Below are positions 1 through 32,000 of a stretch of DNA of 32,000 bases, one piece after another. The translations under genes and the position numbers were made by a program. Location of the stretch: assembly GCA_016196885.1 (NCBI GenBank), contig JACPWU010000003.1, positions 73,052 through 105,051 on the forward strand, written 5' to 3'. Position 1 is the stretch's first letter, and every line of letters begins with the position of its first letter. The DNA is from Chlamydiota bacterium. GTDB lineage: Bacteria > Auribacterota > JACPWU01. The notes under the pieces were generated by a model. The model was given only the letters and a program-made list of their open reading frames with translations, did not search any database and was not told the origin of the DNA.

Positions 1-2
1 GT

Positions 3-1988
3 GTGGAGCCTGCTCAAATTATTGAAATGTTTTATCCTTCAGAATTTGATCTTGGGGGAGGGGGGGATGAGGGGGGTGATGGATCTCTTGAATCCAATGA
101 GGATTTTGAAGGTGAGAGTTCTTTGGCTCCTTTAGAAGCAGAAGATTTGGTGATGGAGGCGTGGGGTCATTGGGGGGAGTTTGGTTCATTGAATAGATCC
201 CCTGAAGGGACTGTACAGAGAATGGGGCGGATTCAACATGATATGACCTTTGCCCGTGGTTTTCTAGCCAGGGCAGAAGGGGCTTCGGATGTTTCGAAAA
301 GCTTGGTTTTGTTAAATAATGCAGAAGTGCTCTTAAATTCGGCATGGGAATCTATATCGGAAGCTGATCAATTAGGCCTAGATCTTGACCTGCAGTTAGG
401 GGTGGATGTTCTTAATGAATTGCTGCGACTCGAAAAGATCAGAGAAAAGATTTCTGGGGGAGAAGCTTCTTCAAAACTCAATGGGCATAAAACGGTAACT
501 CCCCCAGCCCCTCTTACTCCAAGAGGGGGGAAAACTGTGGATCTAAGAGCGGGGAAAGCTGCAGATCTAAGAGGGGGGGGAACTGCAGATCAGGGTTCTT
601 TAAATTTTTCTCGTACTTTAAGTATGGATCCCACGATTTTGCTCGTCTTATCTCAAATTTTTTATGGATTTGTCTGGGTTAGTTTGGGGGTTCTCTTACT
701 GGCAGGTTTAATCGGATGGTATGTGGGGTCTCATTCTCAAAACGAAAGTCCCAGTTTGAAAAAGATGGCAGGGATTGCGATTTTAATCTTGGGGCTTTTT
801 GGGATTGCGATTTCTGCTTCTTCTGACCTTTCAAATCAGCCTTTGGCTGCATTGCTGCCTCAGCAGACTTCTGATCTGCAAGTAATTGCAAGTAAAACAG
901 AAACTCCCAGAGTTGACGGACCAGTGATAGAAGAGAAAAGAGATGAACTAAAGCTAGTTGAGATTGCTCCACCTCTTAAGTTTGTAGAGCAGCAAACTTA
1001 TACATGTTATTTGATTGCTTCTCCAAGTGATGAAACAGAAGAGGGAGATGAAGATGATGAGGAGCTGGATGAGATGACCCCTGTAGAGGCAGTGGCAGAT
1101 GATGGAAGTGAACCAGATTATTTTGATATTGATTATTATGCAAGAGGAGCATCATCTTACACAATTTCTTATCGTTCTCACATGTTCGGAGTTTTTCCGT
1201 ATGAGATCTCGGGAAAAGGGGATGCCGAAGATGAAAATATAGAAGATCAAGAAAAGGTCATCCCCGACTTCATGACCCCCCCTCCCGAAATCATCGAAAT
1301 GATTATTCAAACATTTGTGAGAGAAGCCAAGGGGAATGGCCTGGATGATGCAGCCTTCAAAGAAGAGGCTGAAAAATTGGCTCGGGCCTTGCTCAGACCT
1401 GATGTGACGCCTCAAGATATCGAAGCAGCTGCAGATGCGATGATCGCGTTTGTTGCTGAAGACGGGGTTGAAAGTTCAGCTCAAGGAGCCAGTCTCGATG
1501 AGAGTGCGTTACGAAAAATGAAAGAAGATATTTTGCCGATTCTTTTTTATATGGCAGATCTTCCTTATGCCGAGTCGCTCATTTTTTCTGTGAGCGATGA
1601 TGGGTTGTCTCCGGAGCTTTTACGCCGTATGAATGTTTCTAAGGAGATGCTCAGAAAAGAGGTGGTTGTTGATCTAGGGGGTTCTGTAACCATCGATCTT
1701 ACCCCGATTTCTCCGAATCTTTTCTCGATCGTCTTAAAAGAAATTATGTCTGCTAATTCTGAATGGATGAAAACAGGAGTTCTTCCGATTCACATTGCAA
1801 CTTCTAGTACATTGCCAGAAGGCCTTGAGCTTGTCGCCATTTTTGATCGCGATAGGAACAAAATCAAAGTTTTCCCGATGACCACCCTGGGGGGTACGCC
1901 TCCACTGATCCTCACAAATCGCCGAACACAGACTGAACGTATCCGAGATCAGGCTGGAACTGCTGGTTTACGTGGAAGGCAGTATTAA
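3..1988 (+). CDS. Hypothetical acidic membrane protein, 5'-partial (frame open to the window edge); may be the C-terminal part of another large protein
   Basis: The ORF runs from the first complete codon of the window to TAA at 1986-1988. It has two hydrophobic helices (ILLVLSQIFYGFVWVSLGVLLLAGLIGWYV; MAGIAILILGLFGIAISA) and a very acidic stretch (EEGDEDDEELDE). I recognise no family. Confidence 0.6.
   Translation: MEPAQIIEMFYPSEFDLGGGGDEGGDGSLESNEDFEGESSLAPLEAEDLVMEAWGHWGEFGSLNRSPEGTVQRMGRIQHDMTFARGFLARAEGASDVSKSLVLLNNAEVLLNSAWESISEADQLGLDLDLQLGVDVLNELLRLEKIREKISGGEASSKLNGHKTVTPPAPLTPRGGKTVDLRAGKAADLRGGGTADQGSLNFSRTLSMDPTILLVLSQIFYGFVWVSLGVLLLAGLIGWYVGSHSQNESPSLKKMAGIAILILGLFGIAISASSDLSNQPLAALLPQQTSDLQVIASKTETPRVDGPVIEEKRDELKLVEIAPPLKFVEQQTYTCYLIASPSDETEEGDEDDEELDEMTPVEAVADDGSEPDYFDIDYYARGASSYTISYRSHMFGVFPYEISGKGDAEDENIEDQEKVIPDFMTPPPEIIEMIIQTFVREAKGNGLDDAAFKEEAEKLARALLRPDVTPQDIEAAADAMIAFVAEDGVESSAQGASLDESALRKMKEDILPILFYMADLPYAESLIFSVSDDGLSPELLRRMNVSKEMLRKEVVVDLGGSVTIDLTPISPNLFSIVLKEIMSANSEWMKTGVLPIHIATSSTLPEGLELVAIFDRDRNKIKVFPMTTLGGTPPLILTNRRTQTERIRDQAGTAGLRGRQY
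508..597 (+). repeat. Intragenic hairpin plus about 24-nt tandem repeat, translated in frame
   Basis: Hairpin CCCCTCTT-actcc-AAGAGGGG at 508-528 (translated PLTPRGG). It is followed by about 2.5 copies of CTG(T/C)(G/A)GATCTAAGAG(C/G)GGGG, translated TVDLRAGKAADLRGGGTAD. The repeat contains a G8 run at 573-580. Confidence 0.8.
1906..1982 (+). repeat. Direct repeat R1 (77 bp), the 3' end of ORF 3-1988
   Basis: TGATCCTCACAAATCGCCGAACACAGACTGAACGTATCCGAGATCAGGCTGGAACTGCTGGTTTACGTGGAAGGCAG matches 2651-2727 with 2 mismatches, by eye. Confidence 0.95.
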
Positions 1989-2041
1989 GATTCTTCAAAA
2001 TGTGTTACAATTGCCTCGTTATTTTGAGGAGAGGAGAGTCT

Positions 2042-2266
2042 ATGAATCCCTGTATAGAAATTAATCCACGCGTTTGCAGTGGGAAGCCAGTTATTTCGGG
2101 AACGAGAATTCCTATCACGGTCATTTTAGATCAACTGGCGGAGGGTCTTTCTCTTCAAGCACTTCTAACAAAATATCCTGAACTTTCTTTGGAACAAGTG
2201 ACGGGTGTTTTACGCTATTGTCATTCTGTTATAGAGCATACAGAACTAGAGAGGGAAATCATTTGA
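2042..2266 (+). CDS. DUF433-family protein (antitoxin-like partner of DUF5615)
   Basis: MNPCIEINPRVCSGKPVISGTRIPITVILDQLAEG...YPELSLEQV carries the DUF433 hallmark GKP.I.GTRI.V and the YP.L motif. GAGGAGAGGAGAG lies just upstream of ATG 2042. The stop overlaps the next start (TTGA). Confidence 0.8.
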   Translation: MNPCIEINPRVCSGKPVISGTRIPITVILDQLAEGLSLQALLTKYPELSLEQVTGVLRYCHSVIEHTELEREII

Positions 2267-2637
2267 AGTCTTTGCATTTATTGTTGGATCAAATGATAGA
2301 TTCAAATGTTGCAAACGAACTTTCTCAAGAGGGGTATGATGTCCTAAGAGTGTCTCAAGTCGGTATGGCGAGATCAGATGATGAAGAGATTTTCAGTCTT
2401 GCCATTAGAGACAAGAGAATTTTGATCACATTGGATGAGCATTTTGGAGATTGGGCGGTCCTTCCTTTGAACCAAATACATTCAGGAGTGATTCGAGTGA
2501 GGGTTAAGCCTACTTCTGGACGTGCGATTGCTTCTCTCTTAATTCCTTTTTTAGATAAACACAAACAAAAAAGTTTTAACAATTATCTTGTTATTATTGG
2601 GGTTTCAGGTTCTCGCTGGGTTAAAACTGTTGCCTAA
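2263..2637 (+). CDS. DUF5615-family (Mut7-C/PIN-like) putative toxin
   Basis: LKSLHLLLDQM...LSQEGYDVLRV...DDEEIFSLAIRDKRILITLDEHFGD fits the DUF5615 pattern (LLD.n, G.dv, D.ei...A, ilvT.D.DF). A TTG at 2263 overlaps the upstream TGA by 4 nt. ATG 2293 is an alternative start. Confidence 0.7.
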   Translation: MKSLHLLLDQMIDSNVANELSQEGYDVLRVSQVGMARSDDEEIFSLAIRDKRILITLDEHFGDWAVLPLNQIHSGVIRVRVKPTSGRAIASLLIPFLDKHKQKSFNNYLVIIGVSGSRWVKTVA

Positions 2638-2650
2638 CGGCTCAAGCATT

Positions 2651-2727
2651 TGATCCCCACAAATCGCCGAACACCGACTGAACGTATCCGAGATCAGGCT
2701 GGAACTGCTGGTTTACGTGGAAGGCAG
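2651..2727 (+). repeat. Direct repeat R2 (77 bp), orphan copy of the ORF 3-1988 3' end
   Basis: Differs from R1 at 2 positions. It continues to ATGTAA, so it would encode ...RIRDQAGTAGLRGRQM*. It sits between the two TA pairs. Confidence 0.95.
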
Positions 2728-2809
2728 ATGTAAACTGTGATAGAATGTTAAGAGTAGCCAGGGAAAAGGCCATTCTGAAGATTCTACAATATTCTGTGAG
2801 GATGATGCG

Positions 2810-3139
2810 ATGTTTCTGAGTCCGCAAGAACGCTCTGCGTTGCAAGATTTCAAAAAAGTTTTACTAGAACGCTTCCGTTCGCAAGTGAGCGAAATATTTC
2901 TTTTTGGTTCCAAGGCGCGTGGCGATTCGAAAAGTGATTCGGACATTGATGTTTTGGTGATCACCCAGCAAGATGACTGGAAACTCAAGGATAAAATAGG
3001 ACGACTTGCAACGGATATTCTTCTCGACGAAGGTATTTATTTGTCTATTAAAGTATTAGGGCAAAAACATTATCAATACATGAAATGGTTGGAGGCGCCG
3101 TTTATTAAGAATGTTTTAAAAGAGGGTATTCTTGTGTGA
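2810..3139 (+). CDS. MNT-type nucleotidyltransferase (antitoxin of a HEPN/MNT pair)
   Basis: LFGSKARGDSKSDSDIDVLVI matches the minimal nucleotidyltransferase signature GS.ARG-x(n)-SD.D. GAGGA lies upstream of ATG 2810. The stop overlaps the next start (GTGA). Confidence 0.85.
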   Translation: MFLSPQERSALQDFKKVLLERFRSQVSEIFLFGSKARGDSKSDSDIDVLVITQQDDWKLKDKIGRLATDILLDEGIYLSIKVLGQKHYQYMKWLEAPFIKNVLKEGILV

Positions 3140-3549
3140 ATATTGATGAAAAAATTCTCGAATATATTCGAGAGGAAATGAAAAAAGCAGATCGTGCCTT
3201 GAAATCGGCTCAAAAACTTTTGTCGGAGTCCCTGACTGAGGATGCTGTTTCCCGTGCTTACTATGCAGTGTTTCATGGTGCTCGTTCGGCACTGATGTTG
3301 AAAGGAATTGAAACGGGTTCCCATAAAGGTTTAATCAGTCAGTTTGCAATGCATTTGGTGAAGCCAGGTTTGATAGAGGTTGAATATAGCGATATTTTGA
3401 GGCAGGAAAAAGAGGATCGAGAAACAGGAGATTACGAGACTTTTGTCACCTTCAGCAGTGAAGAAGCTATGAAGTTGGTGAACGATGCTCAAAAATTTGT
3501 CTTGCGAATACGAAAATTTCTGCAGGACCAGTCTGGAATTGTCCTTTAG
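3136..3549 (+). CDS. HEPN-domain protein (toxin of a HEPN/MNT pair)
   Basis: AVSRAYYAVFHGARSALMLKGIETGSHKGLISQF and the later RETGDYE fit the HEPN (PF05168-like) helix pattern. It is translationally coupled to the MNT gene. Confidence 0.8.
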   Translation: MNIDEKILEYIREEMKKADRALKSAQKLLSESLTEDAVSRAYYAVFHGARSALMLKGIETGSHKGLISQFAMHLVKPGLIEVEYSDILRQEKEDRETGDYETFVTFSSEEAMKLVNDAQKFVLRIRKFLQDQSGIVL

Positions 3550-3613
3550 GGATAAAGATGGAAAATTTTTATAGGCATATGCACTTGGCTCCAGTATTCT
3601 TGATCCCTCAAGC

Positions 3614-3670
3614 GTAGTCGCCCGATTTATCGGGCAATCCATGTATGGCCCCATAAATGGGGCGACTACA
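3614..3670 (-). repeat. REPIN-like palindromic element, copy A (inverted orientation, 11-nt spacer)
   Basis: GTAGTCGCCCGATTTATCGGGC-aatccatgtat-GGCCCCATAAATGGGGCGACTACA. Its reverse complement matches copies B and C, except for the longer central spacer. Confidence 0.85.
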
Positions 3671-3699
3671 AATGGACGACACTTTTCCCCAATCTTTTC

Positions 3700-3758
3700 T
3701 CGATTTGCCCAACGGCAACGGGTCGAATCCGAGAACAAGCGGGGACTGCTGGTTTACA
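3700..3758 (+). repeat. Degenerate third copy (R3) of the R1/R2 repeat
   Basis: GATTTGCCCAACGGCAACGGGTCGAATCCGAGAACAAGCGGGGACTGCTGGTTTAC aligns with the distal part of R1/R2 (AAATCGCCGAACACAGACTGAACGTATCCGAGATCAGGCTGGAACTGCTGGTTTAC). Identity is roughly two thirds, by eye. Confidence 0.55.
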
Positions 3759-3803
3759 TCTCTCCATTTTAATCTCTTTAATCCTCCTCCTTTAAGCCAG
3801 ATT

Positions 3804-4007
3804 TTACAATAGACGCGAGAACTCAAGAGCAAGAGCTTGAGCCAGACAGGCCTTTGCAGTCCCTGTGGGATTGGCCTGAAGAAAGCGCAGGTATGCATAA
3901 AAAGATGCCTGTCGAGCATTTCTGAAGGCCAAGTACCCCAAGATGTTGCGTCGAATTCCGCGGCCTATTGCAAAATCTGGGTTTAAAGACGAGATCCTTC
4001 GTCGCAA
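3804..4007 (-). pseudogene. Possible truncated four-helix-bundle (23S rRNA IVS protein family) gene fragment
   Basis: RRRISSLNPDFAIGRGIRRN...ARQASFYAYLRFL resembles the family core RRAAVSIPSNIAEG.GR...F..IARGS..EL.TQL. The N-terminal half is absent: there is an in-frame stop 4 codons upstream and only a TTG start. Confidence 0.3.
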
Positions 4008-4171
4008 AAGAGCTCCTCAGGATGACAAATGAGGGAGGTTCTAGAACGGATCTTATTTTTAACTTTCTCTCCTAGAGTAACTTAAATTATTAAAAACTCC
4101 TCATTTTTCTTTTGACCTTCTGGCCCTTTCAGATGTCTTTAATGTTGAAAGCTGTTATAGCAAGGTACCTT

Positions 4172-7100
4172 ATGACAAGTTTCAATGTAAATTATGAAAA
4201 ATCCTTTCGGAAATTCGTTTCCACTCTCCTTTTAATCACTTTTTCATTTACGTATCTTGTTCAAGATACGGGATTTGCACAAGAACTCAATACAGCGTAT
4301 AGCGTTCAGCGGACAGCGGACAGAAAACCAGCGGATACGATTTCTCCTAAATCAGCTCTGCTTGAAGTTTCTCATGGTGCAGAGGTTTCCATCCCCGCAA
4401 ACTTAGGCGATGTCATTGACCGCTATGAAGGCAAAGACGACCGCATGATTATTCAGATTCAAGACGTGCACTGCCATTTCGAGGCCCAGTCTAATACCGC
4501 TAAAATTATTTCTGACCTTCTCCAGAAACATGGGGATCACGGTCTTAAGATGATCGGTCTTGAGGCGGCAGAGGGTTCTGTGGATACAACTCTTTTGACT
4601 TCCTATCCTGATAAAAAACTTCGAAAAGTCCTCGCCGAATACCTCATGAAAAAAGGAAAAATTTCCGGTGCTGAATATCTTTCTATCATTCAAGATAAAC
4701 CGCTTCCTCTTGAAGGCGTAGAAAACATGTTTCATTATTTTGAACATCTCTTCCAATTTGACCGAGGGTTGGATGTAAAAGACAAAGCCTTGCCCATTTT
4801 GGACAAAATAGAAAAGGCAATTACAGATCTGCGCGAAAAAATTTATTCCCAAGAAGTGTTGGAAGTTTTGAACAAAGAGAAGTCCTATTTGGAAGGGGAT
4901 ACTCAGATTGATGAGTATGGAAAATATTTGGTAGACCAGGCGTTAACTCTTAAGCTGGATGTTGGGGGGCAGAAAAATTTTCAAGGCATGATGAAAGTGG
5001 CAGATTTAGAAAAGCAAATAGATCTTAAAAAAGTAGAAGAGGAAAGAGTTCATGTCCTTGAGATTTTAAGCAGAAAGCTCGTGAAAGAAGAGATGGTAGA
5101 ACTGATGACGAAGAGTTTGTATTACAGACTCGAGAAAATGGATGCGTGGGAATATTATGAATATTTAAAGACTGTCGTGAGTCCCGCGGGGACTATAAAA
5201 ACATGTCGTGAGTCGTTAGGGGTGAGTGGTCAGAATTCAACGTTAGAGAAAACTTATCCCAACCTCTCAAAATATATCCAAATGACTGAAATATTTCACG
5301 AGATCAAGAGTGATGAGCTTTTGAAGGAATGTGAAAAGATATCAGAGGAAGTACAGGATAAGTTGTTAAAGACCAAAGAAGAAAAGGCGCTCAGGCAAAT
5401 TGAGAAAGACTTTATTATTTTGAGAAACTTTTTTGAATTGGAGATGAAGAAGAGTGAGTTTCAATATTATGTGGAGAATAAGGAGAGGGTTTCAGCAAAA
5501 AACATAGTGGATGGGTTGGAAGAAATCCAGGATCCAGGGTCCAGGGTCCAGGGTAACTCCCCTCGGTCCCCTCTTAAACTAAGAGGGGAGGAAAAACAAA
5601 AACAAGAGCAAACAAAGAGCGCTTTTCCTATTTTAAAAGGGGAGGAAAAGCAGAGATGGGTAACGTCCCCTCCCCTTAGTTTAAGGGGAGATGGAGGGGT
5701 TACAAATGACGACATCACATTCCTCGACTCTCATCTCAAAGACCTCGAACAATTCTATCGCTATTCAGACAATCGTGAAGAGGCGATGGTCCAGAACACG
5801 CTCCGGAAAATGAAAGAGAACGAGAGCCCGATTGCGATTCTATACGCGGGAGGATTTCATACGGATGGACTCACGAAGCGCTTGGAAGAAGAGGGCGTGT
5901 CTTATGTCGTTGTTGCTCCCAGAATCACACAATTCAAACTCAAGACCCCGTATTTATCTATTATCAAGAACGAGCCTTCGAAATTAGAGAAAATGTTGAT
6001 GGATTTGGAGAAGAAAGAAAAGGGGACGATGGCGACTCTACCGTTAGAGGGAGATCTAAAAACAGAAGTTGCTGCTCTCAGTGGTTTGGAGGCAGATGAT
6101 CCAGCACGAGTGAATGGAGAGGAAACGATTCGGCTTCAAATAGCAGCTCTTAGATCGGCTTTGATCGTACGTGGGCTGCTAAATTCCGATATTTCGGCAA
6201 ATGATATTACTTTCACTCGAGAAGGTGACACCGTCACTATTCTCATTTCTGGCATTCCCAGATTTCAAATCACCCTGAATTCTGAAAATAAAAATAATCC
6301 TGAAAAGTTGGTGGAGAGTATTGTGCCTATTGAAGTTTCTGCTCCGACTGAGCAAACATCGGAGTGGGTAGGTGGCCCTCTTCGTAGTTTGGACGGAAGT
6401 TATCAGGCGTTAGAGAGTGAGGAGATTAAGACGTTGAAAGGTCTTGCAAGCAAAAAAGGGGGATATGCGATTCCTTCCAGTACGGAAACGTTTGGTGATG
6501 ACGAGGTGGTTTGTCGCGTGGTGGATTATGATGAAAAGAAGGGAGACCCTGTTTATGATATTTTTCAGCCGCACAGTATCAAGGCCTACCATTATATGGC
6601 GGCAGCCGTTCCAAATTCTGAAAGACCAGGTTTAACAAGAATAGTGGTTTATGCGTTTCTCCCTCGTAGGCTTGACGAAAGGGAATACGCTTTTCGCAAG
6701 AGGCATGAAATTTTAGAATCGCTTTGGGAGTACAAGCTTAAAAAAGAGGGAATAGCCTACCGGAACCGCCTGGAAAAGAATCCTTCAACTCCTCAACCTC
6801 TCTGGATGCAATTAGGCCTTTCTCGGGATGTTGCGGCTCATATCCTCGCTTGGGGACAGCATGTTCTCGAAGAGGGTTGGGATAATATTGAACAGTGCCC
6901 CTTCTTGAAAGAAGAAATTCAAAAATTAAATCTTGCCCAACTTCAGGCCATTTATTCTGACGAAACCATTCAAGAGAGAAATCGCATTCATAATCCTTTG
7001 AGAAAACATTATCTTTCAGGTTTTAACGATGCCGATTGGCAGCGACTTGAGACCTTTGAAAATTCTGTGAGGGATTTGGCCAGAAGACTTACTTTTCCTT

Positions 7101-10100
7101 CAAAGTTGGTTCAGGATTTAGATAATCAGGGAAGGGGTCGAAAAGTTTTGTGTCTTGGAGCAGGTGGAGACTATCAAGAGGCAAATTTCTTTAGCTCCCG
7201 TAATTGTGGTGTGGAAGTGGTCAAAATGAGAGGGGACGCAGAAGGTGATGATAAAGACTTTGAGGTATATGAAGCAGAAACACAAGAAGCAGCCGAGGAA
7301 CGAATCATTAATGACATCTTAAGAAGGCTTCAATTGGATGAGGGGAAAAAATATGATGCCATTTATGCCCGTTTGAGTTTGCACCATTTGCCCCAGAAGT
7401 ATCTTTTGCGGGTGCTCAGAAAAATATCCGACATGCTCGAAGTGGGTGGAAAGTTCTATTGGGTTGTCAAATCCAAAGACGATGTTCTGTATCAAGGTCG
7501 GACTGGCGAACCTGGAGAGGACGGTTTGACTCCTTATAGAGATCAGCCCTCAGGACAGGAGCTGAAGAGAAGGTTTTTTACGCCTGATGAAATGAAAGCA
7601 TTGTTAGAAGCGAAAGACGATGCTGAGAAAACCATTTTTGGATTTGAAGTATCTACAATCAATCCTCGTTTTGAACGCTTGACCAGAAGAACAGCGCCCA
7701 TCACACAGGACAATCATGAATCAAGTTTGTTGGAAGTAGTGGCGGAAAAGAAAGAGGATGTAGCCCTTGCTTTGGATGTTCCTGCCCGAGTGGTGCGTGT
7801 GGGGGCCAAGCTGTTTGACGGTGAAACAGGGGCACAACCGATCGAGCCAGATGTTCGCCCGAGCATAAAAGGAGATGTTGTGGATGTAACAGAGCTGTCA
7901 GATGAGGAAGGACTGACGGATGAAGCGGTAGGCGCTCGTTCTGTCATGGCTGGAGAGGGTTGTCTTTCTATACTGGCAGCAGGGGGGAGTTCGCGCATGG
8001 CCATTGCCAAAATGCCAGAGCGTTATAAGAAGGATATTGGTGATGCTGATATAAATTCAAAGGCATTGGTTCCACTTGGAAGTTATAGAGCAAGGACGAT
8101 AACCTATTTCGGTGCATTTTTTTATAACATAAAGAGATTGTTTGAGGGTCTTCAGAAAGAAGCGGAAGGGACAAATATAGAAAATCATTTGGAGGATAAT
8201 GACATTATGTATCTTACAAATGACACATACGCCCAAGAGCAGGCAAAACATTTAAGGCAAAATGAAAGTTTTGGACTGCAACAAAGAATTTATTCTTATG
8301 TTCAGCCCTGGGTCAATAAAATTTATGCCCCGCCTGACCAGATAGGACCGCTCAGGAAGAATTTGAATAACGAAAAATTTGATGCAGCCAAGAAAAGATC
8401 CGAGGAGATTCAAGCCGCTTTTGACAATGGCGATGAAAAAGCGGTGGTGCATAAAGAAAAAGGTCCTTGGGGTCATGGGGAATACTTGCATCAGATGGTG
8501 GTCAGCGGCCGTTTGCTCGATATGTTGGAAAAGAATAAAAAATGGATTTATGTGAGAAATATAGACAATAGCGGAGCTAAATTTGACCGGGTTTGGTTGC
8601 GTGCCTTGGGTCTGTTCCTGAAAAAGGGTGTGGGTTTTATGCCGGAGGTATCACCTCGATCCCCTGGACAAAAGGGGGGGGGATTGCTTGTGGTTGGTGG
8701 TAGGCAGGGGATTGGTGAGGACGCGATTATTGCGGCTACGGCCAAGGCAAAAAATGATTCAACTCTTACCGCAGAAAATTGCTATTGGTTTAACAATGGG
8801 GCCGGATTCATGACGCCCTCATTTGTAGCGAGTTTGTATATGAGTGAGGGGCAGACGATTGATGCGTTTATCCAGGAGCTTCAAGATGCGAACGGGGATG
8901 TGGAAAAATTAGAGGCGGTTGCAGAGAGGGGGAGGGGTAAATTCCTAAAACTATTTGACGTCAAGCCAACTAAAAATGGAGAAGGGGCGGCTCCATTAGA
9001 AACGAATCTATGGACTTCATCCATTGTGGCTCCCGTAGATCAATTGGTTGAAGCGGTCGGGGTTCGCGGAGTGCGTGCGTTGATAGAAAACGAAGGGATG
9101 TTGTTAGCTTATTTTGCCTTATCGTGGGAAGATAAAATAAAGGTTTTAGAAAAAATTCGATTTTTTTCTGCGAAACAATGGGAACTCCCCGAGGAGACTG
9201 TAGAGAAAAATAGACGTCAACTGGAAGAGAATTATAACGAAGCCCTTCGAGCAAAATGGGGGCAAGAAAAGGTCAACAATCCTGATTTAATGCAACCGCC
9301 TCGTCGAACTCTGACGAGGGAAGAGGCCCTGTTGGTATCAGAGACGTACGAGGGAAATTTGCAAGTCGCTACAGATATGCTTCGATACATATATGAGGCC
9401 CCGTTGGTCACGCCGGGGGTTTTTAGAGAGGCTTTATCAGCGGCTGAAGCAGGTGCTTCAGTCAGTCCTAATTCAAACGTTTTTGCTGAAGTCAAAAATT
9501 TATTGGTTCTAGCTTTAACCGCAGCAGCTTTGTTTGTGGCACCAGGCCCACAGGCAAGGGCGGCTCTGCCTTCTGTGGAACCTATAAAATCAGCGCTGGT
9601 TCAGAAAGACGGGGGCCAGCGGCCAGCGGCCAGGGAAACACATTTAACTTTAGCTCAGTTGATTGAAAGAGAAGGGGGGGCTTTAGCGGATTTGAGGCGG
9701 ACACGGCATGCGGTCTATACCGTCATGGCCAAGACGCCTCAAGAAATGAAGACAATGGATGAACAGGTTGAGAGAGGTGAAGCCAGTCAACTCCGAGAAG
9801 GGGTTTATACAATTTATGGATATACTCCAAGTCAAGAAGGGGTGTTAAAGGCTCGTGTTGCCCGAGGAGAGGCGAGTGTAGAGTATCGGACGGTTTCGAA
9901 TCCGCCTGTGTTGAGTCAAGCTGATCAGGCGCTTGCCCGTAGTGTCGAAGGGCATCTTGCAACGCATCGTCTTTATGAAGCGGACCCAGCTTTCAGAGAA
10001 GAAGTGGGTCGAATTTGGAAATCCCTTTCTAGGCAAGATCGACAGATTTTTGCGGAGCTTCTCTTTGTGCGAAGAGGGGATCGTAGTGCGAAGACAGATG

Positions 10101-13100
10101 CAGTCATATCTGAATTTGCTGCTGCCTTGGCGAATCCAGATTATTTAATGGATAGATTTAAACAATTTGCTTATGCGAGCAGTAAGGCGGCTGGGAAAGT
10201 TAAGGGACTAATTTTTGAATTTAAAGGAAGTCCAACACCTGAAAAATCCGCGGGTCTTTATCTGAGAGACCGAAGTGATCGGGAGAATGAATGGGGCTTT
10301 CGAATGAAAGTAGAAACTTTAGCCGCGAGAGTTGCTGCTGCTCAAACAGCGGCTCAAGGTCGAGCGGGGGTTAAAGTAGCCGAAGTAAAGCCTTTCGACT
10401 GGTTAAAACCTGTGATTGAAGGAAAGAAATATGATGCCGTTGGCGCAGGGCTTCTTGAAAATGGGGCTCAAAATAATGCAAGTGTCTTGGTCAATGGTCT
10501 TCGCAACTTCGTCATGGGAGGGTGGCTTATCGGAATCATTTTTATAGGGGCGCTCACTAGACTTTTGAAAGCCATGCGTCCTTCAAAACCTTTACTGGGG
10601 TCTGAAACCTTGGATTCCCGCTTATCCCGACAAGGGGCTGCTTCGCTGAAGCCTGCGGGAATGACAAATGTTGGTGCAAGCAGTCCTGTTATCCCCGGAT
10701 CCCCACTTCCTGTCATCCCCGAAATAGATGGATCCCCGATTATAGATTTCGGGGACGGATCCAGTCCAGCATCTGTTTCTCAAGTAGCTGAAGTCCGTCC
10801 CGTTGTTGAAGTTGTTCGTGTTAATTCCAGCCGTTCTTCCGGTAGACGTTCTAGGAGCAATGTGATTATTGAGTTGATATATGAATCTGGGCTAGGTTTA
10901 CATTGGGGCACGACTCTGTATCTGGTTGAAACACGGCTTGAAAGAAGGATGCGAGAATTCCAAGAAAGCCAAGGAATGACGGAACTGGCTTTTGCGCAAG
11001 CTATTCAGGGAATGGAAAAATGGCAAGTCAAGTGGATAGGACGCCTCTTTTCAATTTCAGATGTGTATCGCCTGTTCACGTCCGAAAATAGAGCAGCTCT
11101 ATCAAGTTGGGTGACGGAAAAAAAGTTTGGTACAGATGAAGGTGTTTCAGCGTATGTTCAAAAAATGCAGGGCATGAAGAAGGAAAAGCAAAGGATTCGA
11201 GCCGTTCGATCCAGTTTGCCAGCAGGCTTGGCTGGCATGGTTGAAAGGGTTGTAGTTGCTGAAGGACGAGGCGGTCGAAATAGCATTGGCCCTTGCGTAT
11301 ATATTAAATTAAGAGCGGGTCTTTTTGAATCTTATTGGATGGTGATCGGAAATAATCTTGGAAATTTAAGCCCTTATCTTCATCGTTTGGGTTCTCAAAA
11401 GACAAGGGCTTATCGCTTGCAAGGGCGAGATCTTGGATTAGGCCAATTCGGAGATTACATAACCTTCTTTAAAGAACCTGGGTTATTCGAAAGAGTGAGA
11501 GATTTTGCTCGGGATTTGTTGCTGAAATTAGATTTATCCACATCTGACCCCACTGTTGCAGGTCGGGCGGCTCAGCTTGCCGGCACAGCCGCCATCGCCT
11601 TTCTCTATGGCGCAACGCAGTCGGGATGTTCAAGGCAAGAGGACGATGTAAATCTTGAATCTTTAGATGCCTCGCAATTGACCAATTTTGGTGGCGTCAA
11701 CGTTGCGCAATATGACGATCCCAGTGGTGTTTTTAGAGTGCTTGAAGAAGAAACTCCTGAAGGTGAAATGCCACAATCGGGCAGTATAAATTCCCATCTT
11801 TTTGGGACAGGGTTATATGAATATGAAACAGATCATCCAGATTTATTTGCGTCTCCTCATGCTGTAATGCAAGCGAGGATTGGTGTTATTGACCTGGATT
11901 CGTCAAAGGAAGATGCAGGTTATGGAACGACTGAAGATGAGGCAATAAGCGGTGGAGGGTCTGCGGGAATGTATTTCAATTTTCAAGACAATTCGTTAGA
12001 TCAATTAGAGGCTGGGGGATACAAAATCTATATTGCCTTTTCAGCAGATGGAAGTCTAACTCACGACGAAGTCGTTCTTAAAGTTGAATTAACGGATAAA
12101 TATGGTGACACCGTAAAACGGGATGTTAAAACAGGATATATTTATTTAAGCAACGTCAATTCTGGACTGCAGGGCGCATGGATTGATTTGAGAGAAGCCA
12201 GAGATTCTGATGGGAATTTACTGGATTGGGAGCCTTCGGACACTGCGCGAATAGGTGGAGTGGATGGTGTGCAGGTGGATGTTTTTTTAGGATCTATTAA
12301 TTTTGCTACTGTGTCTAGCGCTCAGAAAGGGATCGTTATCCGCTGGATTGGAATTGATAAGAGTCCAATCAATCTTATTTACCCTATAGAAGGAAGTTCT
12401 GCGGCTGATTTAAGCATTATTGATGGAGTGAATGAACCTAGCGTTGGTCCCAACTTAACTTGGGATGAGAAGGGAAGAGCGACTCAAGAGTGGGCTGTTC
12501 ATTTTTTTGATAGCGATTCAAGTGATGCAGCAAAATACTATGAATGGGAGATCCCTGAAGATAAAAAGACCTATGATCCGAATGGAACAACCGTTTTTGA
12601 AGTTGAAAGTTCTGAGCTTGCAAGTTTCAATGTTGAGGTGAAGGAGTATCAGAGAGATGCGGACGGAAATATTTTAACGTCTACGGACGAGGATGGAACA
12701 GTAAAGCCTCTGCTTCTTCAAAGCACTGTCTTAAACACTCAAGAGATCATGAATGGGAAGTTGGGTTGGTCTTCAGCCAATCCTCGTGTGATCATTGATC
12801 ATCGTTATCTAGACCATCGAGGTTTAAAATATTGGGATGCGATTACATTGGTTGTTAAGAAAAACCAAACGACTCAGAACTCTATTACAGTCAATATCCG
12901 CGGCATACTTTCTGAGGATCTTTTTCCGATTCAATACAACCTCACAGAGGACACAGGTGAGGGGGATGAATATACGGTTGACAATAATTATGAAATTGCA
13001 CCCATTGGAACAGAGGTCACAGTTAGAAGTGTTGTGACTGACCAGTATCCTCATGGAAGTCACACCCTCACTCGAGAAATGATCATGGAAGGAATTATCA

Positions 13101-14197
13101 ATCCAGATGATTATGGTGCAGAGTCCTTTGTCTTTTCCGCAACCAAAGGAAAAGAAGATTTTCTATACGATCCGAGTGGGACGGTTGACGTTGGAGTGAA
13201 TGATATTGATAACACACTTACGGGTTTTACAGTGGAGTATCAAATCACGGTTCCTGATCCAGATAATTCTGAAATTCCTTATAAGTACTATGTATATGTA
13301 GAACATACGATGAATGGGACGACCGAATGGGTTGTTACAGCCGATGAAGTCGCTCGAGTTTTGGCTAAATTCAAAACGGATCATCCCCAAATAGAAGATC
13401 CTGCCTCTTTAATTTTAACCGAGGGAGTGACCCTGACCATTTCAGTCGTGGTTAAACAAAGTCATTTGGCAAGCGGGGCCACATCAGCTCATTTTATATT
13501 GGATGGATTGGAGAGTCAGGAGAGGTTGGCGGGGGTGGGTGGCAATCTTATAGAGGTAATTCCTGCTGGTAACGAAGCCTACACGTTCCTAACAAACGCA
13601 GGCAAGACAGGACTATACGTAGGAGACGGGATCACTGTAGACAGTCAAACCGGGGGAATAGTAGAGGACTTTGACAGTCAGACCGTGACAGCGACATTTG
13701 ACACATCGAACACAACGCGTGGAGATGTGTATATAGACATGATGATATACGAGCCACCGACGAGTGACGAAGCCAAGCAAATGGAGGCAGATGGTGGGAT
13801 CATAAGAGAGATCACGACGACAAGCATCACACAGATGTACAGTGAGATTACACTCGTAAACAAAGTGACAGGCGCGACGGAAGTCTTAAAGTTCCATCAT
13901 GACACTTCTGACATGGCAGGTGGGAAGATCAAGATGCCGATAGACACAGCGACCTATGACGTCTCAACAATCTCAAAGTGGATAGAGGTGATCAGTTATG
14001 ACTTTAGTGCCACAACCACGACAACGGTAGCCAAGGGAGCCAACACGAGTGGAGGGGGTCAACACGATTGTATTCAAAGCGCCCAGAAGGGTCCCTCTGG
14101 AAAACCTAAATGGGGTTACGACTACAGACGATGTTATTTATTTGTTTCAAACAGAACCAGAAAGGGCGTCTGCCAGCAATGGAGGTGTTTCTGCTGA
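4172..14197 (+). CDS. Giant multidomain membrane protein 1, upstream part (probably continuous with 14049-17723 across a frame change near 14054-14058)
   Basis: The uninterrupted ORF starts at 4112 in the track. I prefer ATG 4172 because AAGG lies 6 nt upstream and it gives a signal-peptide-like N-terminus, MTSFNVNYEKSFRKFVSTLLLITFSFTYLVQDTGFAQE, parallel to gene 2. The last roughly 47 codons (GQHDCIQSAQ...CQQWRCFC) look out of frame. Confidence 0.85.
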   Translation: MTSFNVNYEKSFRKFVSTLLLITFSFTYLVQDTGFAQELNTAYSVQRTADRKPADTISPKSALLEVSHGAEVSIPANLGDVIDRYEGKDDRMIIQIQDVHCHFEAQSNTAKIISDLLQKHGDHGLKMIGLEAAEGSVDTTLLTSYPDKKLRKVLAEYLMKKGKISGAEYLSIIQDKPLPLEGVENMFHYFEHLFQFDRGLDVKDKALPILDKIEKAITDLREKIYSQEVLEVLNKEKSYLEGDTQIDEYGKYLVDQALTLKLDVGGQKNFQGMMKVADLEKQIDLKKVEEERVHVLEILSRKLVKEEMVELMTKSLYYRLEKMDAWEYYEYLKTVVSPAGTIKTCRESLGVSGQNSTLEKTYPNLSKYIQMTEIFHEIKSDELLKECEKISEEVQDKLLKTKEEKALRQIEKDFIILRNFFELEMKKSEFQYYVENKERVSAKNIVDGLEEIQDPGSRVQGNSPRSPLKLRGEEKQKQEQTKSAFPILKGEEKQRWVTSPPLSLRGDGGVTNDDITFLDSHLKDLEQFYRYSDNREEAMVQNTLRKMKENESPIAILYAGGFHTDGLTKRLEEEGVSYVVVAPRITQFKLKTPYLSIIKNEPSKLEKMLMDLEKKEKGTMATLPLEGDLKTEVAALSGLEADDPARVNGEETIRLQIAALRSALIVRGLLNSDISANDITFTREGDTVTILISGIPRFQITLNSENKNNPEKLVESIVPIEVSAPTEQTSEWVGGPLRSLDGSYQALESEEIKTLKGLASKKGGYAIPSSTETFGDDEVVCRVVDYDEKKGDPVYDIFQPHSIKAYHYMAAAVPNSERPGLTRIVVYAFLPRRLDEREYAFRKRHEILESLWEYKLKKEGIAYRNRLEKNPSTPQPLWMQLGLSRDVAAHILAWGQHVLEEGWDNIEQCPFLKEEIQKLNLAQLQAIYSDETIQERNRIHNPLRKHYLSGFNDADWQRLETFENSVRDLARRLTFPSKLVQDLDNQGRGRKVLCLGAGGDYQEANFFSSRNCGVEVVKMRGDAEGDDKDFEVYEAETQEAAEERIINDILRRLQLDEGKKYDAIYARLSLHHLPQKYLLRVLRKISDMLEVGGKFYWVVKSKDDVLYQGRTGEPGEDGLTPYRDQPSGQELKRRFFTPDEMKALLEAKDDAEKTIFGFEVSTINPRFERLTRRTAPITQDNHESSLLEVVAEKKEDVALALDVPARVVRVGAKLFDGETGAQPIEPDVRPSIKGDVVDVTELSDEEGLTDEAVGARSVMAGEGCLSILAAGGSSRMAIAKMPERYKKDIGDADINSKALVPLGSYRARTITYFGAFFYNIKRLFEGLQKEAEGTNIENHLEDNDIMYLTNDTYAQEQAKHLRQNESFGLQQRIYSYVQPWVNKIYAPPDQIGPLRKNLNNEKFDAAKKRSEEIQAAFDNGDEKAVVHKEKGPWGHGEYLHQMVVSGRLLDMLEKNKKWIYVRNIDNSGAKFDRVWLRALGLFLKKGVGFMPEVSPRSPGQKGGGLLVVGGRQGIGEDAIIAATAKAKNDSTLTAENCYWFNNGAGFMTPSFVASLYMSEGQTIDAFIQELQDANGDVEKLEAVAERGRGKFLKLFDVKPTKNGEGAAPLETNLWTSSIVAPVDQLVEAVGVRGVRALIENEGMLLAYFALSWEDKIKVLEKIRFFSAKQWELPEETVEKNRRQLEENYNEALRAKWGQEKVNNPDLMQPPRRTLTREEALLVSETYEGNLQVATDMLRYIYEAPLVTPGVFREALSAAEAGASVSPNSNVFAEVKNLLVLALTAAALFVAPGPQARAALPSVEPIKSALVQKDGGQRPAARETHLTLAQLIEREGGALADLRRTRHAVYTVMAKTPQEMKTMDEQVERGEASQLREGVYTIYGYTPSQEGVLKARVARGEASVEYRTVSNPPVLSQADQALARSVEGHLATHRLYEADPAFREEVGRIWKSLSRQDRQIFAELLFVRRGDRSAKTDAVISEFAAALANPDYLMDRFKQFAYASSKAAGKVKGLIFEFKGSPTPEKSAGLYLRDRSDRENEWGFRMKVETLAARVAAAQTAAQGRAGVKVAEVKPFDWLKPVIEGKKYDAVGAGLLENGAQNNASVLVNGLRNFVMGGWLIGIIFIGALTRLLKAMRPSKPLLGSETLDSRLSRQGAASLKPAGMTNVGASSPVIPGSPLPVIPEIDGSPIIDFGDGSSPASVSQVAEVRPVVEVVRVNSSRSSGRRSRSNVIIELIYESGLGLHWGTTLYLVETRLERRMREFQESQGMTELAFAQAIQGMEKWQVKWIGRLFSISDVYRLFTSENRAALSSWVTEKKFGTDEGVSAYVQKMQGMKKEKQRIRAVRSSLPAGLAGMVERVVVAEGRGGRNSIGPCVYIKLRAGLFESYWMVIGNNLGNLSPYLHRLGSQKTRAYRLQGRDLGLGQFGDYITFFKEPGLFERVRDFARDLLLKLDLSTSDPTVAGRAAQLAGTAAIAFLYGATQSGCSRQEDDVNLESLDASQLTNFGGVNVAQYDDPSGVFRVLEEETPEGEMPQSGSINSHLFGTGLYEYETDHPDLFASPHAVMQARIGVIDLDSSKEDAGYGTTEDEAISGGGSAGMYFNFQDNSLDQLEAGGYKIYIAFSADGSLTHDEVVLKVELTDKYGDTVKRDVKTGYIYLSNVNSGLQGAWIDLREARDSDGNLLDWEPSDTARIGGVDGVQVDVFLGSINFATVSSAQKGIVIRWIGIDKSPINLIYPIEGSSAADLSIIDGVNEPSVGPNLTWDEKGRATQEWAVHFFDSDSSDAAKYYEWEIPEDKKTYDPNGTTVFEVESSELASFNVEVKEYQRDADGNILTSTDEDGTVKPLLLQSTVLNTQEIMNGKLGWSSANPRVIIDHRYLDHRGLKYWDAITLVVKKNQTTQNSITVNIRGILSEDLFPIQYNLTEDTGEGDEYTVDNNYEIAPIGTEVTVRSVVTDQYPHGSHTLTREMIMEGIINPDDYGAESFVFSATKGKEDFLYDPSGTVDVGVNDIDNTLTGFTVEYQITVPDPDNSEIPYKYYVYVEHTMNGTTEWVVTADEVARVLAKFKTDHPQIEDPASLILTEGVTLTISVVVKQSHLASGATSAHFILDGLESQERLAGVGGNLIEVIPAGNEAYTFLTNAGKTGLYVGDGITVDSQTGGIVEDFDSQTVTATFDTSNTTRGDVYIDMMIYEPPTSDEAKQMEADGGIIREITTTSITQMYSEITLVNKVTGATEVLKFHHDTSDMAGGKIKMPIDTATYDVSTISKWIEVISYDFSATTTTTVAKGANTSGGGQHDCIQSAQKGPSGKPKWGYDYRRCYLFVSNRTRKGVCQQWRCFC
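4303..4330 (+). repeat. Heptanucleotide periodic repeat (CAGCGNN x4) in coding sequence
   Basis: CAGCGTA TAGCGTT CAGCGGA CAGCGGA, translated SVQRTADR. It is related to the 20059-20086 repeat in gene 2. Confidence 0.8.
5526..5553 (+). repeat. Heptanucleotide tandem repeat TCCAGG(A/G) x4 in coding sequence
   Basis: TCCAGGA TCCAGGG TCCAGGG TCCAGGG, translated DPGSRVQG. Confidence 0.9.
5566..5588 (+). repeat. Perfect 10-bp-stem palindrome TCCCCTCTTA-aac-TAAGAGGGGA inside the CDS
   Basis: Read directly from the sequence; translated SPLKLRGE. It belongs to the same family as 5671-5687 (inverted), 508-528 (variant) and intergenic 30328-30353. Confidence 0.9.
5657..5704 (+). repeat. Imperfect extended palindrome with core CCCCTTA-gtt-TAAGGGG (5671-5687) inside the CDS
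   Basis: GGGTAACGTCCCCTCCCCTTAGTTTAAGGGGAGATGGAGGGGTTACA. The outer GTAAC/GTTAC and inner C/G runs pair. Translated TSPPLSLRGDGGVT. Confidence 0.8.
7080..7720 (+). other. Class I SAM-dependent methyltransferase-like module
   Basis: RKVLCLGAGGD (motif I-like, about 7144-7170), YDAIYARLSLHHLP (Methyltransf_11-type 'hhl' motif) and MLEVGGKFYWVV. Confidence 0.6.
7930..9070 (+). other. UDP-sugar pyrophosphorylase (UDPGP/UTP-glucose-1-phosphate uridylyltransferase family) module
   Basis: The motifs occur in the family order: LSILAAGGSSRMA (LnGGlGT.mG-like), MYLTNDTY (mnSf.T), GPWGHGEY (P.GHGd), YVRNIDNSGAKFD (v.NiDNLGA), EVSPRSPGQKGGGLLV (ev..Kt..d.KGG.l) and WFNNGAGF (FNTNN). Confidence 0.7.
13535..14058 (+). 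repeat. Protein-level tandem module, copy 1 (about 175 aa), T-poor coding strand
   Basis: GGIVEDFDSQTVTATFDTSNTTRGDVYIDMMIYEPPTSDEAKQMEADGG...ISKWIEVISYDFS aligns with copy 2. Confidence 0.75.
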
Positions 14198-17100
14198 AGT
14201 GGTTGAGGATTATGAAAATCGCAATATCGTTTTAACCATTGATACAGGGAATGCTACGAATGGGGAGGTTTATCTAGACAGAAGGATTTATGCTCCTCCT
14301 ACTGAGGAAGAAATATCTCAAATTTCAGCAGCGGGAGGCCTGGTTTATAACGTGGCTGTGAGATCGGGCTCTGTTAAAGAGTATTATACGGAGATAGAAT
14401 TAAAAACAACAGAAGGAGAAGTTGTAAAATTAAGGTATAAAATAGATTCGACAGTGATTGCTGCAGGTAGGGTTTTACTAGAAATTCCAGAAGGATATGA
14501 TATTGCAACCTTAAGTTCTTGGGTTGATGTCTTTTTATTTGATTATAACGATAGCAATAATGATGGTTTGCCGGATAATGACAGTATTGGAAAAGGAAAA
14601 ACGGAGATTGTCTTTGTCGGGCCTCATAAAGTCATCGCCTTTGACCCTGCCTCGGATGATTATCTTGATTATGCCTCGACCTATTTCTCCGAGGCTGTGA
14701 ATTCTGGTTATCAAAATTGCACGATAGGACTCACGGATTATGCAGTTGATTCTGCTTTGGGTGAGGCAGGTTGGAAGGTGCGTGCACTGTATTCTGATTC
14801 TGAGACTTTTGTGGCTGGATCAAAAGATTCTTATGCGATTCATTACTGGAAATTGGATGAAGGAAATGGAGGAGTACCCTTAAATATTCTCGACGAATAT
14901 GGTGATGTTTTGGTTGATACAGATGGAGATGGCGTTGGAGATTCTTTTCTCTTTAAGGGCATGTCTTCTTCTTATGATAATGCAGGGACTCTGATTCAGA
15001 CCTTGAAAAGGATCTGGATTGGATTTCAATATGTCAATGCCTACGGAGAGTTGGAATCAGAAGCGCATCCTGCAGTTTATGTGGAGAAGGGCAATGTCAA
15101 GGGATGGACAGTTCCTTTTTCGGCTTACACAAAGGTTGATTTTACGAAGGTGACCCAAGCTCAAGTGCTTTTTTATGGAACAGATGTGACGGATGAGCTG
15201 ATGACCCTTATCAATCAAGCAAAAGAGGCTGGGGATGACACGTTATACTCTGAATTGACTCAAGCCATTGGAGTGGATTATGCTGCTTGGGCACAAACGG
15301 GTGTGACGGCTTCAGGAGGCAGTGGCGCTAGAGAATCTGAATCACAATCCGCACTTCCTGAAATAAACGGCCCGTCTTTATCGGGCAACGTTCATCCTGC
15401 TGAATCCCCTGCGGGTGGAGGGGGGGCGGGACAGATTTCGACAGTCCCTGAATCTCTTTTACATCTTCTGGATCAATTGTTAGGGGGAGGATCACCGGGT
15501 GAGCATGGAAGTGCAAACTTCGGTCCCAATGCCATTTCAGTGACTCCTCCCCCTACTTATTTTGAGGGCGAAACGGGTGTGGCTCCGGTGGGTGATGCCA
15601 ACCTTGACACAACACCGCGCTCTCTTTCCAAAGATGGAAACGGCTCTTTGAAAATCACCTTTTCTTCAGATGATCTTTCGCAAGAGGGAGATTATTTGGG
15701 ATTTAATGTGACCCCGGGCTTCTTAGATTTAACCGGCTTGAGTGAATTTAATATTTGGATGGGAAATGCTTCAGGGATCAAGAGCGCTCGTCTTGCCTTT
15801 CTGGATGAGGAGGGCCATTATTGGTTTGGATTTTTAGATGGTATTTCTCAAAACGTAAATTCTTGGACTATCCCCAAGTCGGCGGTTGATTCTACCTCCA
15901 AGGGAAAATTAAATGGGTCCAAAGTCGCGGTTTTTATTTTGGTGGATAAAGAAAGTTTGGAAGAAGGTTTGGAAGGAGAAGATTTAAATTTAGACATTCA
16001 GTTTGGGCATAAAGTGGAAAGTGAGGCAGCCGCGTATGAAATCTATCCCCCGGGTTGTTCACAAGGAGGACTCTTTCCACGGGGGAGAATGACTCCTCTC
16101 TGGGGAATCCTCGTATTAATGCTTCCTTGGGTCCTACGTGCACGGGTCAGACGTGATGGCGGAGGCAGTGGCGGCGGGTCCGGCAAAGTCAGCTTTAGAG
16201 AAGATATTCGCAGAGCTCTCAGTGAACTCAAGCAAGGTCGGCATCTTTCTTCTATACCGACTCCAAGCCGAATCTGTGAAGATTTAGCCAGGCGGGTGAT
16301 TTCTGGAATGAACCCAGAAGGAGATGTGGAAGAGAATAAAAATTTTCAGGCTGAATTTTTAAGTGTATTGGCTCTTTTAGATGAGGAAACGCCCTTTTCA
16401 CAACTCAGCGCGGCAGTGGATCATCTTATTCAAACGCGTATGGATGAATTAAAAAGCGCTGGAAAAGAACCGCAAGAGAGTGGACTCTCTGATTTAAAAA
16501 ATGATTTTTTAGCTCAGATGATAGCCCTGCGGGCGGCATTCGAATCTATTCCCATTAACATTCGTGAAATGAGCACTATTTTAGAAGACTATGACCTTAG
16601 CAATGCAACAGTGGGTGAAGTCATGCTTCTTCCCTCTTCTTTTACATTAAACCCGTTTGCTTCCTTGATGTATGGTTTTATCGTAAAGGGAGACGAGATT
16701 CTGATGACCAATCTGGACTTTGAACGCCAACATCAGTCAGTTTCTTTTGATGCGCGAACTCAAAAAGCATGGGCAAGCCTTCGCGATAGGTTGGTCGACA
16801 GTCATAGGACTTATAAAGATCTTTACATCGGATTTATTGATTACATTGACCCCAACACATGGCTTCCTGAAATTTTAGACGCTCTTTTGAACGGAGATGT
16901 TCAATTTTCTAGAGGTCAAGGGGGCAAGGTATTTCTTGAGCTTTCTCCACGCCCGGGTTTCCCTGATGACGGGCGAGGGCTAAGAGCTGAAATCAGTTTT
17001 AACGGTGAAAGTGGCGATCATGAGAGTCGTATCCTGGTGAAGATAACCTCTCTGGATCATCTTTATCGCAAGTATTATGAAAATCATTTTCCGTATCAAA

Positions 17101-17723
17101 GACATGTCCTGGCCATGGATCACATTCTTTCGGGATTGAATGTGGATGCTTCTGGAAATGTTCAGGTCACAGGCGATCGCAGTGTGTTGGATGGCTTGAT
17201 CCATGATGTAGGTTGGGATGTAAAATCTATTATTACGGTTTCGTCGCCTGAAGGAGCTGATAAGAAACAAGTTGAGACAAATGTTCGTACGGCTCTGGGC
17301 ATTGAGGGCAATAAAAATATTGCGATTATGGTTTATGGGCATGAAACCACTGCGGAACAATTGCAAAATATGATTGAAAGAGCGGCCAGAACTTTGAGCG
17401 GGCTTAAAGAGTCATTTGATCCGAAAAAGAATTTGACTTTACTCTTCTCCGATCAAAACCCATTGGCTGAAGAGCTACATTCGTTGCAAAACCTCGTCGT
17501 CTGGATCGCTACAGGTGATCTAACCTTGAAAGACTTGTCCATTGCCTTCAACAGGGCTGGCTATGAAATGGATCCTGAGCTTGCTCAGTTGATTAAAGAT
17601 GCTGAAGGGGAGGCAGAGCTTTCCAGAGTTCTCAGTGGCCATATAGGCCCTGTTCCACCACACATGAGTCAATGGCTTGACTTTAAGAAACGTGCCCAAG
17701 AAGAAGCCGGGAAGCAGATGTAA
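14049..17723 (+). CDS. Giant protein 1, downstream part (Ca-binding/CBM-like repeats, TM anchor, about 530-aa C-terminal region)
   Basis: 1,224-codon ORF. TSP-type-3-like Ca motifs are DYNDSNNDGLPDNDS (14541-14590) and DTDGDGVGDS (14917-14946). A TM helix, TPLWGILVLMLPWVL, is followed by RARVRRD and GGGSGGGSG (16089-16184). GTG 14049 has AAGGGAG 10 nt upstream, so independent initiation cannot be excluded. Confidence 0.8.
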   Translation: MEGVNTIVFKAPRRVPLENLNGVTTTDDVIYLFQTEPERASASNGGVSAEVVEDYENRNIVLTIDTGNATNGEVYLDRRIYAPPTEEEISQISAAGGLVYNVAVRSGSVKEYYTEIELKTTEGEVVKLRYKIDSTVIAAGRVLLEIPEGYDIATLSSWVDVFLFDYNDSNNDGLPDNDSIGKGKTEIVFVGPHKVIAFDPASDDYLDYASTYFSEAVNSGYQNCTIGLTDYAVDSALGEAGWKVRALYSDSETFVAGSKDSYAIHYWKLDEGNGGVPLNILDEYGDVLVDTDGDGVGDSFLFKGMSSSYDNAGTLIQTLKRIWIGFQYVNAYGELESEAHPAVYVEKGNVKGWTVPFSAYTKVDFTKVTQAQVLFYGTDVTDELMTLINQAKEAGDDTLYSELTQAIGVDYAAWAQTGVTASGGSGARESESQSALPEINGPSLSGNVHPAESPAGGGGAGQISTVPESLLHLLDQLLGGGSPGEHGSANFGPNAISVTPPPTYFEGETGVAPVGDANLDTTPRSLSKDGNGSLKITFSSDDLSQEGDYLGFNVTPGFLDLTGLSEFNIWMGNASGIKSARLAFLDEEGHYWFGFLDGISQNVNSWTIPKSAVDSTSKGKLNGSKVAVFILVDKESLEEGLEGEDLNLDIQFGHKVESEAAAYEIYPPGCSQGGLFPRGRMTPLWGILVLMLPWVLRARVRRDGGGSGGGSGKVSFREDIRRALSELKQGRHLSSIPTPSRICEDLARRVISGMNPEGDVEENKNFQAEFLSVLALLDEETPFSQLSAAVDHLIQTRMDELKSAGKEPQESGLSDLKNDFLAQMIALRAAFESIPINIREMSTILEDYDLSNATVGEVMLLPSSFTLNPFASLMYGFIVKGDEILMTNLDFERQHQSVSFDARTQKAWASLRDRLVDSHRTYKDLYIGFIDYIDPNTWLPEILDALLNGDVQFSRGQGGKVFLELSPRPGFPDDGRGLRAEISFNGESGDHESRILVKITSLDHLYRKYYENHFPYQRHVLAMDHILSGLNVDASGNVQVTGDRSVLDGLIHDVGWDVKSIITVSSPEGADKKQVETNVRTALGIEGNKNIAIMVYGHETTAEQLQNMIERAARTLSGLKESFDPKKNLTLLFSDQNPLAEELHSLQNLVVWIATGDLTLKDLSIAFNRAGYEMDPELAQLIKDAEGEAELSRVLSGHIGPVPPHMSQWLDFKKRAQEEAGKQM
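14052..14630 (+). repeat. Protein-level tandem module, copy 2 (in the frame of ORF 14049-17723)
   Basis: AEVVEDYENRNIVLTIDTGNATNGEVYLDRRIYAPPTEEEISQISAAGG...LSSWVDVFLFDYN. The similarity starts at the first codons (GGVNTIVFKAP versus VGGNLIEVIPAG). Confidence 0.75.
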
Positions 17724-17762
17724 AAGGTAGATATTTATTAACTCCCCCAACCCCTCTTGTTC

Positions 17763-17809
17763 TGTAGTCGCCCCATTTATGGGGCTGCCCGATAAATCGG
17801 GCGACTACA
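17763..17809 (+). repeat. REPIN-like palindromic element, copy B
   Basis: TGTAGTCGCCCCATTTATGGGGC-t-GCCCGATAAATCGGGCGACTACA lies 40 nt after the gene 1 stop and is followed by AAAAA. About 30 nt of the downstream flank also resembles the flank of copy C. Confidence 0.9.
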
Positions 17810-17848
17810 AAAAAGCATAATGGGGAGAGCTTTCATCACTGGTTTTTC

Positions 17849-18002
17849 TCTCCCCTTACGACCGAGTCCGGGTACCCGCCGCAGCGGGTGGACGAGGAAG
17901 TGGTTGCGACCGAGACGGGTGCCGCGAAGCGGCCGGCGAGGAAGTGGTTGGAGCCCGGCAGGGCGGAAACCAGAGCCGAGAGGCAGAAACCATAAGGGGA
18001 GA
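17849..18002 (+). ncRNA. Candidate structured RNA or leader element (GC-rich, family unknown; strand assignment tentative)
   Basis: A 10-bp closing helix (TCTCCCCTTA at 17849-17858 with TAAGGGGAGA at 17993-18002) encloses two tandem roughly 46-nt units (CGACCGAG...CGAGGAAGTGGTTG). Each unit has a GC hairpin: ACCCGC-cgca-GCGGGT and GCCGC-gaa-GCGGC. There is also a GCCC-ggca-GGGC hairpin and two GAAACCA boxes complementary to the two TGGTT boxes. Translations on both strands are Arg/Pro-rich and not protein-like. Confidence 0.4.
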
Positions 18003-18132
18003 CGGAGGGGTTAGATTTTTTTTCATTTTTCCCTTGCTTTTCTCTCCCAGAAACTTAAGAATCTTCTCAGTTTCTTTTTCCTTATCCAAAGCAACCGGAC
18101 ATTTTCTAGCACAACCTGTGAAGGGGGTAGCG

Positions 18133-18621
18133 ATGAATGTCACCCTGCAAGTTGGAGCGAAGAAGGCGAGACGACCCCATCCCTGGTTTTTTGATGTTGA
18201 AATTCATCGAGTCCCTTTCCCCTACGTCTTGGTCAGACTGCGAGGCAAGTTTACCTCCTCCAAAGAGCTTAAAATTATTTTCTATGAAACCCTAGACAAA
18301 GCGACTCAAGAAGGGGAAAGAATGGTCTTTGATTTTGAGATGGTGGACTATGCCTCGAGTCTATTCCTGAGGGATTTACGAAATTGGTGTAAGGCTCAAA
18401 ATGAAGGGGCTGGTCTCATCTGTTCGACGCGCGTTCCCTTTTTTCTTAAGGATGTGATGAAGAGTCTTGAATTCTATAGAGAGGTCAAAGAACTCCCCTA
18501 CGAAAGAAATCGCTGGACCCCGGACATGTTTACGAAACCCACAGCACTCTACATGGTTATGGATGTTTTAAAGCGCTTTCTTATGATTAAAGATGGGGAC
18601 TCCAAGCCCTATCTACCTTGA
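18133..18621 (+). CDS. Small STAS-domain-like protein (anti-sigma-antagonist fold, tentative)
   Basis: AAGGGGG lies 5 nt upstream of ATG 18133. YVLVRLRGKFTSSKELKIIF...GERMVFDFEMVDYASSLFLRDLRNW...GLICSTRVPFFLKDVMKSLEF fits the STAS pattern (v.l.G.l......l; vv.D...V.fidSs.l..L; l......v...l...gl..f). Confidence 0.5.
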   Translation: MNVTLQVGAKKARRPHPWFFDVEIHRVPFPYVLVRLRGKFTSSKELKIIFYETLDKATQEGERMVFDFEMVDYASSLFLRDLRNWCKAQNEGAGLICSTRVPFFLKDVMKSLEFYREVKELPYERNRWTPDMFTKPTALYMVMDVLKRFLMIKDGDSKPYLP

Positions 18622-18800
18622 CAGCGAGTGGAAGGACTTTTTTTGGGATTTTTCTCTCATTCCCCAAAAACCTCTCTTTTTTAAATTTCTTTTTTACCTT
18701 TTAACCTTTCAAAGGGTCTTCCTCCTTGGCTCTTCGGATACTTTCTTCACTGAGAAAGTTCTCAATTTAACTTCAATTTAGACTGTCAACGGGGGGAGAC

Positions 18801-21800
18801 ATGTACAAAATTGTCCAAAAAATCACCAGTATTCTGCTTTGCTTATCTTTCTTTTCTTACGACGTCTCTTCAAGTTTTGCTCAGGAAACACATCTTCTAA
18901 ATCCTATAACATCTGCCCAAGGCGGAAAAGCGCTTGTAAATTCCTCGCTGAGTCTAGAGTCTGTTTTAGAGGATTTAAAAATCCCCTACGATTTTGGAGA
19001 GGTGATAGAAAAATCAGCCATTCCTAACCGTCCTTTGGTCTTCTTGATTGAAGATGTCCATTGCCATTCAGAGGTTCAGCTCAACATTCGCAGAATCTTG
19101 AACACGCTGCTTCGCGCGAACCTCAGCATGAATTCCCATGCCAAACTCAATGTCCTTTTGGAAGCGGCCGAAGGTCCTATGGACATGTCTTTCTTTACAG
19201 CCTTCCCGGACAAAGAAGTTTTGAAAATAGCTCAGGATCAATTCCTCAAAAATAATGACGTCACGGGTGTAGAGTCTTTCTTGATGACAGAGGGGGCCTC
19301 TCAGGCTCAAGGAGTGGGTATTGAAGATTTGTCCTCTTATGTGAACAACGTGCGTCTCATGGGAGAGTTGATTCAGGAAAATGAAGTCCATCAGGCCGAT
19401 TGGCAAAATCTGGACGAAGTCTTTGGTAAACTTCGCGAGAAAATTTACTCTAAGGATCTTTTAGAATTTGTTCAGAAAAAATCCGATTATGAAAATCTTG
19501 AGTTGGATGTGAATGATTATGAAGCTTATCTTTCCAGTGTTTATCAAAAAACTTTTCAGAAAAATGCAGGGGAAGAGAATCCCACATTGGGCAGCCTCGA
19601 GAAATTAAGAAAATTAGAAGTGGGTTTCGATGAGAATGCACTTCGCCAAGAATATTTATCTTATTTAAAAATATTGGAAAAAAATCTTTCCAAAGATGAA
19701 CTCACGAAAGTTTTGAGAAATGTTTTGGAATATCGCTTGGGACGAGAGAGCGATCAGGATCATTATTTGTTTTTGAGTCAATATTTTGAGAGGGTCAAGG
19801 GTCAATCCCACGGGGACTATAACAACATGGAGTCAGGGGTCAAGGAATATAGGAATTTAGAATCCATGTTTTCCCAAATGCTCATCATGAAGGAGCTTTC
19901 TTGGGAGCGTTTGGAGGCGGAGCTTCTGGCGGTTGAAAATAAGTTGATGGAAACATTGGCGGGGAGTGCGAACGAAAAGGCGCTTTTGTCTCTTGAGAAA
20001 GACCATGGGATTTTAAAAAGAATTGTGGCCTTTGAAGGGAAAAGGGAAGATATAAAAACAGCGTTCAGCGTTCAGCGTTCAGCGGACAGGAAAGACAATT
20101 CTGGCTTTGTAGAGAACCTTGTCCAGCGTTTAAAATCTGTAACCCAAGAAAACCATCTTTCCTTCTCCTCTCCCGATTTTGGAAAAACTTTTTCCTTGGC
20201 CAAAAAGTTTTATCAGCAGGTCTTAGATCGCGATCGGATTTTTCTGGATAAAGCTCTCAAAGAAATTAAAGAGAGAAAACTTTCAAATGCGGCCTTGGTG
20301 GTGGGTGGATTTCATACCTCTGGGCTGAAAGAAGCCTTTAAAAAGGCCCATGTCGGCTATTGGGTGATTGCCCCTCGTTATACCCAGCACGATGATCGCA
20401 GTGCCTATTTTAAAAAGATGAAAGAGCAGTTTGGCTTTCTAGGGGGTTCTTCTGATGAATTAGCGACCATGCCGTGGGATACCTTGGTTAATGTGGCTCG
20501 TACCCATGCAGTGTTGCTTCTTCCAGAGAGAGTAGGGCAAACTTTAGTTCAAATTTATCAAGACTTACACGAGGGTCAGCTTCCTGATTTTCAAGGTTGG
20601 GAAGCGGCTGTTCCCGCTTTAGCGGATGCAATTGCCGAGATTGAAAGACGGGTAGTGGCAGGGGAGCATGTTGCAAATCCTGCGACCGAGCCTTTAACGC
20701 CTGAAAGACTTCAAACCATTACCGGTCTGAGCGCTTCCCAAATTCAAACGCTTCTTTCTCCCAATTCTTCAGACGCTGAAACGGTCACAACAGCGAATGT
20801 TATTCTCAGATATCTAGGTACTTTGATGGAGAGAAATGGGTATGAGCGGGAGGGTTGGAGGGGTTTGGTGGAGGTGGAAGAAGAAGGAAGAGAAGGGCCA
20901 CCGTCTTCTACGGAAGAAAGCTCGAAAGGGCGTCTGTCTCTTCTAAAGGGTTCTGATATTTTTGAATATACGCTTGGTTTTTTTGAAAGCGTTGGAATTA
21001 CTTTTACGATACTGGCTCTCGCTTCGATAGTGGCTCTCGTTTTGGTTGCTAGCAGTCCTGTCATTCCTAATCCCGTCGCTAGACTGCCCGTTTTTTTATT
21101 CATGGAACTTCTGGGAAGTTATTTCATTTCTCAAAAGTTATGGATATGGGGTCACAAATCGATGCCAAGAATTTACGTTCGAATGAAAATAAATCATGGT
21201 AGCGCTTTTGCGGATAAGTGGTTTTGGAGGTTTAATGTAGAGAGAGATTGGGATGTTCCTTTTATCAGACAGAAAGAAACAAAGGGGATGGAAGCAAAAG
21301 AAGTAAAAGATCTTTTTAACACTCTAAAGGATGCTGTAGCCAGTGGTGCTAGAATTTCCAGATTGGAAAGAACAGCTAAAATTGTTTGGCAAATATCTTT
21401 TGGTGTTTCATTCTTCTTGGCGATTGCTCAATATCTTACTACACATGATGCGACGATGGACGCAACTATTTCTTGGGCAGGAATCCCTTTTATGATTGCT
21501 TTCATTATCGTTCATTTGGCAACCAGTATTGCCAGTCCACCCCGAGGCCGGTTGAGTTTGTTGGCTGGATCGCCTTCTCAAGGTGGAGCAGCGGGTGAAG
21601 TTCCTTCTAATGGAGTAACCCTTGTGGATCCTGAAATAAAAAAATATTCAGATATCCTTTCTCCAGAAGTACTGGCGATGACGGCAAAAATTGATCGAGC
21701 CACCAGAGATGAGAGAAAGGTTCGTAAAGAGGAAGAGGAAGCCAGAATAGCCGGGATTCGTCGAGGAGAGCAAGGCGTGAAGTTTCTTGATCCCAGTGAA

Positions 21801-24800
21801 ACCATTCCTTCGTTTCAAGGAGAATCCTGGACTGTTGAGAAAATTCGAACTGAATCTTGGACGGGGGCCATTCCTCAAGAAGTGGTTGAGGCTTCCAAAA
21901 ATGCAAATACGGTTCAAGAGCTCAAGGCTTGGTTTGAAGCAAATCCCCAATTTAAAAAATGGGCAAAGGTGGTTATTCAGCCCGATGAATTGACAGGGCC
22001 CGGAGACGGCTTAAACAAGGTTGCCTATGCCCTCAATGGAGTTAAGGGAAGCGATGGAAAAGCACATCCTCCAAGGCATTGGATGGTTGATTTTGAAGAT
22101 GCCTTGAAATTGAGAGATGTAATTAAAGGGGTTTATTTTACAACACAGGCCTTAAACGAACACCCTGACTTTTTGGAGGAGGAAACTAAAAAGGGTTACG
22201 GGCATCATCCGAAAAATTATCCCTTGGTGATTGCCCGTCCGTCAGGGGTCCATTTAGATGCGGCGGAACTCATGGTGGATGGAGAAAGTGCCTCTGCCAC
22301 TGTTGTGGCTGTCGTGAGTTATTTGGTGAATAATTATCAGGCATTAACCGAGTTAGGACAAGATCCCTTTTTATATTTACCCAAGATCAACAGTGTGAAA
22401 GACGCTTATTTATGGGACAAAATCCTGTCTTTGGCTGAGGATGAAATGAATCTTCCTCGCGGGACCGTTAAGACTCAGATGTTGGTTGAGCGTGTTTATG
22501 CCATGGCGGAGCTTGAAGAAATTATGTGGGTGCTTCGTCATCGAATGATCGCCATTAACGTCGGTCGTTATGATTATGCCAATAGCTGGGAACAGGCGAT
22601 GCAGGGCCAGTCAGATGTCATTTCTCCAGACTGGAAGCAAATGACCATGGACAAGGCCTTTTTGCGTAACTATGTCGAGCGAGTGGGCAAACTTGCTGCC
22701 AAGCACAGCATTCTTTTCATTGGAGGAATGGCGCAGCAAATTCCTGAAAAAAATGAAGCAGCTAATCAGCGTGCCATGGCCAAGGTCAAGGCGGATAAAT
22801 TGACTTATGAATATCCTTATGGAGTGAGCGGTGCCTGGATGGCACATCCCGGAATGGTTGAAACCTTACAAGCCGCATCTCAAGAAGGAATGCATGGAAA
22901 ACCCAATCAATTGGGTCTTGAGCGGGGTCCTGTGACCTATACACCCGAAGATTTGGCGGGGCTTTTAGAGCCTCATCCAGGGGTTTTGACAGAAGAAGGT
23001 ATTCGGGCCCAAATCAATATGAAGCTTCAATATGTGGCTTCCTATCTTTCAACCGGGGCGGCGGTTGCCGTGTATGATGCGGGTCAAGAGCTTAAATTGA
23101 TGCAGGATAGAGCCACCGATGAGACTGCTTATAATAAACTTTGGGCGGCCATGCATAAGCTTAAGGCGACTTTGCAAGACGGTCGTCATCTTAATCCTGA
23201 ACTTTTTGATCAACTGCTAGCGGATGAATTACGTAAGGTGAAGGCTGGAGAAAACAGTGCTGTTTCTTCGACCTATTACGATGTTGTAGCAGAGGTTTTA
23301 TCGAGGGTGGTGAAGTTTGACACGGTTATTCCCTGGTTTACAGATATTTTGCATTTGGTTGACCAGCTCAAGGATGAAAAGGGAGTGATCGATTCCGAAG
23401 TGGCTCGTCGGGCGATTGATACTTATTTAAATGTCTATAAATCCACAGGTCGAAGACTCACCCGTCCGGATCTAGGCGTTTTCTTTAGAACATGGAAGGG
23501 GGAGAGTCGTAGTGATGTGGTTGCGAGAGTTCAATCGGGAACCTGGAAGCCGGAAATTTTGGAAATTTATGATTATGTCCATGGGGTTCCTGTAAGCTCT
23601 CACATTCGCTCTATTCTCGAACAAATGAATCGTTCTCTCGCAGATGAATCTACAAATCTCAGCGATGCTGAGCGGCGTTTTGTTGAGCTTAGGGCGTGGG
23701 TTCGGGACGGAGTGGTTTTAGAGAATGGCCGTAAATTGGACGAGGATTTATTGTTGGATCTTTTTGACGAAGAAATATCGAAGATTAGAAAACAAAATCC
23801 TGAAGCTTACGCGAAAACAAGATATCCTGCTATTGCTCTTATCTTAGAGCAGGCGTTGACAGCGGAATATCAGATTCCTTCCCTGGGTAAGGTTTTAGAA
23901 GTTATCAGGGACTATAAAGATTTCGAGCAGGCGAGACCTCGTATTAGACAAGTTTTTCTCCATTATTCACTTCAGCATCAGATCGAGCAAGAAGAGATTA
24001 GACGCAATGATTCTCGCTTTAAAGGAATCAATCGTCTTGATTCAGCTCAAGATGTTGTGGGAGAAAGGGGAACCGTCCGGAATCTATATCATAGAGTCAA
24101 TACGCTTTCCGGAAGGCTTTTTGATCTTCTTAAGACGGCTTTGGAACGTGGTGAATCAGTTTCGACCTATGAAACCTCAACGGTTCCTCAGCTGATTGAG
24201 CAAGGGGTAGAACTCCCTGTGGCCTATGTGGGAGATACCCAGAGATCACAAGATCCCATTGTGAGACGCGTGAGTCGCTTTGCAAAGGCGCAAGAACTCC
24301 ATGATCGAAAAGATTTGGTCGCTTCCTATGAGAAAACAGGGGTTGCTAACATGAGTGGAAATCGTTTTCGCCCGATTATTGCGAGTGCAGATTTAGAGCA
24401 GCCTGATAAATCCAGTCATATCAATGTCCGAAAAAGAGTTCGTGAGCTGGTTCAGGCGGGTGCATCGGGTGTCAAATTAAGCAATCATTCTTACGATCAC
24501 AGTGAGTATGTCGAGGGGCATGTGCTGCTTTCCACAGAGGATTTTGTGGGGCGATTGAATACGGCTCGAAATACGGCGGATATTTTAGGGGTTTCGACTG
24601 TTCTGATGGCTTCCATTGACACAGAAGACGCCACGCTGATTGAAAGCATGGATGACAAGACCGATCAGCCCTTTATCTTAGGCGTCACTGGCAGGGGTGT
24701 AACATCATTAAAGGCATTTATTATAGAAAAGAAGCGCGAGGCAATGGGAACGGGAAGTTCTCTGTCTCGTCAGGATTGGATTAATTTAACCAGCGAGTGG

Positions 24801-27800
24801 AAAGCTCAGGCCGGTTTGATGACGTATTATGAAGCTGTGGAACGAGCTATTCTCATCGCCCGTCGCTATGAAAATAATGAGGATGGACGAGGAAATGCTT
24901 TGGCAGCGTGGCGTGAAATGCGTCATGCGCCACTTGCCGCTGCAAAAGCGAAGGCCAAAGAACTGGGATTTGGGGATGTGAGATGGAATGCTGAAAATGC
25001 AAGAACGCCTGAAAATTATTATCAAGTGAAGGGCGGGGTTGATATGGCCATTGCCATTGCGAAGAAGTCTAGTGATTTTTCGGATATTCTTCTAAGAAAT
25101 GGAGGCAAAAAAGATCTCGCAGAGACTGTGTCTGAGGCCAAGCAGTTTGCTGATGAGGTGAATACGGAGGGTTCAGAGCGCAAAATTCTCGCTTTTAGTT
25201 GGCCCTTGTCCACTGAGGTTGCGGGTCTTACACCAGAAGAGCTGACCCGTATTCCTGAGCAATTGGGCCAGTTTGGTTATGCGCTTCAATTAGTCCCCGA
25301 GGCAGGACCAGTAGGAGAGGCGCTTGCGATTAAAGCTTTTTCTCACCAATATGCCAAACCTGAGCGGCAAATGGAGGCTTATACATCGGATGTGCAACAT
25401 GAAGAGCTTAAGGCGGGCGCTCCCATGGTTGAACATCAGGGCTGGTCTGGGGCGGATCTCGTTGATTATGTTATGAAAGCCATCACAGGAGGAACCACTT
25501 CGACCGGGATTGTTCAGCAGGGATCAACCATTGATCAATTTAGTAAAAAAGCTTCCCCTGAAACTTTAACCGAAGCCACCGGTGCGCTCAGCGACGTTTT
25601 AGCTCATGCCTCGACCCCAACAGAAACTCAAGATCCAGAATTTCAAGAACGCGTGCGTAAGATTGAAGAGAAATTTGCACGTGATAAAGAAAAGAATGGG
25701 ATTGAGAGACCTTATTCGGCCGAGACCGTCGCGGTTTTGCAAGGGACGCTGCCCGATGATTATTCGCGGTCTCAACAGGTTGCAACAAAACTTCGCAGAA
25801 TGTTCAAGCGTCATCAGGAAGAAGGGACCCTTTCCAGTACCTTTGGCGCTCTGGATGGAAATCAAATTGAAACAATGGTGATGTTTCTTACATCGATTTA
25901 TGTCAGCGGCTGGCAGGCTTCTTCTACCGCTGGAAGCAATTTAGAAGGCGGACCTGATATTGCGGATTATCCCTATGATACGCTCCCCAATAAGGTGAGA
26001 GAGCTCATGGATGCGCTGATCGAAGGAGATCAAAAACAGGTTGAGCGCTATTTAAGTGAAGTAAAAGGTGTTTTTGACGAGGGTCAGAAATTACGGATCC
26101 CTTTACCTTTAAAAGATTATCCCTTCTTGCCCTTTTTTGTAGATTTTTTTGCTCCCATCATTGCGGATGCGGACACGGGACATGGGGGACTTACCGCTGT
26201 GATGAAATTAACCAAAATGTTTGTTGAAGCGGGGGCTGCTGCCATTCATATTGAGGATCAAAAGGCGGGAACCAAAAAATGCGGGCATATGGGTGGCAAA
26301 GTCGGGGTGGCCCTCCAAGAGCATGAGGATCGCTTGGTTGCTGTTCAATTAATAGCGGATATGATGGGTGTGGACTTGGTGATTGTGGCAAGGACAGACA
26401 TGGAAGCCGCAAAACTTCTGGACACCAATATTCATCCCTCAGATCATGCCTTTATTACAGGAACGACCAATGAAGAATTAGAAAGCTTAAATGACGTTAT
26501 TAAAAGAGCTCAAGAAGAAGGCAAGACCCCCAAACAGCTGGAGGAGATTACAAAGGCTTGGCTCAAAGAAGCCAATTTGGTCACTTACGCTGATGCTGTA
26601 GAAGCGATCGTAAGCAAAAACGGCATAAGTCCAATTGATTCAGATGCCCTTGAGCTGTGGAGAGCGGTGAATCATCCTCTTGAAGAAGTGAGTGTAGAGG
26701 TTGCTGAAAAAATAGCTCAAAAGCTTGGGTTCGATCTTGTGAAATTTATCGAAACGAATCCTCAAAGGGATCCTTCTTATCTTAATGCCTTACAAAATGC
26801 AGTTCGCGATTTTCTCAAGACACAATCCGGAAAAGAAAACCTGCTCAGTTTTTGGAATGCCATCCATGACCGCACGAGAGGTTTAAGCTGGGATGCGGCA
26901 AAAGCTTTTGCCAATGTCTTAGGCTATGATCCAAAGTGGAGTGCAGAAAAGCCCAGAACACGAGAGGGTTTTTATCAATTGAATGCGAAGCGGGAAAAAT
27001 ATGGCATTCGATATGGCATCATGATGAGCATTGTTCGTCTCTGGCATTATGCCCCTAGAGCCCATGTGCTTTGGGTTGAGACGGGTAATCCAGATGTAAA
27101 AGATGCTGCTACTATTGCAAAATATGTCCATAAGAAATTCCCAAAAAAATGGCTTGCCTATAACTGTTCCCCGTCATTTGTTTGGAGTAATTTTATGACC
27201 CCCGACGAGATTGCTCAGTTTCAGAGAAAATTGGGTGAGCTTGGCTATGTTTGGGTTTTTATCACCCTTGCTGGAATCCATATCGATGCTTTTACGACCG
27301 ATCGTTTGGCAAAATTAACCCGTACAGGCGGTCCTCTGGCTTTGATCAAAGGGGTTTGGGATATGAAAGTCGAAGCTGAAGCCCCTCTTATTTTGTCAGC
27401 GCTACAACTGCTCTATGAGCAGCATTCTAAACGCTATCAGGAATTAGTGCAAAGGTTAAACGGAGGAAATGAGCCATTTTCAGAGGCTGCGACCATTTTC
27501 TTTAACCAAATAAGAATTATTGATGGGAAAGGGTCTATCCATCCCTATCTTCTCGACTTTCTGAAAGGGGCAGTAACAAGTGAAGGGCCACGCTTTCCAA
27601 AAGAAAGGACTGTTGCAGGAGAACAAACCGGTAAAGGTTCATCCCCCTTCCAGGGCGAAGTGAATCGCGAGCATAGGAGTAAAGCGACAGACCAAAATTA
27701 TTATGCTGAGACGTCTAGAAGGAATGGGGTTACTTCACGGACAGAAGTTGAACAAGCGATAAGGACGGATACAAATTCTGAGAAAGTTAATCTTTCTTTG

Positions 27801-30236
27801 ACAGAGACAGCGGGTGAAATAAGGATGGTCTTTGACAGTAAATTTTCCGGATCCATGGGGAGCGGAAATGTTGGAAGAGCTCTTCAATCTGCTCTTGATT
27901 TGATGGATCCTAGCTATCGTCAGACCATGGTGGGAGCTTTGGATGCGTGGACAACCGATGAAAGTCCAATGGTTTTTGCTGCGTTCGATCAATCACGAAA
28001 TCTTGCCGAGAACCACCAGCGGGATCATTTTGGTGGAGTGAATATGGCGATCCCGAATATTCCACAGGATTTTGAAGGTTTAGAAGGATTCCCCTCCAGG
28101 GAGGTTTTAGAATCCATTCGCGACATTGCTTTCGCTGTCTCTGTTTTCCATGAACTGGGTCATGAAGCAGATGCAAATGCCCAAGAAGAGGAATTGACCG
28201 CAAGAGATGTTCAATTAACTTTCGCTCTTTTAAAGGCACGAGGGGTAACTCTTGAAGAGTATATTCAGGTGATGCGTAGAGTTGTTGCTCCACAGAGCCT
28301 CTACCTTGATGTATTGCATCCGCATAATGCATTGACTCAAGAGGAAGTAGAATCCGCGAATCGGTTGTTGAATCATTTATCTTCAGAAGCATTAAATATT
28401 CCAGAAAATTCCACGCTTGTAATCCTTGGGAATCCAGATCCTCAATTTCCAGGGCAGGCGGTTGAGGCAATACGTAAGCTCAATCCTTCTCGCATCATCA
28501 TTGTGGGAAAAGGGGGTGGAGATCGTCCTGAGTGGGAACGGATTCGAAACGCAATCCTTGAAATGGATCCCTTACTAGAGTCAAAGATTTTGACAGATTC
28601 TGGAGATGTTTCTATGAACACCGGTCAAAATGTATCATCGGTTGCTAAAATTTTTAAGGACAATTCGGGTTTATCTCCAAATGTTGTCCTTGTTGCATGG
28701 ACGGCGGGGGATCTTTTAGCCAGGCGTATTTTTGAGAAACAATGGGCTGAAAATGCTTCGAAACAGGATCTTTCAGGCGTTAATCCAACCTTTTATTCTT
28801 CACCTGTTCAAACCTCTTTTACCCTCACGGCCGGTGTACGTTTGAGTGAAACGGCTTTATCGTATCTTGAACGTGCCACGGGTCAAATTGGGCGTTTGGG
28901 AAGTTGGGGAGGTACGTTTATTAATCAACATGATGGAGATTTGCCAGCCAGTATTTTGGAAGATGCTCGGGTGGTTCAAGCCGCCTTGAATCGCATTACT
29001 CCGAAAGAAAAAATTCAGATGTCAGCGGCAGTTGGAAAAAAGGTTGAGCCTACTCGTTCATGGGTTAATGTAGATGGTTTCGAGGAGTGGATGAAGCTTT
29101 CGAAGAAAGCTGTATTGCAAGATCTTTCCAAAAGTCAGGATATGGCTCAAGTTTTTAGAGATTTGGGAAAGTATTTGGTGGAATATCGCGGGTCTTTCCC
29201 CATGACGGATGTTGAGTTTGATCGTTTGACCGATGAAGTGGGGGATCGCTTGGCGTTGGATAGAGATGAGGGAGCTAAAGAAGAGATTCGTGTCAATCTG
29301 GATGTGAGAACGATCCTTCAAGAGGCAGGACTTTCTCAAATGGTTCAAAATGTGGAGAGGGCTGTTCGGCGCGATGGTACTCCATTTCAATTGAATGAAG
29401 AGGTGGTCCTTGATTTAAGCTCCGAGATCCCGACGCTTTCACAATTAGGAGAAACAGGAAAGGTTGTAGCAAGAGAGTCCGTTAACGAGCTGCCTGATAG
29501 ATTGAGTTCCCCCAAGCAGATCACAATGCAGAACCCTCACTATTTTGCTCATGCCGTCGCTCATCTTGCATTGCAATCTAGATTGAGAGAGTCAGAGGAC
29601 AAATTGATCACGGGTGTTTCGGGTCGTAACGCGGTTTTAAAAAATGAAGTGGTTCTTCGACCCATTGACATAGAGCTTGTCAGGCAAGGGCAGCAAGGTC
29701 TGGGTTTGGGAGAAGTTGCGAAGAGACTGGGTTTAGGAAAGCCGATTGTAGTGGCTCATGACAAGAGTCAGGCTGATCTTGAGCAGGAATTGAAAGGGAT
29801 GGGCCTAAGTGATGTGTACGCTATTTCTTTGGCAGGGGTAGAGGAAGGTCAAAGAGGTGAAGCATTGACCCAAAGGGTAGGAGAGATATACAGCCAGAAT
29901 TTTCGGGCACAAAATAACGATCAGCCTTTTAATCCAGCCCAAAATATGATGTTTCTATGTCACGAGGGGAATAGAAGTATTTATGAACCTAGTTTACCCA
30001 CAAATGTTCCTGTTCGTTATGCAAGAATTTTATGGGTCGCCATTATTGCAACTTCATGTGATCCACAAAAAGTAATGGCCGCCTTGAGAGAAATGGGCAT
30101 TGATCCGACACCTTTCCAAGGATCTTTACAAGATATAGACACAAAGAGCATCAAGCCTATTTCCCTCTTTGAATCTTTAAGTGAACGTGACGCCAGAATT
30201 AAGAGGGCCGCTCACTTGAGAGAGACGAGCATGTAA
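18801..30236 (+). CDS. Giant multidomain membrane protein 2 (head domain, 4-TM block, malate synthase, degenerate ICL, ICL, HExxH, DUF218-like, tail)
   Basis: 3,811-codon ORF. GGGGGAG lies 2 nt upstream of ATG 18801. The N-terminus is signal-peptide-like: MYKIVQKITSILLCLSFFSYDVSSSFAQE. Confidence 0.9.
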   Translation: MYKIVQKITSILLCLSFFSYDVSSSFAQETHLLNPITSAQGGKALVNSSLSLESVLEDLKIPYDFGEVIEKSAIPNRPLVFLIEDVHCHSEVQLNIRRILNTLLRANLSMNSHAKLNVLLEAAEGPMDMSFFTAFPDKEVLKIAQDQFLKNNDVTGVESFLMTEGASQAQGVGIEDLSSYVNNVRLMGELIQENEVHQADWQNLDEVFGKLREKIYSKDLLEFVQKKSDYENLELDVNDYEAYLSSVYQKTFQKNAGEENPTLGSLEKLRKLEVGFDENALRQEYLSYLKILEKNLSKDELTKVLRNVLEYRLGRESDQDHYLFLSQYFERVKGQSHGDYNNMESGVKEYRNLESMFSQMLIMKELSWERLEAELLAVENKLMETLAGSANEKALLSLEKDHGILKRIVAFEGKREDIKTAFSVQRSADRKDNSGFVENLVQRLKSVTQENHLSFSSPDFGKTFSLAKKFYQQVLDRDRIFLDKALKEIKERKLSNAALVVGGFHTSGLKEAFKKAHVGYWVIAPRYTQHDDRSAYFKKMKEQFGFLGGSSDELATMPWDTLVNVARTHAVLLLPERVGQTLVQIYQDLHEGQLPDFQGWEAAVPALADAIAEIERRVVAGEHVANPATEPLTPERLQTITGLSASQIQTLLSPNSSDAETVTTANVILRYLGTLMERNGYEREGWRGLVEVEEEGREGPPSSTEESSKGRLSLLKGSDIFEYTLGFFESVGITFTILALASIVALVLVASSPVIPNPVARLPVFLFMELLGSYFISQKLWIWGHKSMPRIYVRMKINHGSAFADKWFWRFNVERDWDVPFIRQKETKGMEAKEVKDLFNTLKDAVASGARISRLERTAKIVWQISFGVSFFLAIAQYLTTHDATMDATISWAGIPFMIAFIIVHLATSIASPPRGRLSLLAGSPSQGGAAGEVPSNGVTLVDPEIKKYSDILSPEVLAMTAKIDRATRDERKVRKEEEEARIAGIRRGEQGVKFLDPSETIPSFQGESWTVEKIRTESWTGAIPQEVVEASKNANTVQELKAWFEANPQFKKWAKVVIQPDELTGPGDGLNKVAYALNGVKGSDGKAHPPRHWMVDFEDALKLRDVIKGVYFTTQALNEHPDFLEEETKKGYGHHPKNYPLVIARPSGVHLDAAELMVDGESASATVVAVVSYLVNNYQALTELGQDPFLYLPKINSVKDAYLWDKILSLAEDEMNLPRGTVKTQMLVERVYAMAELEEIMWVLRHRMIAINVGRYDYANSWEQAMQGQSDVISPDWKQMTMDKAFLRNYVERVGKLAAKHSILFIGGMAQQIPEKNEAANQRAMAKVKADKLTYEYPYGVSGAWMAHPGMVETLQAASQEGMHGKPNQLGLERGPVTYTPEDLAGLLEPHPGVLTEEGIRAQINMKLQYVASYLSTGAAVAVYDAGQELKLMQDRATDETAYNKLWAAMHKLKATLQDGRHLNPELFDQLLADELRKVKAGENSAVSSTYYDVVAEVLSRVVKFDTVIPWFTDILHLVDQLKDEKGVIDSEVARRAIDTYLNVYKSTGRRLTRPDLGVFFRTWKGESRSDVVARVQSGTWKPEILEIYDYVHGVPVSSHIRSILEQMNRSLADESTNLSDAERRFVELRAWVRDGVVLENGRKLDEDLLLDLFDEEISKIRKQNPEAYAKTRYPAIALILEQALTAEYQIPSLGKVLEVIRDYKDFEQARPRIRQVFLHYSLQHQIEQEEIRRNDSRFKGINRLDSAQDVVGERGTVRNLYHRVNTLSGRLFDLLKTALERGESVSTYETSTVPQLIEQGVELPVAYVGDTQRSQDPIVRRVSRFAKAQELHDRKDLVASYEKTGVANMSGNRFRPIIASADLEQPDKSSHINVRKRVRELVQAGASGVKLSNHSYDHSEYVEGHVLLSTEDFVGRLNTARNTADILGVSTVLMASIDTEDATLIESMDDKTDQPFILGVTGRGVTSLKAFIIEKKREAMGTGSSLSRQDWINLTSEWKAQAGLMTYYEAVERAILIARRYENNEDGRGNALAAWREMRHAPLAAAKAKAKELGFGDVRWNAENARTPENYYQVKGGVDMAIAIAKKSSDFSDILLRNGGKKDLAETVSEAKQFADEVNTEGSERKILAFSWPLSTEVAGLTPEELTRIPEQLGQFGYALQLVPEAGPVGEALAIKAFSHQYAKPERQMEAYTSDVQHEELKAGAPMVEHQGWSGADLVDYVMKAITGGTTSTGIVQQGSTIDQFSKKASPETLTEATGALSDVLAHASTPTETQDPEFQERVRKIEEKFARDKEKNGIERPYSAETVAVLQGTLPDDYSRSQQVATKLRRMFKRHQEEGTLSSTFGALDGNQIETMVMFLTSIYVSGWQASSTAGSNLEGGPDIADYPYDTLPNKVRELMDALIEGDQKQVERYLSEVKGVFDEGQKLRIPLPLKDYPFLPFFVDFFAPIIADADTGHGGLTAVMKLTKMFVEAGAAAIHIEDQKAGTKKCGHMGGKVGVALQEHEDRLVAVQLIADMMGVDLVIVARTDMEAAKLLDTNIHPSDHAFITGTTNEELESLNDVIKRAQEEGKTPKQLEEITKAWLKEANLVTYADAVEAIVSKNGISPIDSDALELWRAVNHPLEEVSVEVAEKIAQKLGFDLVKFIETNPQRDPSYLNALQNAVRDFLKTQSGKENLLSFWNAIHDRTRGLSWDAAKAFANVLGYDPKWSAEKPRTREGFYQLNAKREKYGIRYGIMMSIVRLWHYAPRAHVLWVETGNPDVKDAATIAKYVHKKFPKKWLAYNCSPSFVWSNFMTPDEIAQFQRKLGELGYVWVFITLAGIHIDAFTTDRLAKLTRTGGPLALIKGVWDMKVEAEAPLILSALQLLYEQHSKRYQELVQRLNGGNEPFSEAATIFFNQIRIIDGKGSIHPYLLDFLKGAVTSEGPRFPKERTVAGEQTGKGSSPFQGEVNREHRSKATDQNYYAETSRRNGVTSRTEVEQAIRTDTNSEKVNLSLTETAGEIRMVFDSKFSGSMGSGNVGRALQSALDLMDPSYRQTMVGALDAWTTDESPMVFAAFDQSRNLAENHQRDHFGGVNMAIPNIPQDFEGLEGFPSREVLESIRDIAFAVSVFHELGHEADANAQEEELTARDVQLTFALLKARGVTLEEYIQVMRRVVAPQSLYLDVLHPHNALTQEEVESANRLLNHLSSEALNIPENSTLVILGNPDPQFPGQAVEAIRKLNPSRIIIVGKGGGDRPEWERIRNAILEMDPLLESKILTDSGDVSMNTGQNVSSVAKIFKDNSGLSPNVVLVAWTAGDLLARRIFEKQWAENASKQDLSGVNPTFYSSPVQTSFTLTAGVRLSETALSYLERATGQIGRLGSWGGTFINQHDGDLPASILEDARVVQAALNRITPKEKIQMSAAVGKKVEPTRSWVNVDGFEEWMKLSKKAVLQDLSKSQDMAQVFRDLGKYLVEYRGSFPMTDVEFDRLTDEVGDRLALDRDEGAKEEIRVNLDVRTILQEAGLSQMVQNVERAVRRDGTPFQLNEEVVLDLSSEIPTLSQLGETGKVVARESVNELPDRLSSPKQITMQNPHYFAHAVAHLALQSRLRESEDKLITGVSGRNAVLKNEVVLRPIDIELVRQGQQGLGLGEVAKRLGLGKPIVVAHDKSQADLEQELKGMGLSDVYAISLAGVEEGQRGEALTQRVGEIYSQNFRAQNNDQPFNPAQNMMFLCHEGNRSIYEPSLPTNVPVRYARILWVAIIATSCDPQKVMAALREMGIDPTPFQGSLQDIDTKSIKPISLFESLSERDARIKRAAHLRETSM
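18970..20390 (+). other. Conserved 'head' domain, paralog of 4384-5935
   Basis: LIEDVHCH (about 19051-19070), LLEAAEG, KLREKIYSKDLLEFV, VGGFHTSGL (about 20304) and WVIAPRYTQ. Confidence 0.5.
20059..20086 (+). repeat. Heptanucleotide tandem repeat CAGCGTT x3 plus CAGCGGA in coding sequence
   Basis: CAGCGTT CAGCGTT CAGCGTT CAGCGGA, translated FSVQRSADR. Confidence 0.9.
20975..21540 (+). other. Block of about four transmembrane helices
   Basis: The hydrophobic runs are GITFTILALASIVALVLVASS, LPVFLFMELLGSYFI, IVWQISFGVSFFLAIAQYL and WAGIPFMIAFIIVHLATSIA. The block is flanked by KGRLSLLKGS and RGRLSLLAGS. Confidence 0.65.
21600..23450 (+). other. Malate synthase A-like module
   Basis: The family motifs occur in order: ELTGPGDG..K...ALNG, WMVDFEDA, IARPSGVHL (vRPRGWHL), PFLYLPKINS (yfYLPK.es), GTVKTQMLVERVYA (GTIKatvLIEt..A), INVGRYDY (lNcGRWDY), GAWMAHPG (G.WvAHP) and QDRATDETAYNKLW (EDaATaEIsR.Q.W). 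Boundaries are approximate. Confidence 0.8.
24010..25545 (+). other. Isocitrate-lyase-like module with a degenerate active site
   Basis: The ICL scaffold is present from the N-terminal RFKGINRLDSAQDV through FRPIIASAD to the C-terminal tail HQGWSGADLVDYV...GGTTSTG...GSTIDQF. However, TGHGG is replaced by LEQPD, HIEDQ by KLSNH, and KKCGH by YDHSEYVEGH. Confidence 0.65.
25690..27370 (+). other. Isocitrate lyase module (intact catalytic motifs, long eukaryote/ICL2-type insertion)
   Basis: ERPYSAETV, SIYVSGWQASST, ADYPYDTLPNKV, PIIADADTGHGG, AAAIHIEDQ, KKCGHMGGK (KKCGH at 26274-26288), VIVARTD, VLWVETG, LAYNCSPSF and VFITLAG. Confidence 0.85.
28149..28163 (+). other. HExxH motif (HELGH), possible zinc-metallopeptidase-like site
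   Basis: AFAVSVFHELGHEADA. This is motif level only; no third ligand was identified. Confidence 0.25.
28410..28800 (+). other. DUF218/YdcF(ElyC)-like module
   Basis: LVILGNP...IIIVGKGGG...PEWERIRN...SMNTGQNVSSV...VVLVAWTAGDLLARRIF parallels the DUF218 pattern (vvLG, i.sGG, E...m, S.nT.eNa, vilVTs..Hm.Ra...f). Confidence 0.4.
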
Positions 30237-30327
30237 CATAACCCCTCCAACTCCCCTTTGAACTAACCCTAAAGGGCTATAAAATCTTGAGGGGAGAGTA
30301 AAAAGAAGGAAAAACTAATGTGTCTTC

Positions 30328-30353
30328 CCGCTTCCTTAAACTAAGGGGAGCGG
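30328..30353 (+). repeat. Intergenic copy of the CTTAAACTAAG-core palindrome family
   Basis: CCGCTTCCTTA-aac-TAAGGGGAGCGG, with one indel in the stem. It has the same core as 5566-5588. Confidence 0.7.
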
Positions 30354-30387
30354 TTTTCCCCCTCTTGCTATGAGAGTGAGGCTTATT

Positions 30388-30434
30388 TGTAGTCGCCCCA
30401 TTTATGGGGCTGCCCGATGAATCGGGCGACTACA
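30388..30434 (+). repeat. REPIN-like palindromic element, copy C
   Basis: TGTAGTCGCCCCATTTATGGGGC-t-GCCCGATGAATCGGGCGACTACA lies about 150 nt after the gene 2 stop and is followed by AAAAAAA. It differs from copy B by one loop base. Confidence 0.9.
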
Positions 30435-30615
30435 AAAAAACGTGATAGGGAGAACTTTTATCGCACACGATGATCTCGAAAGATCATGGGAATTAAATTA
30501 AGAGGGGCTAGGGGAGTTAGTTCGATAAGGGGGGGGAAGGGAAAAGCCAAGGAAGATAAGGGAGAAAACCTCTTTCCGCCTTTGTTTTCTTTTTGTCATC
30601 CTTTCCCCTTAATTT

Positions 30616-31863
30616 TTACTGACCTCTCATCAACCATTCCTTAAGAGGAATTCCCTGGACAGACTCTGTATAGAAGGAGTCGTTCTTGGTAAGAACAAGA
30701 AGTTTTTTATTGCGGAATGTTTTTCCAAACCAGTCAAATTCGTGAGGCTGAACTCTGTTTTGGTATTTCACCTCAATGATTTCGGGCCTCACGAAATCAA
30801 TTTCTCTTTTTCCGCTCCAATATCCGACTGCTTTATCCCTTCTCTTCAGCTCTTGGCAAACAATTCCTTCTGCGATTTGGCCTGAAAACTCTGGGGTGAG
30901 AGATTGTGCTCCAACGCCGACCAAAGTCCCTTTTGTTTGAAAGAGATGAAAAAGCAAAGGGTCTATAGGATAATATTTTCGATTTTTTCTGGGAGCAATG
31001 TCCTGATTGAGATCCATCCACAACACTTCATAAATGGCAAAACAATCCATGAGAAGTTCTAGATATTGTCTGGCCGTATCATTAGAGGCGATCCCCATTT
31101 CTCTGGCAAAGGTATTATGAGAAAATCCGGAGGAGGTGCGCTTCACCAAAACCTCTACGCAGTGACGCAAGAGAATGTCGGATTTCCCTCTTTTTAGAAA
31201 TTCTCCCTTGATCCAGCTCCAATAAATCTCTCCAACATAATCGGGTAAGACCTTAAGACGGAGGTATTCATTGACAGACCAGGGAAATCCTCCCGTTAAA
31301 AAATATTCTTCCAAACTCAAATACTTGTGAAGATAACGGTAAGAAACAGGTAGAAGTTCGAAATCTGTTTTTACATGTTTTCCTCTGCGGCCCGGGAAAA
31401 GTTCTCCGCCCTCCTTGAGAGAGGTTGTGGAAGAGCCTGTGTAAACCATTAAGACATTCGAAAGCTTTCCTTGATCTGCCAATGATTTAACGGCTCGATG
31501 CCATTGGGGAATGCTTGTGATCTCATCAATGAGAATGGCTGCCTTGAAATCTTTTTCGGAGAGTTTTTCAATCCAATCTAGTAAAACAGATTTCAGCTCT
31601 CGCCAAGATTCGATTTCATCCCCTTCGACCATGAGCACGCGATCCCCTGAGAGCTTCTTTAAACATTTTTTTACAATCAGCCTCAGTAAAGTGCTTTTTC
31701 CAACCTGGCGAGGACCTAGAATAGAAAAAATCCCCTCAGCGAGAGGAATCTTTTCCAAAACCTCGTCCAAATGAGGAAGTTGAATCGGACTTTCCCGAAG
31801 CTGCTTTAGCTTTGGATCCTGATCTTCCCAATGGGGGTTATTGAGCCAAGCGTGATATATCAT
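30616..31863 (-). CDS. AAA+ ATPase of the AAA_14/DUF4143 family
   Basis: Walker A ILGPRQVGKST, Walker B AILIDEITSIPQW, and a C-terminal W.GKREIDFV...IEVKY (DUF4143-like). AGGAGG lies 12 nt upstream of the ATG on the minus strand. Confidence 0.85.
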   Translation of the reverse strand: MIYHAWLNNPHWEDQDPKLKQLRESPIQLPHLDEVLEKIPLAEGIFSILGPRQVGKSTLLRLIVKKCLKKLSGDRVLMVEGDEIESWRELKSVLLDWIEKLSEKDFKAAILIDEITSIPQWHRAVKSLADQGKLSNVLMVYTGSSTTSLKEGGELFPGRRGKHVKTDFELLPVSYRYLHKYLSLEEYFLTGGFPWSVNEYLRLKVLPDYVGEIYWSWIKGEFLKRGKSDILLRHCVEVLVKRTSSGFSHNTFAREMGIASNDTARQYLELLMDCFAIYEVLWMDLNQDIAPRKNRKYYPIDPLLFHLFQTKGTLVGVGAQSLTPEFSGQIAEGIVCQELKRRDKAVGYWSGKREIDFVRPEIIEVKYQNRVQPHEFDWFGKTFRNKKLLVLTKNDSFYTESVQGIPLKEWLMRGQ

Positions 31864-31887
31864 CGAGTAGAACTACCTCCTGTCCTT

Positions 31888-32000
31888 GTAGGGATCAGAA
31901 GGTAGAACCCTCACGGATCCCCGCATGCAGATTTCCCGCACGGGGCTCTTCAAGATTTGTTTCGGTTCAGAATATGACATAAGGGTTCCATCCTAATGAT
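31888..32000 (-). mobile_element. Possible 3' end of a group II intron (domain V at 31916-31948, domain VI-like hairpin at 31888-31912); the body would lie beyond the window
   Basis: The minus strand reads GAGCCCCGUGCGGGAAAUCUGCAUGCGGGGAUC. This matches the D5 layout: AGC triad, 9-bp lower helix, 2-nt bulge, 4-bp upper helix and a GAAA-type loop. One G.A sits where G.U is usual. It is followed by GUGAGGGUUCUACCUUCUGAUCCCUAC, with an A 8 nt from the putative 3' end. Confidence 0.4.

Follow-up and report, generated by a model that had tools for sequence, protein, structure and literature searches.

The question raised by this locus is why two neighbouring genes should each encode, behind an apparent secretion signal, a string of unrelated enzyme domains on a protein of several thousand residues, and where such enzymes would be working. 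The window, which is the whole 32,000 nt stretch of DNA that was analysed, carries no phylogenetic marker, and the metagenome-assembled genome (MAG) is labelled 'Chlamydiae/Chlamydiota bacterium' by NCBI. There is a DUF5615 gene and a HEPN/nucleotidyltransferase pair upstream of gene 1, while an unannotated 225 aa ORF and an AAA_14 ATPase are found downstream of the giant genes. All of the features given with coordinates below are on the forward (+) strand.

Gene 1 (4172-17723) appears in the ORF list as two overlapping ORFs, 4112-14197 and 14049-17723, the first of which is MBI3265563.1 at NCBI, where it is named 'UTP-glucose-1-P uridylyltransferase'. Three-frame translation locates the break at a frame-shifting 19 nt indel (14041-14059; CAACACGAGTGGAGGGGGT, then a second CAACACGA), between two copies of a repeat of approximately 170 aa (13514-14023 and 14193-14552, matching each other with E 2e-24). 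When these 19 nt are deleted, a single stop-free ORF of 4,510 aa results. Indeed, P0004, a protein from a sister MAG that is 98% identical to gene 1, reads ..AKGAN/TIVFKAPR through the indel site. P0004 also has a deletion of 55 aa relative to gene 1 near the indel. The view in the initial annotation that this is one giant gene is correct for the ORF once the 19 nt are removed, but not for the sequence as it stands here, which the indel splits.

The signal peptide of gene 1 (4172-4279), as read from the sequence, has a basic n-region, a short hydrophobic core, and a G-F-A/Q-E cleavage-type site, a pattern found throughout the alignments of the N-terminal domain that follows, referred to here as the head. 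The head of gene 1 (4409-5974, from BLASTP against that of gene 2) has an alpha/beta core into which a large helical element is inserted and whose fold is predicted to be that of Tiki/ChaN/EreA, and holds the residues (D, H, Q, E, R, and the GGxH motif) that are invariant in the head alignments. Three G-rich palindromes, identified from an alignment gap and from the DNA, make up an in-frame insert in this head (5560-5700) that is a gap in every other head aligned; across the window as a whole, short palindromes of this G-rich type show no enrichment. The head is followed by a weak SAM-methyltransferase-like module (7106-7609; Pfam Methyltransf_12/23/11/25, E 8e-5 to 2e-3, sub-threshold) and by a UDPGP module of the UTP-glucose-1-phosphate uridylyltransferase family (8450-8872; PF01704, E 5.6e-10 and 4.9e-11, exceeding the gathering score). 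There is no transmembrane (TM) segment between the head and these two modules, which would therefore share its compartment. Beyond them, a Kyte-Doolittle scan shows a TM-like pair (aa 1770-1790 and 2112-2132; 9479-10567) flanking a loop of approximately 320 aa, ahead of a beta-rich region in which Thr, Ser, Gly, and Asp are abundant (10619-16070; weak PKD_6 match). A third hydrophobic segment (16092-16148, hydrophobicity scan) precedes the Arg cluster RARVRRDGGG. What was termed the tail in the initial annotation (17310-17720) is an orphan, without a detectable relative in sequence and profile searches.

Gene 2 (18801-30236) is unbroken across 11.4 kb and encodes 3,811 aa, identical to MBI3265566.1. 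Its signal peptide (18801-18881; S-F-A/Q-E) and head (18972-20444; supported by BLASTP against the gene 1 head, the invariant residues, and structure models) are followed by a TM-like cluster of three or four hydrophobic segments (20979-21533; aa 727-749, 759-783, 858-880, and 890-911). The K/R-rich loop between these segments fits a three-TM topology, which by the positive-inside rule would leave the glyoxylate-cycle enzymes cytoplasmic and put the head on the outer side of the membrane. The malate synthase module (21888-23342; Pfam MS_TIM-barrel E 3e-52, and MS_C; PDB 3cuz E about 1e-65) keeps acidic residues aligned with LIETL, GRWDY, and MEDAAT of the E. coli malate synthase A (MSA). Two isocitrate lyase (ICL) modules, 31% identical to one another, come next. 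ICL-1 (24006-25541) has a full-length isocitrate lyase fold, matching positions 10-526 of PF00463 with E 8.5e-63, but has SNHSYDHSE in place of the EDQ..KKCGH motif, and because this motif is absent it is probably a pseudoenzyme. ICL-2 (25680-27440; E 2.5e-141) has the catalytic KKCGH motif intact at aa 2492, and fungal ICLs are its nearest solved structures. The HExxH module (27873-28340; HELGHE at aa 3117) is shared, by tblastn with alignment, with other Omnitrophota giant ORFs (L035, L025, L081; E 4e-6 to 2e-4). It is followed by a weak DUF218-like module (28416-28742; PF02698, E 0.0024-0.0038, sub-threshold) and by a second so-called tail (29740-30233), which sequence and profile searches likewise leave as an orphan.

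The initial annotation had described the two proteins as paralogues, both starting with a signal-peptide-like segment ending in FAQE, with related heads, related tails, and unrelated interiors. The heads are homologous (BLASTP E 9e-39, approximately 600 aa aligned, 25% identity), the FAQE ending is present in both, and no other part of the two proteins aligns significantly, the interiors sharing nothing. The cargo listed for each interior was also recovered, as set out above. The relationship between the tails was not upheld, with BLASTP giving E values of at least 1.8 and a Smith-Waterman score lower than the average over 300 shuffles (z = -0.6). Nor did the window tails match any of 119 family tails by phmmer, or the HMMs built from either of two tail classes or from a unified 60 aa tail; hhalign was likewise negative, and neither tail found anything in two metagenome scans. 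A word-indexed protein search with each tail retrieved nothing, its own protein included, and is uninformative for them. No Pfam or NCBIfam family reaches threshold in the heads or tails. BLAST self-comparison gave no internal repeats at E < 1e-3 in either protein; the ICL pair and the beta-repeat pair were detected by Pfam, local alignment, or phmmer.

Relatives of the head are numerous. A word-indexed protein search recovered three, and an exhaustive search recovered 9,600 clusters at 50% identity (E <= 1e-3), of which 6,339 have E <= 1e-30. Among the matches listed, the head spans residues 1 to about 520 and is always N-terminal, and the lengths of head-family proteins range from about 360 to 5,568 aa. 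There are 243 head loci in species-representative genomes, and the best 80 of these are nearly all from Omnitrophota MAGs, one genome often contributing several of them. The cargo in relatives includes GlmS-like SIS domains with hexapeptide transferases, PGM/PMM, CofD, and histidine kinase, the last being carried by a third head paralogue, apparently from the same MAG as the window. Judged from the sequences, the conserved head with exchangeable enzyme cargo is a real family, which is unnamed and is not covered by Pfam or NCBIfam. The proposal of a carrier family with conserved ends and exchangeable cargo thus stands for the head and the cargo, with further head-containing ORFs found in abundance, but not for a tail shared by these two genes.

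The genes of the family are often arranged in tandem arrays: at 34 of the 48 informative head loci, another ORF, 1,000 aa or longer and read in the same direction, stops within 1.5 kb on the upstream side. Some family members have the head and the enzyme string in separate genes. There are four genuine split cases (L001, L046, L057, and L071), in each of which the downstream giant ORF has a signal peptide of its own, and from residue 555 onwards the fused protein P0007 runs colinearly with the giant of the L001 split, entering it at residue 58. The signal peptides obey the -3/-1 rule on reading of the sequence. Because the split-off downstream giants bear their own signal peptides, it is probable that the enzyme string leaves the cytoplasm as well. 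In 77 of 107 relatives the signal peptide is not followed by any TM segment, and genes 1 and 2 are atypical in having internal ones. Most relatives also end alike, one HMM of the last 60 residues uniting 137 of 198 tails in what is termed here the LPxxxP-helix tail. By this profile the gene 1 and gene 2 proteins do not have the family tail, scoring -0.6 and -0.1 bits, respectively, against 15.8 bits for the L001 giant, and scores at least as high as those of the window tails were reached by 63 of 200 shuffles for gene 1 and 54 of 200 for gene 2. An upstream 661 aa ORF and the intergenic 225 aa ORF are also without the family tail, and have no relatives among the fetched loci or the family set.

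The head itself, N-terminal and about 500-550 residues long, has an alpha/beta core interrupted by a helical insert of approximately 300 aa. In 64 heads D85, H87, Q93, E121, R477, G502, G503, and H505 (gene 2 numbering) are invariant, giving a constellation of D-x-H, Q, E, R, and GG-x-H. His motifs are thus conserved in both halves of the core, together with the Glu and the Arg. The gene 2 head is modelled with pLDDT 81 at full length, and with pLDDT 87 and pTM 0.86 by AlphaFold as the core only, a spliced construct of residues 58-198 joined to 458-548 that was aligned with full-length relatives. With this spliced query, the first three PDB matches in Foldseek are HopBA1 (5t09), ChaN (2g5g), and EreC (6xcs), with probabilities of 0.99, 0.99, and 0.94 and E values of only 7e-3 to 2e-2. 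The core model and 2g5g share 226 aligned columns (TM 0.48/0.44), and the same three structures are among the weak matches of the full-length head model. In sequence, 22 of the 64 heads match PF04187 below threshold (best E 0.0088; 12-14 bits where listed, against a cut-off of 27.7 bits), and in every alignment inspected the RD..GGFH element falls on profile positions 159-204. PDB sequence-profile searches with head alignments of 17 and 64 sequences were negative. The predicted assignment of the head core to the Tiki/ChaN/erythromycin-esterase fold, guessed from motifs in the initial annotation, is supported by these models.

The members of this superfamily (Tiki, TraB-PrgY-GumN, ChaN of PF04187, and erythromycin esterase; 2g5g, 6xcs, and 5t09) resemble the head in having an alpha/beta core with a helical insert, an N-terminal x-x-H motif, a Glu after the next strand, an Arg, and a C-terminal G-x-x-H motif. 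The first motif of the head is Q-D-x-H, however, where the superfamily signature has G-x-x-H. There is no significant sequence match to any member, the insert of the head is approximately 300 aa with a PAH-like element, and the head is fused to a giant protein or encoded directly upstream of one. Several members of the superfamily act outside the cytoplasm. Since it also includes ChaN, which is a haem binder, hydrolase activity of the head is not guaranteed.

On balance, the explanation that is somewhat favoured is that genes 1 and 2 are tandem paralogues belonging to an unnamed and very extensive family of Sec-exported modular giants, typical of PVC bacteria of the Omnitrophota type. This degree of confidence applies to the explanation as a whole, comprising the paralogy, the exported family, the head as an active hydrolase, and the swapping of cargo. 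Each member has a short cleavable-type signal peptide, then the head, then a freely varying string of modules. The head may be an active hydrolase outside the cytoplasm that matures, processes, or anchors its giant polypeptide by acting on it or together with it, in cis when fused and in trans when encoded by a separate upstream gene. The enzyme string would leave the cytoplasm together with the head, new members would arise by retention of the head and exchange of the cargo, and in genes 1 and 2 the LPxxxP-helix tail may have been lost or have diverged past recognition. The substrates of the cargo, such as acetyl-CoA, UTP, and SAM, are cytoplasmic, which makes an extracytoplasmic location puzzling. 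A bolder form of the hypothesis, and a doubtful one, is that the head and the LPxxxP-helix tail are a hitherto unrecognised, self-contained sorting and processing system, in which a Tiki-fold hydrolase, either fused to its giant or encoded beside it, recognises and processes that giant after Sec export. By this means Omnitrophota-type bacteria would deploy strings of active metabolic enzymes beyond the cytoplasm of the producing cell, whether in the envelope or within prey or a host.

It is also conceivable, although rather unlikely, that the N-terminal and internal TM segments are only an anchor, and that ordinary metabolism runs on the cytoplasmic face through fused enzymes that channel their intermediates, gene 1 serving UDP-sugar synthesis and gene 2 the glyoxylate shunt. 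Acetyl-CoA, isocitrate, UTP, and SAM are cytoplasmic substrates, the catalytic residues of ICL-2 (KKCGH) and the acidic residues of the malate synthase have been kept, and the positive-inside rule, if three of the TM segments are real, puts the gene 2 cargo inside. Malate synthase-isocitrate lyase fusions, moreover, are known as the bifunctional glyoxylate-cycle proteins of nematodes and Euglena. Against membrane tethering in the cytoplasm, the methyltransferase and UDPGP modules of gene 1 share the compartment of the head, most relatives lack TM segments downstream of the signal peptide, the body gains a signal peptide once the head is split off, and the signal peptides look cleavable, having a short hydrophobic core and small amino acids in the -3 and -1 positions. 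It is highly improbable that these giant ORFs arose by chimeric assembly or are functionless pseudogenes. The frame-shifting indel in the gene 1 repeat region, with the deletion nearby in the sister-MAG copy, would suit such an origin, but gene 2 is uninterrupted, an independent MAG reads through the gene 1 break, GC skew and composition are uniform over both genes, and the head-first architecture recurs in thousands of independent assemblies.

Were the proteins instead delivered effectors, exported by a predatory or parasitic cell as weapons or manipulators, the cargo would act in or on the prey or host, and the conserved ends would serve secretion and processing, as in MARTX or polymorphic toxins. 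The conserved head, variable cargo, and, in most relatives, conserved tail are in keeping with this, as is the apparent export of the body. Omnitrophota have been reported to be predatory or host-dependent, with their giant proteins proposed to act on prey, and Tiki-fold domains are known as effectors in HopBA1 and in RRSP of MARTX toxins (PMC6254334). Such delivery is nevertheless quite unlikely. The cargo consists of housekeeping-type enzymes and is internal rather than at the C-terminal tip, the internal TM segments of both genes argue for retention in the producer's membrane, and neither gene is followed by an immunity gene. There are no secretion-system genes within the window, and Pfam scans of it found no toxin, immunity, RTX, Rhs, or CPD domains, the search for toxin domains having covered Pfam and PDB sequence searches. 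The close formal likeness to polymorphic effectors seen in the initial annotation is not sustained on these grounds. The head family does share with MARTX and polymorphic toxins its conserved terminal regions, exchangeable modules, cargo-swapped paralogues, and a possible built-in processing domain. It differs in carrying metabolic enzymes rather than toxins, and genes 1 and 2 differ in the absence of RTX/Rhs/CdiA repeats, immunity genes, and nearby dedicated secretion genes, and in having a Sec signal peptide rather than a T1SS, T5SS, or T6SS signal.

Gene 2 resembles the nematode and Euglena fusions in having malate synthase and ICL on one polypeptide, and its ICL-2 is of the long, eukaryote-like type, with fungal ICLs as top PDB matches. 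Unlike those fusions, the gene 2 pair belongs to a 3,811 aa chain that also bears a signal peptide, TM segments, an additional and probably inactive ICL, an HExxH module, and the predicted Tiki-fold head.

The giant proteins of Omnitrophota are a recognised puzzle, described as poorly conserved and hard to sort into families. The head is a conserved N-terminal domain to which a structure can be assigned, and it unites thousands of Omnitrophota-type giants in one family, with the conserved tail and the natural split variants as additional handles. It can now be tested whether the head is a protease or esterase, whether the proteins are processed, and whether isocitrate lyase and malate synthase are truly exported. 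Should the cargo prove to function extracytoplasmically, the genomes of these ultra-small bacteria would have to be read differently with regard to metabolism and host dependence, and 'isocitrate lyase'-type annotations on such giants should be left out of counts of ordinary pathway genes.

That no characterised system has this layout, as stated in the initial annotation, was overstated. Omnitrophota giants have been described as a 'multi-enzyme metabolic' class (bioRxiv 10.64898/2026.06.07.730766) and as Archaeovorins (bioRxiv 10.1101/2023.11.21.568195), and gigantic multi-domain proteins of this phylum are mentioned in PMC12419801. The published giants are larger, at >=10 kAA (2026 preprint) or >30 kAA (2023 preprint) against 4,510 and 3,811 aa here, and their N-terminal regions are reported to be without identifiable domains except C39 or S8 peptidases. 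The Tiki-fold head, the split head-plus-body form, and the LPxxxP tail are absent from these descriptions, and a whole-word full-text literature search found no paper pairing Omnitrophota with Tiki, EreA, or GumN. In other respects they are like the head family, having the same phylum-level distribution, a signal peptide with or without TM segments, cargo that is unique in sequence, and many unrelated cytoplasmic-type enzyme domains on one chain, with sugar-nucleotide enzymes, methyltransferases, and histidine kinases in both sets. Indeed, genes 1 and 2 themselves combine unrelated enzyme families with a signal peptide and TM segments, as giant multi-enzyme proteins do, and the two genes are a variant on this known Omnitrophota theme.

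The first ~600 residues of the proteins encoded by gene 1 (4172-17723, plus strand) and gene 2 (18801-30236, plus strand) align with 25% identity (BLASTP, E 9e-39), which demonstrates that the heads are paralogous, as the initial annotation had claimed; the head is the sole significant similarity between the two proteins. The signal-peptide-like starts described there are also present, in that both proteins open with a basic n-region and a brief hydrophobic core leading to G-F-A or S-F-A before Q-E; positions -3 and -1 are small, and the N-termini are predicted to be Sec signal peptides.

A 47-nt repeat encoding TA(Y/F)SVQR(T/S)ADRK, 81% identical between 4281-4327 and 20047-20093, occupies non-homologous sites in the two heads, directly behind the gene 1 signal peptide and within a helical insert in gene 2. 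The gene 1 head also has an in-frame insert of three G-rich palindromes (5560-5700; e.g. CCCCTCTTAAACTAAGAGGGG), absent from all other heads, which looks like a small palindromic element tolerated within coding sequence; a related 24-nt unit is present in three tandem copies at 518-591 in the upstream ORF.

Gene 2 is an intact ORF of 3,811 aa. Gene 1 as found is spread over two ORFs, 4112-14197 and 14049-17723, which overlap in different frames; translation places the frame change between 14031 and 14060. P0004 (MBI1883924.1), a partial head-family protein, 98% identical to gene 1, from a sister MAG, reads uninterrupted across this point (..VAKGAN followed by TIVFKAPR), where the window has 19 extra bases, CAACACGAGTGGAGGGGGT and then a second CAACACGA. 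Removal of the 19 nt in silico generates a single stop-free ORF of 4,510 aa with its ATG at 4172 and, since P0004 also reads through, gene 1 is one gene. The break is flanked by two copies of a ~170-aa repeat (E 2e-24) and is either a real strain-level indel or an assembly error within the repeat. At NCBI the two giants are annotated as 'UTP-glucose-1-phosphate uridylyltransferase' and 'isocitrate lyase', in a MAG labelled 'Chlamydiae bacterium'.

Between head and tail, the initial reading of the interiors is borne out, with methyltransferase, UDPGP, and beta-rich sequence in gene 1 and malate synthase, ICLs, HExxH, and DUF218 in gene 2. The gene 1 cargo starts with weak methyltransferase matches and UDPGP (E 5.6e-10); a pair of hydrophobic segments comes next, then ~1,800 beta-rich residues and another hydrophobic segment, which has an Arg cluster behind it. 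In gene 2, three or four hydrophobic segments (aa 727-911) precede a malate synthase module matching PDB 3cuz (E about 1e-65). The first ICL (24006-25541) is full-length, lacks the EDQ..KKCGH catalytic stretch, and is 31% identical to the second, which has KKCGH and fungal ICLs as its best solved relatives; the first is therefore a probable pseudoenzyme fused beside an intact copy. The ICLs are followed by a module with HELGHE and by a weak match to DUF218. A second fragment resembling the C-terminal part of malate synthase is present at 23685-23867. The HExxH module is shared with giant ORFs at three loci of head relatives, L035, L025, and L081, each of which ends in the family tail and has the next head gene directly downstream.

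A word-indexed search with the head found only three relatives, one in a 'Chlamydiae bacterium' MAG and the other two standalone heads of 508 and 530 aa that terminate just past the GGFHT..APR motif. An exhaustive profile search found 9,600 clusters (50% identity) at E <= 1e-3, with 6,339 at E <= 1e-30. In all but one of the best 150 matches, no more than about 80 residues precede the head. The proteins are from about 360 to 5,568 aa long. This establishes a very large head-first family for which there is no model in Pfam or NCBIfam. Candidatus Omnitrophota is among the source names, and GlmS and histidine kinase among the cargo names; a third paralogue, MBI3266242.1, apparently from the same MAG as the window, has a histidine kinase ATPase domain. 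Cargo in the sampled relatives differs from member to member, being SIS and hexapeptide transferases, PGM/PMM, CofD, or nothing recognisable, so that exchangeable cargo behind a conserved head, as first proposed, is indeed seen.

When one genome per GTDB species was scanned with a pattern, 243 head loci were confirmed, the best 80 of which are nearly all from Omnitrophota MAGs or from MAGs auto-labelled 'uncultured Planctomycetia' or PVC, several genomes contributing more than one. Among the 48 loci with enough upstream sequence, 34 have another same-strand ORF, 1,000 aa or longer, that ends less than 1.5 kb upstream of the head gene, and tandem arrays like that of the window are therefore the rule. 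In some relatives the gene is interrupted: a single in-frame TAG divides head from body in L036 (about 11461), head and body overlap in different frames in L040 (6849-6897), and a stop codon interrupts the head itself in L058 (about 3940). The downstream part has no signal peptide in any of these, which could be sequencing errors, pseudogenes, or recoding.

Eight residues are invariant in 64 heads (D85, H87, Q93, E121, R477, G502, G503, and H505 in gene 2). AlphaFold models the head of gene 2 (pLDDT 81, pTM 0.71) as a small alpha/beta core (residues 66-174 and 496-525) interrupted by ~320 helical residues; the whole model has no significant Foldseek match, ChaN having the highest probability, with EreC and HopBA1 also listed. 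A core-only model, a spliced construct of residues 58-198 joined to 458-548 with an alignment from full-length relatives, reaches pLDDT 87 and pTM 0.86, and this spliced query has HopBA1, ChaN, and the erythromycin esterase EreC as its top three matches in the PDB (probabilities 0.99, 0.99, and 0.94; E 7e-3 to 2e-2), followed by unrelated folds at much lower probability. ChaN aligns over 226 of 232 columns. Independently of the models, PF04187 (ChaN, Tiki superfamily) has sub-threshold matches in 22 of the 64 heads, with the RD..GGFH element on profile positions 159-204 in every match with a listed alignment. The suggested Tiki/ChaN/erythromycin-esterase membership can thus be accepted at the level of fold. 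ChaN and Ere enzymes also have a helical domain inserted into the core, and the whole head therefore looks like an enlarged version of this architecture. Its invariant His, Glu, Arg, and His point to a possible active hydrolase.

The relationship claimed for the two window tails is not supported: BLASTP gives E >= 1.8 with best alignments that differ from those originally drawn, and Smith-Waterman comparison of the C-terminal 260 residues scores lower than 300 shuffles do on average. No relative of either was found among 119 family tails, in JGI metagenomes, or in the word-indexed protein database, a search that missed even the query protein itself. In the family, all-against-all comparison of the last 300 residues gives two large classes with alignments reaching the very C-terminus, and an HMM iterated on the final 60 residues (consensus ..lP.i.P.D..e..eay.arrkvLwSl) covers 137 of 198 tails. 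The ORFs of L035 (2-6832), L025 (3-7949), and L081 (2-9616) also end in this tail; the L001 giant ORF, which adjoins a standalone head, scores 15.8 bits. The layout is a strand, LPxxxP(D), an amphipathic helix, and ..(S/A)A at the C-terminus, which looks like a putative sorting or recognition signal, and no description of the motif was found in the literature searched. The window tails score -0.6 (gene 1) and -0.1 bits (gene 2), which about a quarter of their own shuffles equal or exceed, so that 'conserved ends' applies to the family in general and is not demonstrable for these two members.

Both giants are followed by a 20-nt C-rich box (TAACTCCCCCAACCCCTCTT; 17739-17758, 30239-30258, also 496-515) and a ~50-nt REP-like double-hairpin (GTAGTCGCCCCATTTATGGGGCTGCCCGATAAATCGGGCGACTAC then an A-run; 17763-17811, 30388-30436), inverted upstream of gene 1 (3614-3672), that folds as RNA at -31.9 kcal/mol (z = -4.7). 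These could be a terminator, REP element, or recombination site. Direct repeats of 77 nt, 97% identical and 745 nt apart (1906-1982, 2651-2727), bracket a DUF5615 gene (2218-2637), which suggests cassette insertion or duplication between giant genes; there is a weaker third copy at 3698-3757. The first copy contains the last codons of a 661-aa ORF (3-1988) that is open to the window edge and so probably represents the C-terminal end of a longer gene beginning upstream. This ORF combines hydrophobic segments with acidic low-complexity sequence, matches no database family, and lacks the family tail. Gene 1 itself is immediately preceded by a toxin-antitoxin-like gene pair, an MNT-type nucleotidyltransferase and HEPN, with a 4-nt overlap (2810-3549). 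A group II intron match (RF00029; 31862-31950, minus strand), exactly at the gathering score (40 bits, E 1e-4), adjoins the start of an AAA_14/DUF4143 ATPase gene (30616-31863, minus strand).

The N-terminal hydrophobic segment is present in 104 of 107 relatives of at least 1,500 aa, and in 77 of the 107 nothing further along is strongly hydrophobic. The most informative evidence on location comes from split forms. L001, L046, L057, and L071 each encode the head by itself, complete with signal peptide, and the giant ORF that begins within a few bases after it has a clear signal peptide in all four. The fused protein P0007 is colinear with the L001 giant (40-44% identity), residue 555 falling onto residue 58, and therefore the split coincides exactly with the end of the head, the body having gained a new signal peptide. 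The signal peptides on these giants speak for export of the body too, including its enzyme domains of cytoplasmic type. For the window proteins the picture is less clear: gene 1 has no hydrophobic segment between the head and the methyltransferase/UDPGP modules, and in gene 2 a K/R-rich loop (784-859) would be compatible with three TM segments that leave the head outside but keep the glyoxylate-cycle enzymes inside. A membrane-tethered cytoplasmic metabolon is a rival explanation that seems to us unlikely.

The head would be an extracytoplasmic hydrolase that acts, in cis or in trans, either on the giant partner itself or together with it. Given the strict genomic coupling and the protein-cleaving members of the superfamily, Tiki and RRSP (PMC6254334), our best guess is that it may serve in maturation or processing of that partner. 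Effectors delivered by a predatory cell are less probable still than a metabolon; the lipocone paper reports polysaccharide-synthesis enzymes, kinases, and methylases in giants of this type and proposes prey-directed roles. Artefact is a weak explanation, since gene 1 is recovered at ~98% identity over 3,244 aa in the sister MAG and the head-first architecture recurs across thousands of independent assemblies.

Omnitrophota giants that combine signal peptides, TM segments, and a mixture of enzymes are already on record, with minimum sizes of 10-30 kAA, and a 'multi-enzyme metabolic' class has been explicitly named, its extracytoplasmic prediction being noted as puzzling (bioRxiv 10.64898/2026.06.07.730766). 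West-Roberts et al. found the N-terminal regions of giants to be without identifiable domains except C39 or S8 peptidases, and a full-text literature search found no paper linking Omnitrophota with Tiki, EreA, or GumN. The general phenomenon is therefore known, and the function of the head family is one that we infer; the cargo biology is surprising, and the head family is very large and unnamed. What is new here is a mid-sized (2-5.5 kAA) family that is defined by its head, the fold assignment of that head, the conserved tail, and the natural split forms.

What the first reader, a model, noticed from the sequence alone, without database searches (positions are those of the whole stretch)
21600..27370. 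Both glyoxylate-shunt enzymes (malate synthase and isocitrate lyase) fused in one 3,811-aa membrane protein
Seen: a malate synthase A-like module keeps the Mg/catalytic positions (RP.G.H Arg, LVE Glu, GRYDY Asp, QDRATDE Asp). About 750 aa downstream lies an ICL module with all hallmark motifs (SGWQ, DADTGHGG, HIEDQ, KKCGHMGGK, NCSPSF). Established: MS-ICL fusions are known from a few eukaryotes (nematodes, Euglena). In bacteria aceA and aceB are normally separate soluble cytoplasmic enzymes. Inference: here both sit behind a signal-peptide-like N-terminus and an even number (about 4) of TM helices, inside a giant protein. The shunt may therefore be membrane-tethered, channelled, or exported or delivered as cargo.
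Basis: partly seen in the sequence, partly recalled or inferred. Interest (0 to 1): 0.8.

Follow-up and report, generated by a model that had tools for sequence, protein, structure and literature searches.

The report
Glyoxylate-shunt enzymes inside giant signal-peptide protein
One real 3,811-residue gene from an uncultured Chlamydiae-labelled bacterium strings an intact malate synthase, a dead isocitrate-lyase copy and an intact isocitrate lyase behind a secretion signal and membrane anchors. Related giant proteins in Omnitrophota and Elusimicrobia do the same, so central-metabolism enzymes may be working outside the cell's own cytoplasm.

Summary
ORF 18801-30236 (+) is one uninterrupted 3,811-aa gene (deposited as MBI3265566.1, "isocitrate lyase", Chlamydiae MAG).

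It holds:
- a malate synthase A-like module with all four catalytic residues;
- an intact eukaryote-type isocitrate lyase (ICL);
- a full-length ICL paralog with every catalytic motif destroyed but the C-terminal lid tail kept. The active ICL has lost that tail, which suggests an intramolecular pseudo-dimer.

The head of the protein is a canonical Sec signal peptide plus a ~600-aa N-domain. That domain heads giant ORFs at 94 loci, mostly Omnitrophota and Elusimicrobiota.

At least 16 other large proteins combine MS and ICL. Some add AceK, PEPCK or an aminotransferase, so the modules look selected as a pathway.

Soluble bacterial MS-ICL fusions also exist (Dadabacteria, Anaeromyxobacter), so fusion alone is not new.

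Signal peptides, the positive-inside rule and TM-free relatives place the enzymes on the exported side. This conflicts with their need for acetyl-CoA and nucleotides, and location remains unresolved.

Verdict: a new variant of two known kinds, MS-ICL fusions and Archaeovorin-like giant multi-enzyme proteins.

The parts
18791..18798 (+). Shine-Dalgarno-like GGGGGGAG, ending 2 nt before the ATG
   Evidence: Read directly from the sequence.
18801..30236 (+). Single 3,811-aa ORF. It is identical to NCBI MBI3265566.1, 'MAG: isocitrate lyase [Chlamydiae bacterium]'.
18801..18881 (+). Sec-type signal peptide, aa 1-27: MYKIVQK / ITSILLCLSFF / ..SSSFA|QE.
   Evidence: The n-h-c layout and an AxA-like site are visible. 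The same layout occurs in paralog B and P0002. It also occurs in 65 of 68 N-domain ORFs from other genomes. No dedicated signal-peptide predictor was available.
18882..20660 (+). N-domain, aa ~28-620. Conserved head of giant proteins. Invariant D-x-H-C, E-A-A-x-G and G-G-F-H motifs flank a large helical insertion.
   Evidence: 24% identity, E 2e-38, to the N-terminus of neighbour B. 37-40% identity to Chlamydiae-MAG proteins P0002 and P0003. 94 loci in GTDB species genomes. AF2 pLDDT 72.8. Only weak fold hints to ChaN and erythromycin esterase.
20925..20954 (+). Motif copy 1, KGRLSLLKGS (aa 709-718), 12 residues before TM1.
20991..21047 (+). TM1, aa 731-749 (VGITFTILALASIVALVLV). Strongly hydrophobic.
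   Evidence: KD 2.69. Summed Hessa-type dG -2.6.
21075..21131 (+). Marginal hydrophobic segment, aa 759-777. Probably not an autonomous TM.
   Evidence: KD 1.44. Not found at dG <= 3.
21141..21371 (+). Lys/Arg-rich loop, aa 781-857 (16 K/R, 10 D/E). Predicted to be cytoplasmic.
   Evidence: combined with the positive-inside rule (established knowledge).
21372..21437 (+). Marginal hydrophobic segment, aa 858-879.
   Evidence: KD 1.5-1.6. Not found at dG <= 3.
21465..21533 (+). TM2, aa 889-911. Probable TM.
   Evidence: KD 2.03. dG 2.2-2.4.
21543..21572 (+). Motif copy 2, RGRLSLLAGS (aa 915-924), 3 residues after TM2.
   Evidence: Different codons from copy 1: 17 of 45 nt identical. The repeat is therefore kept at protein level and is not a DNA duplication.
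21612..23462 (+). Malate synthase A-like module, aa 938-1554. TIM barrel aa 1143-1383, MS_C aa 1397-1509. Catalytic residues R1146, E1230, D1258, D1436.
   Evidence: 48% identical to the metagenomic protein P0001.
23631..23933 (+). Second, partial MS C-terminal-like segment, aa ~1611-1711.
   Evidence: Pfam MS_C E 1.8e-4. BLASTP to the MS_C region of P0001, E 1e-5.
24006..25550 (+). Pseudo-ICL ('ICL-N'), aa ~1736-2250. Full-length eukaryote-type ICL fold with all catalytic motifs lost: SGWQ->GDTQ, DADTGHGG->SADLEQPD, HIEDQ->KLSNH, KKCGH lost, NxSPSF lost. The canonical C-terminal lid tail is retained (aa 2212-2247, HQGWSGA..GGTTST..GSTIDQF).
   Evidence: 25% identical to the active module, E 1e-16.
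25641..27350 (+). Catalytically intact ICL ('ICL-C'), aa ~2281-2850. All active-site motifs are present and it carries the eukaryote-type insertion. Its own C-terminal tail has diverged (EQHSKRYQELVQRLNGG, aa 2873-2889).
27381..30233 (+). C-terminal ~950 aa of unknown function. Contains an HExxH (FHELGHE, aa 3116-3122, nt 28146-28166) and a weak DUF218 match (aa 3206-3314, nt 28416-28742).
   Evidence: Pfam DUF218 E 0.0038, below cut-off. No PDB or NCBIfam match. The AF2 model is unusable, pLDDT 37.5.
4112..14197 (+). Paralogous giant gene B (3,361 aa). Same signal peptide end (..GFAQE) and N-domain, different cargo: methyltransferase-like aa 999-1166 and UDPGP aa 1447-1587.

Best explanation
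The ORF is a genuine member of a family of giant modular proteins. Each member starts with a Sec signal peptide and a conserved ~600-aa N-domain, followed by a variable set of central-metabolism enzymes.

In this member the cargo is a one-polypeptide glyoxylate bypass:
- The intact ICL module cleaves isocitrate to succinate and glyoxylate.
- The malate synthase module condenses glyoxylate with acetyl-CoA to give malate.
- Covalent linkage keeps reactive glyoxylate close to its consumer.

ICL needs a partner subunit, whose C-terminal tail closes its active site. Here the partner is built in. The dead ICL copy kept that tail and the live copy lost it, so the two probably form an intramolecular pseudo-heterodimer. 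This is inference.

The pathway reading is supported by relatives that add AceK, PEPCK, an FBPase-like region or a class-V aminotransferase to MS+ICL.

Preferred topology is signal peptide cleaved, N-domain outside, TM1, Lys/Arg-rich loop inside, TM2, enzymes outside. On that topology the enzymes sit in the periplasm or on the cell surface, anchored to the inner membrane. They would then have to work on metabolites of a host or prey cell rather than of the bacterium's own cytoplasm.

What is shown:
- gene integrity;
- the domain set;
- the catalytic motifs;
- the family and its signal peptides;
- the coupling of MS with ICL.

What is inferred:
- enzyme activity;
- the pseudo-dimer;
- the topology. 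I put about 0.55 on the enzymes being outside.
For: Gene and domains.

Catalytic residues are intact in MS and in ICL-C. ICL-C has SGWQ and TLAGIH, like true ICLs. The fungal methylisocitrate lyases P0174 and P0175 have SGWA and SLAGLH instead.

Complementary decay of the two ICL copies. The ICL tail of one subunit is the lid of the other subunit's site, and a dimer is the minimal functional unit (PMC8099091).

The architecture is not an artefact or one-off:
- Independent assemblies from Omnitrophota, Elusimicrobia and unnamed MAGs carry MS+ICL in proteins of 1,200-6,135 aa.
- 16-17 of 19 long ICL-bearing proteins also have MS. By contrast, 0 of 80 N-domain loci in species genomes have either enzyme within 10 kb. 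The two enzymes therefore travel as a pair.

Pathway partners:
- AceK+MS+ICL in P0242.
- ICL+MS+PEPCK in P0232/P0313.
- ICL+MS+Aminotran_5 in P0220.
- In L086, an N-domain-AceK gene lies directly upstream of the N-domain-ICL-MS-PEPCK gene.

Topology:
- A canonical n-h-c signal peptide occurs in 65 of 68 N-domain ORFs and in the MS/ICL giants.
- At least 8 relatives have no TM between the signal peptide and MS/ICL.
- In this protein there are two TM-grade segments, separated by a loop with 16-18 K/R.

Precedent: Omnitrophota 'Archaeovorins' carry TPI, PGI, FBPase, PGM, aldolase and PPDK domains that are predicted to be extracellular (bioRxiv 10.1101/2023.11.21.568195). PPDK also occurs in an N-domain giant here (L055).
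Against: - MS needs acetyl-CoA. The partner domains in relatives need GTP or ATP. AceK's only known substrate is cytoplasmic isocitrate dehydrogenase. None of these is expected in a periplasm, so either the topology prediction is wrong or the proteins act in another cell.
- The MS module scores only half the NCBIfam equivalog cut-off. It has unusual GRYDY and QDRATDE variants, shared only with P0001, so its substrate could differ.
- My TM and signal-peptide calls are hand-made hydrophobicity scans, not DeepTMHMM or SignalP. West-Roberts et al. themselves warn that such predictions are unreliable in giant proteins.
- The pseudo-dimer idea has no structural test here.
- No close relative shares the MS-pseudoICL-ICL order. 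The best non-self hit to the tandem is a single ICL at 46% identity.
- The rest of the genome (TCA cycle, stand-alone aceA/aceB) was not available.
Confidence: 0.5

Rival explanations
1. Cytoplasmic, membrane-tethered metabolon. The N-domain alone is periplasmic, an odd number of membrane passes follows (TM1 plus the 858-879/889-911 hairpin), and MS, pseudo-ICL, ICL and the C-terminal region hang in the bacterium's own cytoplasm. There they run an ordinary glyoxylate bypass with glyoxylate channelling.
For: - It is biochemically simplest: acetyl-CoA and isocitrate are cytoplasmic.
- AceK, PEPCK and PPDK in relatives need ATP or GTP, and AceK needs IDH.
- A 3-TM reading also keeps the K/R-rich loop and the PPRGR after the last TM on the inside.
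- West-Roberts et al. suspect overlooked TM helices in similar cases.
Against: - The 858-879 segment is only marginally hydrophobic.
- Many relatives have the same enzymes directly after a canonical signal peptide and N-domain with no TM at all: P0232/P0313, P0220, P0246, P0249, P0272 and the L086 AceK protein. For the family as a whole, the enzymes share the N-domain's compartment.
Confidence: 0.33
2. Repurposed or non-catalytic modules. The MS-like and ICL-like domains are kept as binding or structural units, or act on other substrates (other 2-oxo acids or acyl-CoAs, methylisocitrate), within a surface protein whose real role is attachment or signalling.
For: - One ICL copy is demonstrably dead.
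- The MS module is below the equivalog cut-off and has atypical residues next to the catalytic Asp and in GRYDY.
- About 40% of the protein has no recognisable function.
Against: - All catalytic and metal-binding positions of MS and ICL-C are conserved. They stay conserved across very divergent giants (22-35% identity), which argues for purifying selection on catalysis.
- Co-fusion with AceK and PEPCK fits the canonical pathway.
Confidence: 0.12
3. Assembly or gene-calling artefact. Separate genes (aceB, aceA and a membrane protein) were joined by a mis-assembly or by lost stop codons.
For: The source is a metagenome-assembled genome. The exact protein occurs on one contig only.
Against: - 11.4 kb in one frame across at least five domain junctions, with even composition.
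- The junction regions are themselves homologous protein sequence (MS_C repeat, pseudo-ICL).
- Paralog B in the same window has the same head.
- The same kind of fusion recurs in many independent assemblies.
Confidence: 0.03

Closest known systems
Bifunctional glyoxylate-cycle enzymes of Euglena gracilis (MS then ICL) and nematodes (ICL then MS); the Anaeromyxobacter dehalogenans fusion (PMC1630690)
   Same: Both shunt enzymes are in one polypeptide. The domain order MS->ICL matches Euglena.
   Different: Those are soluble enzymes of about 1,000-1,200 aa with directly adjoining domains. They have no signal peptide, no TM segments, no dead ICL copy and no extra 1,900 aa. ICL-C here groups with canonical/eukaryote-type ICLs, with no sign of orthology to those fusions (crude NJ tree).
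Unpublished soluble MS->ICL2 fusions of 1,414-1,423 aa in Candidatus Dadabacteria / Thermodesulfobacteriota MAGs (P0041, P0047, P0058, P0074)
   Same: Bacterial. Same domain order. Catalytic motifs intact.
   Different: Their ICL is the Mycobacterium ICL2 type (GGWA, KKCGHQGGK, TYGGHQ). They have no signal peptide, N-domain or TM. Identity is 28% for MS and 33% for ICL.
Archaeovorins and other giant multi-enzyme membrane proteins of Omnitrophota (West-Roberts et al. 2023, bioRxiv 10.1101/2023.11.21.568195)
   Same: Very long ORFs with N-terminal signal-peptide regions, scattered TM helices and embedded central-carbon enzymes (FBPase, aldolase, TPI, PGI, PPDK). They pose the same puzzle of a predicted extracellular location. 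The N-domain of this protein heads giant ORFs in Omnitrophota and Elusimicrobiota, one of them with PPDK.
   Different: This protein is far smaller than the >=10,000-30,000 aa Archaeovorins. No HEAT, SecA-DEAD, C39/S8 or glycosyl-hydrolase domains were detected. No type II/IV secretion genes lie within the 32-kb window. MS, ICL, AceK and PEPCK are not mentioned in that paper. The source is labelled Chlamydiae.
Fungal/eukaryote-type ICL and Mycobacterium tuberculosis ICL2
   Same: ICL-C and ICL-N both carry the long insertion typical of these forms. The best solved relatives are chains I recognise as fungal ICLs (5E9H, E 2e-111), ahead of Mtb ICL2 (E 2e-72) and E. coli ICL (E 4e-69).
   Different: Only about 46% identity to the nearest of 1.84 billion representatives. 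Present here as a tandem dead/live pair, and the live copy has lost its lid tail.
aceBAK operon of enterobacteria
   Same: Relatives of this protein reproduce its gene content as fusions: AceK-MS-ICL in one chain (P0242), or an AceK gene next to an ICL-MS-PEPCK gene (L086).
   Different: The operon encodes three separate cytoplasmic proteins. Here the parts are fused and each chain carries a signal peptide and N-domain. No AceK is found in the window protein itself.

Membership tests
Isocitrate lyase (PF00463 / TIGR01346) | Profile score above the curated cut-off | tested here: met
   PF00463 scores 667 bits against a cut-off of 26. TIGR01346 scores 684.7 against 275.9.
Isocitrate lyase (PF00463 / TIGR01346) | Catalytic loop KKCGH plus the Mg/substrate motifs SGWQ, DxDTGHGG, HxEDQ, NxSPSF and TLAGxH | tested here: met
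   All are present in ICL-C, aa 2369-2827. All are lost in ICL-N.
Isocitrate lyase (PF00463 / TIGR01346) | Conserved C-terminal lid tail (HQ.WSG...GG..ST...G.TE.QF) that closes the partner subunit's active site | tested here: not met
   The tail has diverged in the active module ICL-C. It is present in the dead module ICL-N. Its role is taken from PMC8099091.
Isocitrate lyase (PF00463 / TIGR01346) | Isocitrate-cleaving activity; tetrameric assembly | not testable with these tools
   Needs enzyme assays and structural work.
Malate synthase A (PF01274 + PF20659 / TIGR01344) | Pfam domain scores above the gathering cut-offs | tested here: met
   MS_TIM-barrel scores 177.5 bits against 26.4. MS_C scores 63.9 against 23.1.
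Malate synthase A (PF01274 + PF20659 / TIGR01344) | NCBIfam equivalog cut-off | tested here: not met
   295.8 bits against 594.5. It is a divergent subfamily shared with P0001 at 48% identity.
Malate synthase A (PF01274 + PF20659 / TIGR01344) | Catalytic Arg and Asp, and the Mg ligands Glu and Asp (E. coli MSA R166, D447, E250, D278) | tested here: met
   R1146, E1230, D1258 and D1436 align with identical residues in 3CUZ. The residue roles are from my own knowledge of the MSA structures.
Malate synthase A (PF01274 + PF20659 / TIGR01344) | N-terminal helical domain (MS_N) | tested here: inconclusive
   Pfam MS_N was not reported. There is only a non-significant alignment of aa 937-1016 to the B. 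anthracis MSA N-terminus.
Classical bifunctional MS-ICL fusion enzymes | Both domains in one chain | tested here: met
Classical bifunctional MS-ICL fusion enzymes | Soluble protein of about 1,000-1,400 aa with adjoining domains and no targeting or TM features | tested here: not met
   3,811 aa, with a signal peptide, TM segments, and about 730 aa (including the pseudo-ICL) between the two enzymes.
N-domain-headed giant proteins (Archaeovorin-like) of Omnitrophota / Elusimicrobiota | Signal peptide followed by the conserved N-domain at the start of a very long ORF | tested here: met
N-domain-headed giant proteins (Archaeovorin-like) of Omnitrophota / Elusimicrobiota | Embedded central-metabolism enzyme domains | tested here: met
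   MS and ICL here. UDPGP in paralog B. PPDK, PEPCK and AceK in relatives.
N-domain-headed giant proteins (Archaeovorin-like) of Omnitrophota / Elusimicrobiota | Archaeovorin hallmarks as published: >=10,000 aa, HEAT repeats, SecA-DEAD, C39/S8 peptidase, and a flanking type II/IV-like secretion locus with pilZ | tested here: not met
   None was detected in the protein or in the 32-kb window.
ChaN / erythromycin esterase / TraB / Tiki superfamily (for the N-domain) | Shared fold and the paired motifs (G/E-x-x-H ... E ... G-x-x-H) | tested here: inconclusive
   The D-x-H-C, E-A-A-x-G and G-G-F-H motifs are invariant. Foldseek finds ChaN 2G5G only at E 0.8 (probability 0.57) and EreC at E 3. No match reaches E <= 0.001. 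Pfam and NCBIfam give no hit.
Chlamydial inclusion-membrane (Inc) proteins | Bilobed hydrophobic hairpin plus a type III secretion N-terminus | tested here: inconclusive
   Two hairpin-like hydrophobic pairs can be drawn, but two of the four segments are marginal. The N-terminus looks like a Sec signal peptide instead. Type III signals cannot be tested here.

The most novel reading that the evidence does not exclude
A whole acetate-assimilation and gluconeogenesis module (ICL, MS and, in relatives, AceK and PEPCK) is exported by the Sec pathway on giant carrier proteins. It operates outside the bacterium's own cytoplasm: at the interface with a host or prey cell, inside that cell, or in the periplasm of an intracellular bacterium fed by host metabolites. 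There it would divert the victim's isocitrate and acetyl-CoA into malate, succinate and PEP that the small, TCA-deficient bacterium can import. This would be a new class of 'metabolic effector'. It would also give a function to part of the unexplained giant genes of Omnitrophota, Elusimicrobiota and some Chlamydiae-like lineages.
Probability: 0.22. Interest if true: 0.92.

Novelty: new variant of a known kind. Interest (0 to 1): 0.68.

Why it matters
If the enzymes are active, this is the first described case of the glyoxylate shunt built into a signal-peptide-bearing, membrane-anchored giant protein. It is not a single oddity. It is a recurrent, pathway-coherent design across several poorly known, mostly host-dependent phyla, in which MS and ICL are joined in some members by AceK, PEPCK or an aminotransferase.

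This bears on three questions.
- What giant bacterial genes are for. These proteins offer assayable enzyme modules inside them.
- Whether central-metabolism enzymes can work outside the producer's cytoplasm.
- How obligate oligomers such as ICL are accommodated in fusions. Here the answer may be a dead paralog that donates the lid.

It also shows that KO-based surveys scoring the glyoxylate shunt as absent may miss such embedded domains. One example is 0 of 176 Omnitrophota genomes in bioRxiv 10.64898/2026.06.07.730766.

Tried and rejected
- A whole-protein homology search timed out.
- An exact look-up of the window protein in the contig index found nothing, although the sequence is in the protein collection.
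- A genome scan with the MS module found no relative.
- The gene downstream of P0001 is unrelated to this protein.
- The word-indexed search with the tandem ICL returned mainly ICL2-type proteins, not the closest relatives. The exhaustive search corrected this.
- AF2 of the C-terminal 821 aa without an alignment gave pLDDT 37.5 and was discarded.
- PDB and NCBIfam searches of that region were empty. One search failed on a frame error.
- Foldseek of the N-domain model against the PDB gave no significant match.
- The first tree script timed out. The NJ tree has unreliable bootstrap values, so I use it only together with motif signatures.
- I considered and set aside an Inc-protein reading, because the N-terminus is Sec-like and two hydrophobic segments are marginal.
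- I set aside an assembly chimera.
- I set aside a recent internal DNA duplication as the origin of the GRLSLL motif pair, because the codons differ.
- I set aside a recent duplication for the two ICL copies, because they are only 25% identical.
- 0 of 80 N-domain loci in species genomes carry MS or ICL, so that scan gave family context but no second example.

Full report
THE OBSERVATION

The window holds one open reading frame, 18801..30236 on the + strand, of 3,811 codons. A GGGGGGAG ribosome-binding site precedes it. Composition is even along its length.

Pfam finds three families:
- ICL, E 1.7e-200.
- The malate synthase TIM barrel, aa 1143-1383, E 3e-52.
- The malate synthase C-terminal domain, E 2.4e-17.

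NCBIfam's isocitrate lyase equivalog is passed, 684.7 bits against a cut-off of 275.9. The malate synthase A equivalog is not, 295.8 against 594.5.

Against E. coli malate synthase A (3CUZ, E 1.3e-65), the positions I know as Arg166, Glu250, Asp278 and Asp447 align with R1146, E1230, D1258 and D1436. The ICL module aligns best with chains I recognise as fungal ICLs (5E9H, E 2e-111). These rank ahead of M. tuberculosis ICL2 and E. coli ICL, and every active-site motif is kept.

The stretch between the two enzymes is not a linker. It contains two things:
- A second, partial copy of the malate synthase C-terminal segment, aa ~1611-1711.
- A complete ICL-family module, aa ~1736-2250 (Pfam positions 10-526 of 526, E 7.7e-63).

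That upstream ICL copy has lost every catalytic motif:
- SGWQ has become GDTQ.
- DADTGHGG has become SADLEQPD.
- HIEDQ has become KLSNH.
- KKCGH is lost.
- NxSPSF is lost.

It nevertheless keeps an almost canonical C-terminal tail, HQGWSGADLVDYVMKAITGGTTSTGIVQQGSTIDQF. The downstream, catalytically intact copy has a diverged tail. The two copies are 25% identical, so the duplication is old.

In ICL, the tail of one subunit is the lid of the other subunit's active site, and a dimer is the minimal working unit (PMC8099091). The complementary decay fits an intramolecular pseudo-heterodimer: a dead partner donating the lid to a live one. This is inference. I could not test it structurally.

THE HEAD AND THE MEMBRANE SEGMENTS

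The N-terminus (MYKIVQK-ITSILLCLSFF-..SSSFA|QE) has the layout of a Sec signal peptide. It is followed by a ~600-aa domain that I call the N-domain.

The N-domain is 24% identical (E 2e-38) to the start of the neighbouring 3,361-aa gene at 4112..14197. That gene has the same '..GFAQE' signal end but different cargo, a methyltransferase-like region and a UDP-glucose pyrophosphorylase-like region. The N-domain is also 37-40% identical to proteins of Chlamydiae-labelled MAGs.

An AlphaFold model built on a 6-sequence alignment is of fair quality (pLDDT 72.8). It has no significant structural neighbour. ChaN and erythromycin esterase appear only as weak hints. They agree with the invariant D-x-H-C, E-A-A-x-G and G-G-F-H motifs, but I leave the assignment open.

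Only aa 731-749 is strongly hydrophobic and aa 889-911 is probably a TM. Segments 759-777 and 858-879 are marginal. The loop between the two firm segments carries 16-18 Lys/Arg.

A ten-residue motif, [KR]GRLSLLxGS, occurs just before the first segment and just after the last. The two copies use different codons, 17 of 45 nt identical, so it is maintained at protein level. It might be a processing or recognition site. This is speculation.

The last ~950 aa remain unassigned. They contain an HExxH and a sub-threshold DUF218 match. Other searches were empty and the model was unusable.

WHERE THE SEQUENCE COMES FROM, AND ITS RELATIVES

The exact protein is in NCBI as MBI3265566.1, 'MAG: isocitrate lyase [Chlamydiae bacterium]', on a 105-kb contig. 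P0002, which shares the N-domain, carries an accession 866 away, so it is probably from the same MAG. I could not verify the taxonomic label.

An exhaustive HMMER search of 1.84 billion representatives with the tandem ICL found no second protein with this tandem. The best non-self hit is a single ICL at 46% identity. The same search did reveal about twenty long proteins that contain an ICL. Sixteen or seventeen of nineteen also contain a malate synthase.

These long proteins come from Omnitrophota, Elusimicrobia and unnamed MAGs and reach 6,135 aa. Their catalytic motifs are intact almost throughout. Several add pathway partners:

| Protein | Length | Content |
|---|---|---|
| P0242 | 4,875 aa | N-domain, AceK, MS, ICL |
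| P0232 / P0313 | 3,052 / 3,060 aa | N-domain, ICL, MS, GTP-PEPCK |
| P0220 | 2,950 aa | ICL, MS, class-V aminotransferase |
| P0249 | 3,243 aa | MS, ICL, weak FBPase-like hit |

In the locus of P0313, the gene directly upstream encodes signal peptide, N-domain and AceK.

The N-domain itself is found at 94 loci in species-representative genomes, mostly Omnitrophota and Elusimicrobiota. It typically heads ORFs that are still open after 3,800-3,900 aa. None of the 80 loci kept has MS or ICL within 10 kb. Others carry PPDK, ARMT1, CofD, DUF218 or an M50-like region.

MS and ICL therefore occur together or not at all in these giants, and alongside enzymes of the same metabolic route. That argues for selection on pathway function and against an assembly artefact.

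A crude NJ tree and the motif signatures suggest that the ICL of this protein is of the canonical/eukaryote type. Most Omnitrophota giants share a distinct clade (DGDTGH, TIFQDH), and others use the ICL2 type. The enzyme pair may thus have been recruited more than once. The bootstrap values are not reliable.

FUSION AS SUCH IS NOT NEW

Kondrashov et al. list independent MS/ICL fusions in nematodes, Euglena and the bacterium Anaeromyxobacter dehalogenans (PMC1630690). I also found soluble MS->ICL2 proteins of 1,414-1,423 aa in Dadabacteria/Thermodesulfobacteriota MAGs. They sit in ordinary bacterial gene neighbourhoods and are annotated only as ICL-family proteins. They share 28-33% identity with the modules here.

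Giant proteins with embedded central-carbon enzymes are also on record. West-Roberts et al. describe Omnitrophota 'Archaeovorins' with TPI, PGI, FBPase, PGM, aldolase and PPDK domains. These are predicted to be extracellular, and the authors themselves doubt that prediction. That paper does not mention MS, ICL or the glyoxylate shunt. A recent survey scores the shunt as absent in 176 complete Omnitrophota genomes by KO.

WHERE DO THE ENZYMES SIT?

Evidence for the exported side:
- A canonical signal peptide (charged n-region, 12-15 hydrophobic residues, AxA-like site) precedes the N-domain in 65 of 68 ORFs from other genomes. It is also present in the MS/ICL giants.
- At least eight relatives have no TM-grade segment between the signal peptide and MS/ICL. 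The L086 AceK protein has none either.
- In this protein, two firm TM segments flank a Lys/Arg-rich loop. That gives N-domain out, loop in, enzymes out, and satisfies the positive-inside rule.

Evidence against:
- Malate synthase needs acetyl-CoA.
- PEPCK, PPDK, UDPGP and methyltransferase domains need nucleotides or SAM.
- AceK's only known substrate is cytoplasmic isocitrate dehydrogenase.

The signals say 'outside' and the chemistry says 'a cytoplasm'. The two can be reconciled in three ways:
- The proteins act in, or on metabolites of, another cell. These lineages are largely host-dependent.
- They act in the periplasm of an intracellular bacterium fed through porins.
- My hand-made topology is wrong.

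I put about 0.55 on the exported side and 0.33 on a cytoplasmic tethered metabolon. The remainder covers repurposed domains and artefacts.

VERDICT

The finding is real and more interesting in context than as a single gene, but it is not without precedent. I class it as a new variant of known kinds: MS-ICL fusions, and Archaeovorin-like giant multi-enzyme proteins.

Three elements are new:
- The glyoxylate shunt inside a signal-peptide-headed giant protein.
- Its recurrence with AceK and PEPCK in relatives.
- A dead/live ICL tandem with complementary loss of the active site and the lid.

The decisive work is experimental (topology reporters and enzyme assays), plus proper predictors and the rest of the MAG.

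Noticed in passing
window 4112-14197 (+): A second giant gene (3,361 aa). It has the same signal-peptide end and N-domain as the focal protein but different cargo: a methyltransferase-like region (aa 999-1166) and a UDP-glucose pyrophosphorylase-like region (aa 1447-1587). Both lie before its only TM-grade segment (aa 2134-2152).
   Followed up: partly
window 14049-17723 (+) and 13900-14197: The 1,224-aa ORF C overlaps the end of B by 149 nt in another frame. Its aa 51-167 are 34% identical to B aa 3183-3299. It could be a frameshifted continuation of B or a repeated module. It has no Pfam family.
   Followed up: no
window 20925-20954 and 21543-21572: The motif [KR]GRLSLLxGS brackets the membrane block of the focal protein. 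The two copies use different codons. It may be a processing or recognition site. It was not found in any other protein fetched.
   Followed up: partly
window 3-1988 (+): An ORF that runs off the window start (at least 661 aa). It has a strongly hydrophobic two-helix hairpin at aa 219-273 and no Pfam match.
   Followed up: no
window 31862-31950 (-): An Rfam group II intron (domain V/VI) match exactly at the gathering score (40 bits, E 1e-4). It abuts the start of the AAA_14/DUF4143 ATPase gene at 30616-31863 (-). The rest of the intron would lie beyond the window.
   Followed up: no
window 1989-4111: About 2.1 kb with no ORF of 150 aa or more on either strand, in an otherwise densely coding region. 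No tRNA or Rfam family was found there.
   Followed up: no
L086 9890-22839: In a 421-kb JGI contig, a gene for signal peptide + N-domain + AceK (1,165 aa) lies directly upstream of the gene for signal peptide + N-domain + ICL + MS + PEPCK (3,060 aa). This is an aceK/aceA/aceB/pck-like unit in which each chain carries the exported head.
   Followed up: partly
P0242 (4,875 aa, JGI): Nearly identical hydrophobic cassettes recur..LALIAAVSLGSAVASAAL at aa ~934 and ~3121, and ALSLEYALSIGGF.GLFILGFYAYQFLLHVF at aa ~3685 and ~4188. The first pair brackets the AceK-MS-ICL block.
   Followed up: no
L003-L005; P0041, P0047, P0058, P0074: Soluble MS->ICL2 fusion proteins of 1,414-1,423 aa are common in Dadabacteria/Thermodesulfobacteriota MAGs. 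They are annotated only as 'isocitrate lyase/PEP mutase family protein'.
   Followed up: partly
L014, L054, L056, L068, L083 and other Elusimicrobia loci: After the predicted signal-peptide cleavage site, the mature N-terminus is conserved as (S/N)FW(K/E)ERR in many Elusimicrobia N-domain proteins. L014 also has a Peptidase_M50-like membrane region right after the N-domain.
   Followed up: no
L002 10001-16509: In a second Chlamydiae-labelled MAG (GCA_016178005.1), the N-domain is a separate 625-aa ORF. A 1,570-aa ORF with hydrophobic segments and no Pfam family overlaps its end. It may be a split or frameshifted giant gene.
   Followed up: no
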